The translations under genes were made by a program, and so were the position numbers. The notes beneath the pieces are model-generated. The model was not told where the DNA came from. It made no database searches and saw only the letters and a list, made by a program, of their open reading frames with translations. Positions 1 to 48,576 of a DNA stretch of 48,576 nucleotides are shown here, piece by piece; positions within the stretch are counted from its first letter, which is position 1, and every line of letters starts with the position of its first letter. Location: positions 1 through 48,576 of the forward strand of contig CACWKU010000008.1 in assembly GCA_902761575.1 (NCBI GenBank). Reading direction: 5' to 3'. The stretch comes from an uncultured bacterium (GTDB lineage Bacteria > Verrucomicrobiota > Kiritimatiellia > RFP12 > UBA3636).

Positions 1-166
1 GGACGAGCGCGACGCCCTGCGCGAGCGGACCGCGGCGGCGCAGGCGGGCGAGGAGCTCGCGGCCCTGCGGCGAGCGCGCCGCGAGGCGCGCGAGGCCGTA
101 GAGCGCGAAGCCGCACCAGAGCGCGGCGAGGAAGAGCGCGAAGAGCGTGCGGGAAGGACCGTCCAT
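1..166 (-). CDS. hypothetical membrane protein, 5' fragment (continues beyond left edge)
   Basis: A reverse-strand ATG at 164-166 opens MDGPSRTLFALFLAALWCGFALYGLARLAARSPQGRELL..., which has one clear hydrophobic helix. It lies 6 nt downstream of the stop of the 173..769 gene on the same strand. No family recognised. Confidence 0.35.
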   Translation of the reverse strand, partial: MDGPSRTLFALFLAALWCGFALYGLARLAARSPQGRELLARLRRRGPLAQGVALV

Positions 167-172
167 GGCGCG

Positions 173-769
173 CTACCTCAGGATGAGGAGGCCGGCGTCG
201 GTGTCGAGCCGGAGCGACGCGGCCTCGGCGCCGCGCGGGCCGGCGCCGCGCACGTCGAGGCGGGCGGCGTTCCACGAGCGGGAGAAGAGCCAGTCCGGCG
301 GCGCGGCCGCGAGCGCGGCGAAGAGCGCGTTCGTGCTTCCCTCCTCGCGCGCCTCGAACGCGATCGGCCGCCCGGACGCCGCCAGACGCATCGAGAGCAC
401 GAGGGCCCGCTCGCCGGTTCCGTCCGGCGGAACCGCGGGCGGCGCCTCGACGCGGCCCGTGGGCGACGAGACGAACCAGGCGCCGGCGTCCCAGCCCAGC
501 GCGAGCGACTCGTCGCCCTGGAGGAGCGGGCCGCCCGGCTCGCGCGCCGCGCCGAACGCGGCCGAGACGTTGTTGGAGGGCGTGGCGACGAGCGCGACGC
601 GGGCCGTGACAAGGCGCGCGCGGGCGACCATCGCGGCGGGGAGGGGGGCGTTGGCCGTGCTCTCCGTGTCGGCGAACGCCGGCGGCGGGGCGGGCGGCAT
701 CGCGAACTCCGCGCCGCGGACGGCGGCCGGAAGCGCGAGCAGGAGGATCGGCAGGAGTCGGGGTTTCAT
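173..769 (-). CDS. secreted hypothetical protein (Ala/Pro-rich)
   Basis: ORF 173..838 was trimmed to the internal ATG, which gives MKPRLLPILLLALPAAVRGAEF, a Sec-type signal peptide. No recognisable domain. Confidence 0.5.
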   Translation of the reverse strand: MKPRLLPILLLALPAAVRGAEFAMPPAPPPAFADTESTANAPLPAAMVARARLVTARVALVATPSNNVSAAFGAAREPGGPLLQGDESLALGWDAGAWFVSSPTGRVEAPPAVPPDGTGERALVLSMRLAASGRPIAFEAREEGSTNALFAALAAAPPDWLFSRSWNAARLDVRGAGPRGAEAASLRLDTDAGLLILR

Positions 770-952
770 GGGCGGTGTCGGTCGTTTCCGGATGCGCCGC
801 GGCACCCCGCGGAAATCGCGGGAAAGCGCCTCGTGCATACAAGATACTACGACAGAACCGCCCCGGCCGACGGGAACATTTGTGGAACATTTTCGTTCGT
901 GCGTTCCCCGTCCCGGAATGGTAGAAGATGAGATTCCGGCGTGTACAAGAGG

Positions 953-991
953 CCTCCTCCGCGGACCGGGGAAACCGGTCGGCGGAGGAGG
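953..991 (-). terminator. GC hairpin downstream of purL (possible terminator)
   Basis: CCTCCTCCGC-G-GACCGG ggaaa CCGGTC-G-GCGGAGGAGG forms 16 paired positions with one G/G mismatch. It sits 34 nt past the purL stop. No clear U-tract. Confidence 0.35.
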
Positions 992-1024
992 GGAGGGCGC
1001 CCGCGGAAGGGCGGCGCGGGGGGG

Positions 1025-5422
<4,398 letters not shown>

Positions 5423-5432
5423 GGGAGGAGGG

Positions 5433-5493
5433 GGTTGAAACGGTTGAAGGGGTTGAAACGGTTGAAGAGGTTGAAGAAGTTGAAAGGTTGAAG
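5433..5493 (-). repeat. tandem 9-mer array (GGTTGAARN) in the purL 5' leader
   Basis: GGTTGAAAC GGTTGAAGG GGTTGAAAC GGTTGAAGA GGTTGAAGAA GTTGAAAG GTTGAAGC lies directly upstream of the purL ATG (5422). On the coding strand it reads CTTCAACC-type and is G-poor. Confidence 0.9.
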
Positions 5494-5541
5494 CGAAAGG
5501 AGGGAAAGGGAGGCCGAGGGGTGCGTTCGGGAATGCGCGGG

Positions 5542-5570
5542 AGTATACCGCAACGCCCGCGTGCGCACAA
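5542..5570 (-). promoter_or_regulatory. candidate sigma70-type promoter for purL
   Basis: On the minus strand, TTGTGC (5565-5570) is followed by a 17-nt spacer and then TATACT (5542-5547). The repeat-containing leader would be about 110 nt. Confidence 0.35.
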
Positions 5571-5594
5571 GCGCCCGCGGGACCGGCAAATCGG

Positions 5595-5623
5595 TTGTCA
5601 TGTCGCGCACAGTCTGCTAAAGT
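5595..5623 (+). promoter_or_regulatory. candidate sigma70-type promoter for the GH9 gene
   Basis: TTGTCA (5595-5600), 17-nt spacer, TAAAGT (5618-5623). It lies about 45 nt upstream of the ATG at 5672. Confidence 0.4.
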
Positions 5624-5671
5624 CTAACCCAGTCCGCGCAGCCGTCTGCGTGCAACGAAAGGACCCCGATC

Positions 5672-8308
5672 ATGAAAGACCGCCTCCTGCTTCCCCTGAT
5701 TCTCTTCGCCGCCTTGGCCTCCACGGCCGCGCAGCCGGCCGCCCCGGGCCGTCCCGCCGCCGCAGGACGCCCGGCCGCCGGCCCCTCCGACGACTCGAAG
5801 CCCGCCGCGATGCGCGCCTACGGCCTGCGCGAGGCGGCGCCGCTCTCGCCCACCGAGATCCGCGTCGTGCTCGGCGCGGCCACGACGGCCTCCGCCGACC
5901 GGGCGGACGCCTGGCGCATCCTCTCCGACAAGGACCCGGCCTACGCCTACACGACGTTCGCGCGGCCGAAGTCCGTGCGCAAGATCGCGCAGGCGGACGA
6001 GTTCCCGCTCCCCGCGGGCGACGCCTCGCCCAAGCCCGCGAAGCACGGCGCGCTGCGCGCCGTCGCCGTCGCGATCGAGCTGCCCTCGCCGATGAAGGAC
6101 GGCGCAACCTACACCGTGGTCGCGCACGGCTCGCCGTCGATGCAGAATCTCCTGGTGACGGGCGGGCGCGCGGACGCCTCGTTCACGTTCAAGGCGGGCG
6201 GCCCGTTCGCGAAGGCGGAGCTGCCGCCGCCGACCCGGGAGGCGCGCGACACGGCCGGCCTGCGCGGCGTGCGGAGCGTCGGCGGCGGGATCGTCCGGCT
6301 CGAGTGCGGCGCGGGGCTCGTTCCGCCCGCGTGCGACAGCCCCTCCACCTACACGGTGACGGTGAACGGCGCGCCCGCGGCGGTGCAGTCGGTCGGCCGC
6401 CGCACGCGCATCGACCTCTACAAGCCCGAATACTGGCCGTTCCACGTGCTGCTCGTGCACGACATCTTCCTCGACCTCGGCACGCCGCTCAAGACCGGCG
6501 ACAAGGTCCGCGTCTCGGTCTCGCCGGCCGCGATGGCGTCCGGCGCGACGGCGGAGGCGGAGCTGGCGTTCGACGAGCGCGCGAGCCTCTCGGACTCGAT
6601 CAAGGCGAACCAGGTCGGCTACCTCCCCGACGCGATCAAGTTCGCCCGCCTCGGGCGCTGGCTCGGCACGATGCCGAAGGGCGCGCTCGACTTCCCGTCG
6701 GCGCCGGCCTTCGAGGTGCGCGACGCCGCCACGCACGTCGTGGCGTTCTCCGGGATGGCGCGGCAGACGCACCGCCGGGGCGAGAAGGACGCGCGCCCGG
6801 GCGACCTCTCGGGCGAGAACGTCTGGGAGATGGACTTCACGAAGCTGACGAAGCCCGGGCGCTACTACGTCGCCGTCCCCGGCGTCGGGCGCAGCTTCGA
6901 CTTCCGGATCGCGCCGGACGCCTACGCGCAGGCGTTCGCCGTCGCGGCGACGGGCGTCGTCGCGCAGCGCTGCGGCATCGAGCTCAAGGAGCCGTGGTTC
7001 CCCTGGAACCGCGTCTCGTGCCACGACAAGGGCATCGTCCCCACGACCGCCGGGCGCGGCACGCCGCTCCGCGACCTGCCGGGCCTGGCCGAGCCCGGCG
7101 CCGCGAAGCTCGACGTCCGGGGCGGCCACCACGACGCGGGCGACTACAATCCGCGCTCGCACCTCGACGTGGCGCAGGCGCTCCTGGACGCCTACGACGT
7201 CGCGCCCCGCAAGTTCCGCGACGGACAGATGCCCGTGCCGCCGAACGAGCGCGGCGACGGCATCCCGGACGTCGTGAACGAGTCGCTCTGGGAGCTCCGG
7301 CTCTGGATCGGCCTGCAGGACTCCGACGGCGGCGTGCGCGCCGGCACGGAGTCCAACGGCGATCCGAACTTCTTCCAGACGGTCGAGCTCGACACGCTCG
7401 GCGACTACGCGTTCGCCAAGAGCGCGAAGGCGTCGTTCGAGTTCGCCGGCTGCGCCGCGCAGTGCGCGCGCATCCTGCGCTCGGTCGGCAAGAGGAACGC
7501 CGCCGACGGCCTCCTCGCCCGCGCCCGCAAGGCGTGGGAGTGGGCGGAGGCCAATCCGTCGCAGAATCGCGGCAGCGACTGGGTCTCGGCCCGCTCCTAC
7601 GCCGCCGCGCACCTGCTGGCCGCGACGGGCGAGGCGGCGTTCAACGAGGCGTTCGTCGCCGAGACGCCGTGGAAGGGCGATCCGAACGCGCCGGCGCAGA
7701 AGGACAACGCCTGGGACCTGCGCGCCGCCGCGTTCGCCTACGTGCACTGCGCGCCCGAGAAGGCGACCGACCCCGCCGTGCGCGCCGCCGCGAAGAACGC
7801 CATCGTGAAGGACGCGGACGGTCTCATCAACTCCGTGAAGAACGCCGCGTATCCGTTCATCCGCCACCCGTGGGCGCCGATCAACTGGGGCACGGGCGCC
7901 TACGAGAACATGCTGCATCCGATCGTCTACGCGTGGGCGGTGACGGGCGACGCGAAATACCGCGACTGGATCGTCCGCAACTGCGACAACACGCTCGGGT
8001 GCAACCCGATGTCGATCGTCTGGATGGCCGGCCTCGGCGGGCGGCGCATCCACGCGCCGCTGCACAATAGCCGCTACTCGCCGGGCGGCGTCGTGGCGGG
8101 CATCGAGTGCGAGGGCCCGGTGCAGAAGGGCGACGGCTACAACTGGAAGGAGACGGCCGTCCCCGCGCCGCGGACGGACAGCGCGTCGCTCTACACCTTC
8201 TCCGACTGCCACTTCGCGATCGGCATGGACGAGGGCGTCGTGAACGCCCAGGCCAAGACGCTCGCGGCCTTCGGCCTCCTGCTGCCCGACGCGCCCGCGA
8301 AGAAGTAG
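5672..8308 (+). CDS. secreted glycoside hydrolase family 9 (endoglucanase-like) with N-terminal Ig-like region
   Basis: Signal peptide MKDRLLLPLILFAALASTAAQ. GH9-type motifs are present: RGGHHDAGDYNPRSH, CNPMSIVWMAGLGGRRIHAPLHNS and a C-terminal GGVVAG...DCHFAIGMDEGVVNAQA. Confidence 0.75.
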   Translation: MKDRLLLPLILFAALASTAAQPAAPGRPAAAGRPAAGPSDDSKPAAMRAYGLREAAPLSPTEIRVVLGAATTASADRADAWRILSDKDPAYAYTTFARPKSVRKIAQADEFPLPAGDASPKPAKHGALRAVAVAIELPSPMKDGATYTVVAHGSPSMQNLLVTGGRADASFTFKAGGPFAKAELPPPTREARDTAGLRGVRSVGGGIVRLECGAGLVPPACDSPSTYTVTVNGAPAAVQSVGRRTRIDLYKPEYWPFHVLLVHDIFLDLGTPLKTGDKVRVSVSPAAMASGATAEAELAFDERASLSDSIKANQVGYLPDAIKFARLGRWLGTMPKGALDFPSAPAFEVRDAATHVVAFSGMARQTHRRGEKDARPGDLSGENVWEMDFTKLTKPGRYYVAVPGVGRSFDFRIAPDAYAQAFAVAATGVVAQRCGIELKEPWFPWNRVSCHDKGIVPTTAGRGTPLRDLPGLAEPGAAKLDVRGGHHDAGDYNPRSHLDVAQALLDAYDVAPRKFRDGQMPVPPNERGDGIPDVVNESLWELRLWIGLQDSDGGVRAGTESNGDPNFFQTVELDTLGDYAFAKSAKASFEFAGCAAQCARILRSVGKRNAADGLLARARKAWEWAEANPSQNRGSDWVSARSYAAAHLLAATGEAAFNEAFVAETPWKGDPNAPAQKDNAWDLRAAAFAYVHCAPEKATDPAVRAAAKNAIVKDADGLINSVKNAAYPFIRHPWAPINWGTGAYENMLHPIVYAWAVTGDAKYRDWIVRNCDNTLGCNPMSIVWMAGLGGRRIHAPLHNSRYSPGGVVAGIECEGPVQKGDGYNWKETAVPAPRTDSASLYTFSDCHFAIGMDEGVVNAQAKTLAAFGLLLPDAPAKK

Positions 8309-8333
8309 CGCCCGCCGGCGGGCGGGCGCGCCC
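8309..8333. terminator. GC palindrome cluster between convergent genes (possible bidirectional terminator)
   Basis: CGCCCGCC/GGCGGGCG followed by GGGCGCGCCC fills the 24-nt gap between the GH9 and GT2 stops. Confidence 0.3.
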
Positions 8334-9184
8334 TAGCGCGGCCAGCGCCAGAGGGGGCCGGCAAGGCCGCGGACGCGGAGCGGGGAGCCGTCCGGCGCGA
8401 AGAGCGGCGCGTCGACGCGGTCGGGGAAGTAGCACCCGTGCACGGCCTTGTCGAGCAGGCGCAGCGCCCGGATCGCGCGGCGCGCAAGAGGGGAGGGGAG
8501 GGCGCCGGCCTCGGCGCGCAGGCGGGCCTGCTCTTCCGCGGCGCCGGGGCCGAGCGAGGCGTTGGCGCCGGTCATCGCGTAGGCGCCGAGATAGCGCGGG
8601 CACAGCGCCGCGCGGACGCCGGAGGAGAGGACGCCGAGATACCACTTCTTGTCGGCGAGGCGGGGGTAGGAGAGGTCGAAGCGGGCGGAGCCCTCCCAGA
8701 CGGAACGCCGGAAGAAGACGGTGCAGGAGAGCAGGTAGTTGACGCCGTTGCGCAGGTAGAGCAGGCGCGCGGGCAGCTCGCGGCGCGCGGCGCGCAGGGA
8801 GCCGTCGGGGCCGAGCAGGAGGTAGTCGCCGAACACGAGCCCGATGCTCGCGTTGGTCTCGAAGAAGCGCTGCGCGTGGCCCGGGGCGTCGGGGATCCAC
8901 TGCTCGTCGGCGTTGAGCCACGCGAGGGCGTCGCAGCCCGCGGCGCAGGCGGCGTCGAGCCCGGCGGCGATGGCGTCGTAGAGGCCGCGGTCGGGCGCGC
9001 GCTCGTAGACGCAGCCGAACTCGGCGGCGAGGTCCTCCACCGGCTCCTTCGAGGCGGCGGACTCGCGCACGAAGTGCACGATCTCGCCGCCGCGCAGCGC
9101 CGCGGCCGCGGCGCGCACCGACGAAGCGCAGGCGCGGAAGCGGGCGCGTCCGTCGAGGACCGGTGTGACGACGCCGAGTTTCAT
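8333..9184 (-). CDS. glycosyltransferase family 2
   Basis: ORF 8333..9235 was trimmed to the ATG giving MKLGVVTPVLDGRARF. The VTPV..., DxGLYDA and LNADEQW pattern is typical of the GT2 (GT-A) fold. Confidence 0.7.
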   Translation of the reverse strand: MKLGVVTPVLDGRARFRACASSVRAAAAALRGGEIVHFVRESAASKEPVEDLAAEFGCVYERAPDRGLYDAIAAGLDAACAAGCDALAWLNADEQWIPDAPGHAQRFFETNASIGLVFGDYLLLGPDGSLRAARRELPARLLYLRNGVNYLLSCTVFFRRSVWEGSARFDLSYPRLADKKWYLGVLSSGVRAALCPRYLGAYAMTGANASLGPGAAEEQARLRAEAGALPSPLARRAIRALRLLDKAVHGCYFPDRVDAPLFAPDGSPLRVRGLAGPLWRWPR

Positions 9185-9187
9185 CGT

Positions 9188-9268
9188 GGTTCGAAGGTTC
9201 GAAAGTTCAAAGGTTCGAAGGTTCGAACGATTCAACCCTGGAACCTTCGAACCTTGGAACCTTGGAAC
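9188..9268. repeat. self-complementary tandem array built on GGTTCGAAG / CCTTCGAACC
   Basis: GGTTCGAAGGTTCGAAAGTTCAAAGGTTCGAAGGTTCGAACGATTCAACCCTGGAACCTTCGAACCTTGGAACCTTGGAAC fills the gspG-GT2 intercistronic gap. The two halves are mutually complementary. Confidence 0.85.
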
Positions 9269-9696
9269 TATTTCCAGCAGGAGACGTCCGCGTCCCAGCC
9301 GTCGCCGCCCTCCTCGCCGTCGGCGCCGTAGCAGACGACGTCGAAGGGCTTGCCGGCGGGGCCGGGAACGAGGTAGGCGTATTCGCGGCCCCAGGGGTCG
9401 AGCGGGACCTCGAGCTTGTCGAGATAGCCGCCGGCGGGGAAGCTGGCGGGCACGGGCGGGAGCGTCGGCGCGGCGACGAGCGCCGCGAGGCCCTGCTGGC
9501 GCGTGGGCGGTGCTCCGTTGTCGAGCAGATACTGCTCGAGCGCGGACTTGAACTGCGCGACCTGGAACTGCGCGCCGCGGTACTTTCCCTTCTGGAGGTT
9601 GGGCAGGACGGCGAGGCCGGCGGCGCCGGCGAGGATGGCGACGATGGCGAGCGCGACGAGCACTTCCATCAGCGTGAAGGCGGAGCGGCGTTTCAT
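9268..9696 (-). CDS. gspG: type II secretion major pseudopilin GspG
   Basis: It has the prepilin methylation motif MKRRSAFTLMEVLVALAIVAILA. GspG-type downstream motifs are present: FKSALEQYLLDNGAPPT.QGL.ALV, GGYL...PLDPWGREY and a C-terminal GADGEEGG.D. Confidence 0.85.
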   Translation of the reverse strand: MKRRSAFTLMEVLVALAIVAILAGAAGLAVLPNLQKGKYRGAQFQVAQFKSALEQYLLDNGAPPTRQQGLAALVAAPTLPPVPASFPAGGYLDKLEVPLDPWGREYAYLVPGPAGKPFDVVCYGADGEEGGDGWDADVSCWK

Positions 9697-9742
9697 GCGA
9701 GGGGGGAGGGGAGGGCGGTGGTGGGCTTTTGCATGGGCGCGG

Positions 9743-11044
9743 TCACTTCGCGGCGCCGAGCTCGCGTTCGAAGATCTCGTCGATGTGCGCGAAGGAGTTC
9801 TCGGGGCGGCAGATTGCGTCGAGGTCCGCGGCGGAGAGGCGCGCGGAGACCTCCGGGTCGGCGGCGAGGAGCGCCTTGTAGTCGCACTCCTTCGCCCAGG
9901 ACTCCATCGCGAGGCGCTGCACGAGGTCGTAGGCCGCCTCGCGCAGCATCCCCTTCTCCACGAGCGCCAGCATCACGCGCTGCGCGTGGACGAGGTTGTG
10001 GCTCATCGCCATCGAGCGGAGCATGTTCTCCGGATGGACGAGCAGGCCCGAGAGGATGAAGTCCACGCGCTCGAACATGTAGTCCAGGAGCGTCGTGCCG
10101 TCCGGGATGATGACGCGCTCGGCCGACGAGTGCGAGATGTCGCGCTCGTGCCAGAGCGCCACGTTCTCCATCGCCGTCACGGCGTAGCCGCGCAGCACGC
10201 GCGCGAGGCCGCAGACGTTCTCGCTCTTCACCGGGTTGCGCTTGTGCGGCATCGTCGAGGAGCCCTTCTGCCCCTTGCCGAACGGCTCCTCCGCCTCCCG
10301 CAGCTCCGTGCGCTGGCAGTGGCGCACCTCGAGCGCCATCTTCTCCAGGCACGCGCCGACGATCGCGATCGTGCACATCAGCTCCGCGTGGCGGTCGCGC
10401 TGCAGGACCTGCGTGGAGACGCTCGCCGGGACGAGCCCGAGCTTCTCGCAGACGTACTTCTCGACGAACGGGTCGATGTTGCCGTAGTTGCCGACGGCGC
10501 CGCTGAGCTTCCCGACGCGCATCGTCTCGGCCGCCTGCTCGAGGCGGCGCAGGCAGCGCCGCATGTCGCTGTGCCACAGGAGGAACTTCATCCCGAAGGT
10601 CGTCGGCTCGGCATGGACGCCGTGCGTGCGGCCCATGACGGGCGTGCGCTGGTATCTGCGCGCCTGCGTCTCGAGCGTGCCGAGGAGCTTCTTGCAGTCC
10701 GCGATCAGGATCTCCATCGCGTGGCGGATGTTGATCGCGTAGGCGGTGTCGACCACGTCCGTCGACGTGAGCCCGTAGTGGAGCCACTTGGAGTCGTCGC
10801 CGAGCGATTTGGCGACCGTGCGCGTGAACGCGACGACGTCGTGGTGCGTGCTCTTCTCGAGCTCCTCGATCTCCTCGACGGTGAAGCGGGCGTTTTTGCG
10901 CATCCGCTCCGCGGTGCCCTCGGGCACCTTGCCGAGCCTTTCCCACGCCTCGGTGGCGGCGAGCTCGACGTCGAGCCAGACGTGGAACTTGTGGTCGAGC
11001 GTCCAGATGGACGCCATTTCGGGGCGGGAGTAGCGGGCGATCAT
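9743..11044 (-). CDS. purB: adenylosuccinate lyase
   Basis: ORF 9743..11284 was trimmed to MIARYSRPEMASIW. Motifs present: GLTSTDVVDTA, MGRTHGVHAEPTTFG and the signature GSSTMPHKRNP. Confidence 0.95.
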   Translation of the reverse strand: MIARYSRPEMASIWTLDHKFHVWLDVELAATEAWERLGKVPEGTAERMRKNARFTVEEIEELEKSTHHDVVAFTRTVAKSLGDDSKWLHYGLTSTDVVDTAYAINIRHAMEILIADCKKLLGTLETQARRYQRTPVMGRTHGVHAEPTTFGMKFLLWHSDMRRCLRRLEQAAETMRVGKLSGAVGNYGNIDPFVEKYVCEKLGLVPASVSTQVLQRDRHAELMCTIAIVGACLEKMALEVRHCQRTELREAEEPFGKGQKGSSTMPHKRNPVKSENVCGLARVLRGYAVTAMENVALWHERDISHSSAERVIIPDGTTLLDYMFERVDFILSGLLVHPENMLRSMAMSHNLVHAQRVMLALVEKGMLREAAYDLVQRLAMESWAKECDYKALLAADPEVSARLSAADLDAICRPENSFAHIDEIFERELGAAK

Positions 11045-11062
11045 GGTCGGAAGGGGCGGGAG

Positions 11063-11125
11063 GGTCCGGATGGTTCGGATGGTCCGGATGGTCGGGATGG
11101 TCCGGATGGTCGGGTGGTCGGGTGG
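11063..11125 (-). repeat. tandem 9-mer array (GGTCCGGAT-type) in the purB 5' leader
   Basis: GGTCCGGAT GGTTCGGAT GGTCCGGAT GGTCGGGAT GGTCCGGAT GGTCGGGT GGTCGGGTGG lies 19 nt upstream of the purB ATG. The coding strand reads ATCCGGACC-type. Confidence 0.9.
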
Positions 11126-11136
11126 AACGGATCGGG

Positions 11137-11145
11137 ATTCTAGCA
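11137..11145 (-). promoter_or_regulatory. extended -10 box TGCTAGAAT (purB promoter candidate)
   Basis: The minus strand reads TGCTAGAAT. This places the 9-mer array inside an ~85-nt 5' UTR. Confidence 0.4.
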
Positions 11146-11179
11146 TACGCCTCCCGCGCGCGCAAACGAAAGGCCGCGC

Positions 11180-11209
11180 TTGCCAAACGGGGGAACGGCG
11201 GGTTAGAAT
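11180..11209 (+). promoter_or_regulatory. candidate promoter for a leaderless metallophosphoesterase mRNA
   Basis: TTGCCA (11180-11185), 18-nt spacer, TAGAAT (11204-11209), then 7 nt to the ATG at 11217. Confidence 0.45.
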
Positions 11210-11216
11210 CGGCGGC

Positions 11217-12017
11217 ATGGATACGGATGAAGAAATCGGGCCCGTGCGGTTCGGACTGGTGGCGGATCCCCACGTGGCGGACATCCCCGACGCGATCGGA
11301 CGCCGCTACCGCCTCGCGGCGGGGCGGGTCGAAGCCGCCGCGAGGGCGCTGTGCGCCGAAGGCGCGGACTTCCTCGTCGAGCTCGGCGACCTCAAGGACG
11401 CCGGCCCGGACGAAGCCTCCACGCTCGCGAACCTTGCCGCCGCCGCCGCCGCGCTGCGCGCGTTCCCGGGTCCGGTGCACCCCGTGCTCGGGAACCACGA
11501 CGTGGACCGAATCACGAAGGCGCAGTTCCTGCGCGGGTTCGCGGACGGCCTCGGACTTCCGGAGCCGCCCGCGCCGTTCGGCGCGTTCGACGTGCGCGGC
11601 GTCCGGTTCGTCCGGCTCGACTGCGACTTCTTCCCGGACGGCCGAGAGCTCTCGAACGGCGACTTCAACCACCGCGACTGCACCGTCCCGCCGGATCAGG
11701 TCGCGTGGCTGCGCGCGACGCTCGCCGCCGCGCCGGGGCCGTGCGTCGTCTTCTGCCACTCGCCGCTCACGGGCGACTGGGACAGCGTCGTCACGAACGG
11801 CGCCGAGGTCCGCGCCGCGATGGAGGAGGCGGGAGACGTCGTCGCCGTCTTCCAGGCGCACACGCACGGCGACGCGTTCAAGAGGATCAACGGGATCCCG
11901 TACTGCACGGTGCCCTCGATCTGCCACGACGACGGCCCCTACGCGCTCGCGGAGGCCGCGCCCGACGGGCGCGTCCGCGTCCGGGGCTTCCACGGCGCGA
12001 CCTCGCGCGAATGGTAG
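11217..12017 (+). CDS. metallophosphoesterase (calcineurin-like)
   Basis: ORF 11043..12017 was trimmed to MDTDEEIGPVRFGLVADPHV. Motifs present: DPH, GDL.D, GNHD and FCHSP...HTHGD. Confidence 0.8.
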   Translation: MDTDEEIGPVRFGLVADPHVADIPDAIGRRYRLAAGRVEAAARALCAEGADFLVELGDLKDAGPDEASTLANLAAAAAALRAFPGPVHPVLGNHDVDRITKAQFLRGFADGLGLPEPPAPFGAFDVRGVRFVRLDCDFFPDGRELSNGDFNHRDCTVPPDQVAWLRATLAAAPGPCVVFCHSPLTGDWDSVVTNGAEVRAAMEEAGDVVAVFQAHTHGDAFKRINGIPYCTVPSICHDDGPYALAEAAPDGRVRVRGFHGATSREW

Positions 12018-12037
12018 AGCCGCCACCCCGCCACGCC

Positions 12038-13138
12038 ATGCCCGGAAAGCCACGCCAGTCCAGCTTCGAGCTCCTGCGCCTGCTCTCGATGCTCGCGATC
12101 GTCGCGGGGCACCTCTTCACGGAGGGGCACCTCATCGCGCACGCGACGCCGGGGACGCTCCTGCCGTGCCTGCTCCTGGGAAGCGGCGCCCGCATCGCGA
12201 CGAACCTCTTCGTCCTGCTCGGATGCTGGTTCCTCGTCGGCTCGACGCTCCCCGGCGCGCCGGACTTCGCGCCGGGCCGTCGCTGGTGGCGGCTGCACTT
12301 CACGGTGCTCTGCTGGGCGGCCCCGCTCACGGTCGTCGCGCTCGCGACGGGCGCGCACCCGGGCCTGAAGGATACGCTGCGCGGCTTCCTGCCGTTCGTC
12401 GGGAGGCCGCTCTGGTTCGCCTCGGCGTGGATGTCGCTGCTGCTGCTCGTCCCGTTCCTGCGCCACGCGCTCGCGCTCCCGGCGCGCCGGCTCGGCGCGC
12501 TCGTCGCCGTGGGCGGCCTCCTTCTCGTCTTCAACTCCACGCTCGCCGACTTCCGCGAGGGCTACCTCACGGACACGTTCTGGTTCGTCTGGGCCTACCT
12601 CTTCCTCGGCTGGTTCCGCCTGTGCGCGCCGGCGCGGCTGCGGCGCGTGCCGGCCGCGGCCGCGCTCGCCGCGGGCCTCGCGCTCTACGCGGCGCTCGTC
12701 CTGCCCGAGTGGTGGGCCCGCGCGCACATCGCCTCGCACCCCGCCGCGCCCGCGGTGCACGCGCTCGCGCAGCGGTTCCTCGACGACCTCAAGAGCGCGC
12801 CGAACTTCCTCTGCGCCTTCGCGCTCTTCCTGTTCTTCGCGCGGATCGACCTCGGATCCGTCCGGTGGATCAACGCCGCCGCGCGCCCGGCCTTCGCGGT
12901 CTACGTGGCGCACCAGACGCCGGCCTTCTGGCCGGTGCTGTGGCCGCGCATCGTGCGCACGCCGGAATGGTGGGGCCAGGCCTGGACGCCGCTCGCCGCG
13001 ATCGGCGCGACGGTCGCGGTCTACGCCGCCGTCGCGCTCGTCGAGACGGCGCGCCTGCGCCTCCTCGAGCCGCGCTGGACGCGCACGCGCGCCTTCGCGG
13101 CGCTCGCCCGCGCGGTCGACCGCCTCTGCGGGGCGTAA
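12038..13138 (+). CDS. acyltransferase family 3 (integral membrane O-acyltransferase)
   Basis: ORF 11351..13138 was trimmed to MPGKPRQSSFELLRLLSMLAIVAGH. The sequence is polytopic and hydrophobic throughout, as in the Acyl_transf_3 family. Confidence 0.7.
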   Translation: MPGKPRQSSFELLRLLSMLAIVAGHLFTEGHLIAHATPGTLLPCLLLGSGARIATNLFVLLGCWFLVGSTLPGAPDFAPGRRWWRLHFTVLCWAAPLTVVALATGAHPGLKDTLRGFLPFVGRPLWFASAWMSLLLLVPFLRHALALPARRLGALVAVGGLLLVFNSTLADFREGYLTDTFWFVWAYLFLGWFRLCAPARLRRVPAAAALAAGLALYAALVLPEWWARAHIASHPAAPAVHALAQRFLDDLKSAPNFLCAFALFLFFARIDLGSVRWINAAARPAFAVYVAHQTPAFWPVLWPRIVRTPEWWGQAWTPLAAIGATVAVYAAVALVETARLRLLEPRWTRTRAFAALARAVDRLCGA

Positions 13139-13141
13139 ATG

Positions 13142-13170
13142 ACGCGGGCCGCGGAAACCGCGGCCCGCGT
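13142..13170. terminator. perfect 13-bp hairpin between convergent genes (bidirectional terminator candidate)
   Basis: ACGCGGGCCGCGG aaa CCGCGGCCCGCGT begins 4 nt after the acyltransferase stop and ends 23 nt before the opposing stop. Confidence 0.55.
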
Positions 13171-13192
13171 TCGGATGGCGGAAGCAGGCGGA

Positions 13193-15122
13193 CTAGGCCG
13201 CGTCGTCGTCCGACGCGTCGTCGTCGTCATCATCGAGGTCGACGTCCTCGTCCTCGTCGAAGAGGGCGTCGCCGTCCTCGGACTGCTCGGCCTCGGCGAT
13301 CATCTTCGCGAGCGCCTCGATGTCCGCGCGGGGGATGGCGACGGCCGCGGAGAGCGTCCGGCCCTCGGTCGCGGAGAGGAAGCGGATGCGGAAGTCGGCC
13401 TCGCCCTCGGCGAACGCCTTGAGCTTGCCCTTCGTGTCCTCGTCCATCGGATCGTCGCTCGCGGCGTCGAGCCGGAGGATGGCCGGCAGATACGCTGCGA
13501 GGATCGAGCGCGCCGAGAAGGCGCCCGCGCCGAACGGACGCGCGCCGCCGGAGAGGAACGCGCCCTGCAGCGCGAGCGAGTCGGCGAGGCCGGGCACGCC
13601 CTTCGCCTCGGGGAGGACGAGCCGTCCGCCGCGATCGCGTCGCGGATCTCAAGCTTCTCGCCGACGAGCTCGGCGACCGCCTTCGCGGCCTCGCGGGCCT
13701 CCGCCTCGTCGAATTCCTCGCCGGCGTCGCCGGCGTCGTCTTCGTCGTCCTCGGGCTCGTTGGAGACTTCGTCCTCCTCTTCCTCGTCCGCCTTTTCCCC
13801 GTCCTCCCCGTCTTCCTCGGTTCCGTCCTCCTCGTCGTCGACCCAGAGGTCGGACCCGTCGTCCTCCTCATCGAGCCGCTCGAGCTCGTGGGCGAGGCGG
13901 GCGACACCGACGAAGGCGTCGGCGATCGCGACGTCGACGCGGACGTCGCCGTTCTCCTCGCGCACGACGGCGACGCCGTTGGAGGCGAGGCACGGGAAGG
14001 ACTCGAGGAACGCGGCCTGCGCGTCATGGCGAACACGGGGCGGCCCTCGGCGTCGGCGGTCGCGTAGGCGGCGACGGCGCCGAAGGCGGGGAGCGCGGCG
14101 AGGTTCGCGTCGAGCATGCGGACGGCGGAGGCGCGCTGGGCCGTGGCGGCCGCGTCGCCCGACGGGGCCGGGCCGTCGACGAGCCCGCGGATCGCGCCGA
14201 GCATCGCCTTCAGGTCGGCCTCGGGCGACTCGCACGCGGCCTGGACGGTCCAGAACGGCGCGCCGGCGGGGACGCCGGGCAGCGCGGCGGGGTCGAGCGC
14301 GGGGGCGGCGGCGATGCGCGCGGCGAGGTCCGAGCCCTCCTTCGCGACGCGGGAGACGGCGAAGGCGAGGCCGTTCGTCGGGTCGAACCAGACGTCGACG
14401 TCGTAGCGCTCCGTCTCGCGGTCGGTCTTCTCCGCGGCGTCGAGGACGAGCCTGACCTTGTCGCCGAAGCCGGGGAGGCCGAGCGTCTCGGCGATCGCGT
14501 CGCACGCGGCGGCCACCGCCTCCTCCTTCGCGTCGCCGAGCTCCATCCGCCTCTGGAACTCGGCGGGCTCGTCGATCGAGAACTCGAGAAGCGCGTCGGG
14601 GCGCGCGGGCTTCGCCGCGAGGAGCCTCTCCGCGAGCGCGCGGCCGTCCGCCGTCGCGGCGACGAGCGCGTAGCCGTCGCGGTAGGCGTAGAAGAGGTCG
14701 CCGTCCTCGTTCGCGAGCCATTCGCCGGGCGCGGGGGCGTTCGTCGAATCGAGCATCTTCTCGAGCAGGTCCGCGGGGAAGGGGGCCGCCGGGACGGCGA
14801 AGACCATCGCGGGCGGGGCCTCCAGGAGACCGACCATGCCCAGTTCGCCGGAACCGTCCTCGGGCGCCGGATTCGGCAGGACCGCGAGGAGGATCGGATC
14901 GTCCTCGCGCAGCTCGACGCCCGTCTGGGCGATCTGCGAGCGGAGCATGCTCTCGGCCATCACGGCGGCGAAGGGCTGCCCGGCGAGGGCGGAGGCGTCG
15001 CGCGCGACGGCGAGCGCGGCGTTGACGCTCCGGAGGCGCACGACGGCGACGGGGTCGGCGGCGGGAGCGGCGATCGCGCCGGCGATCACGGCGCAGAGCA
15101 GGGCGGAACGGACGGATTTCAT
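13193..15122 (-). pseudogene. secreted protein with hyper-acidic C-terminal half, interrupted by two -1 frame changes
   Basis: An AAGGAG Shine-Dalgarno sequence lies 7 nt before the ATG at 15122, followed by the signal peptide MKSVRSALLCAVIAGAIAAPAADP. Sensible protein continues through three frames, with switches near 14015-14035 and 13615-13635. The acidic runs are DEEDDGSDLWVDDEEDGTEEDGEDGEKADEEEEDE and DEDEDVDLDDDDDDASDDD. Confidence 0.6.
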
Positions 15123-15250
15123 GGCGGTCTCCTTTCGGGGTGTTGCAACGGCGCAGAGCATAGCCGAAAACGCATCCCGCGCGCAAGCGCTTTCGCGGGA
15201 CGGCGCAGTATGCTTGGACGCGGAGGCCCGGGGAGGGCTTCGGACCGGGT

Positions 15251-17077
15251 TCAGCGGCCGAGGCGGTCCTGGAAGGGGATCGGGACGCCGTGGGCGGCGC
15301 CGAGGCGGGTGAGCTCGGCGAGCGTGGCGGGGTCCTGCTCTCCGGCATAGGAGGCGATCAGGTCGTAGATGCGCGTACGGGCCCAGGAGGAGGCGATCGT
15401 CTCGTCGCCAGTGCCGGGGCGGGGTTCTCCGAGGTGCAGCGTGAAGACCATGTCGTACTTCTTGCCGCCGTTGCGGCCGCGGGCCTGGAACGTGACCTCC
15501 TTCGTCCCCGCCGGGACGCGGCCGTAGAGGCGCAGAGGTCGGTCAAGGTAGAGGTTCTCGGTCATGCGCGGCGTGACGATCGCGCCCGAGGCGGTGTCGA
15601 AGAGGAACCGGATGTCCGTGAGGACGGGGGAGCCGACGCCGTCGACCGCGCGGCCGACCGTGTCGGGGATCTCGAAGCGGTCGTGCGCGATCGCGGCGGG
15701 ACCGCCGCGGTTGCAGAAGGAGAGCATCGAGAGCAGGTACTCGTCGGAGCGCTTGGAGACGCCGAGGCCGAAGACCGAGACGCCGCCCGCGTTGAGCGCG
15801 GAGAACTCGCCGATGATGCGCGAGTCGCGGCGGATGTCGCCCGCGGTGGCGACGCCGTCGGTGAGGAGGAAGACGAGGGTCGAGCGTCCGGGCTCGCGCG
15901 GGAGGTCGAGGACGCCCCGCATGGCGTTGTAGATGTCGGTGTTGCCCTCGGGGCGGAGTCCGTCGAGGAAGGCGGTCGCGGCGGAGACGTTCTCCGGCGA
16001 CGGCGCGCGCCAGCTTCCGGGGAAGGCGAAGGTATTGGCGGTATTGAACGCGAGGACGTTGAAGCGGTCGGTCGGGAGCAGCCCGGAGCCGAGGACGCGC
16101 CGGAACGCCTCGCGGCACTGGTACAGGCGATCGGGGGAGATCGAGCGGGAGGCGTCCTGCACGAGCAGGATGTTGCGCGGAACGGGCGGGAGCACGTCCG
16201 CGCCCTTGCGCTTCACGTCGACGCGGAAATAGACGAAGCCGTCGTCCTTCTTCGGGCGGTGGACGGCGATCGCGGCGTCCAGGACGTTCTCGATCGGCTT
16301 GGCGGGGGCGACTTCCTCCGGAACCTCGGCGAGGAAGGCGGAGACGGAGGATTCGCCGTCGGGCGCGGGCGGGGCCTCGACGGGCGGCGGCGGCTCGGCG
16401 GGGACGGAGAGCAGCTCCTTCGGGGCGGAGAGGTCGGCGCGCGCGGGCGTCGGCGCGGCCCAGGCGAAGGCGGGGACGGACGAGGCGGACTCGACCGCCG
16501 CGGCGGGCCGGAACTCGGGGACGACGTCGGAGAGGGCCCGGTCGCGTTCGACGGCGGCGACCTCGCGGCGCGGAATGGCGGCGAGGTCGTCGTTCGCAAA
16601 GCGCTCGACGATCTCGACGAGCTGCTCGCGCGGCTGCCACGGGACGGGCGGCTCGGTCTCGGACGCGAGCGCGGGCGGGGGCGGGAGGCCCCCCACGGAG
16701 GCGTCGGTCCCGGCGGGGAGAGGCGGCGGCTCGAAGATGCCGGCGGGAGCCTCCGTGTCCATCGACGCGAGCAGCTCCGCGGGCGCGGAGGCGGCGGCGC
16801 GGTCCGCCGGTTCCGCGCTCTCCGCCGGGGCGGGCGGGGGCGGGGGGACGAGCCGGGTCCGCAGGGCGCTCTCCTCGCGCAGACGCAGGCGTTGCGCCGG
16901 GGTGGCGCCGGAGAGGGAGCCGAAGAGCGAGACGCGCGCGTCGCGCACGGCCCAGCCGAATCCCGCGTGGAGCGCGAGCGAGACGGCGATCGCGACCGCG
17001 AAGAGCGCGACGGGAGCGCCGTCGGAACCAGGGTCGCGGCGGTCGTCGAAGGAGGGGGCGGAGGGCGTCGTCGTCAT
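15251..17077 (-). CDS. membrane-anchored von Willebrand factor A domain protein
   Basis: ORF 15251..17668 was trimmed to MTTTPSAPSF. It has a TM helix (PVALFAVAIAVSLALHAGF) and a Pro-rich linker. The vWA domain has the MIDAS pattern LVQDASRSIS ... GNTDIYNAM ... LLTDGVAT. Confidence 0.8.
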   Translation of the reverse strand: MTTTPSAPSFDDRRDPGSDGAPVALFAVAIAVSLALHAGFGWAVRDARVSLFGSLSGATPAQRLRLREESALRTRLVPPPPPAPAESAEPADRAAASAPAELLASMDTEAPAGIFEPPPLPAGTDASVGGLPPPPALASETEPPVPWQPREQLVEIVERFANDDLAAIPRREVAAVERDRALSDVVPEFRPAAAVESASSVPAFAWAAPTPARADLSAPKELLSVPAEPPPPVEAPPAPDGESSVSAFLAEVPEEVAPAKPIENVLDAAIAVHRPKKDDGFVYFRVDVKRKGADVLPPVPRNILLVQDASRSISPDRLYQCREAFRRVLGSGLLPTDRFNVLAFNTANTFAFPGSWRAPSPENVSAATAFLDGLRPEGNTDIYNAMRGVLDLPREPGRSTLVFLLTDGVATAGDIRRDSRIIGEFSALNAGGVSVFGLGVSKRSDEYLLSMLSFCNRGGPAAIAHDRFEIPDTVGRAVDGVGSPVLTDIRFLFDTASGAIVTPRMTENLYLDRPLRLYGRVPAGTKEVTFQARGRNGGKKYDMVFTLHLGEPRPGTGDETIASSWARTRIYDLIASYAGEQDPATLAELTRLGAAHGVPIPFQDRLGR

Positions 17078-17112
17078 TGCTGAATGCCGAAAGCGGAATG
17101 AGGAGCGGGCTC

Positions 17113-17505
17113 CTAGGCGGAGGCGGCGGGCGGTTCGTACGGCCTGGCGAAGGTCTCCTCGAAGTCGTAGACGGCGTCGAAGTCGGACTGCCGGTCGCCG
17201 GGGTTCTTGCCGAAGACTCCTTCGCCGATAAGGGCGTAGACCATCCGGCCGAAGTCGGCGGTCTCGTAGATGCCCCACTGCGTGAGGACGAGGAGCGCGA
17301 GCGGGCCGAACTCCGCCAGCGCGTAGTCGCGGAGTGCCTCGCAGAGCTCGCGGCCGGAGACGTGGCGGCGCTCGGGGTCCTCCGCGGAGGCCTTCCGCAC
17401 GGCGCGATCGAGCCCTTCGCGGAGGAAATAGAAGGCCTCCGCGTCGTAGTCGGCGCTTTTCTCGCAGATGCGGCAGACCGCGTCCTCGAAGGACTGTTCG
17501 TTCAT
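17113..17505 (-). CDS. small conserved cytoplasmic protein (resembles the Minf_1886/TIGR04138-type family; function unknown)
   Basis: 130 aa, MNEQSFEDAVCRICEKS...HVSGRELCEALRDYALAEFG...VLTQWGIYETADFGRMVYALI. The family assignment is from memory only. Confidence 0.5.
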   Translation of the reverse strand: MNEQSFEDAVCRICEKSADYDAEAFYFLREGLDRAVRKASAEDPERRHVSGRELCEALRDYALAEFGPLALLVLTQWGIYETADFGRMVYALIGEGVFGKNPGDRQSDFDAVYDFEETFARPYEPPAASA

Positions 17506-17514
17506 CGGCGCCGG

Positions 17515-17523
17515 ATTCTACCA
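17515..17523 (-). promoter_or_regulatory. extended -10 box TGGTAGAAT, 9 nt upstream of the ATG at 17505
   Basis: The minus strand reads TGGTAGAAT-CCGGCGCCG-ATG. The same AATCCGGCGCCG follows the box at 47238..47246. Confidence 0.45.
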
Positions 17524-17569
17524 CGCCCGACCCCGCCCGCGCAAGCGGGTGGCGCGCGCGGGCGGCATC

Positions 17570-17578
17570 TGGTAGAAT
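17570..17578 (+). promoter_or_regulatory. extended -10 box TGGTAGAAT, 7 nt upstream of the cobB ATG at 17586
   Basis: TGGTAGAAT-GGGGCGC-ATG. It is divergent from the mirror-image box at 17515..17523. Confidence 0.45.
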
Positions 17579-17585
17579 GGGGCGC

Positions 17586-18335
17586 ATGAAGGCACTCATG
17601 GAGGCCATCGCCGGGGCCAGGCGTCCGGCGTTCTTCACCGGCGCGGGCGTCTCGACGCTCTGCGGCATTCCCGACTTTCGCGGGCCGGACGGCGTCTACC
17701 GCGACCCCGACGCGGCGCGGATGTTCGAGATCGACCTGTTCGACGACGACCCCTCGTTCTTCTACCGCCACGCCGACGCGCTCGTCTACGGCGGCGGCTC
17801 CATCGAGCCGGGCCCCGTGCACCGCGCGCTCGTCGCGCTGCAGCGGGCCGGGATGTGCGCGGGCGTCGTCACCCAGAACATCGACGGCCTGCACGAGCGC
17901 GCGGGGTCGAGCCCCGTCTTCGCCGTGCACGGCAGCCCGGCGATCCACCACTGCCGCTCGTGCGGCGACGCGAAGACGTTCGACGAGATCGTCGCGATGC
18001 GCGGCGGCGTGCCGGGCGCGGTCCCGCGCTGCAAGATCTGCGGCGGCGTCTACAAGCCGGACATCACGTTCTTCGGCGAGGCGCTCCCCGAGGACGCGTT
18101 CCGCGGCGCCGCGGCGCTCTGCGCGGAGGCGGACCTCGTCGTCGTGCTCGGCTCGTCGCTCGTCGTGCAGCCCGCGGCCTCGCTCCCGCTCGCGACGCTG
18201 CGCGCGGGCGGGCGTCTCGCGATCGTGAACCGCGGCGAGACGCCCCTCGACCGCTTCGCGTTCTTCCGCGGCGACGACCTCGCCGCCTTTGCCGAGGCGG
18301 CGGAGGCGCTCGCCGCGTCGCGGTCCGCGCGCTAG
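17586..18335 (+). CDS. cobB: NAD-dependent protein deacylase, Sir2 family
   Basis: Motifs FFTGAGVSTLCGIPDFRG, VTQNIDGLHERAG and the zinc ribbon CRSCG...CKICGG, then GSSLVV. An alternative ATG at 17577 overlaps the -10 box. Confidence 0.9.
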   Translation: MKALMEAIAGARRPAFFTGAGVSTLCGIPDFRGPDGVYRDPDAARMFEIDLFDDDPSFFYRHADALVYGGGSIEPGPVHRALVALQRAGMCAGVVTQNIDGLHERAGSSPVFAVHGSPAIHHCRSCGDAKTFDEIVAMRGGVPGAVPRCKICGGVYKPDITFFGEALPEDAFRGAAALCAEADLVVVLGSSLVVQPAASLPLATLRAGGRLAIVNRGETPLDRFAFFRGDDLAAFAEAAEALAASRSAR

Positions 18336-18431
18336 CGCGCCCCGGATGCTCCCCGCGGGCTCGCGGCCGAAACGGGCATTCCGGCGTTTTTCTGTATCTT
18401 TCCGGCTGGGTTTCGTGTATACTGGGTAGCC

Positions 18432-19367
18432 ATGAAATCCCGAATTCCGCCGTTTTGCGGCCGCGGGGCGCTCGCCGCCGCCGCCCTTCTGTTTGCTTTC
18501 GCGCCCGCGCCGCGCGCAGGCGCGCAACAGGCCGCCGTGAACCCGTTCACCTACCTCGGGCGCGTGATGGACGCGTCCCACGCGGCGTTCGACACGAACC
18601 GCGTCGCCACGCTCTACGCCTTCGACGCCGGCGGCGCCCTCCTCGCGCGGAGCGAGACGTTCTACCGCCCGGACTCGCGCCGCAACTACCGCCTCCGCGT
18701 CCCGCTCGCCGACGCCGCCGTCAAGGGCTACTCGAAGACCGGCGCCGCGCTCTCGATCGCCGTCGAGGACGACGAGGGCAAGGTGTGGTCGGGCGTCGTC
18801 GTCGACGCCGGCGCCACGAACGGCCTCTCCACCGTCGGCGAGCCCGGCGGCGTCTACGAGGTGGACATCGTCCTCGGCGAGGACAAGGACGGCGACGGCG
18901 TCGACGACGAGCTCCGCCGCCGCCTCGAACTGGAGTGGGAGAACTCGGACCTCTGGACGAACGGCGTCCCGTTCGACCCGTCGGCCGACCACGACGGCGA
19001 CGGCGTCTCCACGATCGACGAGGCGCTCGCCGGCACCGACCCGTTCAGCGCGGCGGACTCGCTCCGCATCACGGCCTTCGCGCTCGACGCGGAAAAGCTC
19101 CGCGGCGCGTCCGAGTCGCTGATGAGCCTTTCGTTCCCGACCGCGCCGGGCCGCGTCTACGTCGTGCAGACCGCCAACGCGCCGACCGGCTCGTGGGAGA
19201 AGGCGGAGTTCTTCCTCGCCCCCGGCGACGCCGCCCCCGTGAACCTGATCTCCCTCCCCTCGACGCCCGGCGGCGGCCCGACCACCGTCTACCTCCTCCC
19301 CGCGCCCGACCGCGACGCCGCCTTCTTCCGCGTGAAGAGCGACGACGGCGCGAAAGCGGAAGACTAG
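18432..19367 (+). CDS. secreted protein with thrombospondin-type-3-like calcium-binding repeats
   Basis: Signal peptide ...AAALLFAFAPAPRAGAQQ. Repeats DKDGDGVDDE and DHDGDGVSTIDEALAGTDP. The C-terminal beta domain ends FFRVKS. TATACT (18418-18423) lies 8 nt upstream of the ATG. Confidence 0.6.
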   Translation: MKSRIPPFCGRGALAAAALLFAFAPAPRAGAQQAAVNPFTYLGRVMDASHAAFDTNRVATLYAFDAGGALLARSETFYRPDSRRNYRLRVPLADAAVKGYSKTGAALSIAVEDDEGKVWSGVVVDAGATNGLSTVGEPGGVYEVDIVLGEDKDGDGVDDELRRRLELEWENSDLWTNGVPFDPSADHDGDGVSTIDEALAGTDPFSAADSLRITAFALDAEKLRGASESLMSLSFPTAPGRVYVVQTANAPTGSWEKAEFFLAPGDAAPVNLISLPSTPGGGPTTVYLLPAPDRDAAFFRVKSDDGAKAED

Positions 19368-19383
19368 CCCCGCACGCGCTCCC

Positions 19384-21150
19384 GTGAAACCCCGCCACGC
19401 CCTCTTTCTCCTCGCCTTCGCGCCGCTCCTCGCGACGCGGGCGGCGGAGCCCGCGGATGCGCCTTGGAAAAAGCACATGGTCGGCGACGGACTCGTGGTC
19501 TCCGTCCAGGCCGGCGGAGACGAGACCCATCCCGTCCTCTGGGTCCGCCACGATGGAGCGCCCTGTCTCGTCCGCGTCGAAAGCGACGGGCGGTTCCTCC
19601 CTCCGCTTCCCGCCGACGCGACGCCCGAAGAGACCGAACGGGGGTTCGCCTTCCGATTCTCCGACGGCTCGCCGATTGGAACCAATGGCTGCTACGCCTT
19701 CATCCATCCCCAGCCCGGCACGAACGAGAACAGTCTTCTCCATCCGTTCTTCCTGAAAGCCCGTGGCGGCTTCCTGCTGGAATGCACTCCGTTGGACCGC
19801 CGCCGGTGCGAAGGACCCGGCCAGGGAACCGTCGAATCCGACGATCCTTCGCCGCTTTGCGGCGATTGGGCGTTTGTCGGGTCGAATCTCGTCTGCCGCG
19901 TCTGGAACGAAGGCCGGCTCCCGGTCCTTGCTTCTTGCTCTCCGTTTTTCCGCGATCCTTGGGAGTCCTTCAACGTTTCCGTCGATTGCTCGGGGGAGTC
20001 GGGCTATCTCGGCTTCGGAACGCCGATTCCGATCATGTCCTGCGAGGACCGGAAACGGCTTCGCGTCCTGCCGCCGCGCGCCGGCAGGTCTCCCTCCGAA
20101 ACGCCGTGCATCGTCCGCGAGGTGTCTCTGGCGGAGGATGATCGCTACTATGTCGAGCACTTCCGGAGCTTTACGGCCGAGCAGGACGCCAACATCGACA
20201 TTTCCGTGTCGTGTTCGACCTACGACTGGACGCACCGCGAAGATTCCCCTTCGGCGCCCGAGCTGGTCTTCAAGCATGGTTCGGTTCGCCTTTCCCCCCG
20301 CTTGCCGGGCGATGCCGCGCCTCCGTCCCGGACCGTTCTCGACACGACCGTTTCCGGCGGCGTCGCCGTTCAGCGCGTTTCCGTCGGCGACCGGACGATC
20401 GCCCGGATCTGGAACACGGCCACCAACGGCGCGCTTCTCCTCCGGCTGAAGGAAGACGGACGCACGCTCCCCGCGCTTCCGCCGGACGTTTCCGCAGGGG
20501 AAGCCGCCGCCGGCATCGCGTTCCGCCGGGGCGCGACCGTTCCTTGTGCGGACGCCCGCTACGTCGAACTCGAAGCGGCGTCCTACGGTTCCGCGAAACC
20601 CGTCGAATTCGACTTGGAAGGGCCCGCGCTCGTGGAAACCGTTCCGATCGCCGCAGAACCCGAGGACTTCGATTCGTCGAAGGAACTCGACATTCCGGAC
20701 TTGGCGGGAGAATGGTTCCTGCGCGGAACGAACTTCGTTTGCCGCCTCTGGAACGACGGACGCGCCCCCTACCTGATCGGTTCGGGAATCCGCTTCGTCG
20801 ATTCCCATGTCGACGCCTCGACGCAACCCGCGGGCAACGAGGACATCGACGGAATGGAATGGCTGTTCACGTTCATGCCCGCCGCCTCCGGCCGTTCCGG
20901 CGCCGAACTCAAGCGCGTTCTCCTGCCGCGCGGGACGAACGCCGTCGCGGACGCGCAGGCCGTCGTCGGCGAATGGCCGCTCGACGGCGAAACCGCGGAA
21001 AGACTCCGCGCCGCGAGGGACGACCCGGACACCGTCCTGCGCGTCCATTGCGGCGTGTCGCCCGACGCGTGGATTCCGACCGGCGACGGTTCCGGGGCGA
21101 TCCGTCTGGACGGCTGCGTCCAGCACGTGTACCTCTCTCCATCCAAGTGA
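19384..21150 (+). CDS. secreted hypothetical protein with internal two-fold duplication
   Basis: GTG start. The signal peptide (M)KPRHALFLLAFAPLLATRAAEP is nearly identical in DNA to that of the next gene. Repeated motifs are CGDWAFVGSNLVCRVWNEGRLP and LAGEWFLRGTNFVCRLWNDGRAP. Confidence 0.55.
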   Translation: MKPRHALFLLAFAPLLATRAAEPADAPWKKHMVGDGLVVSVQAGGDETHPVLWVRHDGAPCLVRVESDGRFLPPLPADATPEETERGFAFRFSDGSPIGTNGCYAFIHPQPGTNENSLLHPFFLKARGGFLLECTPLDRRRCEGPGQGTVESDDPSPLCGDWAFVGSNLVCRVWNEGRLPVLASCSPFFRDPWESFNVSVDCSGESGYLGFGTPIPIMSCEDRKRLRVLPPRAGRSPSETPCIVREVSLAEDDRYYVEHFRSFTAEQDANIDISVSCSTYDWTHREDSPSAPELVFKHGSVRLSPRLPGDAAPPSRTVLDTTVSGGVAVQRVSVGDRTIARIWNTATNGALLLRLKEDGRTLPALPPDVSAGEAAAGIAFRRGATVPCADARYVELEAASYGSAKPVEFDLEGPALVETVPIAAEPEDFDSSKELDIPDLAGEWFLRGTNFVCRLWNDGRAPYLIGSGIRFVDSHVDASTQPAGNEDIDGMEWLFTFMPAASGRSGAELKRVLLPRGTNAVADAQAVVGEWPLDGETAERLRAARDDPDTVLRVHCGVSPDAWIPTGDGSGAIRLDGCVQHVYLSPSK

Positions 21151-21211
21151 CCTTCTCCCCCATCCCCCCTCTTCCGTCCGAAACCTTTCCACCGCGCATT
21201 TCCCTGCGAGC

Positions 21212-22417
21212 ATGAAACGTCCCTTCCGCCACGCCTTCCTCCTTCTCGCCTTCGCGCCGCTCCTCGCGGCGCGGGCGGAGGAGCCCGTCGCGGATGTCAC
21301 GGCGTCGAACGCCTGCGACCGGCTCTGCCTCGACCTTCTCGCGGACGCGGCCGCCGCGCGCCGGAACGTCGTGTTCTCGCCGTTCAGCCTGTCCGGCGCG
21401 CTCGGCATGGTCGCGCTCGGGGCGAGGGGAGAGACGCTCGCGCAGATCGACCGCATCGCCGGGACGGGCCTCGACCCGGACGCGCTCGCGGAGCGGGAGG
21501 CCGGCGTGCGGGACGCGATCCTCGAGGCCGCCCGCGCGGACGGCGTCGAACTGCAGCTCGCCGATTCCCTCTGGAAGCAAAAGGGCGACGCCCCGCTGCC
21601 GGGCTTCGAGCAGGCGCTCCGCCGCGGATTCGGCGCCGAGGTCCTGGACTTCGGGCCCTTCCCGGCGTCCGACGTGAATCGCTGGGTCTCGAAGAAGACG
21701 AAGGGGCTCCTGCCGTCCGTGTTCGACGACCTCCCGGCCGGCACGCGCCTGGCGCTCGTGGACGCCGTCTACTTCAAGGCGCGCTGGGCCGTGCCGTTCG
21801 AGCGCAAGCGGACGTCCGACCGGACGTTCTATCCGGAGGGCGGTGCGCCGAAGACCGTTCCGTTCATGAACCTGCTCGCCTGGTTCGCCTACGATTCCTC
21901 GGACCGCTGGGAGTCGCTGGAAATCCCCTACCGGGGGGAGCGGTTCCGGATGCAGATCGTCCTGCCGCGTCCGGGCGTGACCGTCGCCAACCTCGTGGAT
22001 GACTGGATTTCCGGCGCCGACGCTCCGCCCGCCGCAGGCGCGCCCGACGGGAACGGGACGCGCCGCTGGACCGCCTATCTCGAACTTTCCCTCCCGAAGT
22101 TTTCGTTCGGCTCCGCGCCGGACGTCGCCGGCGCGCTGCACCGGCTCGGCGCGGCCGATGCGTTCGACCCGGCCCGGGCCGACTTGTCCGGGATGTTCCC
22201 GCCGTCGGGCGAGCCCCTCTTCCTGATGCGGTTCACGCACTGCGCCGTCGTCGATGTGGACGAGCGCGGCACCACCGCCGCGGCCGCGACCGGCATGTCG
22301 TTCGGCTGCAGCGTGCCGGCGCCTCCGGAGTTCCTGATCGTCGACCGTCCCTTCGTCTTCTTCATCCGCGAACCCGGCGGACGCATCCTCTTCGCCGGCG
22401 CGGTCTTCGAACCCTGA
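21212..22417 (+). CDS. serpin (inhibitory-type hinge), secreted
   Basis: ORF 20807..22417 was trimmed to MKRPFRHAFLLLAFAPLLAARA. Serpin motifs are FSPFSLSGALGM and NAVYFKARW-type VDAVYFKARW. The hinge is DERGTTAAAATGM and the end is DRPFVFFIRE. Confidence 0.9.
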   Translation: MKRPFRHAFLLLAFAPLLAARAEEPVADVTASNACDRLCLDLLADAAAARRNVVFSPFSLSGALGMVALGARGETLAQIDRIAGTGLDPDALAEREAGVRDAILEAARADGVELQLADSLWKQKGDAPLPGFEQALRRGFGAEVLDFGPFPASDVNRWVSKKTKGLLPSVFDDLPAGTRLALVDAVYFKARWAVPFERKRTSDRTFYPEGGAPKTVPFMNLLAWFAYDSSDRWESLEIPYRGERFRMQIVLPRPGVTVANLVDDWISGADAPPAAGAPDGNGTRRWTAYLELSLPKFSFGSAPDVAGALHRLGAADAFDPARADLSGMFPPSGEPLFLMRFTHCAVVDVDERGTTAAAATGMSFGCSVPAPPEFLIVDRPFVFFIREPGGRILFAGAVFEP

Positions 22418-22431
22418 ACCACGACCCTTCC

Positions 22432-24345
22432 ATGAAACCCTTCCTCCATTCGCCGCGTAGCGGCGCCCATCATTCGGCGCGAAGCGCCGCCCTCCATTCG
22501 GCGGCAACGCCGCCCTTCATTCGCGCCATAGGCGCGTCCTTCATTCGCGCCATAGGCGCGCCCTTCATTCGCGGCGTAGCCGCGCCCTTCATTCGCCGCG
22601 TAGCGGCGCTCTTCATTCTCTGCGCGGCCGCGCCCCGCGCGGCCGCGCAGTGCGCCGCGCAGGGCGTCACGCTCAAGCCCGGCTGGAACGCCGTCTACGT
22701 CGAGGTCTCGCCCGAGGCGGACGCCACCGCGGTCTTCGGGCCGTGGCCGGTCGACTCGGTCGGCGTCTACGACCCGGCCTCGTTCCTCGCCACGCGCCAG
22801 TTCTCGGCGGACGGCGGGTCGGACGGCCTCGTCTCGTCGCCCATCTTCATGTGGAACCGCGAGTACCCCGAGGCGACGTCCGTCACGCGCGTCCCCGCGG
22901 GCGTGGTCTGCCTCTGCTTCAACACGAACCTCGCGAGCGGGGCGGAGGGGACGTTCTCGACGAACCTCGTCGGCGTCCCCGCCGCGCCGCGCACGACGTG
23001 GCACCGCAGCGAGGGCGGCGAGGTGCTCAACTACTTCGGCTTCTCGGTGCGCCCCGGCGCGGCGGTCGCGCCCGGCGCCTACCTCGCCGGCTTCGGCGAC
23101 CTGGCGGGCGGCTCGCTGCTGCGCATCGGCGGCAAGCGGCGCGAGGACCCGCCCTCGCGCCTGCCGGTCTACTCGAACGACACGGTCTCGGACGGCGAGG
23201 TGCTGCTCGTCGGCGCGACGGCGCCCTCGGACTGGTCCGGCGCGCTGTACGTCTCGCCGATGGACGGCCTCGACTTCGGCACCAACGCGACGCTCCGCAC
23301 GCTCTCGGTCCGCAACGACGGCGGCGCGCCGCGCACGGTCTCGCTGAAGCTGGACCGCGCCGTCGCGGAGCTCGACGCCCGCCTGCCCTTCGGCCCGGCG
23401 CTGCTCGTCTGGCGCGACGCGGACGTCGCCCGCACGAACGCCGCGTGGAACGCGCTCGAGGGCTTCGGCGCGTTCGCCTCGAAGCGCCTCGCCGCCGGCG
23501 AGACGTGGCGCCTGCAGTTCGGCCTCGACCGCGCGAGCGTCCCCGCCGGGCTCGTGCAGGGCATTCCCTTCGGCGCGCTCCTCACGGCGCTCGACGACGA
23601 CGGCGGCTCGCAGATGAAGGCGACCGTCCCGCTGCGCGCGGAGACGAGCGGCGCGGACGCCGCGCGCACCGCCTGGCCCTCCGGGCTGTGGATCGCCGAC
23701 GTCGCGCTCGACACGGTGGACTTCGCCTCCGCCGAGAACCCCGCCCCCGCGGGCGGCGTCCTCAAGCTGCGCCTCCCGCTGCACGTCGACGCGGAGGGCA
23801 AGGTCCGGCTGCTGCAGCGCGTCGTCGCCGCGGGCGAGGCCGACGCCGCCGGCAACCTCGCCTACCGCCTCTACGCGGGCGAGGCCGAGCCGCCCGCCAC
23901 CGCGTCGCAGGCGCTGCGCATCTCCTCGGCCGTGCTGCCGACCGAGACGCCGGTCGTCGAGGCCTCGTTCGCCGACTTCTCGTCCGCGATCGGCATCGCG
24001 ACGTTCCAGTTCGAGGTGGCGGCGGACGGCGCCACGAGCCTCCTGCGCCACCCCTACCATCCGCAGCACGACGGCCTGCGCTGGGACTTCTCCACGCCGG
24101 CGCCATCCGGCGATTTCATCGACAACTACAAGGGCGAGGTAAAGCCCGAGACCTTCTCCGTGAAGAACACGCTCATGCTGTCGTTCGACTTCGGCGCGGG
24201 CGCCTCGCGCTGGGACCCGCAGGACGCCGTCTCCGGCTCCTGCTGGTGGAGATTCTCGGGCCTCCGCCGCGAAGGCGACCTCGTCGCCTCCGGCCCCCTC
24301 TCCCTGAAGCGCGTCTCCGCCCTCTCGGAAATCGTCCTCGAATAA
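22432..24345 (+). CDS. secreted hypothetical protein (637 aa) with hairpin-array leader
   Basis: It starts 14 nt after the serpin stop. The N-terminus is the translated repeat array and ends in RRVAALFILCAAAPRAAAQ. The mature part is unassigned and contains HPYHPQHDGLRWDF. Confidence 0.6.
   Translation: MKPFLHSPRSGAHHSARSAALHSAATPPFIRAIGASFIRAIGAPFIRGVAAPFIRRVAALFILCAAAPRAAAQCAAQGVTLKPGWNAVYVEVSPEADATAVFGPWPVDSVGVYDPASFLATRQFSADGGSDGLVSSPIFMWNREYPEATSVTRVPAGVVCLCFNTNLASGAEGTFSTNLVGVPAAPRTTWHRSEGGEVLNYFGFSVRPGAAVAPGAYLAGFGDLAGGSLLRIGGKRREDPPSRLPVYSNDTVSDGEVLLVGATAPSDWSGALYVSPMDGLDFGTNATLRTLSVRNDGGAPRTVSLKLDRAVAELDARLPFGPALLVWRDADVARTNAAWNALEGFGAFASKRLAAGETWRLQFGLDRASVPAGLVQGIPFGALLTALDDDGGSQMKATVPLRAETSGADAARTAWPSGLWIADVALDTVDFASAENPAPAGGVLKLRLPLHVDAEGKVRLLQRVVAAGEADAAGNLAYRLYAGEAEPPATASQALRISSAVLPTETPVVEASFADFSSAIGIATFQFEVAADGATSLLRHPYHPQHDGLRWDFSTPAPSGDFIDNYKGEVKPETFSVKNTLMLSFDFGAGASRWDPQDAVSGSCWWRFSGLRREGDLVASGPLSLKRVSALSEIVLE
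22441..22650 (+). repeat. mini-hairpin tandem array A1 (7-8 units of ~24 nt) plus 13-bp terminal hairpin
   Basis: Units are of the type CCTTCATTCGCGCCATAGGCGCG and CCTTCATTCGCCGCGTAGCGGCG. The terminal hairpin is CTGCGCGGCCGCG ccccg CGCGGCCGCGCAG at 22620-22650. Confidence 0.9.
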
Positions 24346-24389
24346 CCTCATTCAACCAACCAAACACCGAACCACCCAAACACCGAACC

Positions 24390-25475
24390 ATGAAAACCAC
24401 CATTCCTCATTGCCGCGAAGCGGACCGTCATTCGGCGGCGACACCGCCGCCCTTCATTTGCGGGGACGCCGCACCCTTCGTTCGCCGCGCAGCGGCGTTC
24501 GTCATTGCCGCGCTTGCGGCCTCGGCCGCAAGCGCGGCCGGCTTCCGCGCGGCGCCCGTCGCCGAATTCAAGGAAGGTGCCCTCTCCTTCGGACTCTCCG
24601 CCGGAACGACGTTCGTCGGCGGCGAGGCCCGCGAGCACGTCTTCCATCCGAAGGGGTATTTGTCCGACTATCTGGAGGAAATCCCCGGCGCGCCCGCGGA
24701 AGACCGCCGCCACCAGCTCTCCCGTCTCGACTGGGACATGGCCTCCGTCCTCGTGGGCGTCTCCGGATCCCTCCGCTACGACCGCCTCTCGCTCAACCTC
24801 GGCATCTGGTACGGCGGCAGCGGCTCCGACGACTACGACATGAAGGACTACGACTGGATGGCGGGCGACCACGTCCCCCATACCGAGTACTCCCGCTCCG
24901 ACACGGAGCTCACCGACGCCTGGCTGTTCGACGCCAACGTCTCCTTCGACTTCTGGCGCTCCGAGGGCTTCACGGGCTACGTCTTCGCCGGCGCGCGCGA
25001 GCAGCGCTGGAAGTGGACCTGCGACGGCCGCACCGACTACTGGTACACCGAGAACGGCCACGTCTGGGAGCACGAGGACGGCCACATCTGCGACTACCGC
25101 CAGGTCCTCTTCTTCGGCTACGTCGGCCTCGGCGGAAGCTGGAGGCTGACCGATTCGCTCGGCCTCTCCGCCTACGTCTCCTGGGGCCCAGGCTGGAAGG
25201 GACGCGACCGCGACAACCACATCGGCGCCGAAAAGGACACGCACGACTCGTTCGACTACGATTCCAACGTCTACGCCGCCGGCGTCTCGCTCGACTGGCA
25301 CGTCGCCGAGCGCGCGACCGTCTCCTTCGGCGTCGACTGGCAGAAGGCCACGCTCAACCAGGGGCTCCTCTCCCAATGGGAGTACGGCTCCGACGAGACC
25401 GAGGAGATGCCCGACTCCGCCGGCATGGAGAACGAGTACCTCTCCTTCACCGTCGGCCTCGACTACGCCTTCTAG
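24390..25475 (+). CDS. omptin-family outer-membrane protease (peptidase A26)
   Basis: It aligns by eye along its whole length to OmpT/Pla: SRLDWDM, KDYDWMAGD (the Asp-x-Asp catalytic pair), ICDYRQVLFFGYVGLGGSWR, RDRDNH (the Asp-x-His pair) and the C-terminal ENEYLSFTVGLDYAF. Confidence 0.85.
   Translation: MKTTIPHCREADRHSAATPPPFICGDAAPFVRRAAAFVIAALAASAASAAGFRAAPVAEFKEGALSFGLSAGTTFVGGEAREHVFHPKGYLSDYLEEIPGAPAEDRRHQLSRLDWDMASVLVGVSGSLRYDRLSLNLGIWYGGSGSDDYDMKDYDWMAGDHVPHTEYSRSDTELTDAWLFDANVSFDFWRSEGFTGYVFAGAREQRWKWTCDGRTDYWYTENGHVWEHEDGHICDYRQVLFFGYVGLGGSWRLTDSLGLSAYVSWGPGWKGRDRDNHIGAEKDTHDSFDYDSNVYAAGVSLDWHVAERATVSFGVDWQKATLNQGLLSQWEYGSDETEEMPDSAGMENEYLSFTVGLDYAF
24403..24538 (+). repeat. mini-hairpin tandem array A2 (~5 units) plus 15-bp terminal hairpin
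   Basis: Unit examples are TTCCTCATTGCCGCGAAGCGG and CCTTCGTTCGCCGCGCAGCGGCG. The terminal hairpin is GCCGCGCTTGCGGCC tc GGCCGCAAGCGCGGC at 24507-24538. Confidence 0.9.
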
Positions 25476-25483
25476 CACGCAAG

Positions 25484-25528
25484 TCCGGCGTGGCGCGGCG
25501 GGCGGCTCCGCCGCCGCCGCCCACGCCG
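25484..25528 (+). terminator. long imperfect GC hairpin after the omptin gene
   Basis: CCGGCGTGG...CCACGCCGG closes a ~45-nt stem-loop starting 9 nt after the stop. No U-tract. Confidence 0.35.
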
Positions 25529-25584
25529 GGCGTTGAACGGCCGCGCTCCGCGCGGCGCACCGCAGCCCCGGCAAACCGAACATC

Positions 25585-26355
25585 ATGCAGAAGCCCTCGC
25601 GCCGTTCCCGACTCCTCTGGGTTCTTCCGCCCGTCGCGTTTCTCGCGGCGTTGCTGCTCTGGTTCGTCGCCGAATGCGTCCGCGGAGCCGCGTTTCCCGA
25701 GCCGTGGAACGCCCCGGCGCATTCGCAGTGGATTTCGTTCCCCTTCGAGATTCTCGTGGCCGCTTCCGCCCTCGTGCTCGCCGGGGCGCCGTTCGTCGCG
25801 GCGATCAGCCGCCGAGGCGGCGCGGCAGCGCTTCTGTTTGCGAGCTGGATTCCGTGTTTCATCGCGTTCCTCTTCATCGGATTCATGTCGGGACGCGATT
25901 CCCAAAACCGCTGGGACCGCTTCGCGGACCGGCTCGAAATCCCGGAAGGCCTCGACGTCTCCGAACCCGTCGGAAAGAGCGAGGCGCCCGATATCGGTTT
26001 CGCCGCGCTGCCCGCGGATTCCGCGGATGCCGCCGCGCTGTGCCTTCGAGACTACGGGATGGGCTGCTACGCCGCCGCGATCTTCCTCCGGACGGCGGAG
26101 CCGGGTCGCATCCGCCTTCGCGCGGTCGAAGTCACGACCGGGCATTCCCTCTCGCCCTACGAGCTGGACGAGAAGACGTCGCGAGACCACGCCGGCGGCG
26201 ACGCCCGGTTCGACTGGCTCGAGTTCATCGTTGGCGAGGGCGACCTCGTCCACCCCTACGCAGCCCGCTTCGAAGTCTGTTTCCGCCCGGCCTCCGGCGG
26301 CCCCGAGCGCACAATCGGGTCGCGCGTCTACCGCATCGTCGGCTCGCAATTCTGA
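25585..26355 (+). CDS. hypothetical membrane protein (no hairpin leader)
   Basis: 256 aa with three or four N-terminal hydrophobic helices (LLWVLPPVAFLAALLLWFVA, ILVAASALVLAGAPFVAAI, LLFASWIPCFIAFLFIGFM) and a soluble C-terminal domain. No family recognised. Confidence 0.5.
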   Translation: MQKPSRRSRLLWVLPPVAFLAALLLWFVAECVRGAAFPEPWNAPAHSQWISFPFEILVAASALVLAGAPFVAAISRRGGAAALLFASWIPCFIAFLFIGFMSGRDSQNRWDRFADRLEIPEGLDVSEPVGKSEAPDIGFAALPADSADAAALCLRDYGMGCYAAAIFLRTAEPGRIRLRAVEVTTGHSLSPYELDEKTSRDHAGGDARFDWLEFIVGEGDLVHPYAARFEVCFRPASGGPERTIGSRVYRIVGSQF

Positions 26356-26397
26356 TCCCGTCCCCCCGTTTTCGAAAACTGACAAATCCCACCAACC

Positions 26398-28578
26398 TTG
26401 AACACGTCCGTCCTCCGTCATTGCCGCGAAGCGGCCCCGTCATTCGCGCCGCGCAGCGTCGCGATGTCATTGCGCCGCGCAGCGGCGCTCGTCATTGCCG
26501 CGCTTGCGGCCTCGGCCGCAAGCGCGGCCGCGCCGGTCACCCTCGCGCCGATGTTCCGCGACCACGCCGTTTTGCAACGGGACGTCCCCGTCCCGATCTG
26601 GGGAACGGCGGAGCCGGGGGCAAAGGTCGCGGTCCGACTCGTCCGTGCGGACGAGTCGGACGCGGAACCATGCGAAATGACGGCGACGGTCGGCGAGGAT
26701 GGACGCTGGCGCGTCGAGCTTCCGCCGCATCCCGCTGGCGGTCCTTACGAGCTCGGCGCAGCCGAGCTCCCCCATGCCCTCGGCGCCGCGTCCGCGCCGG
26801 ACGGCGCGGGCGCGCGCGCCGAGGACATCCTCATTGGCGATGTCTGGCTCTGCTCCGGCCAGTCGAACATGGACATGAACTACGGCTGGGGGCTCACGCG
26901 CGGGAAGGAGGACATCGAGACGAACGTGCACGCGAGGATCCGCCTCTTCGACGACCGCAACCGCACCGCGCTCTCGCCGCAGCGCGACCTGCCGGACGAC
27001 TACGGCTGGACGACCTGCGACCCCGCGCACGCAAAGTCCTTCTCCGCCGTCGGCTACTTCTTCGGGCAGGCGCTGCAGGAGGCGATGCCCGACGTCCCGA
27101 TCGGCCTCGTCGAGGCGTCCTGGTCCGGCTCGCCCATCAAGACCTGGATTCCCTACGAGGCCGCCGAGGCCCTCGGCGGCGATTTCGGCAAGCAGGCCGG
27201 CGAGCGCCGCGCCATCGCGGAGGCGTGGGAGAACGGCGGCGCCGAGCAGTTCAAGGTCGACCTCGCCGCGTGGATGGAAAAGCTGCCCGCAATCGACCCC
27301 GGCGACGCCCCCGCCGCGCCGGACTTCGACGATTCGGACTGGCAGACCGCCAACCTTCCCGAAATCACCGAGAAGCACACCAAGCCCGACTTCGACGGTT
27401 GGGTATGGTATCGCAGGACGTTCGTGATCGACGAAGAGGAGCATCCGGTCGTCGACACGGCCTCGCTTTCGCTCGGCCCCATCGACGACCAGGATTGGAC
27501 CTATGTCAATGGCGTTCTCGTCGGCACGACCAATGTGTGGGACGCACCTCGCGACTACAAGATTCCGGAAGGCGTCCTGCATTCCGGAACCAACACAATC
27601 GCGGTCAAGGTCCTCGACTGGGGCGGACACTCCGGATTCTGGAAGAACGCCCCCGCCGGCATGTCCGTATCGGTTTCGTTGGCGCAAGACGAAATCGTCA
27701 CCGAAGAATGCATCGTCGAAAGCAGTAGCACACGCACCATCCCCCTCGCCGGCGAATGGAAGTTCAAGGCGTTCCCGGCGGAGCCGCGGCCGGTGGACCC
27801 GTCGTCGCCGTCGTCGTGGGACATCGCCGCGTGCCACAACGGCATGGTGGCGCCGCTCTTCGGGATGGCGGCGAAGGGGGCGATCTGGTACCAGGGCTGC
27901 TCGGACGTCGGGCACGCGGACCTCTACGCGAAGCAGTTCCCGGCGATGGTCGGCGCGTGGCGCGAGGGCTTCGTGCACGACGACGCGGGCTTCCCGGTCT
28001 ACCTCGTGCAGCTCGCGGCGTTCAAGGAGGCGCACACGGAGCCGCTGGACTCCGCGTGGGCGCGGATGCGCTGGACGCAGATGCGGCTCGGCGAAACCGT
28101 CCCGCACTGCGGCACCGCCGTCGCGATCGACGTCGGCGACCACCGCGACATCCACCCCAAGGACAAGAAGACCGTCGGCGAGCGCCTCGCCGCTCTCGCG
28201 CTTGCGCAGACCTATGGTCGGGAAGGCCGGTCATTGAGCCCCGTGCCGTCGCAGGCGAGCTACGATTGGGCGGCGGGACACGTCATGATCCAATTCGTCG
28301 ACCCCGTATCCCTCAAGCCGGCGAAACTGCGAGAGGATTTCGACCTTCGCGGCTTCCAGGTTTTCATCGATGGCGGCGACTGGAAATGGGCGGAGAAGTC
28401 GTTCGTCAACGAAAAGATGTTCCCCGACACCGTGTTCGTGGACTGTCCCGGCGGAGTCCACACAAATGTTTGTGTCCGCTACGCGTGGGACGACTACCCC
28501 GACTGCAACCTCGTTTCCGCCGACGGCCTTCCCGTCGGCCCGTTCGAGCTGAAGGCGAAAATCCTCGATCTCAAATAG
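26398..28578 (+). CDS. sialate O-acetylesterase-like carbohydrate esterase with inserted galactose-binding-like domain
   Basis: The motif GDVWLCSGQSNM is typical of the 9-O-acetylesterase family. The segment DDSDWQTANLPE...WVWYRRTF is typical of a sugar-binding jelly roll. The track start is TTG. An in-frame ATG at 26464 would give MSLRRAAALVIAALAASAASA. Confidence 0.8.
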   Translation: MNTSVLRHCREAAPSFAPRSVAMSLRRAAALVIAALAASAASAAAPVTLAPMFRDHAVLQRDVPVPIWGTAEPGAKVAVRLVRADESDAEPCEMTATVGEDGRWRVELPPHPAGGPYELGAAELPHALGAASAPDGAGARAEDILIGDVWLCSGQSNMDMNYGWGLTRGKEDIETNVHARIRLFDDRNRTALSPQRDLPDDYGWTTCDPAHAKSFSAVGYFFGQALQEAMPDVPIGLVEASWSGSPIKTWIPYEAAEALGGDFGKQAGERRAIAEAWENGGAEQFKVDLAAWMEKLPAIDPGDAPAAPDFDDSDWQTANLPEITEKHTKPDFDGWVWYRRTFVIDEEEHPVVDTASLSLGPIDDQDWTYVNGVLVGTTNVWDAPRDYKIPEGVLHSGTNTIAVKVLDWGGHSGFWKNAPAGMSVSVSLAQDEIVTEECIVESSSTRTIPLAGEWKFKAFPAEPRPVDPSSPSSWDIAACHNGMVAPLFGMAAKGAIWYQGCSDVGHADLYAKQFPAMVGAWREGFVHDDAGFPVYLVQLAAFKEAHTEPLDSAWARMRWTQMRLGETVPHCGTAVAIDVGDHRDIHPKDKKTVGERLAALALAQTYGREGRSLSPVPSQASYDWAAGHVMIQFVDPVSLKPAKLREDFDLRGFQVFIDGGDWKWAEKSFVNEKMFPDTVFVDCPGGVHTNVCVRYAWDDYPDCNLVSADGLPVGPFELKAKILDLK
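26411..26528 (+). repeat. mini-hairpin tandem array A3 (~4 units) plus 15-bp terminal hairpin
   Basis: Its last 42 nt (26489-26530) are identical to 24499-24540, and it has the same terminal hairpin at 26497-26528. Confidence 0.9.
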
Positions 28579-28648
28579 CGTGCGACGCGTAGCTCGTTTC
28601 GCCAATTCCTCCACCATGAATCCTCGATTCCCCCGACATCCGATGCCC

Positions 28649-28690
28649 GGCCGCCTCGCGAGACGGCAGGGCCGGCTCGCGCAGGCGGCC
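28649..28690 (+). terminator. hairpin downstream of the esterase gene (possible terminator)
   Basis: GGCCGCCTCGCGAG ...13 nt... CTCGCG(C)AGGCGGCC lies 70 nt after the stop. Confidence 0.3.
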
Positions 28691-28793
28691 GAAATCTCCC
28701 GTTTCTGCGGCCCGTTCGAACTGGAGATCACGCCCTGACCCCTTGCCCGCTCCCCGGAGCGCCCCCCATCAAAAACCAAAACACACAACGACC

Positions 28794-29888
28794 ATGAATA
28801 CTCCCGCCATCCGTCATTGCCGCGCAGCGGCCCCTTCATTCGCCGCGAAGCGGCGCCCTTCATTCGCCACGAAGTGGCGGTCGTCATTCGTCCTTGCGGC
28901 GGCGCTTTGCGCGCTGGCGCAAAGCGCCGCCGCCGCGGACGTCTCCTTCGCCTACCAGGGCGTGCTGCGCGCCGACGACGGCGGCGCGCTCCCCGAACGC
29001 AACCAGACGGTCGAGTTCCGCCTCTACGACAGCCCCGACGGCGAGACCGCGCTCTGGGGGCGCACGGTCGCGGTGCTGCTCGACGAAAACGGGCTCTTCA
29101 ACGCCGAGCTCTCCGACTCCGCCGGCTCGACGGCCCCGGGCGCCCCGGGCACCGGGCTCGCCGGCGTCTTCGCCGCGAACGCGGACAAGTCGCTCTTCGT
29201 CGGCCTCACGGTCGTCGGGACGAGCGGCGAGATCGCGCCGCGCCAGAAGATCCTCCCCGTGCCCTACGCGGTCTTCGCCTCCGACGTCGCGTCCGCGAGC
29301 GGCGACTTCGCCGCGGCCGGCGTCCTCACCGCGGCCTCCGCGACGTTCTCGGGCGGCGTCTCGGCCGCCTCGCTCGACGTCGCCGGCTCCGTCGCGGCCT
29401 CGTCGCTCTCCGTCACGGGCGACGCGACCGTCAACGGCGACCTGCAGGTCGGCGGCGCGGTCTCCGGCTTCGGCACGGTCCCGCTGGAGTGCATCATCCT
29501 GTGGAGCGGCTCCGCGGACGACATCCCGAACGGCTGGGCGCTCTGCAACGGCCAGACCGTCAACGGGCACACGACCCCCGACCTGCGCAACCGCTTCGTC
29601 GTCGGCGCCGGCACGGGCTCGCAGTACACGGTCGGCGAAACGGGCGGCGAGGAGAAGCACACGCTCTCGGAGAGCGAGATGCCGTCGCACTCGCACACCT
29701 ACGACTTCAAGGGCGCGGACTTCAAGGGCGCGTGGGACGACGACAACTACGTCTACGACGCATCCGGGCACTACAAGGACAGGTCCCAGAACGACAACCG
29801 GCGGACCACCAACTCGACCGGCGGCGGCGCCGCCCACGAGAACCGCCCGCCGTACTACGCGCTGTGCTACATCATGCGCGTCCGCTAG
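28794..29888 (+). CDS. secreted tail-fibre-like protein with C-terminal phage tail collar domain
   Basis: ORF 28743..29888 was trimmed to MNTPAIRHC. The N-module is FAYQGVLRADDG...VEFRLYDS...ALWGRT...PRQKILPVPYAVFA. The collar motifs are IPNGWALCNGQ, TPDLRNRFVVGAG, MPSHSHTY and HENRPPYYALCYIMR. Confidence 0.85.
   Translation: MNTPAIRHCRAAAPSFAAKRRPSFATKWRSSFVLAAALCALAQSAAAADVSFAYQGVLRADDGGALPERNQTVEFRLYDSPDGETALWGRTVAVLLDENGLFNAELSDSAGSTAPGAPGTGLAGVFAANADKSLFVGLTVVGTSGEIAPRQKILPVPYAVFASDVASASGDFAAAGVLTAASATFSGGVSAASLDVAGSVAASSLSVTGDATVNGDLQVGGAVSGFGTVPLECIILWSGSADDIPNGWALCNGQTVNGHTTPDLRNRFVVGAGTGSQYTVGETGGEEKHTLSESEMPSHSHTYDFKGADFKGAWDDDNYVYDASGHYKDRSQNDNRRTTNSTGGGAAHENRPPYYALCYIMRVR
28809..28933 (+). 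repeat. mini-hairpin tandem array A4 (~4 units) plus 17-bp terminal hairpin
   Basis: It includes the covarying unit CCTTCATTCGCCACGAAGTGGCG. The terminal hairpin is GCGGCGGCGCTTTGCGC gctg GCGCAAAGCGCCGCCGC at 28896-28933. Confidence 0.9.
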
Positions 29889-29899
29889 CGCGGCCGCTC

Positions 29900-30026
29900 A
29901 TGATGAATGAAGGGTTCCACTGCGCGGAAAATGAAGGGTGCTTCGCAAATGAAGGGTGCGCCTGCGGCGCAAATGAAGGGTCCCGCTTCGCGGGAAATGA
30001 AGGGTGCGGCTGAGCCGCAAATGATG
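29900..30026 (-). repeat. reverse-complement mini-hairpin array (5-6 units) downstream of tail-collar gene 1
   Basis: AATGAAGGG + TGCGCC tgc GGCGCA / TCCCGC ttc GCGGGA / TGCGGC tga GCCGCA. It starts 12 nt after the stop at 29888. Confidence 0.9.
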
Positions 30027-30077
30027 CAGTCAAACAATCCACGCTTTGCAACCATGACACGTTTCTTCGTTGCTTGT

Positions 30078-31487
30078 ATGCATCGCATCCGCTCCTATCA
30101 TTCGCGCGGAGCGCGCCACCCATTTGCCGCGCATCGGCACCCTTCATTCGCGCCAGCGGAGTGTCCTCCATTCACGACGAAGGCGTGCCCTTCATTCGCG
30201 CCAGCGGAGTGCCCTCCATTCACGCCGAAGGCGTGCCCTTCATTCGCGACGCGCAGCGGCGCGCCCTTCATTTGCGGCGGAGCCGCACCCGTCATTCGCG
30301 GCGCAGCCGCGCTCGTCATTGCCGCGGCCGCGACAGCGGCCGCGAGCCCGGCGCCCGCGCCGTGGAGGCAGGCCGACTTCGCGGCCGACCTCTATCGCAA
30401 GGCGGCGTCGGTGCAGCCGGCGGACGAAAACGTCGTGCTGTCGCCGTGGGGCGTGGCGAACCTCTTCGCGCTGCTGCAGACCGGCGCGCGGGGGGACACC
30501 GCTCGCGGCATGGCCTTCGCGCTGCAGCTCGGCGGCGTCGAGCCGCCCGAGCCCGACGCCGTCGCCGCGACGTTCCGCGAGTCGCGCACGAACCTCGAAC
30601 GCGCCGCGAACGACGACGTCGCGCTCGAGCTCTCCGATTCGCTCTGGATCAAGCCCGGATTCGCCCTGTCCGAGAGCTTCCGCTCCCTTGCCCGCGACTC
30701 CTTCGACGCCGACGTCCGCCTCACCTGGATGGGCGCCAAGGGTCGCAAGGAGATCAACGCCTTCGTCGCCGAGAAGACCCACGACCGCATCAAGGACCTG
30801 ATCCAGCCGCCCGTCCTCGACGATCCGCTGACGCGCCTCGTCGCCGTCGACACGGTCTACCTCAAGGCCAAGTGGGAGATCCCCTTCGAGAAGGACGCCA
30901 CGCGCGACCGGACCTTCCACGCGCCGGGCGGCGACGTCGAGGTCCCGTTCCTCCACGACACGCGCCACGCGGAGATCCTCGACGCGCCCGAGTGCGCCGC
31001 GCTGCGGCTCCCGTACCGCTTCGGCTCGGCGGAGATGCTCGTGATCCTGCCGTCGCCCTCCAACACGCTCGCGGAGGTCGAGGCGAAGCTCTCCGGCCCG
31101 TGGCTCGACCGGCTCGCCGCCAAACCGTGGCGGGGCGAGGCCGTCCTCGCGCTCCCGAAGTTCGACTTCGGCAGCGAGCACGACCTGTCGAAGACGCTCC
31201 CGTACATGGGCATGGGCGCCGCGTTCGACCCCGCCCGCGCCGACTTCTCCGGCATCGCGCCGCAGCTCTACATCGGCACCGCCATCCAGAAGGCCAACGT
31301 CACGGTCGACGAAGCCGGCACCGAGGCCGCCGCCGCGACTTTCGCGGTCATGCTGGAAGGGTGCATCGGTCCGATGGAGAACGTTCCGCCCCCGCGCCCG
31401 TTCGTCGCCGACAGGCCGTTCCTCTTCATCATCCGCGAAACCCGCACCGGCCTGATCCTCTTCCTCGGCCGCGTCTGCAAGCCCTAG
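30078..31487 (+). CDS. serpin (inhibitory-type hinge), secreted, with long hairpin-array leader
   Basis: The start was chosen as MHRIRSYHS by analogy with neighbouring leaders; alternatives are 30054 and 29907. Motifs are LSPWGVANLFALL and VDTVYLKAKW. The hinge is DEAGTEAAAATFAV and the end is DRPFLFIIRE. Confidence 0.85.
   Translation: MHRIRSYHSRGARHPFAAHRHPSFAPAECPPFTTKACPSFAPAECPPFTPKACPSFATRSGAPFICGGAAPVIRGAAALVIAAAATAAASPAPAPWRQADFAADLYRKAASVQPADENVVLSPWGVANLFALLQTGARGDTARGMAFALQLGGVEPPEPDAVAATFRESRTNLERAANDDVALELSDSLWIKPGFALSESFRSLARDSFDADVRLTWMGAKGRKEINAFVAEKTHDRIKDLIQPPVLDDPLTRLVAVDTVYLKAKWEIPFEKDATRDRTFHAPGGDVEVPFLHDTRHAEILDAPECAALRLPYRFGSAEMLVILPSPSNTLAEVEAKLSGPWLDRLAAKPWRGEAVLALPKFDFGSEHDLSKTLPYMGMGAAFDPARADFSGIAPQLYIGTAIQKANVTVDEAGTEAAAATFAVMLEGCIGPMENVPPPRPFVADRPFLFIIRETRTGLILFLGRVCKP
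30093..30344 (+). repeat. mini-hairpin tandem array A5 (~10 units, includes a 48-nt higher-order repeat) plus 9-bp terminal hairpin
   Basis: CCTTCATTCGCGCCAGCGGAGTG(T)CCTCCATTCACG(A/C)CGAAGGCGTGC occurs twice. The terminal hairpin is CGCGGCCGC gaca GCGGCCGCG at 30323-30344. Confidence 0.9.
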
Positions 31488-31500
31488 GAGCGAAACTCGT

Positions 31501-34254
31501 ATGAGAACACAAGCAAGAACAACACGTCCCTGCCGCGCAGCGGCCGGCCATTCGGCGGCAATGCCGCCGCCCTTCATTCGCCGCGCAGCGGCGCCCTTCA
31601 TTTGCGGCGGAGCCGCACCCTTCATTCGCCGCGCAGCGGCGCTCGTCATTCTCGCGACGCTGACCGTTTCGGCCCACGCCGAAACGGTCAGCATCGCGAG
31701 CGCCGCCGACTGGGCGGCGTTCGCGGAGCGCGTGAACGCGGGCGAAACGGACCTCTGCGCGGAGATGACCGCCGACGTGACGCTCGGGAACGACGCGCCG
31801 CGCGTCGGAAGTTCGAACTACTTCGGGGGAACCTTCGACGGTCAGGGGCACGCGCTCACGGTCGCGTTCGAGGAGACGGGCGGCTCGGGTTCCGATCGCG
31901 ACCCTCCCTGCGCCCCCTTCGCCTACGTGTGCGGGGCGAGCATCCGGAACCTGCACGTCACCGGAACCATCGCCTCCAACGGCCGTTACGCGGCCGGTTT
32001 CTGCGGTTTCGTGGCCGCCCTGAACGGGACGACCTCGCTTTCGAACTGCCGCTCGTCCGTCTGCGTCGAATGCCGTGTCGACGGCGACGCCACGTCCGCC
32101 GGATTCGTCGGCGCCGTCAAGACGCCCGGCACGCTCCAGATGTCCGACTGCGTCTTCGACGGTTCGATTTGTTCCGGGAGGGGCGTCACGGCCCATTCCT
32201 GCGGCGGGTTCGTCGGCTGGCGCGACGCTTCCGCCTCGGTCTATCTGGGGAGATGCCTGTTCGCTCCGGCGAAGACCAGGGTGGGGACCGACGGAAACGC
32301 CTCGACCTTCGTGCGCGACAACGGCGCCGACGGCCGGAACATCGACGCCTGCCACTATCTCCAGACGCTCGGCGCGGCGCAGGGCGCGAACGCCTCCGCG
32401 ACGTCCGCGGAGGACCTCGCCGCCGCGCTGGGAAGCGACTGGACCGTCGCGGACGGCAAGGTCGTTCTCGCGTCCTTCCCCGGTTCGGTCGAGGTCTACG
32501 ATCCCGATTGGGTCGAGATCTCCTCCGCCGCCGACTGGACCGAGTTCGCCGAATTGGTGAACGCGGGCGAAACGTACCTCTGCGCGAAGATGACCGCCGA
32601 CGTGGCGCTCGGGAACGACGCGCCGCGCGTCGGCACGACGGAGGCCACCGCCTGGACGGGCGAGTTCGACGGCGGCGGACACACGCTCACGGTGGACTGG
32701 ACGTTCACGAAGACGGAATTCGCCGCCCCGTTCGCGATCGTCTCCGGATGCTTCGTCCACGACCTGCACGTCGCCGGATCGATCTCCTCCGACACCAACT
32801 ACGTCGCCGGGTTCGCCGGCTGGGCGAAGCCCGGGGCCCGGTATCCCACGTTCGAACGCTGCCGGTCCTCCGTTGCCCTCACGTGCACGAAGTCCGGCGA
32901 GGTGTGCTGCGGCGGCTTCGTGGGCTACACGTTCTGGGCGGTCTACAACGTCTGCTTCCGGGACTGCCTGTTCGACGGCTCCCTTCTCGGACCGAACGCC
33001 GAACGGTGCGGCGGGTTCGCCGCAAGCCCCTTCGTCGACGCCAACATCGATCTGCACAACTGCCTCTTCGACCCCGCTCAGGTCACGGTTTCGAGCTCAA
33101 TGTCGGGGACCCTCGTGGGCACCCCCTACTCCAGCCACACCTGGGTCGACACGTGCTACTACACCCGGGTCCTCGGCGCGAAGCAGGGCACGGACGCCTC
33201 CGCGATGTCCGAGGAGGACCTCGCCGCCGCGCTCGGCGAGAACTGGATCGTCGCGAGCGGAAAGGTCCTCCCGAAGACGTTCGTCGAGGTCGGCCATCCC
33301 GAGAATGCCGTGGCGGGGTTCGTCTACCAGGGCGCGCTGCGCGACGCGCAGGGGTTCGCGCTCGCGGAGAAGCGCCGGACGGTCGAGATCCGCCTCTACG
33401 CGCAGGCCGCGGGCGGCACCTCGCTCTGGGGCCGGAAGCACGACGTGCTGCTCGACGACGCCGGGCTCTTCCTCGTCCAGCTCTCGGACGACGCCGGCAC
33501 GCCGGTCGACGGCGACCCGGGGACGCCGCTCGCGGACGTCCTCGCGCGGAACGCCGGCGTCCCGCTCTTCGCCGGAGTGACGGTGGCGGGGGCCGGCGCG
33601 GAGATCTCGCCGCGCCAGAAGCTCCTCCCCGCGCCGTTCGCGCTCCTCGCGTCGGATGCCTCCGCCGCGCGCGGCGACTTCGCCGTCGCGGGCGCCCTCT
33701 CCGCGGAGGGGCTGGTCGTCTCGGACGAGCTCGCCGCCCCGTCCGCGCAGATCTCCGGCGCGGCCACCGCCGGGACGCTCGGAACCGCCGGCGGCGTGCG
33801 CGCGGACGGCAACCTGTCGGTCGCGGGCGAGCTCGCGGGCTACGGCACGATCCCCGTCGGCGGCATCGTCGCGTGGAACGGCGCGGAGTCCGCCATCCCG
33901 AACGGCTGGGCGCTCTGCAACGGCCAGACCGCCAACGGGCGCAAGACCCCCGACCTGCGCAACCGCTTCGTCGTCGCCGCGGGCGGGCAGTACAAGGCCG
34001 GCGACACGGGCGGCGAGGACAAGCACAAGCTGACGGTCTCCGAGCTGCCGCCGCACTCGCACACCTACGACTTCAAGGGCGCGGACTTCGACCTCGCGTG
34101 GGACGACGACAACTACATCTACGACGCCTCCGAGCACTACAAGGACAGGCCCCAGAACGCCAACCAGAGGTCCACCAACGCGGCCGGCGGCGACCAGCCG
34201 CACGAGAACCGCCCGCCGTACTACGCGCTTTGCTACATCATGCGCGTCCGCTAG
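31501..34254 (+). CDS. secreted protein: two Cys-rich GLUG-like modules + tail-fibre-like module + phage tail collar domain
   Basis: It starts 13 nt after the serpin stop. Two ~270-aa repeats begin SAADWAAFAERVNAGETDLCAEMTADVTLGNDAPRVG and SAADWTEFAELVNAGETYLCAKMTADVALGNDAPRVG. The C-terminal ~320 aa is paralogous to 28794..29888 and ends identically in HENRPPYYALCYIMRVR. Confidence 0.8.
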   Translation: MRTQARTTRPCRAAAGHSAAMPPPFIRRAAAPFICGGAAPFIRRAAALVILATLTVSAHAETVSIASAADWAAFAERVNAGETDLCAEMTADVTLGNDAPRVGSSNYFGGTFDGQGHALTVAFEETGGSGSDRDPPCAPFAYVCGASIRNLHVTGTIASNGRYAAGFCGFVAALNGTTSLSNCRSSVCVECRVDGDATSAGFVGAVKTPGTLQMSDCVFDGSICSGRGVTAHSCGGFVGWRDASASVYLGRCLFAPAKTRVGTDGNASTFVRDNGADGRNIDACHYLQTLGAAQGANASATSAEDLAAALGSDWTVADGKVVLASFPGSVEVYDPDWVEISSAADWTEFAELVNAGETYLCAKMTADVALGNDAPRVGTTEATAWTGEFDGGGHTLTVDWTFTKTEFAAPFAIVSGCFVHDLHVAGSISSDTNYVAGFAGWAKPGARYPTFERCRSSVALTCTKSGEVCCGGFVGYTFWAVYNVCFRDCLFDGSLLGPNAERCGGFAASPFVDANIDLHNCLFDPAQVTVSSSMSGTLVGTPYSSHTWVDTCYYTRVLGAKQGTDASAMSEEDLAAALGENWIVASGKVLPKTFVEVGHPENAVAGFVYQGALRDAQGFALAEKRRTVEIRLYAQAAGGTSLWGRKHDVLLDDAGLFLVQLSDDAGTPVDGDPGTPLADVLARNAGVPLFAGVTVAGAGAEISPRQKLLPAPFALLASDASAARGDFAVAGALSAEGLVVSDELAAPSAQISGAATAGTLGTAGGVRADGNLSVAGELAGYGTIPVGGIVAWNGAESAIPNGWALCNGQTANGRKTPDLRNRFVVAAGGQYKAGDTGGEDKHKLTVSELPPHSHTYDFKGADFDLAWDDDNYIYDASEHYKDRPQNANQRSTNAAGGDQPHENRPPYYALCYIMRVR
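31526..31700 (+). repeat. mini-hairpin tandem array A6 (~5 units) plus 22-bp terminal hairpin
   Basis: The terminal structure is CTCGCGA c GCTGACCGTTTCGGC ccac GCCGAAACGGTCAGC a TCGCGAG at 31651-31700. That is 15 perfect bp plus 7 more after one mismatch. Confidence 0.9.
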
Positions 34255-34265
34255 CGCGGCCGCGC

Positions 34266-34396
34266 ATGATGAACGAAGGGTGCTTCGCAAATGAAGGGTG
34301 CTTCGCAAATGGAGGGTGCCGCTCCGCGGCAAATGAAGAGTGCGCCTGCGACGCAAATGAAGAGGACTTCGCGAATGAAGGGCGCGTTTCGCGCGA
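34266..34396 (-). repeat. reverse-complement mini-hairpin array (~6 units) downstream of tail-collar gene 2
   Basis: AATGAAGGG/AATGGAGGG/AATGAAGAG spacers alternate with TGCCGC tcc GCGGCA and similar stems. It starts 12 nt after the stop at 34254, in the same junction sequence as at 29888. Confidence 0.9.
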
Positions 34397-34415
34397 ACGG
34401 AAAGAATCGACCGAC

Positions 34416-34781
34416 ATGAAACCGGAAGACGATCCACTGAAAGAGAAGAGCATGGCGTTCGCCGTGTGCGCGGTGAAGCTCGCGAGGTGGCTGCGCGAGG
34501 AGAAAAAGGAGTTCTCCCTCGCCGACCAGATTCTGCGGAGCGGAACCAGCATCGGCGCGAATCTGGCGGAAGCCCGCCACGCCGCGTCGCGCAAGGACTT
34601 TCTCGCGAAGTGCAAGATCTCGCTCAAAGAGTGTTCCGAAACCCTCTTCTGGATCGAACTGCTCGAACGCTCGGACCTTCTTTCCCGCGACCAGGCGAAG
34701 CCCCTTGCTTCCGATTGCAACGACATCCGCCGCCTTCTCGCGGCTTCTTGTAAAACTCTCGAACGGAATCTCCAGCCATGA
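34416..34781 (+). CDS. four-helix-bundle protein (23S rRNA intervening-sequence protein / Avd-like family)
   Basis: 121 aa, MKPEDDPLKEKSMAFAVCAVKLARWL...ADQILRSGTSIGANLAEARHAASRKDFLAKCKISLKECSETLFWIELL. This is the characteristic GANIAEG/SxxDF/ExxYWL pattern. GC is visibly lower than in the neighbours. Its stop overlaps the next ATG (ATGA). Confidence 0.85.
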   Translation: MKPEDDPLKEKSMAFAVCAVKLARWLREEKKEFSLADQILRSGTSIGANLAEARHAASRKDFLAKCKISLKECSETLFWIELLERSDLLSRDQAKPLASDCNDIRRLLAASCKTLERNLQP

Positions 34782-37700
34782 AACTGTCCGACCTGTTCCA
34801 TTCGCCGCGCAGCGGCGCCCTTCATTCGGCGCGGAGCGCCGCCCTTCATTCGGCGGCAACGCCGCCGCCCTTCATTCGCCGCGCAGCGGCGCTCTTCATC
34901 GCGTTGACGGCCGCGACGGCGAGCGAAGCCGCGGATGCCGGATTTACGCTCGGCGTGCCTTCGGCTCCGACCTTGCGGCTGAGCTCCGACGCGGCCGCCA
35001 ACGCCTGGCTTTCGTCCAACGCGCTCTATCCCGCGATGGCGGTCGTGGCGCCGGGCTGGGACGTCGCGACCAACGCCGCGTCGTCCCTGCAGTCCGTCGC
35101 GGGCGAGGAGACCGTGAAGCTCGCCGCCGCCGAGGCCGGCTTCGCGATCGAGCGCACCAAGCCCGAGTACTACCTCGGCGACCTGGTCTCCCCGCCGCCG
35201 CGCGTCGACTGGACCGCCACCTACGAGCGCTTCGTCCGGGACGGCACGGTGGGCTTCCTCTTCGACGCCGCCGGCCAGCGCGTCTACGCCACGCTCGGCG
35301 GAACGGTCCGGTTCACGTGGGTCCTCGAGAACGGCAGCGCGGTCGACATGACCTACGTCGTCTCGTCCTGCTGCTCCGGCCGCCCGCGCCGCATCTACTG
35401 GACGGACCACCCCTACAACGGCCCGCCGATCGACCTGAGCGGCAAGTTCGTGAAGTTCTACGGCCCCGACGAGCTCGTGAAGCCGGCCTACGGCGTCTAC
35501 ACGAACGAGACCGCCGGCATGACCCAGGTCCTCACGAACCGCGTCGTCTCCGGCCTCTACAACGACCCGTCGACCAAGATGCTCTACGCCTACGGCGAGC
35601 TGCAGGGGCAGGTCGTGATGGCCTACTACGACACAGGCACCTTCGAGCGCCTCCTGCACGTGCAGACGGTCGAGATCTGCCGCCCCGTCGTGAACGCGAT
35701 GACGGGCGAGATCGGCCGCCAGCTCAAGCCCGACGGCCGCGGCTACCCGACCGCCGGCCTCCGCGCGCGCCCCACCGTCGTCCAGCCCACGGACGACCGC
35801 GGCGACTACCTCTACCAGCACAAAGGCAAGCATTCCTACAGCCCGAAGAACGGCGCCGTCTTCCCGCTGCGCCCCACCGTCGGCAGCCGCTGGAACGCGG
35901 AGGTGTACTGGATGGAGACCGACGAGATGCTCGTCCAGTGGCCGTTCGAGCTCGACCAGTACGAGTGCGACTGGCCGAAGGACGCCACCGTGTTCGTCCG
36001 CGGCGACCAGGGCGGCGACACGGGCCGCCCGATCTACGTCCCCGACTCCTTCACGCCGACGCTGATGGGCTACCAGGACCCCGAGGGCCACGCCCGCGCC
36101 GTGGAGTCCGACGGCACGTTCCGGACGACCGACGAGGGCTGGTCGCTCCTGAAGCTCGCGGTCGACGACGACGTCTGGTTCGTCCCGCTCCATTCGATCC
36201 TGCGCTCCAACCCCGAGTACTTCACGCTCGAGGAGCAGACGGTCGCCGTCGGCTCCGAGCTGCGCCTCCGCGGCGGCTCGGTCGCCGGCACGGCGGGGAC
36301 GTTCTCGCCCTCCTGCGACCCCGACAGCCCCGGCTACGTCTATCCGCCCGTCTCGGGCGACCACTTCAACCACCGCCTCTACCGCGAGCCGCAGTCGTCC
36401 GCATCCGCGCAGACGAACCAGACCTCGTCCGCCTCCTCCGAGGGCTCCGACACCAACACGTACGCCTCGGTGGTCTACGCGGTCAACGTCGCGGAGAAGC
36501 CGATCGAGGTCTGGTGGAACACGACGATCAAGGAGGAGGGGATGCCCGCCGCGGTCGAGATTCCGACGCTCCCGCAGGTCTACCGCGCGCGCTGGCCGGA
36601 GCTCTGGGAGACGCCTCAGATCGTCATCGCCTCGCAGCAGGGCAGCGCCGCCGAGTCGGTCTATTCGCAGAACCGCGGCCTCTACCTCGACGCGACGAAC
36701 TCCACGGCCATGCTCGCCTCCCGCGCCTATTTCTCCGCCGAAAGCGGGATGGTGCAGCTCTGGATCCGGCCCGACGGCCTCGCGACGGACGACGCCGGCC
36801 GCGCCGTCCTCTCGCTCCACGGCCAGGGCGGGACGAATCTCGTCCTCGACCTGCGCCCGGACCCCGCCGCGGGCGCGACGAACCTCGTCCTTTCGCTGGA
36901 CGGCTCCGGCTCGGTCTCCGTTCCCTTCGAATACCTCCCCGACTTCGGCCTCTGGGTCCCCGTCCAGATCGAGATCGCGCCGGGCGCCGTCGCGCTCCGC
37001 GCCGGCTTCCTCGAGGAGGCCTCCCTCGACGGCGACGCCACGCCGCTGCTCGGCGACGTGGTCGGCGCCGCGCTCGGCGCCTCCGCCGGCGTCGGGGCGC
37101 GCGCCGGCGCCACGGTCGCCGAGATCCTCTTCCGCGCGAAGGCGATCGACGCCGCCGACGCCTTCACCGATGCGTTCGCCGTCCACGAGGGGCGCGAGGT
37201 CGGCCTCACGGGCTGCTACTCGTTCCGCGACACGGACCTGCAGATCGTCCCGGGCTCCGCCGTCCGCGTCTTCACCGACAAGGCGCTCGGCTCGCGCCAC
37301 CGCGCCCTCCGCTGCCTCTCCGAGTCCGACGGTCCGCCGCTCTTCGGCGCGGGCGTGGTCGTCTCCGACGCCGGCACGACGCCGGTCGTCTACGCGCAGA
37401 ACGACCCGGAAGAGCCCGGCTACAACCCGAACGAGGAGCACGGCATCGTGACCGCCGGCTCCGGCGGGCACGTCGCGTGGGCGCTGCGCTCCGACCTCAA
37501 CTCGGACACGTCCTCCGCGCCCGGCGTCCTCGTCGAATACGTCTCGGACGGCCGCAAGGCGATGCGCTGGTTCTCCGTCGCCGTCACCAACTCCCTCTGG
37601 CCCGAACTCGCCGCGCCCTGCACCGCCGGCCTCGCGCTCCCGGGCCCGCACCCGCTCGACACGTTCGACAACCCGTGGAAGAAGGAGACCTACTGGGACG

Positions 37701-45837: not shown

Positions 45838-47217
45838 CTATCCGACGATGACGTTTTCCTCGGGGTAGCGCTTGGAGAGGTCCGCCGAACCGGGGCGGTG
45901 CAGCAGGAGCACGAGCGTCACGGGCCCGAGGCGCCCGGCGAACATGCACAGCGTGATGACGAGCTTGGAGGGCGCCGAGAGCCCCGAGGTCGTGTCCGCC
46001 ATCGACATGCCGTTGTTGGCGAAGGCGGAGACGGTCTCGAAGAGCAGGGCCGGGGCGCGCGCGTCGTCCGGCGACTCGATCAGGTAGAGCAGGAACGAGC
46101 CCAGCAGGACGATCCCGAGCGAGAGCACGAGGATCGCGAGGGCGTCGTTCACGATGCGGCGCGGGATCGAGCGGCCGTGCAGCTCCGGCGTCTCGCGCGA
46201 GGCGAACATCGCGGCCACGGTCGCGCCGAGGATCGCGACGGTCGTCGTCTTGAGGCCGCCGCCCGTCGAGCCCGGCGCCGCGCCGATGAACATCATGAGG
46301 ATCGTGAAGGCGAGCGACGCGGGGCAGAGCGAGCGTACCGGCACCGCGGCGAAGCCCGCCGAGCGCGTCGTGATCGCCTGGAAGAGCCCGGCGACGACCG
46401 TGTCGCGAGCGCCGAGTCCCGCGTAGGCGCCGTTCCACTCCAGCGCGAGGAACATGGCCATGTCGAGCGCGAGGACCGCGAGGATGCCCTCCAGCACGAG
46501 CCGGCTGTGGAGCGTGAGGCGGCCGCGGCGGAGGCGGTCGCGCCGCCAGGGCCGCAGCGCGAGGAGGTTCGCGTGCACGACGAACCCGATGCCGCCCACG
46601 AGCGAGAGCGCGATCGCGCAGAGCATCGAGGCGGGGTCGCGCAGGAACGGGGCGAAGGAGTCGGAGAAGAGCGAGAAGCCGGCGTTGCAGAACGACATCA
46701 CGGCGAAGAACGCTCCGCCCGCGGCGGCGAAGGCGTCGCCCCTCTCCGGGAAGAGGGCGCGCATCCGAACGAAGAAGACGATCGCGCCGGCGGCCTCCCA
46801 GAAGAGCGTGTAGCGCATTGTCCCGAGGAGGATGCGGCGCATGTCGCCCGACCGGACCTCGCCGAGCGAGGCCGAGACCGAGCGCTCCTCCGTGACGGAG
46901 AGCGAGCGCCCGAGCACGACGAAGAAGATCGTGCCGGCGGTCATGATGCCGATGCCGCCGAGCTGGACGAGGACGGCGAGGAGCGCGAGGCCCGCGGGCG
47001 AGAGCGCGGCGCCGACTCCGATCGGGTCGAGGCCGGTCACGCACGCGGCGGAGGTGGCGACGAAGAGGCGGTCGATCCCGAGGTGCCAGGCGCCGTCCGC
47101 GCTCGCGAACGGCGAGGCGAGCAGGAGCCCGCCGAGCGCGATCGCCGCCGAGAAGGCGAGGACGAGGGCGCGCGGGGCCGAGACGAAGGCCTGCCGGAAT
47201 TTCGATCGTGCGAGCAT
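45838..47217 (-). CDS. ktrB: K+ transporter membrane subunit (KtrB/TrkH family)
   Basis: 459 aa, polytopic. It has repeated M-P-M pore motifs with TGL/GLD/NAGF/TGGGLKT/NNGMS selectivity-filter glycines. Confidence 0.85.
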   Translation of the reverse strand: MLARSKFRQAFVSAPRALVLAFSAAIALGGLLLASPFASADGAWHLGIDRLFVATSAACVTGLDPIGVGAALSPAGLALLAVLVQLGGIGIMTAGTIFFVVLGRSLSVTEERSVSASLGEVRSGDMRRILLGTMRYTLFWEAAGAIVFFVRMRALFPERGDAFAAAGGAFFAVMSFCNAGFSLFSDSFAPFLRDPASMLCAIALSLVGGIGFVVHANLLALRPWRRDRLRRGRLTLHSRLVLEGILAVLALDMAMFLALEWNGAYAGLGARDTVVAGLFQAITTRSAGFAAVPVRSLCPASLAFTILMMFIGAAPGSTGGGLKTTTVAILGATVAAMFASRETPELHGRSIPRRIVNDALAILVLSLGIVLLGSFLLYLIESPDDARAPALLFETVSAFANNGMSMADTTSGLSAPSKLVITLCMFAGRLGPVTLVLLLHRPGSADLSKRYPEENVIVG

Positions 47218-47237
47218 GGGTTGCGGAACGGCGCCGG

Positions 47238-47246
47238 ATTATGCCA
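47238..47246 (-). promoter_or_regulatory. extended -10 box TGGCATAAT upstream of ktrB
   Basis: The minus strand reads TGGCATAAT-CCGGCGCCG..., 20 nt before the ATG. It shares the downstream CCGGCGCCG with the box at 17515..17523. Confidence 0.35.
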
Positions 47247-47300
47247 CAACCCCGCCGCGCGCCGCAAGGCGCATGGACGCGGACGGGGGCGTGTGCTACA

Positions 47301-48185
47301 ATGCCGCTCCGCCTTCTCTCCATCGGAAACAGCTTCTCCGAAAGCGTTCGCCGCCAGCTGCCGGCGATGGTCGCCGCCGAGGGGCGCGACCTTCGCTTCG
47401 CCAACCTCTTCATCGGCGGCTGCCCGCTGCGCCGCCACGCGGAGAACCTCGCCGCGTCCGCCGCGGACCCTTCCTTCAGGCCCTATCGCCTCGGCTCGCA
47501 CGGCTTCGCGCCGGAAGAGGCGATGCCGACCGAGGTCGACGCGAGCGCGAACGAGCTGCTCGCGCGCGGCGGCTGGGACGTCGTCACCGTCCAGCAGGCG
47601 AGCCACGAGAGCTGGGACTACGACAACTACCAGCCGTTCGGCCACGCGGTCGTCGAGGCCGTGCGCAAGGCGTGCCCGGCGGCCGAGGTCGTGATCCAGC
47701 AGACCTGGGCCTACCGCGCGGACGACGACCGCCTGCGCCCCGGCGGCGCATGGGGATTCGGGCAGGCGGGGATGTTCGAGCGCCTCTCCGACGCCTACGA
47801 CCGCTTCGCGGCGGACGAGGGCATCGCGCGCCAAATCCCGACCGGCGTGGCCGTGCAGCTCACGCGCGTCCGCGAGAAGGCCCCGTTCGTCCCCTACGAG
47901 ACCGCGGACCTCGCGCGCTACCGCTGGCCGGACCTGCCGCCGCAGGCGGGCGACGTCGTCGGGCGCCTCGGCTGGCGCCGCAACTGGGACACGGGCGAGA
48001 TGGAGATCGGGCGCGACACGATCCACCTCAACGCGCGCGGCGAGTACCTCCAGGCGCTCGTGTGGTTCGGCTTTCTCTTCGGCGTCGACCCGACTTCCGT
48101 CTCCTACGTCTCGCCCGAGGTCGGCGACGCCGACGCCCGCTTCCTCCGCGAGTGCGCCCGCGACGCCCTGGCGCAACGCGCCTAG
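47301..48185 (+). CDS. SGNH/DUF4886-like hydrolase
   Basis: ORF 47208..48185 was trimmed to MPLRLLSIGNSFSES (a GNSF block), with a later DTIHLN block. Function unknown. Confidence 0.55.
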   Translation: MPLRLLSIGNSFSESVRRQLPAMVAAEGRDLRFANLFIGGCPLRRHAENLAASAADPSFRPYRLGSHGFAPEEAMPTEVDASANELLARGGWDVVTVQQASHESWDYDNYQPFGHAVVEAVRKACPAAEVVIQQTWAYRADDDRLRPGGAWGFGQAGMFERLSDAYDRFAADEGIARQIPTGVAVQLTRVREKAPFVPYETADLARYRWPDLPPQAGDVVGRLGWRRNWDTGEMEIGRDTIHLNARGEYLQALVWFGFLFGVDPTSVSYVSPEVGDADARFLRECARDALAQRA

Positions 48186-48576
48186 AACGCGAGCCGCACG
48201 CGGAAGAGGTCGACCGCGGGCGAGCGGCGCAGCCCGGGCGCGGGGGCGTCGCCGCGGATCTCCCGCGCGGCGCCCTCGAGTCGCTCCCTGTTGTAGCGGT
48301 GCGCGGCGTCGATGCCGCCGTAGATGCTCCCGGTGTACCAGGTGAGCTCGAAGAAGGTTGTGACGGCGAAGAGACCCCACTCCTCGTGGTCGGCGCACTC
48401 GTACATCGCCCAGCCGAAGAGGCCGTTGAGGACGATCGAGCGGATCGCGTTGCCCCACTCGCCGGAGTAGGCGTAGCCGAGGCCCGGCACGAGGCCGAGC
48501 AGGCCGCCGACCCTCGGCGACCGGTCGCTTCCGCGCTCCCACCTCCCGAGCGCCGCGAGCGCGGCGGGGTCGTCGG
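48182..48576 (-). CDS. hypothetical membrane protein (probably 5'-truncated by the right edge)
   Basis: The frame stays open to the window end (DDPAALAALGRWERGS...GLLGLVPGLGYAYSGEWGNAIRSIVLNGLFGW...). The track starts it at an internal GTG (48490). No family recognised. Confidence 0.4.
   Translation of the reverse strand, partial: DDPAALAALGRWERGSDRSPRVGGLLGLVPGLGYAYSGEWGNAIRSIVLNGLFGWAMYECADHEEWGLFAVTTFFELTWYTGSIYGGIDAAHRYNRERLEGAAREIRGDAPAPGLRRSPAVDLFRVRLAF

Follow-up and report, generated by a model that had tools for sequence, protein, structure and literature searches.

Why a single bacterial locus should encode two secreted serpins and an outer-membrane protease of the omptin family is the question raised by the 48,576-nt stretch of DNA analysed here, which stems from a cattle-gut Kiritimatiellae bacterium and which we refer to as the window. 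A preliminary description of this DNA had proposed the two serpins and the omptin from the letters alone, and profile searches bear out all three: serpA (21212..22417, plus strand, 401 aa) and serpB (30078..31487, plus strand, 469 aa) both span positions 3-370 of the 370 positions of the serpin profile PF00079 (E=1.7e-73 and E=1.1e-86, respectively), and the omptin gene (24390..25475, plus strand, 361 aa) matches PF01278 with E=8.5e-27. The motifs quoted in that description (ERGTTAAAAT, EAGTEAAAAT, KDYDWM, and RDRDNH) are all present in the sequence. The GC content of the window is ~70%, related sequences carry Kiritimatiellae (PVC) labels, and the nearest of them are ruminant-gut members, in line with the earlier characterization as high-GC and PVC-like. 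The omptin had also been called taxonomically unusual, which is correct with regard to the classic enterobacterial picture but not as a novelty, as serpins and omptins are both common in ruminant-gut Kiritimatiellae and NCBI already assigns these names, including to omptins from Kiritimatiellae MAGs. The serpins and the omptin are thus new members of known families, and what is new is the cluster in which they reside and the cassettes that form the reactive-centre loops (RCLs) of the serpins; within the literature collection searched, there was no paper on Kiritimatiellae serpins or on a bacterial serpin-omptin cluster. The gene arrangement is not an assembly chimera, since a public contig of bovine-gut DNA spans 18300-24528 with 0 mismatches to the window, and GC3 frame plots back the reading frames of serpA, serpB, and the omptin. 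Contigs from bovine-gut RNA libraries (labelled transcriptome or metatranscriptome, with contaminating DNA possible among them) match serpA, g22432, the omptin, and serpB.

Both serpins appear from their sequences to be exported, conventional suicide-substrate inhibitors. Their best matches among PDB sequences are conserpin and bacterial and animal serpins (1e-47 to 1e-49), with 1.2e-47 for serpA and conserpin. Signal peptides had been noted for both proteins, and both are indeed present: that of serpA is MKRPFRHAFLLLAFAPLLAARA, and that of serpB sits behind a long N-terminal extension encoded by 24-nt repeats. The serpB reading frame is open from 29907, and its annotated start at 30078 is plausible, as relatives start at the corresponding site (MRSIRAFH...). 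Inhibitory serpins follow the hinge rule ExGTEAAAA at P17-P9, with small residues at P12-P9 (PMC8233489), and the inhibitory-type hinges proposed earlier agree with this consensus, as serpB reads EAGTEAAAA and serpA reads ERGTTAAAA, the latter with a Thr at P13. The hinge segments begin at 31311 (EAGTEAAAAT, serpB) and 22262 (ERGTTAAAAT, serpA), and P15-P8 (G-T-E-A-A-A-A-T) are near-invariant across 109 serpB-type sequences. By counting, the canonical P1 residue is Gly428 in serpB (31359-31361, within MLEG↓CIGPME) and Ser in serpA (22310-22312, FGCS↓VPAPPEF), both of them unusual at this position. The register is supported by the Arg that many relatives have at the same position of serpB (KLR↓S). 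The exact scissile bond of serpB is uncertain, as its loop exceeds the one of alpha-1-antitrypsin by 5-8 residues on the P' side, and HMMER places the serpB residues 'PM' opposite P2-P1 of alpha-1-antitrypsin.

In serpB, the RCL forms a distinct, hypervariable cassette (31341-31391) within genes that are otherwise 95-100% identical. Mean entropy among the 109 serpB-type sequences is 2.16 bits at P5-P3' versus 0.60 bits over the mature protein, and different RCLs occur on serpB backbones that are 96.9% identical outside the RCL. In a comparison with L057 (L-numbers denote the loci of relatives, and X3 and X5 are samples), the DNA identity of serpB drops to 0.57-0.65 at 31320-31409 only, and in sample X5 at least two RCL versions of serpB, probably three, coexist. 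The RCL of serpA varies as well among orthologues of 95-97% identity (GCR↓APERPES in L001, GCS↓LPALPEF in L027), and the bait loops of both serpins are strain-specific cassettes. As a source of this variation, a diversity-generating retroelement was rejected, because the window contains neither a reverse-transcriptase domain nor a template repeat, and the RCL region occurs in it only once; Avd-like 23S_rRNA_IVP genes are found near serpB in some relatives only. A search for silent donor cassettes across 563 kb of sequence detected no second copy of any RCL cassette. In animals, a conserved serpin body combined with an RCL that varies sharply near P1 is known from rodent alpha-1-antitrypsin/Spi and from exon 9 of Manduca serpin-1, and this has been read as retargeting to different proteases. 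The variants of the window serpins differ from these in being alleles across bacterial strains rather than paralogues or splice forms.

The omptin is predicted to be catalytically competent and to retain the acidic S1 pocket. When it is aligned to OmpT (1i78, with the OmpT residue numbering cross-checked against this alignment) and also to Pla, the DYD motif corresponds to Asp83/Asp85 and the DRDNH motif to Asp208/Asp210/His212, which gives D153/D155 (24846-24854) and D275/H277 (25212-25220) as catalytic residues and E82 and D273 as acids of the S1 pocket. The view that both catalytic couples are intact could be extended to nearly all of the family members compared, as D83 and D85 are found in 76 of 76 and D210 and H212 in 75 of 76; Glu27 and Asp208 are kept in 75/76 and 72/76, respectively, and Asp97 (OmpT numbering) is replaced by Glu in 56/76. 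The AF2 model (pLDDT 82.7) has the ten-stranded barrel of the OmpT/Pla type, and Foldseek superimposes it on Pla (2x4m) and OmpT (1i78) with E=1.5e-24 to 6e-23, a target TM of 0.84-0.89, and an rmsd of 2.1-2.7 A for most chains. The modelled barrel, both catalytic couples, and the S1 residues Glu27 and Asp208 are thus like those of OmpT, Pla, PgtE, and IcsP/SopA (MEROPS A26). However, the identity to these enterobacterial omptins is 21-22%, the signal peptide is preceded by a long additional N-terminal leader that is encoded by 24-nt repeats, and there is an insertion after strand 1. The residues of the LPS site are only partly kept (Glu136 and Arg138 are retained, Tyr134 is replaced by Ala and Arg175 by Val, and Lys226 falls in a gap), and the gene resides in a commensal PVC bacterium, with p311 and g22432 as conserved neighbours.

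The three genes belong to a larger set, all on one strand, with the order p311, (g19384, serpA), g22432, omptin, (g25585, SASA esterase), collarS, serpB, collarL, giant, in which parentheses mark genes of variable presence. The gene p311 (18432..19367, plus strand) codes for a secreted protein of 311 aa that carries calcium-binding motifs of the DxDGDG (TSP3-like) type and has no match in Pfam, NCBIfam, or PHROG; its orthologues are neighbours of the omptin or of g22432 in L001-3, L007, L008, L014, L015, L018, L025, L030, L045, and others. Downstream, g19384 (19384..21150, plus strand, 588 aa) is an accessory gene for a secreted protein that consists of two repeated halves, has a serpA-like signal peptide, and finds no family match in Pfam, NCBIfam, or PHROG. 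The depth of its DNA is ~0 in samples X3 and X5, and a joint 19461>21303 fuses the two similar leaders. An accessory gene of the cluster is also serpA, which adjoins p311 or g22432 in the window and in L001, L027, L014, L031, and L032. The next gene, g22432 (22432..24345, plus strand), starts 14 nt past the serpA end and encodes a secreted protein of 637 aa, for which an all-beta structure comprising several Ig-like sandwiches is predicted. Its 453 homologues are all hypothetical proteins of Kiritimatiellae. The AF2 model (pLDDT 75) is all beta, and Foldseek comparison with the PDB gave weak matches only (pilus chaperones and MG domains, TM <=0.15); as neither reveals a protease fold, g22432 was rejected as a candidate protease.

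Between the omptin and the fibre genes, two genes are inserted (25585..28578, plus strand), namely g25585, which encodes a membrane protein of 256 aa, and a gene for a carbohydrate esterase of the SASA type that also has a GH2_N domain (26398-28578, plus strand, Pfam SASA 9.1e-15). This pair is found in L003, L024, L025/26, and L057, and it is missing in L030, L036, L040, and L045, where the small fibre gene directly follows the omptin. The small fibre gene, collarS (28791..29888, plus strand), encodes a tail-fibre-like protein whose C-terminal domain is of the phage tail-collar type (PF07484, PF21939; phrog_1800 tail collar fiber, 2.5e-26; a weak match to NCBIfam Bdello_MAT_N) and is located upstream of serpB in most relatives. 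The large fibre-like protein CollarL (31501..34254, plus strand, starting 13 nt past the serpB end) has two repeated domains at the N-terminus and a tail-collar C-terminus (PF07484; phrog_1800, 2.2e-23). The cluster ends with giant (34778..43501, plus strand), which codes for a secreted protein of ~2,900 aa without a match in Pfam, NCBIfam, PHROG, or PDB sequences; its orthologues, 2,900-3,243 aa in length, lie downstream of collarL in relatives. An origin of the set from a prophage or tailocin was rejected, as the phage-like character is confined to the fibre-type C-terminal domains and no other phage genes were detected by Pfam and PHROG searches.

Comparison with relatives shows that serpA, serpB, and the omptin are part of one conserved, rearrangement-prone cluster for secreted and surface proteins in ruminant-gut Kiritimatiellae. 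In relatives with omptins of 57-90% identity, the order p311, g22432, omptin, collarS, serpB, collarL, giant recurs; it is found in L018, L025/26, L030, and L045 as well as in the window. Co-localization in related genomes, on which the preliminary description had made its proposals depend, is conserved: at least 10 additional, independent contigs (omptins of 59-90% identity) have serpins at most 10 kb from the omptin, in several gene orders, and in L008/9, L014, and L032/33 serpB is immediately upstream of the omptin. The tightest partners of serpB are the tail-fibre-like and giant genes, and those of the omptin are p311 and g22432. In most relatives, collarL directly follows serpB (L018-L023, L025, L030, and L045), and in L057/58 a 694-aa gene separates the two. 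Cluster-type loci without an omptin exist (L020 and L022), and no serpin is present in the available flanks of L002 and L015. Promoter and terminator scans gave nothing beyond hairpin repeats and no convincing terminators; together with the common strand and the intergenic gaps of 13-15 nt from serpA to g22432 and from serpB to collarL, this makes operon coupling likely.

The hairpin repeats connect the genes of the cluster in a further way. They form arrays of 24-nt units (22443..34899, unstranded), each composed of TCATTCG, a 6-bp stem, a GNA loop, the second strand of the 6-bp stem, and CCC, and such arrays occupy the 5' coding ends of g22432, omptin, SASA, collarS, serpB, collarL, and giant. 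Arrays in reverse orientation are present in the intergenic regions 29906-30024 and 34275-34381, and within the window TCATTCG is confined to 22.4-34.9 kb. A comparison of the repeat leaders with Rfam gave nothing at the gathering threshold.

The explanation that we regard as the best, with a probability that falls a little short of even, is that a surface apparatus encoded in the same cluster is shielded by the serpins against serine proteases of foreign origin, with the omptin as a surface protease in its own right within this gene set. The strain specificity of the bait-loop cassettes points to targets among the foreign serine proteases present in the gut, which may come from the host, from protozoa, or from other bacteria. 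By analogy with the dockerin-serpins of cellulosomes, the nearest precedent, we infer that protection would be given to the cell envelope as well as to the exposed proteins encoded by the fibre genes and by giant. The omptin would most likely cut at basic residues of surface-exposed substrates, and these may be the cluster's own proteins, which would be processed or shed, or cationic peptides; an omptin that processes and sheds a surface protein is IcsP, which acts on IcsA. The omptin would not be a target of inhibition by the serpins, nor would it be dedicated to their regulation. Of the offence-plus-defence kit that had been proposed earlier, only the aspect remains that protease and inhibitors are components of one surface-protein gene set.

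The other proposal of the preliminary description was a self-contained circuit, in which the omptin switches off its own serpin by cleaving the RCL, or the serpin restrains the omptin. It can be said in favour of such a circuit that the co-location is conserved, including the loci with serpB directly upstream of the omptin, that some relatives have basic RCL residues (KLR↓S, IRKD, and GCR↓A in the L001 serpA), and that enterobacterial omptins cut the RCLs of serpins such as PAI-1 (PMC3724046). We nevertheless consider it very unlikely, as a hypervariable RCL that faces invariant catalytic and S1 residues of the omptin is the opposite of a fixed cognate pair. Serpins trap proteases by means of a covalent acyl-enzyme, whereas omptins employ an Asp/His-activated water and form no acyl-enzyme, and a serpin is therefore unable to trap an omptin. 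Moreover, the RCLs of serpA and serpB in the window are free of Lys and Arg over P8-P11' and thus lack sites like those that omptins cut in PAI-1 and in dibasic substrates. The constant partners of serpB are the fibre and giant genes, and there are cluster-type loci that have no omptin (L020 and L022).

If not the omptin, the serpins could control an endogenous serine protease that is encoded elsewhere in the genome, such as one with a part in the maturation or turnover of the fibre and giant proteins. Proteolysis is a required maturation step of many phage-type fibres, and 13-15 nt separate the end of each serpin gene from a gene for a large secreted protein, but this alternative is unlikely, as no serine-protease domain was found in any window gene (Pfam, NCBIfam, PHROGs), g22432 does not have a protease fold, and a fixed target would not favour cassette-like RCL diversity in near-identical genes. 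It is also rather unlikely that the genes have no functional link at all and are co-inherited in a variable genomic island for secreted proteins. Such an island would account for the unrelated cargo in relatives (HipA, Fic, NERD, AAA_14, and 23S_rRNA_IVP genes), for the variable presence of g19384, g25585-SASA, and serpA, and for a separate omptin clade that adjoins thiamine genes with none of the cluster neighbours present, and conserved synteny within one clade could be due to inheritance rather than selection. However, the association persists in at least four different gene orders and in relatives whose omptins are as little as 57-60% identical, and the genes have in common a characteristic leader repeat of which few copies occur in the rest of the sampled DNA. 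The position of serpB between two trimer-type fibre genes in most relatives would finally agree with a non-inhibitory chaperone for trimeric fibre proteins, comparable to HSP47 for collagen; with a hinge that equals the inhibitory consensus exactly and a variation centred on P5-P3', the hallmark of protease-directed specificity, this is extremely improbable.

A protective role of the serpins for a co-encoded surface apparatus can be compared with what is known from other bacteria. Miropin from Tannerella forsythia, the siropins from Eubacterium siraeum, and the Bifidobacterium longum serpin are likewise exported, have the hinge ExGTEAAAA, and belong to host-associated anaerobes, and such gut and oral serpins are thought to face foreign proteases (PMC8233489, PMC5127057). 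Unlike these, the window serpins are from another phylum, Kiritimatiellota, are encoded in a conserved cluster with fibre, giant, and omptin genes, and have a cassette RCL that differs between near-identical genes as well as Gly and Ser at the canonical P1. Surface complexes that include serpins have also been described for bacteria of the rumen and for cellulolytic ones (PMC2930009, PMC5301203, bioRxiv 10.1101/2020.04.21.053413). The dockerin-serpins of the cellulosomes of Clostridium thermocellum and Ruminococcus flavefaciens are likewise encoded and deployed with a large extracellular assembly for which they are proposed to be protective, and one of the examples likewise comes from the rumen. 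The resemblance is a functional analogy only, as the link in the window consists of gene order rather than a docking module, with no dockerin or cohesin detected in the window by Pfam and NCBIfam, and tail-fibre-like proteins take the place of glycoside hydrolases as partners.

It is possible, though doubtful, that the cluster represents an undescribed 'armour and fibre' surface system, in which serpB lies between tail-fibre-like adhesin genes and its RCL cassettes are under balancing or diversifying selection and are swapped by recombination between strains coexisting in one animal. The omptin and the other cluster genes would be coordinated with it by the leader with repeats that they have in common, and could form a regulon or a phase-variable set. 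If so, the RCL hypervariability of animal serpins would for the first time have a counterpart in bacteria, and omptins would have a role in commensal surface biology outside Enterobacteriaceae, and this in an abundant, uncultured lineage of the rumen. If the cluster is merely a syntenic island, the finding shrinks to new members of two known families. The near-isogenic natural serpins that differ only in the bait loop offer a ready experiment on specificity and on the relevant gut proteases, the conserved partnership of serpins with fibre, giant, and omptin genes leads to testable hypotheses on how a bacterial surface apparatus is protected or processed, and the omptins constitute a deep, catalytically conserved clade beyond the pathogens in which omptins have been studied.

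A different repeat is found in the leaders of relatives. In several surface-protein genes of relatives, CTCGTCA heptamer tracts of 3-5 copies lie within the signal-peptide coding region, and 29 of the 36 arrays of at least three CTCGTCA copies in 563 kb are at the 5' ends of cluster genes, omptin and serpB included. Cluster-type omptins carry the heptamer leader and the thiamine-linked paralogues do not, according to a loose-pattern scan that otherwise gave mostly noise. A non-multiple-of-three repeat in the leader of phase-variable surface genes is known from the CTCTT tracts of Neisseria opa. The CTCGTCA copy number is low in comparison, and among the assembled contigs no frameshifted alleles were seen. 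In the window, in-frame 24-nt hairpin units take the place of the heptamer tract; the indels in the window's own arrays, as seen in assembled contigs, comprise 48 nt and net 60 nt, both in frame, and one 46-nt skip occurs in the collarL leader.

Profile searches confirmed the two serpins and the omptin that the preliminary description had placed in this region, all on the + strand: serpA (21212-22417; PF00079, 1.7e-73) and serpB (30078-31487; PF00079, 1.1e-86), each covering the whole 370-position profile, and the omptin (24390-25475; PF01278, 8.5e-27). The hinge and catalytic strings quoted there are present in the sequence. Both serpins match inhibitory serpins of known structure over their entire length, and the proposed inhibitory-style hinges were borne out, as ExGT(E/T)AAAA, the rule for inhibitory hinges (PMC8233489), is found in each. 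Counting 17 residues from P17 places Ser at P1 of serpA (FGCS↓VPAPPEF) and Gly at P1 of serpB (MLEG↓CIGPME; bond position uncertain). The register is supported by the Arg that many relatives carry in this column (MKLR↓SAG, MAQR↓SIG, and GCR↓AP in serpA of the related locus L001); for serpB it is uncertain, since the P' side of its reactive-centre loop (RCL) has 5-8 extra residues and HMMER places its 'PM' on P2-P1 of alpha-1-antitrypsin.

In the omptin, DYD and DRDNH align with Asp83/Asp85 and Asp208/Asp210/His212 of OmpT (1i78) and Pla. When the window protein was aligned with 75 database relatives (n = 76), Asp83 and Asp85 were kept in 76/76 and Asp210 and His212 in 75/76, which upholds the earlier view that the catalytic couples are intact; the S1-pocket acids Glu27 and Asp208 are kept in 75/76 and 72/76, and the Asp97 position is mostly Glu. 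LPS-site residues are kept in part (Glu136 and Arg138 present; Tyr134 replaced by Ala, Arg175 by Val). In an AlphaFold model (24 input sequences, pLDDT 82.7) the fold matches Pla and OmpT, at a target-normalised TM of 0.84-0.89 and 21-22% identity. The window protein is thus a divergent yet catalytically intact omptin. Nothing suggests its recent transfer, as its GC3 matches the genome.

Because the window has a G+C of ~70%, its raw ORF lists consist largely of noise, and third-position GC frame plots were used to recognize a single run of co-directional genes. This cluster spans ~18.4-43.5 kb, as the flanking genes are housekeeping genes (purL, purB, Sir2, TrkAH, aminotransferase). In a public run, one DNA contig from bovine gut matches 18300-24528 with 0 mismatches, and the gene arrangement is therefore real. 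Bovine-gut contigs labelled transcriptome or metatranscriptome match serpA, g22432, omptin and serpB, which suggests expression of these genes, with DNA carry-over in RNA-labelled libraries being possible.

Window proteins were mapped onto 58 related loci by tblastn and precomputed Pfam tables, and co-location of serpin and omptin is indeed conserved. The recurring order, found in L018, L025/26, L030 and L045, is p311 (18432-19367 in the window), g22432 (22432-24345), omptin, a small tail-collar gene (collarS, 28791-29888), serpB, a large tail-collar gene (collarL, 31501-34254) and a giant gene (34778-43501); L036 and L040 stop just past omptin and collarS. p311 and g22432 are the genes that most constantly accompany the omptin. 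The window, L003, L024 and L025/26 have two genes inserted 3' of the omptin, one for a membrane protein and one for a SASA esterase (g25585 and SASA, 25585-28578). In most relatives collarL starts within 11-15 nt of the end of serpB, and the giant gene comes next; the exceptions are L008/9, L014 and L032/33, where serpB lies directly upstream of the omptin, and L057/58, with a 694-aa gene between serpB and collarL. serpA adjoins p311 or g22432 in the window, L001, L027, L014, L031 and L032, is missing from L007, a 92-96% relative, and is an accessory gene of the cluster. L020 and L022 are cluster-type loci without an omptin. As the linkage survives several rearrangements and omptin identities down to 57-60%, there is moderate evidence that the cluster is a functional set, rather than a proven one. 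Small 23S_rRNA_IVP (Avd-like four-helix) genes lie just before serpB or giant in several relatives (L008 18029-18385, L018 9639-10004, L057 12065-12394, and others), and the cluster modules of relatives can be separated by HipA, Fic, NERD and AAA_14/DUF4143 genes; the window has none of these gene types.

The C-termini of collarS and collarL are phage tail-collar fibre domains (PF07484/PF21939; phrog_1800 at 2.5e-26 and 2.2e-23), and collarS has a weak match to the N-terminal part of mosaic adhesive trimers from Bdellovibrio. Their last 300 nt are 86% identical (29602-29901 vs 33968-34267), and collarL has an internal duplication of ~810 nt (31679-31808 vs 32504-32633); both are likely substrates for fibre-gene recombination. 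All 453 homologues of g22432 are hypothetical, and its predicted structure is a string of beta-sandwiches without a protease fold. p311 carries DxDGDG calcium-binding motifs. The giant secreted protein (2,900 aa), also encoded by the last cluster gene in relatives (2,900-3,243 aa), had no match in Pfam, NCBIfam, PHROGs or PDB sequences. The signal peptides of g19384 (19384-21150) and serpA (gene start, 21212-21300) are near-identical, and the 1.84 kb between these leaders is absent in samples X3, X5 and X13 (joints 19453/19461 > 21300/21303), so that g19384 would be either a strain-variable insertion or lost via recombination between the two leaders.

Seven window genes open with tandem 24-nt units on the + strand: g22432 (22443-22635), omptin (24425-24500), SASA (26437-26470), collarS (28814-28890), serpB (30098-30327), collarL (31568-31651) and giant (34797-34899); serpA, g19384, p311 and g25585 do not. 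Reverse-oriented arrays fill two intergenic regions (29906-30024, 34275-34381). Each unit consists of TCATTCG, a 6-bp stem, a GNA loop, the complementary stem and CCC. Co-variation of the stems, and translation of the units in a different one of the three frames from gene to gene, with all three in use, mark them as nucleic-acid-level elements. Array length varies between samples (one skip of 48 nt, one net 60 nt). The units also occur in L014 and L018-L021 and are absent from the close relatives L001, L007 and L008. In relatives without them, the same genes begin with ATGAAA, and 3-5 copies of CTCGTCA come directly after it, within the part that encodes the signal peptide ('MKLVTRHSSLV'). Relatives carry such heptamer tracts in omptin, in serpB and g22432, in the two fibre genes and in a FadL/Toluene_X gene (L001 8125, 9929; L008 8572, 10001, 12110, 14916, 16097; L014 2452; L020 7045). 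Across 563 kb, 29/36 tracts lie at 5' ends of cluster genes, omptin and serpB among them; the window has an intergenic run of 11.9 copies (43996-44078). The leader thus links omptin to serpB independently of gene order and suggests common regulation, export or phase variation; the CTCGTCA tract itself could serve phase variation or be a shared regulatory site. Many intergenic regions of this high-GC genome (5433-5492, 9188-9268, 11059-11125, 24354-24390) contain tandem repeats of lower GC, 8-9 nt or 16 nt in size, such as GGTTGAAAA, GGTTCGAA, GGATGGTCC and AACCAACC, so that the organism seems to be generally given to short tandem repeats in 5' regions.

Among 109 serpB-type sequences, variability over any 8 residues of the mature protein peaks at P5-P3' (2.16 bits vs a mean of 0.60), and P15-P8 is almost invariant. 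The backbones nearest to the window share 96.9% identity with it when the loop is left out, and bear a wholly different loop (FAVAPAS↓AMPGPPPPPP vs FAVMLEG↓CIGPMENVPPP); the same loop types reappear on backbones whose identity ranges from 97% to as low as 78%. The serpB DNA of the window and L057 is 95-100% identical over most of the gene, with dips to 0.85-0.92, and drops to 0.57-0.65 only across 31320-31409. One bovine sample has contigs with the window-type loop and with a WDYFDGED-type loop; a third contig, skipping 31347-31419 with unread sequence between, may hold a third type. In serpA orthologues of 95-97% identity, variation is likewise focused on the RCL. A search for the source of the RCL variation turned up neither silent donor copies nor a reverse transcriptase or template repeat. 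The RCL thus behaves like a cassette, a pattern expected of inhibitors whose specificity is being diversified or held as polymorphism, and this favours varied external targets over one fixed partner.

We tentatively prefer a reading by analogy with dockerin-bearing cellulosome serpins, for which a protective role has been proposed: the exported serpins would inhibit foreign serine proteases and so shield the envelope together with the exposed fibre and giant proteins of the same cluster, and the omptin, though part of this gene set, would work separately as a surface protease that acts on surface proteins or cationic peptides at basic sites. The target might instead be an endogenous protease encoded elsewhere, which we consider quite unlikely; no serine protease is encoded within the window. 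That the genes share mere synteny is unlikely, and a chaperone role of the serpins is barely conceivable.

Serpins inhibit via an acyl-enzyme intermediate, and omptins hydrolyse via an Asp/His-activated water without forming one, so that a serpin cannot trap an omptin. The self-contained protease/serpin circuit suggested in the preliminary description is thereby disfavoured. Cleavage in the other direction is known, as Pla and PgtE cut the loop of the serpin PAI-1 (PMC3724046), but from P8 to P11' neither window loop has a basic residue, and the omptin active site, unlike the loop, does not vary; we therefore rate the circuit as highly unlikely. The preliminary observation thus stands, and its interpretation is supported in part.

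The host had rightly been called 'PVC-like': among species-representative genomes, those with omptin relatives are MAGs that bear the label Kiritimatiellae or 'uncultured Verrucomicrobia' and come from the gut of cattle, sheep, goat and roe deer. The omptin is taxonomically unusual measured against the enterobacterial literature (PMC3048539), but it is not a new database fact, as NCBI already names some of these proteins 'omptin family outer membrane protease' and 'serpin family protein' of Kiritimatiellae. Our literature search found no paper discussing serpins or omptins of this phylum. Both serpins and the omptin add new members to known families, and what is undescribed, as far as the literature found shows, is the conserved cluster, the cassette-like polymorphism of the RCL and the shared leader. 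In the protein database, serpB-type serpins form >120 clusters at ≥63% identity, and the omptin clade comprises 75 clusters. A second Kiritimatiellae omptin clade (L012, L016, L017 and many short contigs), set apart by a neighbour-joining tree, adjoins thiamine genes and has no cluster neighbours. These omptins (L012, L016, L017, L037-L048) are 54-57% identical, lack the heptamer leader, lie divergently beside thiamine salvage genes and are always followed by a membrane protein of 206-309 aa.

What the first reader, a model, noticed from the sequence alone, without database searches (positions are those of the whole stretch)
22441..34902. Tandem mini-hairpin arrays embedded in the 5' ends of seven consecutive secreted-protein genes
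Seven + strand genes carry the arrays, with starts at 22432, 24390, 26398, 28794, 30078, 31501 and 34778. Each opens with a few codons and then 4-10 tandem copies of a ~24-nt unit. The consensus is CCCTTCATTCG-CCGCGCAGCGGCG: a constant CCYTCATT spacer plus a 5-6 bp GC stem with a 3-nt loop. Stems differ between units but stay complementary: CGCCGC/GCGGCG, CGCGCC/GGCGCG, CGCGGC/GCCGCG, GGCGC/GCGCC, CGCCAC/GTGGCG and CACGCC/GGCGTG. That is covariation preserving pairing. The same unit is translated in all three frames, as LHSPRSGA, PFIRRAAA or PSFAAKR. The frame even changes inside one ORF, because some units are 23-26 nt long. So the conserved entity is nucleic acid, not a peptide motif. Even so, every ORF stays open. 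In 6 of 7 genes no canonical start codon lies between the array and the hydrophobic signal-peptide core. The arrays are therefore probably translated as roughly 30-80 aa basic N-terminal extensions. The one gene in this run without an array (25585..26355) is also the only one preceded by a terminator-like hairpin. I do not recognise this as a described element. One possible role is a structured 5' coding region that slows initiation or elongation to couple translation to Sec/SRP targeting. Another is a shared post-transcriptional regulon tag. A third is a recombination substrate that spreads a leader/signal cassette.
Basis: partly seen in the sequence, partly recalled or inferred. Interest (0 to 1): 0.88.

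Follow-up and report, generated by a model that had tools for sequence, protein, structure and literature searches.

The report
Translated mini-hairpin repeat arrays in leaders
A family of tiny hairpin-forming DNA repeats, found only in some ruminant-gut Kiritimatiellae, sits in tandem arrays inside the starts of secreted-protein genes and is probably translated in whichever frame it lands; it looks like tolerated selfish repeat DNA rather than a secretion device.

Summary
Seven + strand genes carry 3-10 tandem ~24-nt units: a 9-nt core CC(C/G)TCATT plus a 5-7 bp GC hairpin with a C-GNA-G loop. Stem covariation is strong, and the ORFs run through the arrays from an upstream ATG.

- Two arrays of the same unit lie in reverse orientation in intergenic DNA (29899-30028, 34265-34382).
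- A long perfect palindrome follows most arrays and itself encodes the signal-peptide hydrophobic core.
- In related genomes the same units sit in frame inside carA and purF.
- The orthologous serpin carries at least six different leaders in close relatives, one of them array-free.

The arrays are therefore not a Sec/SRP-coupling element. They are best read as a lineage-specific repeat of the REP/BIME, RPE or MIRU kind. It has no sense-strand stop codons, so it survives in permissive coding positions, above all in cleaved leaders, and it spreads and shuffles as cassettes. No Pfam, NCBIfam or Rfam family matches.

Verdict: a new variant of a known kind. Any function beyond tolerated repeat DNA is unproven. 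Interest is moderate to high.

The parts
22442..22632 (+). g1 leader array. The ATG is at 22432. Eight units of 24, 24, 23, 24, 24, 24, 24 and 24 nt, read first as LHSPRSGA-type and then as PFIRxxAA-type peptide.
22618..22652 (+). 15-bp palindrome that encodes the g1 hydrophobic core (LFILCAAAPRAAAQ)
24400..24497 (+). g2 (omptin) leader array. The ATG is at 24390. Head unit, a 26-nt unit and two 24-nt units.
24507..24538 (+). 15-bp palindrome that encodes the g2 hydrophobic core. It is identical to the one in g3.
   Evidence: (I6)
26414..26487 (+). g3 (SASA esterase) leader array. The TTG start is at 26398. An internal in-frame ATG lies at 26464.
26497..26528 (+). 15-bp palindrome that encodes the g3 hydrophobic core
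28810..28879 (+). g4 (tail-collar protein) leader array. The ATG is at 28794. Body units are read as PSFAAKRR.
28896..28933 (+). 17-bp palindrome that encodes the g4 hydrophobic core
29870..29905 (+). Hairpin (14 of 16 pairs) at the 3' end of g4, with the stop codon TAG in its loop. On the unit strand it is the terminal palindrome of the reversed array.
29899..30028 (-). Reverse-orientation array of 5-6 units (18 and 24 nt) in the g4-g5 spacer.
30094..30311 (+). g5 (serpin) leader array of about 10 units. ATGs lie at 30054 and 30078.
30323..30344 (+). 9-bp palindrome in the g5 hydrophobic core. It is weak and within the background range.
31532..31641 (+). g6 (tail-collar protein) leader array. 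The ATG is at 31501. Head hairpin, a 26-nt unit and three 24-nt units.
31651..31700 (+). 22-bp palindrome that encodes the g6 hydrophobic core and cleavage region. Three compensated double substitutions separate it from the L019 orthologue.
34234..34273 (+). Hairpin (16 of 18 pairs) at the 3' end of g6, with the stop codon in its loop
34265..34382 (-). Reverse-orientation array of 6 units between g6 and the four-helix-bundle gene.
34416..34781 (+). PF05635 (23S rRNA-IVS / four-helix-bundle) gene, flanked by the reversed and the forward array. Its TGA overlaps the ATG of g7 (ATGA).
34797..34891 (+). g7 (2907-aa protein) leader array. The ATG is at 34778. Units of 24, 24, 26 and 24 nt.

Best explanation
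The arrays are copies of a small repetitive DNA element specific to a lineage of ruminant-gut Kiritimatiellae.

Anatomy:
- One unit (18-28 nt, usually 24) is a conserved 9-nt core CC(C/G)TCATT followed by a GC-rich mini-hairpin. Its stem varies, but the two arms always match, and its loop is G-N-A closed by C-G.
- Units stand head to tail, and an array usually ends in a long perfect palindrome.

Why it sits in coding sequence:
- In the sense orientation the unit has no stop codon in any frame, and all three frames give Pro/Ala/Arg-rich peptide.
- Arrays can therefore lie inside ORFs wherever extra disordered, basic sequence does no harm.
- The main such place is between the start codon and the hydrophobic core of a signal peptide, where the extension is cut off with the leader. 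In relatives, interdomain linkers of carA and purF also carry arrays.
- In this window the arrays add 30-86 aa, net charge +2 to +8, to seven leaders.
- The terminal palindrome supplies the Ala/Leu-rich hydrophobic core in five of the seven (g1-g4, g6).

Likely dynamics:
- Arrays grow and shrink by slippage.
- Hairpin arms stay complementary through a DNA-level process, either template switching within the palindrome or selection for hairpin-dependent propagation.
- Whole leader cassettes (5'UTR, start codon, array, palindrome) are exchanged between genes and strains by recombination.
- The arrays are not needed for export.

Shown here: the anatomy, the covariation, ORF continuity, the distribution and the turnover. 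Inferred: actual translation, the propagation mechanism, and near-neutrality.
For: Nucleic-acid-level hairpin:
- Covariation: 96% of cells paired, and 68 double-sided changes against 23 expected, 0/500 shuffles.
- In 54 objectively defined units there are 308 Watson-Crick cells, only 4 G.T and 4 A.C. There is therefore no wobble excess of the kind expected for an RNA-only constraint.
- Loops are G-N-A in 42 of 54 units. This matches the GCGNAGC DNA mini-hairpin, which is far more stable as DNA than as RNA (PMC13037366; PMC3201870).

Both orientations:
- Two reversed arrays lie in the window.
- In 12 non-redundant places a reversed array directly follows the stop codon of a tail-collar gene.

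Inside ORFs:
- In 19 of 20 single-ATG leaders, from 9 different genes, the ATG is in the frame of the downstream gene. That frame was set independently from GC3.
- TAG-containing loops occur only in unused frames.
- Indels between orthologues are multiples of 3.
- ATGA overlaps with the upstream gene occur at g7 and its L022 orthologue, and at the L019 serpin.

Not specific to secretion:
- In-frame arrays at orthologous sites in carA (L061, L096, L113, L104) and purF (L061, L075, L096).
- A 138-nt module (46 codons) is 95% identical between carA and purF, with sharp ends.

Dispensable and fast-evolving:
- The serpin orthologue has at least six different leaders, one of them a plain signal peptide in a 94%-identical gene.
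- The g4 orthologue carries a (TCACTCG)n repeat in its leader instead.
- GH9, the first serpin and the gene at 18432 have ordinary signal peptides.

Composite architecture:
- Palindromes of 15 bp or more follow the arrays of g1-g4 and g6. The background chance is about 0.001 per 92 nt. Array-free signal peptides have none.

Lineage restriction:
- Of 185,579 species genomes, only about 8 Kiritimatiellae/'Verrucomicrobia' MAGs from ruminants carry the element.

Known families:
- No Pfam, NCBIfam or Rfam family matches.
Against: - Arrays are retained at orthologous positions across species that are 75-94% identical. That could mean selection rather than neutrality.
- Every array found inside an ORF is in the sense orientation, although two of the three antisense frames are also open. 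This hints at a strand-specific constraint.
- G and A of the loop are at least 90% conserved while the middle base varies. This looks like purifying selection on a single-stranded fold.
- Leader positions dominate the sample: at least 12 genes, against 2 internal sites.
- The long palindromes show compensated substitutions at the cost of amino-acid changes.
- No transposase or other propagation enzyme was identified.
- Translation itself was not observed.
Confidence: 0.55

Rival explanations
1. The arrays plus the palindrome are a functional structured segment of the mRNA at the 5' end of the coding region. It would tune initiation or elongation, protect the transcript from nucleases or direct its processing within the operon, or couple translation to export.
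For: - The leader RNAs fold far better than shuffles (z = -5.6 and -5.4).
- Hairpins begin only 4-45 nt after the ATG, which sits in an A/C-rich leader with little predicted pairing.
- Arrays are retained in orthologues.
- Loop G and A are conserved.
- All intragenic arrays are in the sense orientation.
Against: - The same units sit in the middle of carA and purF and, in antisense orientation, in spacers.
- A near-identical serpin works with a plain signal peptide.
- There is no G.U excess over A.C.
- GNA triloops are much weaker in RNA than in DNA.
- In L074 the array follows the hydrophobic core.
- Unit number varies from 2 to 10 between orthologues.
Confidence: 0.15
2. The arrays are hypermutable contingency or shuffling loci. 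Slippage and recombination in the leader would switch or retune expression of surface and secreted proteins, as the CTCTT repeats do in the leader-peptide region of Neisseria opa.
For: - The tandem repeats lie in the leader-coding region, as in opa (PMC3960869).
- Leaders of the same gene differ widely between strains.
- The g4 orthologue in L059 has a 7-nt repeat, whose copy number would set the frame.
- One g6 orthologue (L148) is out of frame after a 46-nt deletion of the palindrome.
- The carriers are exported proteins: serpins, an omptin, tail-collar proteins and a giant 2907-aa protein.
Against: - Most units are 24 nt, so copy-number change keeps the frame.
- The off-size units (22, 23, 26, 28 nt) are single and compensate one another, for example 22 + 26 = 48.
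- Arrays also occur in carA and purF.
- The L148 deletion may be an assembly artefact.
Confidence: 0.13
3. The conserved core is a binding site for a protein, possibly the adjacent PF05635 four-helix-bundle protein. The inverted arrays would then be the ends of a mobile, IVS-like cassette or the operators of a regulon.
For: - The core is the most conserved part of the unit: C3, C6, T8 and T9 are invariant. It persists in a more distant MAG of 60% GC (L067), whose hairpins are much reduced.
- A PF05635 gene lies between a reversed and a forward array in the window and L067, follows a reversed array in L023, L142, L143 and L147 (L022 shows only the gene-to-g7 junction), and sits between the tail-collar gene and the serpin in L019 but not in the window.
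- Reversed and forward arrays flank start codons repeatedly: g5, and L074 twice.
Against: - Five of the seven forward arrays have no PF05635 gene or reversed partner nearby.
- Arrays inside carA and purF are hard to explain as operators.
- No binding or mobility was tested.
Confidence: 0.1
4. The leader is a protein-level N-terminal extension or sorting tag, comparable to the ESPR of autotransporters.
For: - The 26-nt unit is always read in the same frame, as HSAATPPPF, in leaders of at least 8 genes.
- The head reads (I/L)R(P/H)CREAA.
- All leaders are basic.
Against: - Body units are read in three frames: PFIRRAAA, PSFAAKRR and LHSPRSGA.
- Conservation is at the nucleotide level and includes the reverse orientation.
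- No Pfam or NCBIfam model matches, even at E <= 10.
- Orthologues lack the motif.
Confidence: 0.07

Closest known systems
REP / BIME elements (repetitive extragenic palindromes, bacterial interspersed mosaic elements)
   Same: - Short GC-rich hairpin units with compensatory stem variation.
- High copy number within one lineage.
- Both orientations occur.
- Units combine with other short motifs into mosaics, for example the SHAESAENAE module plus an array in carA and purF.
- Frequent location between genes of an operon.
   Different: - The units here are 24 nt, not about 35-40.
- They stand in direct tandem, not in alternating orientation.
- They carry a conserved 9-nt core, not a 5' GTAG.
- Most lie inside ORFs.
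- No RAYT transposase has been linked to them.
Rickettsia palindromic elements (RPE)
   Same: - Selfish palindromic repeats inserted in frame into unrelated housekeeping genes and translated (PMC10969869).
- The 138-nt, 46-codon module in carA and purF behaves in the same way.
   Different: - RPEs are single elements of about 150 bp with one conserved peptide frame.
- The elements here are tandem arrays of 24-nt hairpins read in three frames, concentrated in signal-peptide leaders, and in a different phylum.
Mycobacterial interspersed repetitive units (MIRU)
   Same: - Short tandem repeats that sit at start codons within operons and keep an ORF running, so expression of the host gene is preserved (PMC12548453).
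- Copy number varies between strains.
   Different: - MIRUs are 40-100 bp, are not hairpins, and carry their own small ORF coupled at -4 nt.
- Here the array is fused into the host ORF downstream of its ATG.
Coding tandem repeats of Borg elements and opa-type leader repeats
   Same: - Fast-evolving tandem repeats inside ORFs that add disordered peptide (PMC9879509).
- Repeats in the leader-peptide coding region, as in opa CTCTT (PMC3960869).
   Different: - Borg repeats are perfect, recent and not palindromic.
- The opa repeats are 5 nt and work by frameshifting, whereas most units here keep the frame.
GCGNAGC DNA mini-hairpin motif
   Same: The loop and its closing pair (C-GNA-G) in most units match this extraordinarily stable DNA hairpin (PMC13037366; PMC3201870). 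The 18-nt units contain GCGAAGC itself.
   Different: This is a structural motif, not a genetic element. Known natural examples are single sites at phage origins and promoters, not chromosomal arrays.

Membership tests
REP/BIME | Imperfect GC-rich palindrome that forms a stem-loop, with compensatory variation | tested here: met
   96% of cells paired and 68 double-sided changes
REP/BIME | Extragenic location | tested here: not met
   Seven of the nine window arrays, and all carA and purF arrays, lie inside ORFs
REP/BIME | Conserved 5' GTAG and a cognate RAYT (Y1 transposase) | tested here: inconclusive
   The flank is CC(C/G)TCATT, not GTAG. No RAYT was searched for, and none lies among the window genes that were scanned.
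REP/BIME | Clusters with alternating orientation | tested here: not met
   Units stand in direct tandem. Only whole arrays occur as inverted pairs.
Rickettsia palindromic elements | In-frame insertion into unrelated protein-coding genes | tested here: met
   carA, purF and at least 12 leader regions
Rickettsia palindromic elements | Discrete palindromic element of about 100-150 bp that encodes one conserved peptide | tested here: not met
   The arrays vary in length, are made of 24-nt units, and are read in three frames
MIRU | Tandem units of 40-100 bp at intergenic or start-codon positions in operons, each with its own ORF coupled at -4 nt | tested here: not met
   Units are 18-28 nt and are fused into the host ORF. 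The ATGA overlaps seen here join PF05635 to the next gene, not a repeat ORF to its host.
Phase-variable leader repeats (opa type) | Repeats in the leader-peptide coding region | tested here: met
Phase-variable leader repeats (opa type) | Unit length is not a multiple of 3, so copy number sets the frame | tested here: not met
   Most units are 24 nt. The feature is met only by the 7-nt repeat in the L059 g4 orthologue.
Known N-terminal sorting signals (ESPR, Tat and others, in Pfam/NCBIfam) | Match to a curated HMM in one consistent frame | tested here: not met
   No NCBIfam model near its cut-off even at E <= 10. Pfam shows only the mature domains.
Rfam RNA families | Match to a covariance model | tested here: not met
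   None overlaps an array at E <= 1
CRISPR array | Constant repeat of 23 nt or more, alternating with unique non-palindromic spacers | tested here: not met
   The constant part is 9 nt. The variable part is a 15-nt palindrome drawn from about 10 recurring stems.
GCGNAGC DNA mini-hairpin | G-N-A triloop closed by a C-G pair on a GC stem | tested here: met
   42 of 54 units. Motif definition from PMC13037366. Actual folding could not be tested with these tools.

The most novel reading that the evidence does not exclude
The array plus its terminal palindrome is a portable 'leader-making' element. It would be a hairpin-dependent mobile or recombining cassette whose units encode Arg-rich n-regions and whose palindrome encodes an Ala/Leu-rich hydrophobic core. 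Landing at the 5' end of a gene would then create or replace an export signal, and with it the 5'UTR and start codon. The secretome of this lineage would be rewired by a selfish DNA repeat, perhaps with help from the neighbouring PF05635 four-helix-bundle protein.
Probability: 0.15. Interest if true: 0.85.

Novelty: new variant of a known kind. Interest (0 to 1): 0.6.

Why it matters
If this reading is right, a bacterial repeat family can live inside coding sequence by being stop-free and harmless in every sense frame. The cleaved signal-peptide leader would be its preferred refuge. Palindromic DNA can also double as the hydrophobic core of a signal peptide.

Practical consequences:
- Gene callers and signal-peptide predictors will probably mis-handle these proteins, because the extensions run to 30-86 aa.
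- Assemblies seem to break at the arrays, since many array-bearing contigs are short.
- Leaders of otherwise near-identical genes are not comparable.

The element also adds a high-GC, free-living gut lineage to a short list of cases in which selfish repeats are translated (Rickettsia RPEs, MIRUs, Borg repeats). It offers a natural system for asking how much N-terminal extension Sec export tolerates. A regulatory role is not excluded and would raise the interest.

Tried and rejected
- Known protein families: Pfam and NCBIfam on the leaders gave nothing.
- Rfam: no family on any array.
- Word-indexed protein search with a leader: only four orthologues of g6 and g7, so it gave no census of carrier proteins.
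- First JGI metagenome scan with a two-unit pattern: no hits. A second pattern worked.
- First genome-wide pattern: mostly chance hits and unrelated TCATT repeats, for example L018, L052, L069, L071, L079 and L123.
- Intrinsic terminators: several units score as terminator-like because of the CCCTTCATTT tail, but the count (15) is not clearly above shuffles (10.3 +/- 3.0), and the tails are poor in U. Rejected as the main role.
- Tat signal: the RR of PFIRRAAA follows a hydrophobic residue, and no Tat model hit. Rejected.
- Diversity-generating retroelement (tail-fibre-like target, Avd-like PF05635 gene, 3' hairpin): no reverse transcriptase was found among the window genes scanned, and no template/variable repeat pair. 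g4 and g6 are ordinary paralogues. Not pursued.
- uORF coupling through the reversed array: the TGA/ATG overlap at 34416 is not conserved in L019. Judged coincidental.
- MFE folding pairs different units with one another rather than forming local hairpins. The fold of a whole array is therefore ambiguous and was not used as evidence for single hairpins.

Full report
**Setting.** The window has 71% G+C and is chromosomal. It carries purL, a GH9 enzyme, purB, and trkA/trkH among other genes. From about 18.3 to 43.5 kb lies a co-directional run of exported-protein genes:
- a serpin (real start near 21212);
- g1 (22432, no Pfam match);
- g2, an omptin (24390);
- a membrane protein without an array (25585);
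- g3, a SASA esterase (26398);
- g4, a tail-collar/Gp10_C protein (28794);
- g5, a serpin (30054);
- g6, a tail-collar protein (31501);
- a PF05635 four-helix-bundle gene (34416-34781);
- g7, a 2907-aa protein (34778).

- TRF finds period-24 arrays at five of the seven starts; the short g2 and g3 arrays fall below its threshold. The core is about five-fold over-represented (39 against 7.2).
- I parsed the units, built a 24-position covariance model and searched the whole window without filters. All 40 hits with E <= 0.02 fall in nine arrays.
Two more are arrays of the same unit on the minus strand: 29899-30028 (between g4 and g5) and 34265-34382 (between g6 and the four-helix gene).
- Outside the arrays, only generic GC hairpins give weak partial matches.

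**The hairpin is real and covaries.**
- On 47 distinct 24-nt units from the window and relatives, 96% of stem cells pair. There are 68 double-sided changes against 23 expected, 0 of 500 shuffles reach this, and slid registers pair only 19-56%.
- With 13 array-flank sequences left in, the signal persists.
- The outermost pair alternates C-G (24) and T-A (21). The fourth pair alternates C-G (23) and G-C (23).
- In an independently defined set of 54 units there are 308 Watson-Crick cells, only 4 G.T and 4 A.C. Wobble pairs are therefore no commoner than the mismatch that would be a wobble on the other strand.
- Loops are G-N-A in 42 of 54 units, closed by C-G. The G and A are at least 90% conserved while N varies.
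- This is the GCGNAGC mini-hairpin, which is extraordinarily stable as DNA and much less so as RNA (PMC13037366; PMC3201870).
- The caveat is that units are paralogues, so many 'events' are inherited copies. About 10 stem types recur.

**The arrays lie within the ORFs.**
- The claim that every ORF stays open is weak by itself, because most arrays have no stop in any sense frame (consensus frames).
- Stronger evidence comes from 29 extra metagenomic loci and eight related MAGs. I fixed the frame of each downstream gene from GC3 at 90-690 nt past the array, then looked upstream.
- Of 20 non-redundant leaders with exactly one ATG in the preceding 100 nt, 19 have it in the gene's frame. These leaders come from nine different genes.
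- This holds although units of 22, 23, 26, 27 and 28 nt shift the frame inside the arrays. The off-size units compensate each other (22 + 26 = 48), and differences between orthologues are multiples of three.
- Loops containing TAG occur only in unused frames.
- The ATGs sit in A/C-rich leaders.
- In three cases the ATG overlaps the stop of the upstream gene as ATGA. That spacing is associated with tight translational coupling (PMC10666635).
- The single exception, L148, has lost 46 nt of the g6 palindrome. This is either a real deletion or an assembly artefact.
- Translation itself remains an inference.

1. A long palindrome starts 8-15 nt after the last unit in g1, g2, g3, g4 and g6. It has 15, 15, 15, 17 and 22 pairs respectively. 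A stem of 15 or more pairs occurs in about 0.1% of random 92-nt windows. It encodes the hydrophobic core and cleavage region.
   - Array-free signal peptides (GH9, first serpin, L059 serpin) have nothing of the kind.
   - Between the window and L019, the g6 palindrome differs by three fully compensated double substitutions, which change the peptide from LATLTVSAHAETVSIA to IAMATASAQAETVAIA.
2. On the unit strand, the reversed arrays also end in a long palindrome. This is the hairpin that holds the stop codon of the tail-collar genes in its loop. In 12 non-redundant places a reversed array directly follows ...HENRPP(Y/F)YALCYIMRVR*. The repeating module is therefore 'array plus terminal palindrome', in either orientation.
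3. Leaders have a conserved head: hairpin GCCGCGAAGCGGC, then the 26-nt unit CGGCGGCAACGCCGCCG. This head, together with the 5'UTR and start codon, is shared between different genes (D13).

**The arrays are not specific to export.**
- In RUG13889, five-unit arrays of the same units lie in frame inside a purF-like gene and inside carA, between its two domains.
- The inserted module is 138 nt (46 codons), 95% identical between the two genes, with sharp ends.
- The carA array recurs at the same site in RGIG3813 and RGIG1497. The purF array recurs in SRR8387717_bin.9 and RGIG3813.
- In L074 an array follows the hydrophobic core instead of preceding it.
- The window's purL also carries an in-frame insert of about 200 aa made of other short tandem repeats.

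**The arrays are dispensable and turn over fast.**
- Mature serpin g5 is 94% identical in L059. There its leader is a plain MRKTSAVLTAIATLTFCSNGVKA, the spacer holds different repeats, and the junction falls at the cleavage region.
- Across relatives, the same serpin has at least six unrelated leaders with 0, 2, 3, 4, 9 or 10 units.
- The g4 orthologue in L059 has (TCACTCG)n in its leader instead, again followed by a 16-bp palindrome.
- The g6 orthologues share their last three units and palindrome but have three different heads.

**Distribution.**
- Three pattern scans of 185,579 species genomes found the element only in about eight MAGs labelled Kiritimatiellae, Verrucomicrobia or 'uncultured bacterium'. 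Where a host is named, it is a ruminant.
- Other hits are unrelated TCATT repeats.
- No Pfam, NCBIfam or Rfam family matches.
- Four literature searches on repeats and hairpins found no description of this element.

**Interpretation.**
- The data fit a lineage-specific small repeat of the REP/BIME, RPE or MIRU kind. It is tolerated in coding DNA because it is stop-free and encodes innocuous basic, Pro/Ala-rich peptide in all sense frames. The window's leader extensions are 30-86 aa with net charge +2 to +8.
- A cleaved signal-peptide leader is the most permissive place. Recombination between arrays spreads whole leader cassettes.
- Three features point to a DNA-level constraint or a templated repair of the palindrome rather than an RNA function: strict Watson-Crick pairing without wobble excess, the DNA-type GNA loop, and the reverse copies.
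- I put this reading at 0.55.
- The main reasons for doubt are retention in orthologues, the exclusive sense orientation inside ORFs, and conservation of the loop G and A.
- A structural mRNA role (0.15), a contingency or shuffling role (0.13), a protein-binding or IVS-like cassette role (0.10) and a peptide tag (0.07) remain possible.

**Comparison with known elements.**
- The element works like an RPE (in-frame selfish palindromes; PMC10969869) and like MIRUs (repeats that settle at start codons while preserving translation; PMC12548453).
- It looks like a REP/BIME (hairpin units, mosaics).
- It fails defining features of each: size, tandem direct arrangement, three-frame reading, intragenic location, and no GTAG or RAYT link.
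- It resembles opa leader repeats only in position (PMC3960869).
- I therefore class it as a new variant of a known kind.

Noticed in passing
window 3000-3620 (- strand, inside purL ORF 1025-5623): purL is 1532 aa long. Between its AIRS_C and PurM_N-like domains it carries an in-frame insert of about 200 aa built from other short tandem repeats: CGGTCACA x4.6, GAATGCT x4.7 (read as [11 protein letters not shown]), CGTCTGG and GACCGTGT. The same [10 protein letters not shown] repeat sits in carA of RUG13889 (L061).
   Followed up: partly
window 43996-44078: About 12 copies of the 7-nt repeat CGAGTGA (TCACTCG on the gene strand) fill the spacer between an aminotransferase gene and the ATG of a ybaK-like gene. 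The same heptamer repeat lies inside the leader ORF of the g4 orthologue in L059, where its copy number would set the reading frame.
   Followed up: partly
window 5433-5492, 9188-9268, 11059-11125: Further short tandem repeats lie in spacers: GGTTGAAAA x6.8 between purL and GH9; GGTTCGAA x5 next to AACCTTGG x4.4; and GGATGGTCC x6.9. Spacers in relatives hold yet other families, for example AATCCTG-type repeats in L059 3990-4240. The lineage seems generally rich in such repeats.
   Followed up: no
window 34416-34781; L019, L022, L023, L067, L142, L143, L147: A PF05635 (23S rRNA-IVS / Avd-like four-helix-bundle) gene sits between a reversed and a forward array in the window and L067. It follows a reversed array in L023, L142, L143 and L147. 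Its stop codon overlaps the next gene's ATG (ATGA) in the window, L022 and L019. In L019 it lies between the tail-collar gene and the serpin, whereas the window has no such gene there.
   Followed up: partly
window 29870-29905 and 34234-34273: The stop codon (TAG) of both tail-collar genes lies in the 4-nt loop of a 14-16-bp hairpin. The last 300 nt of g4 and g6 are 86% identical, against 72-74% further upstream. This suggests gene conversion of the 3' end together with the reversed array.
   Followed up: partly
window 29907-30054: Each unit of the reversed array contains an ATG (AAATGAAGGG). That frame is open and continuous with g5, in the window and also in L023. An ORF from 29907 would therefore add about 50 more residues to the serpin leader. 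The agreement is probably due to shared descent, but it was not tested.
   Followed up: no
L061 1816-1953 and 3093-3230 (RUG13889): A 138-nt composite module (TCTCACGCAGAGAGCGCAGAGAACGC... plus five hairpin units) is 95% identical in purF and carA and has sharp boundaries. No target-site duplication was evident.
   Followed up: partly
L148 200-225: The g6 orthologue lacks 46 nt that span the leader palindrome, between short GAC repeats. This puts the upstream ATG out of frame. It may be a real hairpin-mediated deletion or an assembly artefact.
   Followed up: partly
L067 850-1250: In a Kiritimatiellae MAG of 60% GC, the reversed array after the tail-collar gene has more than 20 units of 17-19 nt. 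The CCCTTCATT core is intact but the hairpins are much reduced (TGC-GCA-GCA, or TGCC-CT-GGCA).
   Followed up: no
window 20807-22417: The 536-aa ORF listed for the first serpin is over-extended. An ordinary signal peptide (MKRPFRHAFLLLAFAPLLAARA) starts at about 21212, and the serpin domain begins at residue 170 of the long ORF.
   Followed up: partly
L018 2700-3500 (MAG labelled beta proteobacterium): An unrelated 24-nt tandem repeat (CCTTCATTCGTCATCGCCGCCAAT type, no hairpin) forms two arrays next to other repeats. It was picked up only because it shares the TCATTCG string.
   Followed up: no

Follow-up and report, generated by a model that had tools for sequence, protein, structure and literature searches.

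Genomic context and repeat-built leaders

The window, meaning the whole 48.6-kb stretch of DNA analysed here, comes from a rumen Kiritimatiellae-type bacterium with a genome of 70 % G+C and holds a cluster of secreted-protein genes that open with swappable, repeat-built leaders. Its chromosomal surroundings comprise purL, purB, GH9 and trkH. The leaders separate the start codon from the hydrophobic signal-peptide core in genes for secreted or surface proteins, namely serpins, an omptin, an esterase, fibre-like Collar proteins and a giant protein. Intergenic gaps are 13–166 nt, with three junctions of 13–45 nt. The forward arrays and their hairpins are all in sense orientation with their own gene, shortly past the start codon. 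Forward arrays and terminal hairpins are in frame within ORFs, and the only intergenic arrays are the two in reverse orientation.

g1 leader array: 22446–22619, plus strand, 8 units of TCATT and a C-G-closed GNA mini-hairpin, 23–24 nt each, in two frames (HS.., then PFIR..)
g2 (omptin) leader array: 24407–24506, plus strand, about 4 units
g3 (SASA-type esterase) leader array: 26418–26496, plus strand, 3 units
g4 (Collar/Gp10_C fibre-like protein) leader array: 28814–28895, plus strand, 3 units, PSF frame
g5 (serpin) leader array: 30098–30322, plus strand, 10 units, several frames
g6 (Collar-domain protein) leader array: 31548–31650, plus strand, 4–5 units
g7 (giant protein) leader array: 34798–34900, plus strand, 4 units, no significant terminal hairpin in this genome (z +0.7)
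Reverse-orientation array: 29906–30030, minus strand, 5–6 units, between the g4 stop, which it directly follows, and the g5 start
Reverse-orientation array: 34272–34400, minus strand, past the g6 stop and upstream of a four-helix-bundle gene

A heptamer array at 43996–44078 has no neighbouring hairpin.

The conserved motif of the units is CCCTTCATTC/TCATT, and the stem sequences differ between units. C-G-closed GNA triloops were found in 61 of about 100 units, none being in the opposite orientation, and many of the unit hairpins are literally GCGAAGC or GCGCAGC, strictly strand-specific. The triloops correspond to the mini-hairpin motif GCGNAGC, which has a much greater stability in DNA than in RNA (PMC13037366). 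At 24 nt, the length of most units in the window, gain or loss of a unit leaves the frame unshifted; lengths that are not a multiple of three occurred in 29 of 103 distinct TCATT units (~28 %). The units encode 6–9 residues in a varying frame, and the leaders gave no Pfam match. Terminator-like calls were confined to these small units because of their CCCTTCATTT tails. The linkers between units are G-free and YC-rich, and a Rho-loading (rut) role for them is only an idea.

Terminal palindromes

Six of the seven leaders, those of g1 to g6, close with a hairpin of 9–17 perfect bp, which in g6 reaches 22 bp with one mismatch. The initial annotation had reported six inverted repeats, all of which were found again at the following positions, the 14 bp and 3-nt loop given for g1 being equivalent to the earlier description of 13 bp and a 5-nt loop.

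g1 terminal palindrome: 22620–22650, plus strand, 14 bp, 3-nt loop, encodes LCAAAPRAAAQ, dG −32.7, z −4.8
g2 terminal palindrome: 24507–24538, plus strand, 15 bp, 2-nt loop, encodes AALAASAASAA, holds the rare-codon pair CTT/GCA
g3 terminal palindrome: 26497–26528, plus strand, 15 bp, 2-nt loop, identical to the g2 palindrome
g4 terminal palindrome: 28896–28933, plus strand, 17 bp, 4-nt loop, encodes AAALCALAQSAAA, dG −47.8, z −7.2; an extra 5-bp outer helix spans 28889–28941
g5 terminal palindrome: 30323–30344, plus strand, 9 bp, 4-nt loop
g6 terminal palindrome: 31651–31700, plus strand, 15 perfect bp (31659–31692) and 7 more beyond one C.A mismatch, 4-nt loop, dG −43.3, z −9.6; covers h-region, AHA cleavage motif and the start of the mature protein

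The hairpins start 99–269 nt past the start codon, over codons of the h- and c-regions. As had been proposed, it is the structure that recurs rather than one sequence, the sole identical pair being 24507/26497, and a comparable stem is absent from the giant gene g7 (34778), where z = +0.7. The identity between the g2 and g3 palindromes extends from the last unit to 1 nt beyond the stem, and in a strain 94–98 % identical the g2/g3-type hairpin is found on the esterase gene only. The identical pair was attributed to recent gene conversion between neighbouring leaders.

The two Collar genes also carry hairpins at their 3′ ends.

Hairpin over the last five g4 codons: 29870–29905, plus strand, TAG stop in the 4-nt loop, 16-nt arms, 88 % complementary
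Hairpin over the last g6 codons: 34236–34271, plus strand, TAG stop in the loop, 16-nt arms, 94 % complementary

In these 3′ hairpins the non-coding arm tracks synonymous changes of the coding arm, including in locus L007. A reading of the region as a DGR, with a fibre-like gene, a hairpin and an Avd-like four-helix-bundle gene, was dropped because neither a reverse transcriptase nor a template repeat was found.

Translation and codon phase of the leaders

An upstream ATG was in frame with the GC3-defined gene body for 20 of the 21 arrays with enough flanking sequence, and an in-frame leader was also found in four further loci. An alternative start for array-bearing genes was usually absent. 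The inspected translations have the features of Sec-type signal peptides, namely a positively charged n-region, a hydrophobic h-region of 10–20 residues and small residues at −3/−1 (A-x-A), as in ..RRAAALVILATLTVSAHA|ETV (g6) and ..RRAAAFVIAALAASAASAA|GF (g2). Plain-leader orthologs have a canonical signal peptide joined at the same point.

Translation bore out the earlier observation that the hairpin bases also encode the h/c-region, and it revealed a strict codon-phase rule. Position 1 of a codon pairs with position 2, and position 3 with position 3, in all six hairpins of the window and in 21 of 22 across loci. The rule makes GCN, CTN and AGC codons mutually complementary. With GCN opposite GCN in the single permissive phase, both arms read Ala, Leu, Ser or Thr and thus form the h- and c-regions.

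Short repeats that are translated ahead of a signal-peptide core could act as opa-type contingency loci, in which slipped-strand mispairing would switch the genes by frameshift and the hairpin would raise the slippage rate. The 7-nt repeats CTCGTCA and TTCGTCC in the leader-peptide coding region of surface and secreted proteins of relatives fit this reading and parallel the CTCTT repeats of the opa leader peptide (PMC3960869), as do the ~28 % of units with non-3n lengths and the variation of unit number between orthologs. However, among about 40 leaders from independent assemblies none was out of frame (one, at a scaffold gap, was uninterpretable), so that frameshifted OFF alleles are absent from this set; moreover, the main heptamer runs that were read have about four copies, an in-frame number, and the units of the window are mostly 24 nt. 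We therefore regard switching by frameshift as improbable.

Non-randomness of the palindromes

Short stems are fairly frequent in Ala-rich signal peptides at 70 % G+C, where GCC and GCG codons are complementary in the permissive phase, and the palindromes might be a chance by-product of this composition. When synonymous codons were resampled with the peptide fixed, P was 0.003–0.03 for each long hairpin and 0.28 for the 9-bp stem of g5, with a combined probability of ~4e-10. When the order of amino acids was shuffled and the codons were resampled, preserving composition, P was ≤2.5e-5 for the long hairpins, of which four are distinct, and 0.03 for the 9-bp g5 stem. By these values, the codon-shuffled controls that the initial annotation had named as a possible refutation only rarely gave equally long stems for the long hairpins. 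Against dinucleotide shuffles the fold z-scores were −4.7 to −9.6, whether RNA or DNA parameters were used, and none of 200 shuffles folded as well.

The 48.6-kb window contains only seven perfect stems of 13 bp or more whose loop does not exceed 8 nt, and five of these are terminal palindromes. At signal peptides of the window that lack an array, stems had at most 8 perfect bp in the four tested, and a perfect stem of at least 9 bp was found at none of five. Across loci, leaders were compared by stem length in place of window-fold dG, which had a high background in GC-rich DNA and misclassified one gene; 16 of 26 repeat leaders vs 0 of 13 plain signal peptides had a stem that reached 12 bp with no more than one mismatch (Fisher p = 0.0003). 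The co-variation and paired rare codons described below likewise count against chance. These controls confirm that the palindromes are real and non-random; they refute a chance origin of the long stems, and a compositional by-product is given next to no weight as an explanation of the set.

Selection could instead act on cis-acting mRNA structure, which would slow or gate translation of the leader, be cut by a double-strand-specific RNase or shield the 3′ end of the upstream cistron in a REP-like manner. Consistent with such a role, the predicted mRNA stems have a dG of −24 to −48 kcal/mol with the fold z-scores given above, always lie in sense orientation at a limited distance past the AUG and belong to tightly packed genes, and the 3′ hairpins of the Collar genes, with the stop in the loop and more hairpins after it, resemble a 3′-end stabilizer. 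The stems are nonetheless followed by no U-tract, and they match no Rfam family: the window gave zero hits at gathering score, with three weak unrelated ones (E up to 1) in 22300–35000, off the hairpins and arrays. A promoter and terminator scan found no sigma-70-like promoters and flagged no terminal hairpin as an intrinsic terminator. The initial annotation had suggested an mRNA roadblock or an RNase III site; of the stems, only those of g4, with 17 + 5 bp, and g6, with 22 bp including a mismatch, approach the substrate length of RNase III (~20 bp, two helical turns). In silico synonymous disruption of the stems gave no consistent change in predicted accessibility of the start region, on the basis of which a role of the hairpin as an insulator keeping the start codon unpaired was rejected. 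A function in mRNA is possible, if rather unlikely as the main explanation, and is considered further with the comparisons below.

Leader exchange among relatives

Leaders on the same genes in related rumen genomes are of several types, namely 24-nt TCATT units with the mini-hairpin, CTCGTCA or TTCGTCC heptamers, and plain signal peptides. Serpin orthologs 93–95 % identical to g5 have a TCATT array, heptamers or a plain leader, and both of the two plain-leader alleles read at the DNA level are without the hairpin. Long stems are confined to leaders with tandem repeats, whichever the repeat type, and are weak or missing in some repeat leaders, namely those of g7 in three genomes and of the L092 omptin. 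Judging from these alleles, the hairpins are evidently dispensable for the protein and tied to repeat-type leaders, not to signal peptides as such. This counts against a function in mRNA, since the same protein in near-identical plain-leader strains manages without the hairpin, which follows the repeats and not the gene. In favour of such a function, the g4 and g6 hairpins are retained though the array type changes, and that of g6 is kept out to a relative of 64 % GC whose neighbouring serpin is 76 % identical; the persistence of these two hairpins looks like purifying selection rather than a by-product. Viral contigs scanned for the two-unit pattern gave no match beyond unrelated tandem repeats of low GC, and a protein search with a leader peptide returned only five short ENA fragments.

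In five swaps of leader type, homology resumes 0–8 nt from the 5′ foot of the hairpin, a position of breakpoints that a role in mRNA does not predict. In the swap between TCATT and plain serpin leaders homology begins within the 3′ arm, so that the 5′ arm complements the beginning of the gene body; here the g5 palindrome and the plain-leader alleles have the 3′ arm in common, but not the 5′ arm and loop. Whole-gene insertions or deletions with breakpoints within leader units were found between the window and locus L090 and between L005 and L062.

A hairpin at the junction of a swappable leader and a gene body, with structure kept and sequence variable, is also what might be seen at attC-like structure-specific recombination sites, where a dedicated recombinase or single-strand transposase would move bodies or leaders as cassettes. 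The gene content between g1 and g4 varies like a cassette array, and one hairpin can be shared by unlike gene bodies, as in g2 and g3, in L016 and the additional gene of L090, and in the L044 omptin and the L045 gene. Yet conserved core sites beside the stems are missing, and the window ORFs scanned with Pfam and NCBIfam include no integrase, transposase or reverse transcriptase, and no RAYT or IS200-type gene. The two mapped whole-gene indels break in ordinary leader units, in the manner of homologous recombination, and not at the terminal hairpin. Dedicated recombination sites thus appear very improbable.

Co-variation of the arms

The third positions of the paired codons were used to examine constraint on the stems. 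Seven of 79 third-position pairs are A:T between two rare codons (CTT/GCA, GTT/GAA and others), the background frequency of A/T-ending codons being 4.3 %. Among g6 orthologs, three base pairs are changed on both sides and 91 % of cells are paired vs 26–42 % in slid controls, in ortholog sets that are small and not phylogenetically independent. Matching both-arm changes at the hairpin apex were also read by eye in the sequences of omptin and g6 orthologs. Synonymous sites are constrained by pairing.

The changes are in places clustered. L045 and L088, alleles of one gene, differ at 12 of 103 positions, 10 of which fall within the 38-nt hairpin and turn an 11/17 quasipalindrome into a 17/17 perfect one. 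Serpin (g5) orthologs differ in a patch of four adjacent nucleotides, CAGT vs ACGG, which completes a 19-bp stem. In both cases, the clustered substitutions raise complementarity as at a quasipalindrome template-switch hotspot.

Compensatory changes and paired rare codons are equally expected from selection on an RNA stem, and they count in favour of a function in mRNA. Clustered conversions to perfect complementarity and perfect stems of 17–19 bp are not predicted by it. G.U pairs are not in excess over C.A mismatches, which also speaks against it, but the counts, with G.T and C.A mismatches about equally frequent, are too small to separate RNA- from DNA-level selection.

Interpretation

The terminal hairpin is best explained as the end, nearest the gene, of a leader that is modular, translated and built from repeats. 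The pattern of breakpoints and clustered changes tentatively favours palindromes that act at the DNA level, are kept complementary through intrastrand template switching at a hotspot of slippage and recombination between leader and gene body, and are tolerated as a signal-peptide core; this is our leading candidate, held with reserve. The palindrome would be extruded from single-stranded DNA, probably that of the lagging-strand template, and the resulting hairpin would pause replication beside the repeats. Such a pause could promote slippage and the exchange of leaders by copy choice, and could lead to whole genes being gained or lost in frame, and intrastrand template switching (quasipalindrome correction) would keep or make the palindrome perfect. 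It would persist because the signal-peptide core tolerates, or can be supplied by, such sequence. The mRNA would form a stem that ribosomes must open, and a secondary effect of the stem on translation or processing is likely, although it is unneeded to explain the pattern.

A bolder proposal, which we consider unlikely, is that repeats and palindrome together make up a dedicated hairpin-guided system of leader exchange, in which fold-back copying can also create a signal-peptide core. Replication would pause at the hairpin foot and the template would switch to another leader, so that proteins would be re-plumbed behind different start regions and whole genes gained or lost in frame. If the first codons of a protein were themselves copied by fold-back, a signal-peptide core might arise from scratch, as the right-phase reverse complement of Ala/Ser/Thr codons is Ala/Ser/Leu. 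Such a system would amount to a new contingency mechanism, with export signals manufactured from palindromic DNA.

If the reading as DNA-level palindromes holds, the same 30–50 bases would serve as a non-B DNA structure, a boundary of recombination and slippage, and the hydrophobic core of an export signal, and the codon-phase rule (1 with 2, 3 with 3) explains how one sequence can carry both codes. The leaders would in addition be a natural and long-lived case of quasipalindrome correction shaping functional coding sequence. No part of a gene may be more fluid than its secretion leader, as seen in proteins 93–95 % identical with wholly different leaders. N-terminal extensions of 40–90 residues matter for the calling of genes and the prediction of signal peptides in PVC genomes of high GC content. 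Hairpin-driven genome plasticity can be tested on these leaders, in a rumen lineage that is abundant but little known.

Comparison with known systems

No described family matches these leaders, the nearest precedents being opa coding repeats, REP/BIME, RPE and PARCEL. Integron attC sites have inverse core sites R″/L″ and L′/R′ (RYYYAAC ... GTTRRRY), with IntI and attI adjacent. Such core sites are absent here, the 5′ flank being TCATT and the 3′ flanks having no common motif, and the window ORFs scanned contain no recombinase domains.

REP/BIME elements are extragenic, short G+C-rich imperfect palindromes, largely of a single sequence family, with a conserved GTAG-type tetranucleotide at the foot, arranged in tandem clusters and having a cognate RAYT (Y1 HUH transposase). 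The present arrays are similar in their G+C-rich hairpin units with a conserved flanking motif, tandem arrangement, occurrence in both orientations, lineage specificity and position at gene boundaries. They differ in that the forward arrays are inside ORFs, in frame and translated, the stems vary with compensating changes, the flank is TCATT and not GTAG, and copies in the window are limited to one secreted-protein gene cluster; a RAYT transposase is not known for them, and none was among the ORFs of the 48.6-kb window scanned with Pfam.

Rickettsia palindromic elements (RPE) are single insertions of 100–150 bp. PARCELs encode a defined 25-residue amphipathic domain (PMC2996958), which, by its description and by Pfam, the units with their 6–9 residues do not contain. 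Both resemble the leaders as palindromic repeat DNA in coding sequence, tolerated at permissive positions of proteins that are often membrane-targeted, and shuffled within and between genomes. Here, however, the repeats invariably sit directly ahead of the signal-peptide core, each gene has a terminal palindrome of its own and, as several frames are used, the leader peptide is not conserved, unlike that of PARCEL.

Single mini-hairpins d(GCGNAGC) are known from nature at phage and plasmid origins and in N4 promoters (PMC13037366). The unit hairpins of the window are likewise C-G-closed GNA triloops, but in arrays inside ORFs, and the motif fits the 24-nt units, not the long terminal palindromes.

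In Neisseria opa, CTCTT pentamers lie in the leader-peptide coding region (PMC3960869). The present leaders share with opa translated short tandem repeats that are defined at the nucleotide level and lie in the signal- or leader-coding region of surface-protein genes, and the heptamer leaders of relatives are formally of the same design. A repeat unit of non-3n length in the 5′ coding region, a trait of SSR contingency loci, is found in these heptamer leaders; the units of the window are mostly 24 nt, with the 29 of 103 distinct units noted above having other, non-3n lengths. The difference from opa lies in the 24-nt hairpin-bearing units, the lack of out-of-frame alleles and the long unique end palindrome, of which opa has none.

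Direct repeats flanking hairpins are a classic substrate for slippage. Quasipalindrome-templated mutation and hairpin-stimulated replication slippage have reportedly been described by Ripley, by Lovett and by Viguera, Canceill and Ehrlich. The likeness is that clustered multi-base changes perfect an imperfect inverted repeat; whereas those cases concern arbitrary sites in the laboratory, here the palindrome is a long-lived, recurrent feature that encodes a functional peptide.

Organization of the leader gene cluster

The window (67–74 % G+C) is chromosomal and includes purL, purB, a GH9 cellulase and trkH. Its nearest relatives were MAGs from the rumen bearing the labels 'uncultured Verrucomicrobia' and RUG13889, and one serpin ortholog bears the name 'Kiritimatiellae bacterium'. 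Eight co-oriented ORFs are packed tightly over 22.4–43.5 kb, and seven of these (g1–g7) carry leaders built from repeats:

22432–24345, g1, unknown function
24390–25475, g2, omptin
25585–26355, small membrane-protein ORF without a repeat leader
26398–28578, g3, SASA-type esterase
28794–29888, g4, Collar/Gp10_C fibre-like protein
30054–31487, g5, serpin
31501–34254, g6, Collar-domain protein
34778–43501, g7, giant protein

In NCBIfam, the g4 product also matched, weakly, the Bdellovibrio fibre family 'mosaic adhesive trimer'.

Each window leader consists of tandem units of ~24 nt, in which a G-free linker, CCCTTCATTC, is followed by a G+C stem of 5–7 bp. Stem sequences varied among the 103 distinct units from the window and related loci, with pairing kept. 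The closing pair was C–G in 90 of ~100 units and the loop a GNA triloop (GCA, GAA, GTA or GGA) in 61 of ~100, with none in the opposite orientation. These loops match the strand-specific 'mini-hairpin DNA' motif GCGNAGC, whose stability as DNA is far above that as RNA (PMC13037366). The reading frame of the units varies between genes and also inside one gene (HS.., PSF.., PFIR..), and therefore the nucleotide sequence rather than the peptide is the conserved entity.

The repeat leaders are nonetheless translated: an upstream ATG shared the frame of the gene body, as defined by GC3, in 20 of the 21 arrays having sufficient flanking sequence, usually with no alternative start codon, and did so in four further loci as well. 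The heptamer repeats of some leaders formally suggest opa-like phase variation (PMC3960869), but none of ~40 leaders was out of frame, which argues against such switching. The last unit nearly always translates as (F)IRRAAAL(V/F)I, which is a good n-region. The terminal hairpin begins immediately 3′ of the final TCATT and is in effect this last unit, much enlarged and gene-specific.

Terminal hairpins and their coding phase

The six inverted repeats reported in the g1–g6 leaders by the initial annotation were all found where it had placed them. The entire window has seven perfect stems that reach 13 bp and enclose no more than 8 nt of loop, and five of these are terminal hairpins of leaders. 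Fold energies of the terminal hairpins were −24 to −48 kcal/mol, with z scores of −4.7 to −9.6 relative to dinucleotide shuffles under RNA or DNA parameters alike; the giant gene g7, said to have no comparable stem, indeed gave z=+0.7. The annotation had also proposed codon-shuffled controls, which the long stems withstood: resampling synonymous codons with the peptide fixed, and thus conditioning on a peptide itself shaped by the palindrome, gave P=0.003–0.03 per long stem, and shuffling residue order as well gave P≤2.5e-5. A chance origin of the long stems is excluded.

Two perfect palindromes were also found outside the leaders:

13142–13170, 13 bp, ACGCGGGCCGCGG aaa CCGCGGCCCGCGT, between two convergent ORFs; probably a terminator, and the window's sole long perfect stem unconnected with the leader gene cluster
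26632–26661, 14 bp, GTCCGACTCGTCCG tg CGGACGAGTCGGAC, within the mature part of g3; includes the heptamer motif CTCGTCC and has one compensatory pair (A–T to C–G) and two mismatches elsewhere in L090, a related rumen locus

All six hairpins of the window pair codon position 1 with 2, and 3 with 3, as do 21 of the 22 hairpins across loci. GCN is complementary to GCN in this phase, so both arms encode Ala, Leu, Ser or Thr; an in-register palindrome would, by contrast, set Arg, Gly, Glu or Asp opposite Ala, Leu or Val. The earlier claim that palindromic DNA encodes the hydrophobic signal-peptide core is borne out for the six window hairpins. Codons ending in A or T make up only 4.3 % in these genes, and A:T pairs uniting two rare codons (CTT/GCA, CTT/CAA, GTT/GAA and others) accounted for 7 of 79 third-position pairs; pairing overrides codon preference in the arms. 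The hairpin structures are real, translated and fixed to one codon phase.

Comparison with related loci

Approximately 20 related loci (L numbers) were obtained by pattern scans of genome and metagenome collections and from serpin-ortholog contigs. Hairpin position is conserved among orthologs and hairpin sequence turns over. The g4 stem has 17 bp in the window versus an unrelated 18–20 bp in other genomes, and the serpin stem is perfect over 19 bp in L045, has internal mismatches (9+8 bp) in L005, L007 and L059, and is a different one of 9 bp in the window. In g6 orthologs, three base pairs were altered on both sides and 91 % of cells were paired, versus 26–42 % in slid controls. The arms stay complementary while their sequence changes.

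The mature N-terminus ..PAPWRQADF is common to more than 120 serpin orthologs, and even those 93–95 % identical differ in leader type, which may be TCATT arrays, CTCGTCA heptamers (LVTRHSSLVT), TTCGTCC or TTCGTAC heptamers (SSFVLRT) or plain signal peptides. L088 has heptamer-type leaders on g1, g4, g5 and g6 alike, and the reverse array behind g4 changes type together with them. Whatever the repeat type, long stems were confined to repeat leaders: with cases that are not phylogenetically independent, 16 of 26 repeat leaders and 0 of 13 plain leaders had a stem of 12 bp or more with no more than one mismatch (Fisher P=0.0003), and perfect stems of 9 bp or more were present in 13 and 0 respectively (P=0.0014). 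The plain-leader serpin alleles of L090 and L092 had no hairpin. The hairpins are tied to repeat leaders.

Gene content and order over 22432–34254 varied relative to L005, L044, L045, L059, L062, L088, L090 and L092. The omptin, esterase, phosphatase-like and four-helix-bundle genes and an 'extra' gene come and go among close relatives, in the manner of a cassette array.

Leader exchange and signs of templated change

In five repeat-type swaps (g1, g2, g4 and twice g6), the alleles became homologous 0–8 nt from the hairpin's 5′ foot. For the serpin swap between TCATT and plain leaders, homology started within the 3′ arm; this arm is therefore part of the gene body. The 5′ arm and loop come with the repeat leader, complementing the start of the gene body. 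At 94–98 % identity across the locus, the window and L090 still have different g2 leader types and different g5 leaders, the latter along with the reverse array upstream of g5; one whole gene, its breakpoints within leader units, is present in only one of the two. A similar unit-level junction explains omptin presence or absence between L062 and L005. The identical g2 and g3 hairpins of the window are attributed to gene conversion because L090 has that stem only on g3. Hairpins coincide with leader-exchange boundaries. Such boundaries might be read as attC-like recombination sites, but the hairpins have no conserved core motifs, and no recombinase was found among the window ORFs scanned.

Between the L045 and L088 alleles of one gene, 12 of 103 positions differed, 10 of them within the 38-nt hairpin, and the differences turn a quasipalindrome (11/17) into a perfect palindrome (17/17). 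In the serpin, a patch of four neighbouring nucleotides (CAGT versus ACGG) completes the 19-bp stem. Omptin and g6 orthologs, read by eye, had matched differences on both arms at the hairpin apex.

Reverse arrays and other repeats

Both Collar genes end in a hairpin that covers their last five codons (16-nt arms, TAG stop in the loop) and precedes a reverse-orientation array. In L007 the non-coding arm of this hairpin tracks synonymous changes of the coding arm (CGC GTC to CGG GTT). Together with the leader hairpins, this indicates a general layout of array, then palindrome formed from a gene-body end, then gene body. Both g4 (28896–28933, 29870–29905) and g6 (31651–31700, 34236–34271) have a palindrome and outward array at both ends, forward 5′ and reverse 3′, and each therefore lies between inverted repeat arrays.

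The four-helix-bundle gene (34437–34780; TIGR02436/23S rRNA IVS protein family) lies between an upstream reverse array and the downstream forward array that belongs to the g7 leader (34272–34900), as also in L005, L025, L045, L088, L090 and L091, and so inside a large inverted repeat. This is reminiscent of its family's location inside stem-forming rRNA intervening sequences. The same pairing of reverse and forward arrays brackets the g5 start codon (29906–30322), minus this gene. On the plus strand, reverse arrays (window 29907–30053; L091 10049–10546) read as series of ATGAAGGG... units that contain ATGs in frame. From 29907 an ORF continues in frame into g5. In the window the array ORF 5′ of the four-helix-bundle gene overlaps its start codon by ATGA, and in L091 the gene caller joined the two.

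About 12 copies of CGAGTGA (minus strand CTCGTCA, the heptamer of alternative leaders in related strains) occur at 43996–44078 with no adjoining palindrome, directly 5′ of the ATG of a minus-strand ORF (43498–44097) whose product looks cytoplasmic by inspection. In purL (minus strand, 3061–3514), the linker between the AIRS_C and PurM_N-like domains contains 7–8-nt tandem repeats (CGGTCACA ×4.6, GAATGCT ×4.7, CGTCTGG ×4 and GACCGTGT ×4.5) that translate as low-complexity sequence; the genome seems generally prone to forming short repeats. G-poor tandem repeats adjoin start codons at 5433–5492, 9188–9268 and 24354–24390; those on the coding strand are TTTCAACC-type in purL and TTCGAACC-type in the ORF 8333–9235, and the 16-mer AACCAACCAAACACCG precedes g2. 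Start regions of the leader genes are C/A-rich and have no Shine–Dalgarno motifs.

Interpretation and comparison with known systems

We tentatively favour, at somewhat under even odds, a reading in which the palindromes work, and are preserved, as DNA. Where they fold into hairpins on single-stranded DNA, replication would pause next to the tandem repeats, promoting slippage and copy-choice recombination; such a pause is reportedly a classic substrate for both (Viguera, Canceill and Ehrlich; Trinh and Sinden). Intrastrand template switching, said to have been described by Ripley and Lovett, could then repeatedly restore palindrome perfection, and the signal-peptide core may be one of few coding contexts tolerating such palindromes. 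A role in the mRNA, as a translation barrier, processing site or stabilizer of the upstream cistron's 3′ end, is a less probable but serious rival or an additional effect: it accounts for the constant sense orientation of the hairpins and for the long persistence of the g4 and g6 stems, but leaves the breakpoints, repeat association and clustered conversions unexplained.

No description of the leader and palindrome architecture was found in Rfam or in the literature searched. RPE, palindromic repeats in ORFs, are a precedent for palindromic coding DNA, and REP/BIME clusters and quasipalindrome correction are further precedents for the ingredients. PARCEL likewise consists of palindromic repeats in ORFs (PMC2996958), and opa has coding repeats in leader peptides (PMC3960869). 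What is new is the combination, in which swappable repeat leaders end in palindromes that are specific to their gene and encode the signal-peptide core as well.

Follow-up and report, generated by a model that had tools for sequence, protein, structure and literature searches.

The window, that is, the whole stretch of 48,576 nucleotides that was analysed, is chromosomal DNA of a ruminant-gut Kiritimatiellae bacterium and not that of a phage. The locus of interest comprises two Collar-domain genes, a serpin gene, a small four-helix-bundle (4HB, or 'S23p') gene and a giant secreted-protein gene, interspersed with tandem arrays of a short repeat in forward or reverse-complement (RC) orientation; an omptin gene is found further upstream at 24390-25475. 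The Collar genes and all of their neighbours lie on the plus strand throughout, with no oppositely oriented module there. The features are as follows:

28794-29888, plus strand: Collar-domain gene 1, 364 aa with a signal peptide, Pfam Collar and Gp10_C; outside the predicted stem, upstream of element 1
28810-28933, plus strand: solo forward array of about four units plus a palindrome, downstream of the ATG of Collar gene 1 and ahead of its signal-peptide core
29870-29905, plus strand: stop-codon hairpin of Collar gene 1, CATCATGCGCG...TAG...CGCTCATGATG
29906-30026, plus strand: RC array 1 (RC1), five AATGAAGGG+hairpin units; 5' arm of a predicted stem-loop without a 4HB ORF
30027-30092, plus strand: loop or spacer of 66 nt, containing the serpin start codon
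30054-31487, plus strand: serpin gene, ATG at 30054
30093-30344, plus strand: forward array of about ten units, early in the serpin coding sequence; 3' arm of predicted stem 1
31501-34254, plus strand: Collar-domain gene 2, 917 aa, Collar/Gp10_C domain
31546-31700, plus strand: solo forward array within Collar gene 2
34236-34271, plus strand: stop-codon hairpin of Collar gene 2, spanning the stop
34272-34396, plus strand: RC array 2 (RC2), six units; upstream arm of the complete element
34416-34781, plus strand: 4HB gene, PF05635 / TIGR02436, nearest solved relative 2RLD
34778-43501, plus strand: giant secreted-protein gene, 2907 aa, whose ATG overlaps the 4HB stop as ATGA
34797-34902, plus strand: forward array of five units, early in the coding sequence for the 2907-aa protein; downstream arm of predicted stem 2

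The 4HB assignment is supported by matches to Pfam PF05635 (6.4e-25), TIGR02436 (1.1e-28) and 2RLD (1.2e-28), and the ATG of Collar gene 1 is the same start as in public gene calls. The repeat unit is a composite of 24 or 18 nt, in which a core, AATGAAGGG, is joined to a GC hairpin, and successive units are arranged head to tail with a fixed 9-nt linker; 24 nt is the main unit length, with variants of 22, 23, 26 and 28 nt here and of 7 nt in relatives. The hairpin of the unit is real: across 22 distinct 24-nt units its 6-bp stem is paired in 97.7% of cells, 30 double-sided changes are present, and none of 500 shuffles was equally good. Single units also score as weak terminator-like hairpins, a score that is uninformative, while the hairpin spanning the stop of Collar gene 1 has compensatory variants in relatives. 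A search of Rfam returned no relevant family, and a sigma-70 promoter scan found nothing.

When at most one mismatch is allowed, CCCTTCATT is matched 36 times in the window against 2.8 expected (maximum of 7 in 100 shuffles), and its minus-strand matches are confined to 29906-30004 (five units, spacing 24/18/24/24) and 34272-34382 (six units, spacing 18/18/24/24/18). The earlier note on this DNA was therefore right in placing RC arrays at only two sites (29906-30026 and 34272-34396), after the stop codons of both Collar-domain genes, and the junction that it described before each of them, ATCATGCGCGTCCGCTAGCGCGGCCGC(T/G)CATGATGAA, is present in the sequence. The final ~390 nt of both Collar genes, the junction and the first units share ~90% identity, so that its proposal of a duplicated unit consisting of the Collar C-terminal module plus the RC array is likewise supported. 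Each RC array also faces the next forward array, as had been claimed: RC1 across the 66-nt spacer (30027-30092) and RC2 across the PF05635 gene (34416-34781). The further claim that each Collar gene is flanked by inverted repeats of 100-130 nt stands only in part; inverted arrays of one family are indeed found on both sides, but the complementary stretches measure 57-58 nt at 75-81% complementarity, and the longest perfect complementary run between arms is 10-17 nt. The forward array at the 5' end of each Collar gene is one of a larger group of leader arrays on genes for secreted proteins, and it is not the partner of an RC array.

Related loci keep the position of the arrays and change their sequence, or dialect. 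The array that follows the Collar stop is, in relatives, (AGTGACG)n, AATGACGG+hairpin (22 nt), AAATGAAGGG+TGCCAGGGCA (~20 nt, 22 units) or (AATGACA)n, and the array beyond the next start codon complements it in every case. For instance, the same geometry is built wholly of 7-mers in L014, where one dialect is common to all arrays, coding DNA is 93-95% identical to that of the window and gene order is equal; all dialects of a locus change between genomes that are ~94% identical. The layout with the serpin start in the loop recurs in L006 and L014. In the mosaic strain L179, two dialects stand side by side, and each 4HB gene has its own matched pair of arrays (scores 69 and 49, against 19 and 19 across elements), whereas the arrays flanking the Collar genes differ in type and do not complement each other (scores 22 and 19, against a background of ~20). 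Since Collar genes are flanked there by unmatched arrays and 4HB genes by matched ones, the 'bracketing' of Collar genes is incidental, and a 5'-3' panhandle in the Collar mRNA is ruled out by the same arrays.

Among strains, copy number changes rapidly: RC1 has 5 or 11 units (11 in L191) in strains 96-100% identical elsewhere, RC2 has 5-8 units in strains with the same or a near-identical 4HB protein, and the leader array of the giant gene has 1-5 units. In L098 and L099 the RC array comes after the giant gene, and in L153 and L157 after def; moreover, Collar 3' ends carry an array in 7/7 cases with a 4HB gene within 700 nt versus 19/87 without one. The RC array is thus associated with the 4HB gene and not with Collar. 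In L172 and L173, the RC array and the 4HB gene are kept and the downstream forward array is absent. Solo arrays also exist, of the RC type in L072 and L081 and of the forward type in many places, so that pairing cannot explain every array.

Other readings of the arrays were considered and set aside. RC arrays read as small ORFs or N-terminal extensions (MMNEGC..., sharing the frame of the window's 4HB gene, and MKG..., sharing that of the serpin) are ruled out because the 7-nt and 22-nt dialects of relatives have TGA in every frame and the unit of L175 is 16 nt. A minus-strand gene with its 5' end in an RC array is ruled out by the antisense ORFs, which have no coding signal; the resemblance of forward units to anti-Shine-Dalgarno mimics and of RC units to Shine-Dalgarno arrays is weak, and the similarity of the 66-nt spacer to the flanks in L028 is too weak for a claim that it is the remnant of a deleted 4HB gene.

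The same arrangement is found far beyond these bacteria. In 76 4HB loci from many phyla, tandem arrays (mostly heptamers) lie on both sides in 62 and are inverted-complementary in 60, at a cut-off of an inverted score of at least 35 that only 2/208 shifted control windows reached. The upstream arm is purine-rich in 50/60 and pyrimidine-rich in 0, and the mean score of a locus's own arms is 64 versus 21 for cross-locus pairs. In these other phyla both arms are local and intergenic, and the 4HB genes occur between unrelated housekeeping genes and also between cas genes. The architecture, its conserved position and orientation, the arm-arm covariation across dialects and phyla and the fast change of copy number between strains are shown.

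The best explanation, to which as a whole a probability of about 0.6 is given, is that the RC arrays are the upstream, purine-rich arms of stem-loop cassettes resembling the intervening sequences (IVSs) of 23S rRNA, here inserted between protein-coding genes, with a PF05635 4HB ORF as their core and with arms that pair and are cut by RNase III. The complete cassette would consist of the RC array at 34272-34396, the 4HB ORF at 34416-34781 and the complementary forward array at 34797-34902, inside the first codons of the next gene; a second copy, made up of the RC array at 29906-30026, the 66-nt loop and the forward array at 30093-30344, would form the same stem minus the ORF; it probably arose when the Collar 3' module was duplicated, and it carries the serpin start codon in its loop. 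In a read-through transcript, both arms may pair into a long duplex. Such stems had been proposed in the earlier note, and predicted RNA folds agree by pairing the RC array with the next forward array (z = -7.8, -4.8, -6.3 and -10.5; in the minimum-free-energy fold, 34272-34396 pairs with 34797-34902 at z = -4.8), the pairing being a thermodynamic prediction. By analogy with 23S-rRNA IVSs, the duplex would be cut by RNase III, so that the 4HB segment would be set free and the start of the ORF beyond it cut off or masked; the downstream gene could then be expressed only from transcripts that start within the loop. Against this explanation, the arms of the window are, at 71-85%, imperfect, and RC2 matches other forward arrays no less well than its own partner. 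A cut inside the downstream coding region would be costly, and what benefit it might bring is speculative.

The most serious competitor, unlikely but with an appreciable claim, gives the arrays no host function: they would be hyper-unstable repeats, the outcome of slippage, gene conversion and template switching, and the matching of arms would be a mutational by-product or would serve only to spread a selfish 4HB cassette through DNA-level terminal inverted repeats. Indeed, in closely spaced inverted repeats covariation can also arise by template-switch 'quasipalindrome' correction or gene conversion, without selection on a stem. Copy numbers that vary between strains otherwise 96-100% identical, and the switch of all arrays of a locus to another dialect between ~94% identical genomes, fit this explanation, as does the presence of 4HB genes among unrelated housekeeping and cas genes, which is expected of selfish insertions. 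It can also account for orientation, in that the forward arrays, read in three frames, hold 7 stops, 20 acidic and 214 basic residues in 849 codons and would survive in signal-peptide leaders because they are almost without stop and acidic codons, whereas the RC arrays (11 stops in 247 codons) would survive only in intergenic gaps. IVSs are, furthermore, regarded as selfish elements (PMC4990558). However, the constant polarity of the arms across unrelated unit sequences (purine-rich upstream in 50/60, the reverse in 0) points to a strand-specific constraint at the level of RNA or translation; pairs stay matched with an ORF of 360 nt between them, a distance at which correction by template switching is expected to be weak; and the position of the arrays has been kept over deep divergence.

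An improbable alternative is action in trans, in which antisense RNA from the RC arrays, perhaps set free by processing, would pair with the forward arrays that directly follow the start codon in many mRNAs for secreted proteins, and would co-regulate the secretome. Seven forward arrays versus only two RC arrays of one family within 13 kb, the complementarity of RC2 to distant forward arrays, which is as good as that to its own partner, and the single dialect of all arrays in L014 speak for such a scheme. Nevertheless, the two adjacent dialects of L179 each match only in cis, and the arms of other phyla are local and intergenic. Still less credence is given to phase-variation tracts, in which gain or loss of units would shift the frame of surface-protein genes, as in Neisseria opa, with the RC arrays as decayed copies. 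The placement of arrays between the ATG and the signal-peptide core, the occurrence of unit lengths such as 22, 23, 26, 28 and 7 nt, and one allele in L187 that lacks 74 nt and is out of frame would suit it; yet 8/9 strain alleles are in frame despite differing unit composition, the L187 allele may reflect an assembly collapse, leaders built of 7-mers have a constant ~4.5 copies whatever the gene, and the RC arrays, their position and their link to 4HB genes are left unexplained.

The inversion switch put forward in the earlier note, in which recombination between forward and RC arrays would flip a Collar gene or the enclosed segment and so switch it on, off or in orientation, can be set aside as scarcely credible: inverted arrays of one family do flank both Collar genes and both short segments, and systems that invert fibre genes are known from both phages and plasmids, but no recombinase, integrase or resolvase domain was found in the scanned ORFs of the window, perfect runs of 10-17 nt are shorter than the ~25 nt that RecA-dependent exchange usually requires, an inversion would find no alternative module or promoter to engage, the arrays flanking Collar genes in L179 are not complementary, and all of the ~30 related or strain-level loci examined (L004/L028, L006, L014-L019, L043, L051, L093-L099 and L172-L191) have one orientation, with the opposite absent, despite large variation in copy number. 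Moreover, purine-rich arrays occur behind many unrelated genes wherever a 4HB gene follows, a finding which that note had itself named as speaking against a switch. Inverted arrays beside fibre-like genes are accordingly not to be read as invertible switches in annotation, and gene starts called downstream of leader arrays call for caution.

The IVS-like reading of the locus can be extended into a wider, joint claim that is offered tentatively, as possible but short of probable. PF05635 4HB genes across phyla would form one class of cassette with polar inverted arrays of short tandem repeats (the purine-rich arm upstream, its complement downstream), of whose insertion sites that of the classical 23S-rRNA IVS would merely be the most familiar; among rumen Kiritimatiellae, the arm on the downstream side would have merged with the repeat-encoded leaders of secreted proteins, double-stranded RNA processing at the stem would gate the serpin and the 2907-aa surface protein, and sets of arrays would be rewritten in concert between genomes ~6% diverged. 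To our knowledge, no function has been assigned to the PF05635 / S23p family since its discovery in rRNA intervening sequences, and it is annotated only as 'four helix bundle protein', with its genes dispersed among operons, cas loci included. If polar inverted arrays were a general rule, they would provide a concrete, testable handle on this family by way of a putative RNase III substrate, possible binding of the protein to the arrays and a possible effect on the gene downstream; in addition, IVS-type cassettes would act in mRNAs as well as in rRNA, and many 'mysterious' convergent heptamer arrays would be explained. In the literature searched, no paper states a general link between 4HB genes and inverted arrays, and only the one on the Coxiella IVS (PMC4990558) and the one on Xanthomonas heptamers (PMC4692102) are relevant.

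Several known systems resemble the locus in part. CRISPR arrays have identical repeats of 23-50 nt and unique spacers of similar length, whereas the conserved part here is 9-11 nt and the 'spacers' are self-complementary hairpins of 13-15 nt. REP/BIME elements, imperfect palindromes outside genes that have a conserved GTAG head and are spread by a RAYT transposase, are likewise clustered short GC-rich palindromic units, in either orientation and in genome-specific families; the units here, however, are head to tail with a CCCTTCATT linker (fixed 9 nt), lack the GTAG head and lie mostly within coding leaders, and no RAYT gene is found in the window. A diversity-generating retroelement comprises a reverse transcriptase and a template repeat ~90% identical to the variable repeat at the 3' end of its target gene. 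Its Avd protein belongs to a PF05635-like fold family, and the 4HB gene directly follows a gene with a receptor-binding C-terminal module, but no reverse transcriptase or template/variable repeat pair occurs in the window or in the loci of relatives, and the Collar 3' end is repeated at length only in the paralogous Collar gene; a remnant of such an element is thus ruled out for the window, which has no reverse transcriptase domain and no template repeat. In the Neisseria opa genes (CTCTT), as here, tandem repeats of variable copy number separate the start codon of a surface-protein gene from its signal-peptide core; unlike theirs, the main unit here is 24 nt, frame-neutral and hairpin-forming with compensatory changes, and alleles are mostly in frame (1/9 strain alleles is out of frame, possibly as an assembly artefact). 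The Mu G/Gin, P1 C/Cin and R64 shufflon/Rci systems combine an adjacent site-specific recombinase, short conserved crossover sites, opposed alternative C-terminal modules and both orientations in populations; inverted repeats beside genes with fibre-like C-terminal receptor-binding modules are common to them and to this locus, and none of the four hallmarks was found here.

Further parallels are provided by the convergent pairs of heptamer arrays of Xanthomonas (GGGAATC) and the heptamer arrays of Nostoc, which are intergenic, are often paired as potential stem-loops and are of variable length between close relatives and constant position, and for which G-quadruplexes were proposed and no link to a 4HB ORF was made (PMC4692102). 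The arrays here are similarly paired, convergent, variable in length and fixed in position; unlike those, their units are not G4-forming and many lie in coding leaders. The closest match is the 23S-rRNA IVS with an S23p/PF05635 ORF, known from Coxiella burnetii, Leptospira, Brucella and Xanthomonas (PMC4990558; Ralph & McClelland 1993 as cited there). The Coxiella IVS contains an S23p ORF, tandem heptamers (GACAGAT) upstream of the ORF in strain-variable number and a 28-bp terminal stem that is cut by RNase III (PMC4990558). The element described here differs in its location between a Collar-domain gene and a 2907-aa secreted-protein gene rather than in 23S helix 25 or 45 (no rRNA match was found in 22-36 kb), in arms that are arrays of 24/18-nt composite units instead of a simple 28-bp stem, in a 3' arm within the coding leader of the next gene and in a copy without ORF, at 29906-30344. 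It shares with the IVS a small 4HB ORF in the loop of a long predicted stem formed by terminal inverted repeats, an AG-rich upstream region and short tandem repeats of strain-variable number just before the ORF start; at 34272-34902, and there only, the PF05635 / TIGR02436 ORF, enclosing inverted repeats and strain-variable upstream tandem repeats are found together.

The window has a G+C content of about 70% and carries purL, a GH9 cellulase gene, a T2SS pseudopilin gene, purB, Sir2, trkAH, a ybaK-like gene and others, and its nearest relatives are Kiritimatiellae MAGs from rumen and gut; therefore, the products of the so-called tail-collar genes are surface proteins of a bacterium that bear a Collar/Gp10_C module of phage type, and the genes are not phage genes. 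The stretch from 20.8 to 43.5 kb is a run of secreted-protein genes, all on the plus strand.

Genes of the secreted-protein run and forward arrays of the window
20807-22417, plus strand, serpin ORF (first in run)
between first serpin and omptin, plus strand, unknown 637-aa protein
24390-25475, plus strand, omptin
after omptin, plus strand, membrane protein
after the membrane protein, plus strand, SASA esterase
28794-29888, plus strand, Collar-domain protein 1
30054-31487, plus strand, serpin (second in run)
31501-34254, plus strand, Collar-domain protein 2
34416-34781, plus strand, PF05635 four-helix-bundle (4HB) protein
34778-43501, plus strand, 2907-aa protein (giant gene)
22443-22635, 24424-24497, 26414-26459, 28810-28879, 30093-30344, 31546-31665 and 34797-34902, forward arrays of CCCTTCATT matches

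The first serpin ORF opens with a 135-residue N-terminal extension, non-coding in appearance, and translation more likely begins at the later MKRPFRHAFLLLAF..., so that the protein has an ordinary signal peptide and no array.

With at most one mismatch, CCCTTCATT occurs 36 times in the window versus 2.8 expected; the repeat unit consists of a 9-nt linker and a 6-bp GC hairpin, the latter supported by compensatory changes in the aligned units (97.7% paired, 30 double-sided changes, none of 500 shuffles as good). Each forward array follows a start codon and precedes a signal peptide's hydrophobic core; an ATG stands upstream of six of them, and each of the six shares its gene's reading frame. 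Reverse-complement copies are confined to 29906-30026 (RC1) and 34272-34396 (RC2), and an identical junction precedes both after the Collar stop codon, so on both counts the earlier note was right. The Collar 3' ends, the junction and the first RC units are about 90% identical between the two copies; therefore, this block was duplicated, in keeping with the proposal that the duplicated unit was the Collar C-terminal module plus RC array. The first RC unit is fused with the 3' arm of a hairpin around the stop codon, and the RC array may thus be an outgrowth of that arm. This hairpin encloses the Collar stop codon at 29870-29905 and 34236-34271 and also in L017, L051, L093 and L097; its 5' arm codes for the conserved C-terminus (..YIMRVR), and in relatives its 3' arm tracks the 5' arm by compensatory changes.

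Long, perfect or near-perfect palindromes encode signal-peptide hydrophobic cores at 28898-28933, 31650-31700, 24505-24536, 26490-26521 and 22620-22655; omptin and esterase have an identical 32-nt palindrome in common, and similar ones are present in the related locus L014. The leaders of array-bearing genes (24354-24390, 28760-28793 and others) are CA-rich, without a Shine-Dalgarno sequence, and have a conserved ACC-ATG-A context, the omptin ATG being preceded by the 16-nt tandem repeat AACCAACCAAACACCG.

Other arrays occur outside the run. (CGAGTGA)x12 lies at 43996-44078, and its minus-strand reading (TCACTCG)n adjoins the ATG (43995) of the ybaK/tRNA_edit gene; thus, the 7-nt repeat-unit type (dialect) of L014 also exists in the window's genome, where it occupies the 5' UTR of a gene for a cytoplasmic protein. 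At 9188-9268, between the stop of the T2SS-G pseudopilin (minus strand) and the next gene's ATG, two adjacent inverted arrays, (GGTTCGAA)5 and (AACCTTSG)4, form an ORF-less array hairpin resembling RC1. Pyrimidine-rich (sense-strand) tandem arrays stand directly upstream of purL's start codon ((TTCAACCNN)n, 5433-5492) and probably of purB's ((GGACCATCC)n, 11059-11125; true start likely MIARYSRPEM...), so start-codon arrays are not restricted to secreted proteins. Moreover, a low-complexity stretch about 150 aa long is inserted in frame into PurL (ORF 1025-5422, minus strand) at 3061-3514, in which (CGGTCACA)4.6 and the inverse (GACCGTGT)4.5 flank (GAATGCT)4.7 and (CGTCTSG)4, an inverted array pair within a housekeeping coding sequence. 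Start-site annotation near arrays is unreliable in this clade. The automatic public gene calls of the strain-level loci L189-L191 place the serpin and esterase starts past the arrays, with loss of the signal peptide, and for Collar1, Collar2, omptin and the giant gene choose the ATG that precedes the arrays.

Related loci were collected by array pattern, Collar protein, 4HB protein, junction in metagenomes and exact-protein look-up, the last of which gave 13 strain-level places. Directly behind the Collar stop, relatives carry arrays of quite different units.

Arrays behind the Collar stop in related loci
L014, L015, L018, L043: (AGTGACG)n
L019, L051: AATGACGG + hairpin
L017: ~20-nt unit, 22 copies
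L028: 24-nt unit, 10 copies

A 4HB gene comes next in nearly all of these loci, followed by a gene with a complementary array in its 5' coding end. L014 shares the window's gene order, with coding DNA 93-95% identical, and repeats the entire geometry in 7-mers, with forward (TCACTCG) arrays of about 4.5 copies behind five start codons and (AGTGACG)n behind both Collar stops; the segment swapped between the two begins exactly at the ATG (for RC arms, at the stop codon) and ends exactly where the hydrophobic core starts. An array was present at the Collar 3' end in 7/7 cases with a 4HB gene at most 700 nt away versus 19/87 without. The gene upstream of RC-type array and 4HB can be other than Collar, for example the giant gene in L098 and L099, a second 4HB of RUG13889 (L119) and def in L153 and L157. 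At the place equivalent to RC1, L028 has the order Collar, RC array, 4HB, serpin, and the best reading of RC1 is that the Collar 3' module and left arm were copied and the 4HB ORF is absent; in L048, three Collar genes in tandem have ORF-less modules (RC array, ATG, forward array) upstream.

L179 decides the matter: Collar1 (24-nt-type leader array), (AGTGACG)5 and 4HB#1 are followed there by Collar2 with a (CACTCGT)4 leader, a 24-nt RC array, 4HB#2 (identical to the window's 4HB) and the giant gene, whose leader is of the 24-nt type. The two array pairs flanking a 4HB gene score 69 and 49 for complementarity, versus 19 and 19 for pairs taken from different elements, 22 and 19 for those on either side of a Collar gene and a background of about 20; therefore, arm covariation follows the 4HB cassette, not the genome and not the Collar genes. 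The locus is very mosaic among genomes 93-98% identical (L014, L179 and L172/L173 versus the window), L179 being without omptin, membrane protein, esterase and serpin and having one extra 4HB; gain and loss of cassettes may be driven by the forward arrays, which form direct repeats at each gene start.

The arrangement was also looked for at 76 4HB loci whose flanks were usable, drawn from Firmicutes, Bacteroidota, Alphaproteobacteria, Chloroflexota, Spirochaetota, Planctomycetota and PVC bacteria. Tandem arrays, almost always of period 7, lie on both sides of the ORF in 62, and the upstream/downstream inverted score is at least 35 in 60 (shuffle mean about 19; 35 reached in 2/208 shifted control windows). 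The units are unrelated between loci (GAGTGGA, GGAGATA, TAGTGAT, GAAAAAT, AAGTTCA, GGCGTAG and others), and in a 23 x 23 arm matrix the mean score is 64 for own versus 21 for foreign arms, so that the arm matching is covariation of whole arrays. The upstream arm is purine-rich (>0.6) in 50 of the 60 and pyrimidine-rich in none, a constant polarity that speaks for a constraint acting on RNA or translation and against a pure DNA repeat. The upstream, RC-type arm is AG-rich and provides stop codons, which in the 7-nt and 22-nt dialects fall in every frame; the downstream, forward arm has almost no stop or acidic codons.

Alongside the observed architecture, polarity, positional conservation, arm covariation and copy-number instability, the long RNA stems suggested earlier are supported as predicted folds: RC1 pairs with the serpin leader array around a loop that contains the serpin ATG (-251 kcal/mol, z = -7.8), RC2 does so with the leader array of the giant gene around a loop that contains the 4HB ORF (z = -4.8), and the 7-mer versions fold into perfect stems about 33-35 bp long (z = -6.3, -10.5). 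By analogy, such duplexes would be candidate RNase III substrates. Cleavage or pairing would part the Collar message from what comes after and, because the 3' arm sits past the start codon of the downstream ORF, would inactivate that ORF on read-through transcripts, while transcripts initiated inside the loop would escape. The feature is read, with a probability of roughly 0.6, as a 4HB stem-loop cassette of the type of the intervening sequences (IVS) in 23S rRNA.

A serious rival holds that arm matching is purely mutational or selfish, through slippage, gene conversion, quasipalindrome correction or cassette mobility, because an RC partner is missing for five of the window's leader arrays, the dialect switch between the window and L014 is common to all arrays of the locus, L172 and L173 (with a different gene behind 4HB) have no downstream arm, and solo RC-type arrays occur. 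Phase variation is a minor alternative favored by L187, where the giant-gene leader array is 74 nt shorter and the ATG is no longer in the reading frame of the 2907-aa ORF, which marks either a phase-off allele or a collapse in the assembly; eight other strain alleles of different unit make-up are in frame. A trans-antisense role of the arrays is likewise minor. Inversion of the Collar genes or enclosed segments, the switch proposed in the earlier note, is unsupported, as no ORF of the window has a recombinase domain and every fetched locus has the same orientation; inverted flanks do surround each Collar gene, but they measure 57-58 nt at 75-81% complementarity instead of 100-130 nt, with perfect complementary runs between arms of 10-17 nt. 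RC1 has 5 units in the window versus 11 in L191 (96-98% identical elsewhere), RC2 has 5-8 and the giant-gene leader 1-5 among strains; hence, the arrays are highly unstable in length, yet inversion was never seen.

The search of the available library found no paper stating a general rule of inverted arrays around 4HB genes; 4HB genes between cas genes were noted previously (PMC3936711), and convergent heptamer array pairs of unknown function were described in Xanthomonas with no 4HB link made (PMC4692102). For the preferred cassette reading, the closest counterpart is the 23S-rRNA IVS of Coxiella burnetii, in which a 28-bp terminal stem holds an S23p (PF05635) ORF in its loop, 3-4 tandem heptamers (GACAGAT), strain-dependent in number, precede the ORF start, and RNase III cuts the stem at the first repeat (PMC4990558). 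Unlike that IVS, the feature in the window sits in an mRNA context, and its arms are composite hairpin arrays.

Follow-up and report, generated by a model that had tools for sequence, protein, structure and literature searches.

A four-helix-bundle gene bracketed by inverted repeat arrays, a probable insertion between secreted-protein genes of an uncultured Kiritimatiellia bacterium

In a 48,576-nt stretch of DNA from an uncultured bacterium of the Kiritimatiellia (the window), we identified a gene for a four-helix-bundle (4HB) protein that lies between two large secreted-protein genes and is bracketed by two inverted arrays of short repeats. Comparison with relatives showed that gain, loss, exchange and decay affect this gene and its arrays as one. 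Together they very probably represent a cassette or insertion, and we lean slightly towards a selfish cassette that resides in operons and is akin in kind to the ORF-bearing intervening sequences (IVSs) of 23S rRNA.

The 4HB gene, its arrays and its host genes

The 4HB gene (34416–34781, + strand) encodes a protein of 121 aa with no signal peptide. In agreement with the family named in the initial annotation, profile searches matched this ORF to PF05635 (E 6.4e-25, 87.9 bits, residues 9–109; curated cut-off 33.8 bits) and TIGR02436 (E 1.1e-28, 99.6 bits; cut-off 24 bits), and PDB 2RLD was identified as a sequence match (E 1.2e-28). The AlphaFold monomer model (pLDDT 93.5) contains four helices (residues 7–30, 33–53, 59–85 and 91–119) and predicts a single-domain up-down four-helix bundle like those of 2RLD and 2GSC (TM-scores of 0.86–0.97 and 0.78–0.84, respectively), each of which crystallised with five chains. 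The claimed structural kinship with Avd was recovered with TM-scores of 0.75–0.83 to 4DWL and 0.73–0.80 to chain D of 8UBE/8UB7; the modelled fold matches BT_0352, Xcc0516 and Avd. The conserved motif of the family, given as (G)xxRxxxSxxxNxxE in the part of PMC3936711 that cites Lin et al. (2006), is represented by R41, S45, N49 and E52, which are invariant or nearly so among 21 relatives, with Q38 in place of the glycine at the first position. The ORF is also lower in GC than its neighbours, as had been noted (GC 0.593; GC3 0.746 versus ~0.92–0.97), and even the lowest 366-nt window of the giant downstream gene has a GC3 of 0.86. This low GC is kept across both 4HB lineages and all relatives examined.

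The upstream host gene (31501–34254, + strand) encodes a 917-aa secreted protein with a phage-tail-collar domain (Pfam Collar, E 4.4e-6) and the C-terminus ...PPYYALCYIMRVR, which precedes the giant gene in relatives regardless of whether the cassette is present. The downstream host, the giant gene (34778–43501, + strand), encodes a 2,907-aa secreted protein for which no Pfam match was found in the window; its relatives match Laminin_G_3. As previously reported for this locus, the TGA stop of the 4HB gene (34779–34781) overlaps the ATG of the giant gene (34778), and this ATGA overlap (34778–34781, + strand) is retained in 15 of 15 cassettes from two lineages. In all 15, an open frame runs from the ATG across the array to the mature protein, uninterrupted by stops. 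Residues encoded by 34778–34930 (+ strand) form a cassette-linked 5′ module composed of the start codon, the array-encoded beginning of the signal peptide and its hydrophobic core ...PFIRRAAALFIALTAATASEA, and homology to array-free orthologues of the giant gene starts at ADAG(F/Y)TLGV, from ~34931. The cassette has replaced the ribosome-binding site and start codon of its host gene, along with the beginning of the signal peptide. Translational coupling at the ATGA probably lets ribosomes that finish the 4HB gene continue on the giant gene.

Inverted arrays had been described on either side of the 4HB gene, and both were identified in our analysis. The 5′ arm (34272–34396, + strand) features six purine-rich cores AAYGRAGRG (AATGAAGGG-type), which start at 34272, 34290, 34308, 34332, 34356 and 34374, spaced 18 or 24 nt, with GC-rich spacers between them. 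The 3′ arm (34794–34900, + strand) features five pyrimidine-rich cores CCCTTCATT, the reverse complement of the 5′-arm cores, starting at 34794, 34818, 34842, 34868 and 34892, and each is followed by a 6-bp hairpin with a 3-nt loop. When translated, the 3′ arm corresponds to residues 6–41 of the giant protein, in the opening stretch of the signal peptide. Across the window, 27 copies of the 11-mer core were counted, against a chance expectation of 0.7. The unit hairpins covary, with 97% of cells paired, five of six pairs changed on both sides and none of 500 shuffles reaching as high a score; the 24-nt unit is a derived form that combines a 9-nt core with a covarying hairpin. Immediately upstream of the 5′ arm, a hairpin with 16-nt arms (34236–34271, + strand; inverted repeat I5, 94% complementary) holds the TAG stop of the Collar gene (34252–34254) in its loop. 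This hairpin is conserved in the relative L092 despite changes on both arms, and its twin follows the paralogue at 29869–29904.

An identical layout was observed in 10 independently assembled contigs encoding an identical 4HB protein; metagenome assemblies can be chimeric at repeats. The copy number of the 3′ arm is 4, 5 or 1 in other strains, and the 24-nt unit length means that such changes cannot shift the reading frame; the sole out-of-frame variant of the downstream array is found in L009. We considered and rejected a phase-variation contingency locus: copy number varies, but unit changes switch no frame.

The two arms form an inverted repeat of 52 nt (I1, 77% complementary) and are computed to gain −42 kcal/mol on pairing, compared with −14.6 ± 4.2 for shuffled arms (z = −6.5); the cores of one arm can pair with those of the other. 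The predicted RNA fold encloses the 4HB ORF, with z = −3.1 in the window and −6.8 in the L001 paralogue. On the sense strand, G:U mismatches between the arms are not in excess of A:C mismatches (36 versus 31), and the presence of the same C.U mismatch in every unit of L092 indicates homogenisation within an arm rather than between arms. The polarity of the arms, purine-rich on the 5′ side and pyrimidine-rich on the 3′ side, is fixed (27 loci versus 2).

Such arrays are a wider phenomenon than the 4HB bracket. The bracket around the 4HB gene is real, but its forward array is not special to this gene, as + strand genes elsewhere in the window, six in all, carry it at their 5′ ends too. These lone forward arrays include one of eight units (22442–22632, + strand) at the 5′ end of a 642-aa gene and similar arrays at 24424–24497, 26414–26459, 28810–28879 and 31570–31665. 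We also identified an empty bracket of the same repeat family (29906–30327, + strand) with the 4HB gene absent inside. It is composed of five AATGAAGGG units (29906–30019), a ~75-nt spacer with no detectable 4HB remnant and about nine CCCTTCATT-type units (30094–30327) that run into the signal peptide of a serpin; its RNA fold has z = −7.2 and its arm pairing reaches −59 kcal/mol (z = −8.2). Further short tandem arrays are found at 3372–3404, 5431–5492, 9188–9268 and 43996–44078. The last, a lone heptamer array of 12 TCACTCG copies on the − strand, ends at the ATG of a YbaK-like gene and shares its unit with the second 4HB cassette lineage.

Gain, loss and exchange of the cassette

Synteny analysis of insert-free relatives revealed nine empty sites, in which ~0–34 nt separate the Collar stop from the giant-gene ATG and arrays are absent. 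Most of these spacers contain a GGAGG- or GGGAG-like motif, the giant gene at these sites opens with a short canonical signal peptide, and most orthologues of the giant gene carry neither the 4HB gene nor the arrays. Among strains in which the giant gene is 94–97% identical, the site between the Collar and giant genes is occupied by this cassette, by a lineage-B 4HB gene between (GAGTGAC)n and (GTCACTC)n (L101), by the same lineage-B layout with an internally deleted 4HB gene (L103), by the downstream array alone (L154, L155) or by a GxxExxY gene with CAGGATT/AATCCTG arrays (L102). Deleted or fragmented copies are represented by L132 and L136 in addition to L103. In a lower-GC relative, the orthologous cassette carries plain heptamers at the same position (six copies of GAATGAA and seven of TCATTCG). 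The array unit tracked the 4HB lineage in all 13 cassettes with an array found by TRF (14 examined); the repeat type thus appears to go with the 4HB lineage and not with the locus. The empty sites, the alternative cassettes in near-identical strains and the decayed copies back the selfish insertion that the initial annotation had put forward as one of its readings, and no relative was found to carry the same gene at native GC and free of arrays.

The insertion is not recent at this site: the order of the Collar, 4HB and giant genes is kept in relatives whose 4HB proteins are 81% and 68% identical. Such long-kept order could also mean that the host makes use of the cassette. The orientation of the 4HB gene relative to both neighbours is constant in 25 of 25 contigs examined. 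No target-site duplication was visible against the empty sites, which are only 55–74% identical, and a scan of the 18 large ORFs of the window identified no transposase, integrase or recombinase. A RAYT-like ORF was observed in one relative only (L105), with a match below cut-off. Local exchange could have come about by recombination among arrays and among Collar paralogues.

We also analysed PF05635 loci from at least seven phyla. An inverted-repeat score of at least 30 was obtained for 37 of 70 PF05635 loci and for 4 of 180 control ORFs (p = 2e-14), corresponding to 53% and 2%, respectively; a clear bracket is absent in ~40–45% of the sampled PF05635 genes. The arms are ~32 nt long and show a period of 7 in 52 of 75 upstream and 41 of 75 downstream cases, with median copy numbers of 4.6 and 4.4. 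Array units are specific to each genome, and the heptamers share an A-R-T-K core (4.05 bits versus 2.99 ± 0.11 for shuffled units). Of 42 other arrays in these loci, 24 have the resident unit, compared with 7.6% expected, and nine of them form empty inverted pairs. A GxxExxY nuclease-fold gene was found in the same kind of bracket. The bracket is therefore family-wide, with inverted arrays of about four to five A-R-T-K heptamers around more than half of the sampled PF05635 genes. The stem-flanked, IVS-like architecture proposed for the window is real and typical of the whole family, and paralogues are associated with arrays. A published table lists a GGGAATC ×4 array on the annotated start of XCC0516, a crystallised family member (PMC4692102 supplement); our literature search found no published link between the PF05635 family and heptamer repeats. 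Overall, the initial annotation was accurate in its observation, whereas its interpretation holds in part: family, architecture and selfish insertion stand, and the arrays extend beyond this gene.

A candidate mechanism and its alternatives

No promoter-like site was detected for the cassette, and it would be transcribed by read-through from the Collar gene, with ribosomes moving from the 4HB gene to the giant gene at the ATGA. The arms of the transcript would close the ORF into a loop, as in an rRNA IVS, and the resulting stem would be open to cleavage by a double-strand-specific RNase, for example RNase III, would mask both start regions or would do both. The Avd-like protein, pentameric in solved homologues, would then act on the repeated cores. 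By analogy with rRNA IVSs, an RNA stem or processing at the bracket is possible but not quite probable, and we suggest only tentatively that the 4HB protein may bind its own arrays. Several observations count against this explanation, among them the lack of a G:U excess and the homogenisation within an arm. The A-R-T-K core and the fixed purine/pyrimidine polarity are not predicted if any stem will do, and RNase III cleavage in the 3′ arm would cut the coding sequence of the giant gene.

The arms might act on DNA instead, with the bracket representing the ends of a foldback/MITE-like element or a hairpin target for replication-linked template switching; the empty brackets would be non-autonomous derivatives, the 4HB protein the element's own factor or a passenger, and RNA pairing a by-product. 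Gain, loss and replacement at one site, together with decayed and empty copies, are consistent with such an element, as are the genome-specific units, the absence of G:U bias on the sense strand, the symmetry of the hairpins and inverted arrays, which are present on both strands, and the homogenisation within an arm, as slippage would give. Earlier work cited in PMC4679880 and PMC4692102 ascribes the heptamer excess to polymerase slippage. We nevertheless consider a DNA element unlikely: the ends of a transposon family are normally conserved whereas the units here vary by genome, the 18 large ORFs encode no transposase or recombinase and a target-site duplication was not observed, a function in expression is suggested by the close fit to start codons and the conservation of the ATGA coupling, and the ~32-nt arms match the 28-bp RNase III stem of the Coxiella IVS. 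It is quite improbable that the 4HB protein is a host-adopted regulator whose pentamer wraps roughly five single-stranded cores, like TRAP on trp leader RNA, and competes with arm–arm pairing, thereby setting translation or stability of the giant gene and possibly acting on other array-bearing genes. An A-R-T-K core every 7 nt in ~4.5 copies per arm would suit the five chains of the crystallised homologues, the 24-nt form keeps the cores and its covarying hairpins would hold neighbouring cores close, and for the 5′ arm, pairing with the lone arrays on three further genes is computed to be just as favourable. Avd itself is found in an RNA–protein complex with the DGR reverse transcriptase (PDB 8UBE match), and gene order and ATGA overlap are kept to 68% identity. 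However, in near-identical strains the gene is absent, broken or replaced by the other lineage, so the giant gene can do without it; gene and arrays alike are absent from most orthologues, and the GxxExxY gene occupies the same kind of bracket.

Host leader elements, either contingency loci or translation signals of secreted-protein genes, with the bracketing of the 4HB gene a coincidence, would account for the lone forward arrays on six other genes, the array at 43996, the differences in copy number between strains and the out-of-frame L009. As a precedent, TAACTGA arrays immediately precede start codons in Beggiatoaceae, cyanobacteria and Bacteroidetes (PMC4679880). Host leader elements are nevertheless very unlikely here given that the array unit tracks the 4HB lineage and not the host gene, that 4HB-free orthologues are mostly array-free, that brackets are far more frequent around 4HB genes than control ORFs (53% versus 2%) and that the 24-nt unit is frame-neutral, with 15 of 15 heptamer- or 24-mer-bearing starts in frame. 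We give almost no credence to the 4HB gene being the Avd gene of a DGR or an invertible switch between inverted arrays, despite its Avd-like fold, the inverted repeats that flank it and the position of PF05635 as the commonest Pfam family near DGR reverse transcriptases (PMC10053308): no reverse-transcriptase domain was identified in the 18 large ORFs, there is no template/variable repeat pair, the long repeats being arrays or paralogous domains, and all 25 contigs show one orientation.

Relation to known systems and significance

The slightly favoured selfish cassette shares several features with the 23S rRNA IVSs of Leptospira, Coxiella, Brucella and Xanthomonas, which carry the same protein family in their loop and have ~30-nt terminal inverted repeats that form a stem enclosing the ORF. 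In Coxiella, a 28-bp terminal stem around the S23p ORF is cut by RNase III. Such IVSs rely on transcription by the host, and a selfish nature has long been suspected for them (PMC4990558), as we propose for the cassette. In contrast to these IVSs, the cassette is located between protein-coding genes, and no rRNA or other Rfam family was found anywhere in the window; its arms are tandem arrays, its 3′ arm encodes a portion of the next protein and it is predicted to be translationally coupled to its host gene, whereas RNase III cutting is known from rRNA IVSs. Avd has the four-helix-bundle fold in common and is part of a nucleic-acid–protein complex, but is only 10–12% identical in sequence; the window contains no reverse transcriptase or template/variable repeats, and its protein has the R-x3-S-x3-N-x2-E motif of the IVS-type branch.

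Published heptamer repeats include TAACTGA in Beggiatoaceae, cyanobacteria and Bacteroidetes, GGGAATC in Xanthomonas, with 70 convergent pairs, and the cyanobacterial STRR (PMC4679880, PMC4692102). Like the arrays described here, they have a period of 7, few copies per array and an intergenic location that often ends at a start codon, and they occur in convergent pairs and vary in length between close strains. PMC4679880 and PMC4692102 make no mention of PF05635 or four-helix-bundle genes, whereas our arrays are tied to the 4HB gene as one heritable unit, and the repeat in the window is a 24-nt derivative. MITEs and foldback transposons similarly have inverted ends of short tandem units, full and deleted or empty copies and many copies per genome, but the scanned ORFs of the window include no transposase, a target-site duplication was not seen, and the ends here vary in sequence from genome to genome. 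Integron cassettes also carry a small promoter-less ORF in one orientation, expressed from host transcription, with a purine-type heptamer core (GTTRRRY) upstream and its inverse downstream; unlike them, the cassette has arms made of tandem arrays rather than one structured attC, with no integrase in the scanned ORFs and no attI site. REP/BIME sequences with RAYT are short GC-rich intergenic hairpin arrays in genome-specific units, as observed here, yet REPs alternate in orientation and have no conserved 9-nt single-stranded core.

The IVS/S23p four-helix-bundle family is large and present in many phyla, and despite solved structures it has been without a function since 1993, with Avd as its only characterised relative. 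The heptamer arrays provide a testable partner for this orphan family and connect PF05635 to the unexplained excess of heptamer repeats, including those of Xanthomonas and Beggiatoaceae; they may help to explain the known seven-base-repeat excess in bacterial genomes. PF05635 also recurs in CRISPR-association screens, plausibly because the flanking arrays resemble CRISPR arrays. A broader and somewhat unlikely extension is that PF05635 genes, and perhaps GxxExxY genes, are the cargo or trans-acting factor of widespread, unrecognised mobile cassettes bounded by inverted arrays of about five A-R-T-K heptamers. If so, the protein, as a pentamer, would recognise the repeated cores of its own arrays in single-stranded RNA or DNA, which would assign a function to the IVS/S23p family, and empty brackets and lone arrays would be cassette footprints that give the long-noted heptamer-repeat excess a biological cause. 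The window offers an example of a putatively selfish insert taking over a host start codon and the first part of a signal peptide, and in Kiritimatiellae such footprints would supply ready-made 5′ modules of start codon and signal peptide for reshuffling between genes for secreted proteins.

The four-helix-bundle gene and its inverted arrays

The gene at 34416..34781 encodes a 121-aa product that the initial annotation had placed in the four-helix-bundle (4HB) family, and profile searches supported this assignment (PF05635, E 6.4e-25, 87.9 bits against a cut-off of 33.8; TIGR02436, E 1.1e-28). By sequence, the protein matches PDB 2RLD (BT_0352; E 1.2e-28). Its AlphaFold model, with 19 relatives as input, is composed of four helices (pLDDT 93.5) and compares with 2RLD at TM-scores of 0.86–0.97 and with Xcc0516 (PDB 2GSC) at 0.78–0.84. 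The model also bears out the proposed structural likeness to Avd of diversity-generating retroelements (DGRs), with TM-scores of 0.73–0.83 against Avd alone or within the DGR ribonucleoprotein. As initially described, the gene is lower in GC than its neighbours (GC 0.593 and GC3 0.746, against GC3 of 0.92–0.97 in neighbouring genes), and its TGA shares bases with the ATG (34778) that starts the 2,907-aa ORF (34778..43501, the giant gene, encoding a secreted protein), in which every 366-nt window has a GC3 of at least 0.86. The window contains no further 4HB gene, intact or as a remnant. The identical 4HB protein occurs in ten independently assembled contigs with the same layout in all, and the named relatives are Kiritimatiellae MAGs. 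Going by contig names, the samples probably came from the rumen.

The inverted arrays proposed to flank the gene were both recovered. The 5′ arm (34272..34396) contains six AATGAAGGG-type cores at 34272–34382, and the 3′ arm (34794..34900) contains five reverse-complement CCCTTCATT cores at 34794–34900; the window as a whole holds 27 cores against 0.7 expected. The forward array has a period of 24 nt. Aligning 17 units drawn from seven arrays showed this unit to consist of a conserved 9-nt core, CCCTTCATT, and a hairpin of 6 bp with a 3-nt loop, whose stem varies in sequence yet keeps its complementarity. Ninety-seven percent of stem cells are paired, 5 of 6 pairs are altered on both sides and 19 cells are compensatory, a level reached in 0 of 500 shuffles; sliding the partner columns lowered pairing to 17–67%. 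Each unit is thus made up of a conserved core, probably single-stranded, and a spacer with a structural role. The orthologous cassette (4HB gene and both arrays) of a lower-GC relative, L095, has the same order, from a gene like the upstream host gene Collar (31501..34254) through the 4HB gene (protein 68% identical) to the giant gene. Its arrays are plain heptamers, GAATGAA/GAATGAC ×6 upstream and TCATTCG/TCACTCG ×7 downstream, which argues that the 24-nt unit is a derived form composed of a heptamer-like core and a GC hairpin.

The stem-flanked layout suggested for the locus was reproduced by RNA folding of 34255–34915, in which both arrays are predicted to pair around the ORF (MFE −291 kcal/mol, z = −3.1). 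With the own hairpins of each arm allowed, arm–arm pairing gains −42 kcal/mol, against −14.6 ± 4.2 for shuffled arms (z = −6.5), and a further 4HB paralogue, in contig L001, has a near-perfect closing stem of ~45 bp (z = −6.8). The bracket formed by the two arms showed no Rfam match to a known RNA family and no promoter-like site, and terminator-like sites occurred in it at chance rate. A role of the repeat units as translation resets was rejected, with stops in 30 of 45 5′-arm units against 29.5 expected and starts in 16 against 16.2. Separately, the 5′ array (34266–34396) could pair in trans with lone forward arrays at 22443–22635, 28810–28890 and 31568–31651; the trans and own-partner pairings range from −42 to −55 kcal/mol, and these folds raise the possibility of shared antisense-type control with three other genes.

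Turnover at the Collar–giant site and the start of the giant gene

A metagenome search with residues 55–454 of the giant protein yielded 55 orthologous loci, and close relatives were found by exact-protein look-ups and a metagenome scan. The initial annotation had suggested an insertion and a synteny comparison with relatives lacking it; in nine loci (L109, L116, L117, L123, L126, L131, L133, L147 and L148) the Collar stop is indeed followed by a spacer of only ~0–34 nt without 4HB gene or arrays. This spacer mostly carries a GGAGG- or GGGAG-like motif and precedes a short canonical signal peptide (e.g., MKNGLLTLSAASLLPLALCA followed by ADAGFTLG). Such an empty site is likely the ancestral state. 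A 4HB gene or fragment lies directly upstream of the giant gene in 14 of the 55 loci.

Four site states were compared among strains whose giant gene is 94–97% identical to that of the window. L101 carries a 4HB gene of a second, GAGTGAC-type lineage (B; ~55% identical to the window protein, which represents lineage A) between (GAGTGAC) ×9 and (GTCACTC) ×4, and L103 carries the same cassette with the 4HB gene internally deleted. L154 and L155 have the forward 24-nt array alone, and the gene upstream of it is a different one. L102 has an ATGA-coupled GxxExxY gene (TIGR04256, E 1.5e-41; PF13366) with CAGGATT ×4 before it and CAGGATT/AATCCTG arrays after it. These close relatives are all metagenome contigs, in which chimeric joins are possible at repeats; the key states recur across independent samples (L101 and L103; L154 and L155; L102 and L110). 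TRF found arrays in 13 of 14 cassettes examined, and among these all lineage A cassettes have AATGAAGGG-type units of 18–24 nt and all lineage B cassettes have GAGTGAC heptamers, regardless of host locus. Repeat type thus follows the 4HB gene lineage and not the host locus. The fragments in L103, L132 and L136 mark decay stages toward empty brackets. Across the loci compared, the 4HB gene and its arrays were shown to be one unit that is gained and lost. An invertible switch was rejected, the orientation being identical in all contigs examined.

Other small genes were observed in the same position. The GxxExxY gene (PD-(D/E)XK fold) occupies the spacer equivalent to window 34255–34777 at L102:793–1596 and L110:788–1354, and its CAGGATT/AATCCTG brackets have inverted-repeat scores of 48 and 43, respectively; it is ATGA-coupled to the giant gene here too. 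Since it lies inside inverted arrays at the Collar–giant site, brackets of this kind may serve another family of small genes as well. The spacer of L105 contains a 372-aa ORF (1254–2372) with an HUH-like motif, MPDHVHFLV, which matches the REP-associated tyrosine transposase weakly, below the cut-off. Small selfish genes appear to have a hotspot in the Collar–giant spacer.

The stop of the 4HB gene overlaps an ATG (ATGA) in 15 of 15 cassettes, covering lineages A and B. In all 15, the frame opened by this ATG runs without a stop through the entire 3′ arm into the mature protein, and it is kept although heptamer arrays of differing copy number would shift it. The 3′ array thus encodes the beginning of the signal peptide (e.g., ...LVTRHSSLVTA... 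or ...PFIRRAAALFIA...). Homology among giant-gene variants begins only at the mature N-terminus, ADAG(F/Y)TLGV. Across the loci compared, the cassette was shown to have replaced the start region of its host gene. The ATT in the last unit (I-R-R-AAAL...) was rejected as the true start, since all 15 cassettes keep the upstream ATG in frame and another gene uses a different reading frame of the array. One variant, L009:607–670 (window 34778–34905), has a single repeat unit, so that its ATG no longer leads into the mature-protein frame, and the peptide I-R-R-AAALFIALTAATASEA is still readable in the 4HB frame directly after the TGA; it could represent an “off” state, an assembly error or an alternative start.

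Empty brackets and lone arrays elsewhere in the window

An empty bracket is located at 29906–30327, with five AATGAAGGG units, a ~75-nt spacer and about nine CCCTTCATT-type units. It forms a single open frame that starts at the ATG at 29907 and runs on into the coding sequence of a serpin (Pfam E 1.2e-86), adding ~100 aa to the N-terminus of that protein. Its spacer (30020–30100) was rejected as a decayed 4HB gene, the similarity not being significant (z = 1.1). The purL gene (1028–5623, minus strand) contains an in-frame insert of ~230 aa between the AIRS_C and PurM_N-like domains (3061–3514), with inverted 8-nt arrays, CGGTCACA ×4.6 at 3061–3097 and GACCGTGT ×4.5 at 3479–3514, as well as GAATGCT ×4.7 (3372–3404) and CGTCTSG ×4 (3424–3452); this insert looks like an array bracket tolerated within a housekeeping gene. 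Between the aminotransferase and YbaK-like tRNA-editing-domain genes, both on the minus strand, lies (CGAGTGA) ×12 (43996–44078). This array has the unit of lineage B cassettes and ends at the ATG of the YbaK-like gene when read on the minus strand; no 4HB gene is present there and the flanking genes are cytoplasmic.

The segments 24448–24538, 26438–26528 and 30262–30352, comprising the last repeat units and the signal-peptide hydrophobic core, are 76–82% identical and belong to otherwise unrelated genes (an unknown protein, an SASA-type esterase and the serpin). Their similarity suggests that array and signal peptide form a portable 5′ module among secreted-protein genes. The Collar paralogues carry stop-codon hairpins at 34236–34271 and 29869–29904, with 16-nt arms and the stop codon in the loop; L092:3830–3875 keeps the Collar hairpin despite changes in both arms (GCGGGTTC / GAACCCGC), and no T-run follows it. 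Further short arrays occur in or beside the 5′ regions of minus-strand genes (5431–5492, 9188–9268 and 11043–11125). A GGTTGAA-type array with a period of 9 or 18 nt is located upstream of the purL start, GGTTCGAA ×5 followed by AACCTTGG ×4.4 occupies an entire intergenic spacer, and GGATGGTCC ×6.9 is located in the leader of adenylosuccinate lyase or in an extension of its N-terminus.

Brackets across the PF05635 family and their possible action

A GTDB genome scan, ranked by similarity and thus not sampling the family at random, returned at least 80 PF05635 loci at 42–53% identity; these belong to Bacteroidota, Bacillota, Verrucomicrobiota, Lentisphaerota, Acidobacteriota, Pseudomonadota and Spirochaetota. 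When the 200 nt upstream of each ORF were aligned to the reverse-complemented 200 nt on its downstream side, a bracket score of at least 30 (z > 7 against shuffles) was reached by 37 of the 70 testable loci among the matches listed, compared with 4 of 180 neighbouring control ORFs (Mann–Whitney p = 2e-14). Among these same matches, TRF reported period-7 repeats in 52 of 75 flanks upstream (median 4.6 copies) and in 41 of 75 downstream (median 4.4), and period-7 arrays number 4.3/kb within 200 nt of the ORF against 0.28/kb elsewhere in the loci. Arrays elsewhere in the listed loci share the unit of the resident bracket in 24 of 42 cases (7.6% expected), and nine of them form empty inverted pairs. 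The units, again among the matches listed, are genome-specific, and after rotation alignment four consecutive positions read A-R-T-K in 42–52 of 54 units, with no C there (4.05 bits; 2.99 ± 0.11 when letters were shuffled within units). Purines dominate the 5′ arm in 27 of the listed loci and pyrimidines in 2, a polarity that is a property of the bracket, independent of the strand carrying the gene.

The ATGA coupling is not a family-wide trait: of 70 loci outside Kiritimatiellae among the matches listed, only 9 have ATGA at the gene end, a long ORF starts at this ATG in only 4, and the next gene mostly starts just past or inside the 3′ arm. In other phyla the neighbours mostly share the orientation of the 4HB gene (42:13 upstream and 47:12 downstream among the matches listed); this was rejected as an informative signal, since an estimated ~70% of adjacent bacterial genes are co-oriented anyway.

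For the window, we propose that the cassette would be transcribed from the Collar gene and that ribosomes ending the 4HB gene would re-initiate at the ATGA. ORF-bearing intervening sequences (IVSs) of 23S rRNA have terminal inverted repeats that form a ~28-bp stem cut by RNase III, and their S23p ORF is without known function in an element considered selfish (PMC4990558). By analogy, the arms in the transcript may loop out the ORF and, once closed, create a double-stranded RNA processing site and/or mask both start regions, with an Avd-like pentamer possibly acting on the repeated cores. Weak points of an RNA stem are the lack of a wobble bias indicating sense-strand RNA selection (G:U 36 against A:C 31) and a systematic C.U mismatch in every unit of L092. 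The A-R-T-K core and the fixed polarity of the arms are not expected from a stem acting purely by pairing, and cleavage in the 3′ arm would sever coding sequence. Local exchange of the cassette could proceed by homology between arrays and between Collar paralogues. The arms may also act purely at the DNA level. Alternatively, the 4HB protein may be a host-adopted, TRAP-like regulator. A DGR was rejected, as the 18 large ORFs scanned include no reverse transcriptase and a template/variable repeat pair is absent.

Bacterial genomes contain an excess of heptamer repeats that has yet to be explained. TAACTGA arrays end at start codons in Beggiatoaceae, cyanobacteria and Bacteroidetes (PMC4679880), and Xanthomonas GGGAATC arrays include 70 convergent pairs (PMC4692102); neither paper mentions the 4HB family, and we found no published link between PF05635/S23p and heptamer arrays in the literature searched. 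One GGGAATC ×4 array in X. campestris ATCC 33913 (622956–622983) overlaps the annotated start of XCC0516 and lies 6 nt from bccP/XCC0517 (PMC4692102 Supplementary file 2). XCC0516 is the crystallised family member of PDB 2GSC. PF05635 is also the commonest family near DGR reverse transcriptases and related to Avd (PMC10053308), and reports place it within cas loci and call it “CRISPR-linked” (PMC3936711, PMC10910872). Across the loci compared here, the bracket was shown to be a trait of the PF05635 family and not of the window alone, and the flanking arrays of these genes may have been counted as CRISPR-like in the CRISPR-linked reports.

Follow-up and report, generated by a model that had tools for sequence, protein, structure and literature searches.

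Tc toxins are regarded as belonging for the most part to Proteobacteria and a small number of Firmicutes, and a fixed Pfam domain set serves to recognize them. Proteobacteria and Firmicutes make up 99.6% of catalogued TcC (PMC7861908). Classical Tc toxins are assembled in the cytoplasm and exit by lysis, and a Sec leader is foreign to them (PMC10847048). Here we characterize a 2,907-amino-acid (aa) protein, hereafter the giant, from a gut Kiritimatiellae bacterium, the C-terminal end of which resembles the channel-forming part of the TcA subunit. Neither of the two clades into which its family falls was found described in the literature that we searched on Tc toxins in combination with Verrucomicrobia, Planctomycetes, Kiritimatiellae, serpin, and signal peptide; a bacterial teneurin paper and a fungal Tc/mycoserpin paper were set aside as unrelated to the giant family. 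All coordinates refer to the window, which is the whole stretch of DNA analyzed here (48.6 kb).

Gene and leader

The giant is encoded by an open reading frame (ORF) at 34778 to 43501 on the plus strand (2,907 aa plus stop). We take this to be the actual coding frame because of its GC3 of 0.97 (GC1/GC2/GC3 of 0.66/0.49/0.97, even over the whole length) and because the protein has 228 homologs, nearly all of them full-length proteins of 2,800 to 2,900 aa. Two longer overlapping ORFs, at 34705 to 44016 on the plus strand and 34238 to 45625 on the minus strand, were rejected on composition as out-of-frame and antisense artifacts in DNA of 70% GC.

Residues 1 to 51 (34778 to 34930, plus strand) form a predicted leader, which was delimited from the sequence, from an alignment of homolog N termini, and with a crude signal peptide test. 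The n-region is long and basic and is encoded by CCCTTCATTCG repeats, a hydrophobic core (AAALFIALTAATA) comes next, and cleavage at SEA|ADAG is probable; homologs have ordinary leaders of 20 to 30 aa that end in AxA|ADAGYTLG, in agreement with the Sec-type signal peptide that a first-pass annotation had proposed. What the annotation had called a "hairpin leader" is an inverted-repeat array that flanks a small 23S_rRNA_IVP gene. The same test, a heuristic one, called signal peptides for 49 of 58 giants of the family and for 80 of 86 TcBC proteins associated with giants, while SepA, SepB, and SepC were all negative. The lack of a signal peptide is typical of classical TcA, if not strictly defining, and the giant does not share this trait.

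TcA-like C-terminal module

AlphaFold (AF2) monomer models span residues 508 to 1707 and 1708 to 2907. In the second model, a pre-channel segment (residues ~2076 to 2296; 41003 to 41665, plus strand) that is conserved in both clades carries GLNPLGL, PFD, and THFEQI motifs, a helix at 2139 to 2197, and a small beta element. It leads into a TcA-like channel hairpin (41666 to 42466, plus strand), in which a helix of 92 residues (2297 to 2388), a tip loop (2389 to 2402; LPTISGAGMTVNID), and a helix of 161 residues (2403 to 2563) follow one another, and then into an alpha/beta end domain (residues 2564 to 2907; 42467 to 43498, plus strand) that is the equivalent of the TcB-binding domain of TcA, shares the motifs of clade I, and finishes in the family signature TYSxSGN. 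The long amphipathic helices noticed earlier at about 41150 to 42450 correspond to the three helices of this model.

Foldseek comparison of the 1708-2907 model with the PDB, a check that the first-pass annotation had named, returned TcA chains as all 14 of the best matches (E values of 1.2e-7 to 4e-4, probabilities of 0.99 to 1.00), including TcdA1, XptA2, YenA2, and TcaA-TcaB, over ~650 aligned columns. TM-scores were low (0.13 to 0.16), with the long helices of the model differently oriented and the match partial, and the mean pLDDT was 72.6; the monomer model nonetheless contains both the pore-forming hairpin and the TcB-binding-domain fold. Profile-profile alignment (hhalign) to TcA C termini gave P values of 1.5e-4, 1.1e-4, and, with a diverse profile, 1.8e-5 (78% probability, ~635 collinear columns), a homology signal of modest significance whose alignments cover both the tip of the hairpin and the final strand and stay collinear to the end of SepA. 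The tip is also where hmmsearch matched SepA (E of 0.0017), aligning to LPNIYGLAVGG of that protein; BLASTP of the giant against SepA was not significant, although one HSP was already collinear.

Sequence-family searches gave no such signal. Pfam and NCBIfam found nothing on the whole giant, and no TcA domain was recovered from Pfam, NCBIfam, or PDB sequence searches at E values of ≤1 to 10. TcA_TcB_BD (PF18276) was detected by Pfam neither in the giant at an E value of ≤1 nor in ten family C termini, TcBC-linked members included, at an E value of ≤10, whereas the positive control SepA scored 3.6e-51. VRP1 (PF03538), ABC_toxin_N (PF20220), and the neuraminidase-like domain (PF18413) were likewise absent from the giant and from its clade I and clade II relatives; SepA carries these shell signatures in Pfam, and even a fungal TcA has N-terminal/shell signatures (PMC13236867). 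The Pfam families singled out in the first-pass annotation as a check therefore have no match in the giant, which by sequence-family criteria is not a member of annotated TcA. The C-terminal motifs quoted there are nevertheless real, no other positions in the family being more conserved, and the TcA-like pore and TcB-binding module that they suggested agrees with three independent lines of evidence, namely, the fold, the profile-profile alignment, and the gene context described below. We conclude that the TcA-like part of the giant is limited to its last ~830 residues, which are remotely homologous to the pore-forming hairpin and TcB-binding domain of TcA.

Domains upstream of the channel

The N-terminal region that follows the leader (residues 52 to 626; 34931 to 36655, plus strand) has many near-invariant columns and is partly kept in distant members (23 to 35%); sequence and profile searches gave no Pfam or PDB match and identified no fold for it. 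Next comes a LamG/ConA-like insert (residues ~627 to 860; 36656 to 37357, plus strand), an AF2 beta-sandwich (pLDDT of ~90) with Foldseek matches to LamG and a PDB profile match to 4qvs (E of 0.0014), which varies between lineages and is missing from distant family members. The beta-rich core (residues ~861 to 1413; 37358 to 39016, plus strand; AF2 pLDDT of 85 to 95) is kept family-wide, aligning at 31 to 38% in distant members, and Foldseek names no fold for it apart from LamG matches. A helical domain (residues ~1414 to 1754; 39017 to 40039, plus strand) is also highly conserved across the family, with invariant columns and the motifs LGDEAYTDALNPT and YPQGHGDAYGHY; its helices are of low confidence in the AF2 monomer model. 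It is followed by a second LamG-like insert (residues ~1755 to 2075; 40040 to 41002, plus strand), an AF2 beta-sandwich (1755 to 2067) whose motif FAGEIAELRLW aligned to 4dqa in a PDB sequence search. This insert is restricted to the Kiritimatiellae/Lentisphaerae lineage, and distant members join position ~1747 straight to ~2080.

Both sandwiches, which Foldseek assigns to LamG/ConA, agree in position with the two LamG segments of the first-pass annotation. They combine the beta-sandwich with the terminal (F/I)xGxIDE(V/L)R(I/V)W-type motif of LamG (PF13385), a domain that is precomputed on most homologs and whose match in the window protein lies below Pfam reporting; when the PDB was searched with the giant and with a family profile of 2,851 positions, the matches were weak and confined to LamG. 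Judging from their distribution in the alignments, the LamG modules are lineage-specific inserts.

No TcA was among the top 50 Foldseek matches of residues 508 to 1707, which were dominated by LamG; the top match, to the neck of the GhpA grappling hook (probability of 0.30, rmsd of 102 Å), was discarded as repeat-domain noise. Because hhalign of residues 1380 to 1707 against TcA gave no match, and because the C terminus alone aligned when the giant was compared with two full-length TcA, a TcA-like shell is unsupported. In the N-terminal two thirds, Pfam, Foldseek, and hhalign together recovered neither a TcA shell nor VRP1 nor a neuraminidase-like domain, and direct evidence therefore does not support a syringe-like prepore-to-pore mechanism.

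Two clades of giants and their gene context

At 50% identity, the family resolves into no fewer than 1,174 clusters, and a family pattern finds >514 loci; its hosts include Verrucomicrobiota, Kiritimatiellae, Lentisphaerae, Planctomycetota, Hydrogenedentes, Acidobacteriota, and others, with one locus (L077) coming from a cultured organism, Pontiellaceae bacterium B1224. We define it here by a C-terminal G(L/F)(K/R)TYSxSGN, the helical-domain motif (Y/F)PQGHGDA, and an operon of U600, FIB, and D295 proteins (see below), all of which the window protein has. In the family tree, the 46 tips that are adjacent to TcB-TcC (TcBC) genes all lie inside one clade of 51 (clade I), and the other 75 tips (clade II), to which the window protein belongs, include no TcBC-adjacent tip.

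In clade I the next gene encodes a canonical TcB-TcC fusion (SpvB, FG-GAP, TcdB_toxin_midN, and RHS). The giants beside these fusions are 34 to 37% identical to ours over the last 807 aa, and the C-terminal motifs are common to both clades. A giant C terminus ends just upstream of the fusion in 19 of the 23 loci that were first fetched via TcBC, and a second set of 79 TcBC loci has the same arrangement, with U600 and FIB further upstream. This gene context is the decisive evidence for the relation to TcA. Clade II differs: neither the 48.6-kb window (for SpvB/RHS genes) nor the 10-kb flanks of the 75 clade II loci contain a cocoon gene, the absence of TcBC being established for these regions and for the pattern- and word-limited scans described below. 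The first-pass annotation, in which no TcB/TcC partner was in view and a comparison of homolog neighborhoods was advised, was right on the former point, and the comparison showed TcBC beside clade I and not beside clade II. Its term "orphan" holds in that no cocoon gene is nearby, but the giant is not a one-off; it belongs to a whole clade without TcBC that has conserved partner genes of its own.

Conserved partner genes

Clades I and II share an operon of signal peptide-bearing proteins, namely, a ~600-aa protein (U600), a phage-fiber-like protein (FIB), and a ~295-aa TSP3-repeat protein (D295), each of which the window also encodes. U600 is here a 637-aa secreted protein (22432 to 24345, plus strand) with the motifs GWNAVYL and NPFxHxYHPDHDN and BLASTP matches to members in two other loci (L003 and L004); it has no Pfam or PDB profile match, and it lies upstream of the giant on the same strand in 44 loci and upstream in TcBC-linked loci as well. 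The conserved fiber-like partner is FIB2 (917 aa; 31501 to 34254, plus strand), which has a Collar and a Gp10_C end in Pfam and a PDB match to a tail fiber (9nxk; E of 8e-7); in 44 loci a member of its family precedes the giant gene. A 381-aa paralog, FIB1 (28743 to 29888, plus strand), also recognized by Pfam, is 58% identical to the FIB2 C terminus. D295 is a 311-aa secreted protein of the TSP3-repeat family (18432 to 19367, plus strand; tblastn identity of 47 to 49%, E values of 1e-63 to 1e-76) that occurs in 50 loci, usually 3' of the giant gene; TSP3_bac was found in 10 of 14 members, and Pfam and PDB profiles recovered Ca-binding TSP3 repeats alone. PADLOC found no defense system match for the giant and four partners.

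Two serpins are encoded among these genes. Serpin B (29907 to 31487, plus strand) has its serpin domain at residues 155 to 526 (Pfam, 1.6e-86), and in 6 loci of the Kiritimatiellae type a serpin gene precedes the giant gene; the link is lineage specific and not a core feature. Serpin A (20807 to 22417, plus strand) has the domain in its last ~367 aa (Pfam, 4.7e-73), and its true start is probably downstream of 21150; an overlapping ORF at 19384 to 21150 has a signal peptide. The serpins and fiber-like genes listed as neighbors in the first-pass annotation are thus indeed upstream, but the protease listed with them was not found. The downstream gene is a convergent one for a YbaK-type editing protein, as had been noted.

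Proposed function

We favor, with reasonable if limited confidence, the view that the giant serves as the A-type component, or channel, of a Tc-like system that is divergent and exported via Sec. After Sec export, the giant would oligomerize around a central alpha-helical channel, by analogy as a pentamer. The variable LamG inserts, and perhaps the fiber-like partners, may bind glycans on the target surface as the receptor-binding domains of TcA do, and the hairpin tip (LPTISGAG...) would go into the target membrane. Since clade II has no cocoon yet retains all of the C-terminal motifs seen in clade I, it most likely forms pores independently of a cocoon or serves as a conduit for a different cargo or partner. 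In the gut lineage, the adjacent serpins may shield the exposed complex from proteases. The first-pass reading of a TcA-like C terminus with no cocoon partner in view is supported, with the qualification that the N-terminal two thirds show no TcA shell; we regard the giant as a divergent TcA-like translocon that is exported via Sec and has no cocoon gene in the window.

A different reading is that the giant is not a toxin but a structural machine of the cell envelope or surface. It would then be either a very large adhesin that binds glycans or, together with U600, FIB, and D295, a conduit spanning the envelope, and its TcA-like helical bundle would be a stalk, an oligomerization core, or a channel in the outer membrane of the producer. 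Sec leaders on all operon products, LamG modules, and phage-fiber-like partners would suit such a machine, as would the housekeeping and glycan-degrading genes that are its chromosomal neighbors, the two giant paralogs of some genomes, and the wide spread of the family, strongly conserved in length and sequence, in free-living and commensal nonpathogenic lineages. We consider it unlikely, however, given that every characterized relative of the C-terminal module is a toxin translocon and that sister clade I is physically linked to polymorphic-toxin cocoons; moreover, no beta-barrel, lipobox, sortase, or PEP-CTERM-type anchor was seen, and the TYSxSGN C terminus looks soluble.

It seems quite improbable to us that the giant is the A subunit of a classical three-part Tc toxin whose TcB-TcC is encoded elsewhere and docks on the C-terminal domain. 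TcBC is found within 10 kb in 0 of 75 clade II loci, and two genome scans for PVC-type TcB, made with narrow patterns and word filters, returned ~100 loci from many phyla, none labeled Kiritimatiellae, a name also missing among 82 TcB homologs, although the giant is present in dozens of Kiritimatiellae species. These results have to be set against a C-terminal domain that keeps essentially all motifs of TcBC-linked clade I, against the unlinked ("orphan") tcC genes known from classical systems (PMC7861908), and against genomes that hold both clade I and clade II loci (Zod_Metabat.779, with L053 and L093, and Hydrogenedentes bin-1056, with L063 and L075).

Convergence, in which amphipathic helices of a protein unrelated to Tc toxins draw coiled-coil-type matches, would accord with the negative sequence-family searches, the nonsignificant BLASTP to SepA, and the low TM-scores, but it is highly implausible and close to refuted, as all 14 significant fold matches are to TcA and nothing else, the profile alignment is collinear through the nonhelical end domain, and close family members lie directly upstream of TcB-TcC in ~60 independent loci, for which coiled-coil bias is no explanation.

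Beyond the divergent Tc-like channel component that we favor, we put forward as a doubtful proposition that clade II is a self-contained, Sec-dependent machine of A-like oligomer, U600, fiber-like protein, and D295 that has dispensed with the Rhs cocoon; it would be a new type of pore-forming weapon wielded by gut commensals and environmental bacteria or a periplasm-assembled channel in the outer membrane of the producer that serves as a new export or surface apparatus. If this were true, most natural "TcA" diversity would lie outside the insect pathogen paradigm and be invisible to current annotation. More than 1,000 sequence clusters carry the TcA channel module yet escape every annotation model, and through clade I the PVC-type SpvB/RHS "cocoon" genes gain a previously unseen A partner. 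Clade II, which keeps the channel and docking domain with no cocoon gene nearby, raises the question of what this domain binds, and further questions concern the route by which a megadalton-class translocon is exported and the use that abundant rumen and gut Kiritimatiellae make of it. The giant family may also offer new scaffolds for engineered protein delivery.

Comparison with known Tc systems

The giant is of the same size class (2,400 to 2,900 aa) as the TcdA1/XptA2/SepA-type TcA of Photorhabdus, Xenorhabdus, and Serratia (4O9Y, 6RW6, 6L7E, and 9MLI), and it shares with them a long hairpin of helices whose tip is rich in Gly (LPTISGAG in the giant, LPNIYGLAVGG in SepA), followed by an alpha/beta end domain, the motifs AQxAYxYE, GLxxxLxxMxxxWL, and a final xDIxLxxR, and inserted variable beta-sandwich modules that are likely receptor binders. 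As in TcdA1-type loci, clade I has a TcB-TcC gene directly 3', whereas clade II has no cocoon gene. Unlike SepA, the giant has a Sec signal peptide and no VRP1, ABC_toxin_N, neuraminidase-like, or TcA_TcB_BD signal, and unlike TcdA1-type TcA it is mainly beta-rich in its N-terminal two thirds, with a distinct conserved helical domain. The U600, FIB, and D295 partners occur in loci of the giant family and not in classical Tc loci, and the hosts of the family are PVC bacteria, Acidobacteriota, and similar phyla rather than the Proteobacteria and Firmicutes of classical TcC.

YenTc of Yersinia entomophaga (YenA1/YenA2 with chitinases; 6OGD and 9C4K) matches the giant in the fold of channel and end domain and provides a precedent for a TcA with a shell that departs from that of TcdA1 and carries accessory proteins encoded by separate genes. 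In contrast to the giant, it has two A chains and no signal peptides, it always works with YenB/YenC, and its exit is by T10SS-dependent lysis (PMC10847048). Clade I, as represented by Pedosphaera (L078) and Hydrogenedentes (L075) loci with the order U600-FIB-giant-TcBC, shares with the giant the same core (~860 to 1750 and 2080 to 2907), the upstream partners, and the signal peptides. Its 3' gene encodes a SpvB/FG-GAP/RHS fusion of 2,200 to 2,400 aa that itself has a signal peptide, whereas clade II, including the window, usually has D295 in the 3' position instead, together with the LamG inserts.

Results

The first-pass annotation had placed a gene at 34778-43501 on the forward strand of the window; this frame is indeed genuine and conserved, and it belongs to a Kiritimatiellae (PVC) bacterium. 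Long open frames occur in all six frames because the G+C content of the window is ~70%; this frame keeps a position-specific GC of 0.66/0.49/0.97 throughout, and the two longer ORFs that overlap it show shifted patterns, as in non-coding frames. A search of a 5.8-billion-protein collection with its 2,907-aa product (the giant) recovered 228 homologues (E <= 1e-3; closest, 93% identity), nearly all of them full-length at 2,800 to 2,900 aa. Their annotations read "hypothetical" or "LamG domain-containing," and those bearing organism names belong to Kiritimatiellae.

The same annotation had read the C terminus as a Tc toxin A (TcA) module and had proposed the Pfam TcA families as a check. Neither these families nor any other in Pfam or NCBIfam matched the giant at E <= 1, and PDB sequence searches with the single protein and with a family profile returned only weak LamG-type matches and no TcA; judged by such searches, the giant would not be counted among annotated TcA proteins. 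The classical component SepA (Serratia entomophila pADAP), used as a control, matched TcA_TcB_BD (3.6e-51), the neuraminidase-like domain (1.6e-24), ABC_toxin_N (7.6e-21), and VRP1 (4.8e-13). Residues 1708-2907 were modelled with AlphaFold2 using 51 homologues (mean pLDDT 72.6). The model comprises a LamG-like sandwich (1755-2067), a 59-residue helix followed by a small beta element, two helices of 92 and 161 residues that form a hairpin with a low-confidence joining loop (2389-2402), and a C-terminal alpha/beta domain. All 14 Foldseek matches of this model to the PDB at E <= 1e-3 were TcA subunits (TcdA1 in several states, XptA2, YenA2, and TcaA-TcaB; E of 1.2e-7 to 4e-4 over ~650 aligned columns); TM-scores were low (~0.14), a consequence of the partial match and of the different placement of the long helices in the monomer model.

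Sequence profiles agree with this fold match, albeit weakly. The family alignment compared by hhalign with a reference profile of 25 TcA C termini gave P = 1.5e-4, a cropped version aligned collinearly over the span between the first channel helix and the final strand (P = 1.1e-4), and a profile from 34 members of several phyla reached P = 1.8e-5 (probability 78%, 635 columns). These alignments reproduce the motif correspondences that the first-pass annotation had drawn, placing AAQAYDYET of the family on AQQAWQWD of TcA, GGLADILARMDQNWL on LLAGETLMLNLAQMEQAWL, and VRDILLGLR on LSDIILHIR; the hairpin tip P-x-I/V-x-G-A-G aligns on the TcA tip LPNIYGLAVGG, and an hmmsearch of SepA with the diverse profile found the tip region (E of 0.0017 for three sequences). 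Together with gene context, these results support a TcA-like C-terminal module, and the channel and docking module of the giant is very probably homologous to that of TcA.

BLASTP against distant members places the family core at residues ~860 to 1750 and ~2080 to 2907, with LamG modules at 627-860 and 1755-2075 as lineage-specific insertions and an N-terminal ~600 residues conserved only in part. In a model of residues 508-1707 (pLDDT 77), beta domains are predicted with confidence as far as about residue 1400. They are followed by a helical domain, which has the highest sequence conservation in the giant and is poorly modelled as a monomer. Foldseek with this model returned only LamG-type matches and no TcA, and two hhalign tests of the non-C-terminal parts likewise gave no link to TcA, indicating that only the channel and docking module is common to classical TcA; the "shell" of the giant, if there is one, is built differently. 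Family members range from ~2,200 to >5,000 aa.

One branch of the family provides the A partner for bona fide B-C cocoons (SpvB/FG-GAP/RHS capsules). A scan of one genome per species with the last 1,200 residues recovered relatives at >514 loci, and in 5 of the best 80 the gene after the giant matches both SepB and SepC (E down to 1e-38); it contains SpvB, FG-GAP, TcdB_toxin_midN, RHS repeats, and an RHS core and is therefore a TcB-TcC fusion. Second scans with the TcB regions of these genes recovered ~100 loci in Verrucomicrobiota, Planctomycetota, Hydrogenedentes, Desulfobulbaceae, Nitrospirae, Sumerlaeota, Omnitrophota, and others, in most of which a family member 34 to 37% identical to the last 807 aa of the window protein ends just upstream of the fusion gene, with the secreted ~600-aa protein U600 and phage-fibre-like (FIB) proteins further upstream. 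This arrangement demonstrates that the Tc relationship is no coiled-coil artefact.

We placed 126 distinct giants in a midpoint-rooted neighbour-joining tree by their C-terminal ~800 residues. The 46 giants that have a fusion gene next to them all group in a single clade of 51 members (clade I); in the other five the fusion gene is slightly further off or the contig ends. The window protein and every member from Kiritimatiellae and Lentisphaerae are among the other 75 giants (clade II), which may form one clade or a grade given the midpoint root; none of the 75 has a cocoon gene within 10 kb. Some genomes hold both kinds (for example, loci L053 and L093, L063 and L075, and L069 and L159), so the clades are paralogous rather than mere orthologues with a neighbour lost. 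Nearly all C-terminal motifs are common to both: GLNPLGL, THFEQI, RYxDMxFRxxRN, AAxAYDYET, NNPQ, FSLRxELFRI, VIPFxT, YLVPVGxDxMR, GRSVWNTRWLLIIP, and TYSxSGN. By Pfam, clade I giants lack the TcA N-terminal domains, and they carry other inserts, such as an FG-GAP propeller; in L078 (1955-12535) and others, FG-GAP beta-propeller, Big_9, and cadherin-like domains replace LamG.

The best 80 loci come from Kiritimatiellae, Lentisphaerae/Victivallales, several Verrucomicrobiota orders, Acidobacteriota, Hydrogenedentes, Nitrospirae, and Desulfuromonadaceae and include the isolate Pontiellaceae B1224. When the last 807 residues were used as query in an exhaustive phmmer search, it found 1,174 representative clusters (50% identity) at E <= 1e-3, 651 of them at E <= 1e-30, whose members are giant proteins with the module at the C terminus. 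ORF calling and all-against-all BLASTP on the best 80 loci revealed a same-strand operon in the order U600 (44 loci), one to three FIB proteins (44), the giant, the ~295-aa D295 (50), and sometimes a ~166-aa protein (13). U600 had no relative of known function in Pfam or PDB profile searches; the FIB end matches phage tail-fibre structure 9nxk (E of 8e-7), and D295 carries bacterial TSP3 calcium-binding repeats. In some Acidobacteriota, Desulfuromonadaceae, and Victivallales loci the next gene after the giant encodes a different large secreted protein (L059:12629-16678, L062:12635-16702, L068:12453-17750, and L072:13971-19466), with Calx-beta and a lactonase-type propeller or glucodextranase-B repeats and a beta-helix; these may be alternative partners.

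In the window, a single strand carries the full operon set from 18.4 to 43.5 kb: D295 (18432-19367), U600 (22432-24345), FIB1, FIB2, and the giant, with two serpin genes, an esterase gene, and ORFs of no assigned identity interspersed. Upstream of the giant are both serpins and two proteins that have phage Collar/Gp10_C ends; on its downstream side are a convergent gene for a YbaK-type editing protein, an aminotransferase, and TrkA/TrkH. The first-pass description of these neighbours was accurate for the serpins, fibre-like proteins, and ybaK; its "protease" was not found, a SASA-type esterase standing in its place. It had also called the giant an orphan, and no SpvB/RHS gene is present in the window, in keeping with the claimed lack of TcB/TcC; the giant is nevertheless not a one-off, for it belongs to a large cocoon-less clade that has conserved partners of its own, U600, FIB, and D295. 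The first-pass reading is thus supported, with corrections on this point and on membership in annotated TcA.

The serpins (20807-22417 and 29907-31487, both +) share 37% identity, and each has a non-serpin N-terminal extension of ~150 to 180 residues. A serpin adjoins the giant gene in only six loci, all Kiritimatiellae-type gut loci, which marks it as a lineage-specific addition. The esterase, a 726-aa secreted protein between U600 and FIB1 (26398-28578, +), carries a SASA sialate-O-acetylesterase domain (9e-15) together with a weak GH2 sugar-binding domain and is outside the conserved operon elsewhere. A 588-aa ORF with a signal peptide (19384-21150, +) overlaps the nominal start of the first serpin and had no Pfam or PADLOC match. 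The rest of the window encodes housekeeping and glycan metabolism functions (purL, purB, GH9, and a VWA protein); upstream of the cluster, at 15251-17668 (-) and 1025-11284, are a VWA-domain protein, purL, a GH9 cellulase with CelD_N, purB, and a metallophosphoesterase; the setting is that of an ordinary chromosome, with no obvious sign of a mobile island.

With one mismatch allowed, the 11-mer CCCTTCATTCG has 27 sites between 22466 and 34878, against 0.74 expected, mostly in tandem at 24-nt spacing and always at the 5' ends of cluster genes: U600, a spot at 24450, the esterase, FIB1, the second serpin (both orientations), FIB2, and the giant. The stretch 24350-25540 holds two copies and no confidently coding frame. 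In frame, the 11-mer codes for the basic, PFIRR-type portion of the leaders of these cluster genes and may be a regulatory or leader repeat that they share; the start codons of the genes that bear it are uncertain. Between FIB2 and the giant lies a 23S_rRNA_IVP-family gene (34416-34781, +; 121 aa, four-helix bundle; Pfam 6.4e-25) whose stop codon overlaps the ATG of the giant (ATGA). Inverted arrays GCAAATGAAGGG / CCCTTCATTCGC flank this gene at 34263-34385 and 34789-34899 (longest arm pair 52 nt, 77% complementarity), and a 19-nt direct repeat spans both start codons. The gene and its repeats look like an inserted element, from which the first ~35 codons of the giant ORF come.

Discussion

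Clade II giants have no cocoon gene nearby and retain the docking-domain motifs, which favours a role independent of a cocoon. We therefore lean toward a pore former of this kind or a conduit for another partner. The ~320-kDa subunit would be exported by Sec and would oligomerise around the helical channel, by analogy as a pentamer; the LamG inserts, and possibly the fibre proteins, may recognise glycans, much as TcA uses variable receptor-binding domains for recognition (PMC7861375), after which the hairpin tip would insert into a membrane.

The same proteins could instead make up a non-toxic surface or envelope structure, an alternative that we consider doubtful. Somewhat less probable still is a cocoon encoded elsewhere in the genome, which would give the retained docking motifs a partner; Kiritimatiellae appeared in neither TcB scan nor among named TcB homologues in our pattern- and word-limited searches. 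Convergence on the TcA form is highly improbable, since one family branch lies directly upstream of bona fide TcB-TcC fusions.

Compared with classical Tc systems, the giant family and its loci stand apart in several respects. In the largest published census, 96.4% of TcC were in Proteobacteria and 3.2% in Firmicutes (PMC7861908), and we found no description of Tc-like loci in PVC bacteria in the literature searched. U600, FIB, and D295, present at family loci, have no counterpart in classical Tc loci. All operon products start with leader-like sequences, and a crude test (a basic residue, then an uncharged hydrophobic 12-mer) was positive for 49 of 58 giants and 80 of 86 PVC-type TcB-TcC fusion proteins (loci L056, L074, L075, L078, and L087-L177), most failures being over-extended start calls in high-GC DNA; SepA, SepB, and SepC were negative. 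Leader-like N termini are thus the rule in the giant family and extend to its PVC-type fusions, whereas classical Tc components and cocoons have none and are released by lysis (PMC10847048).
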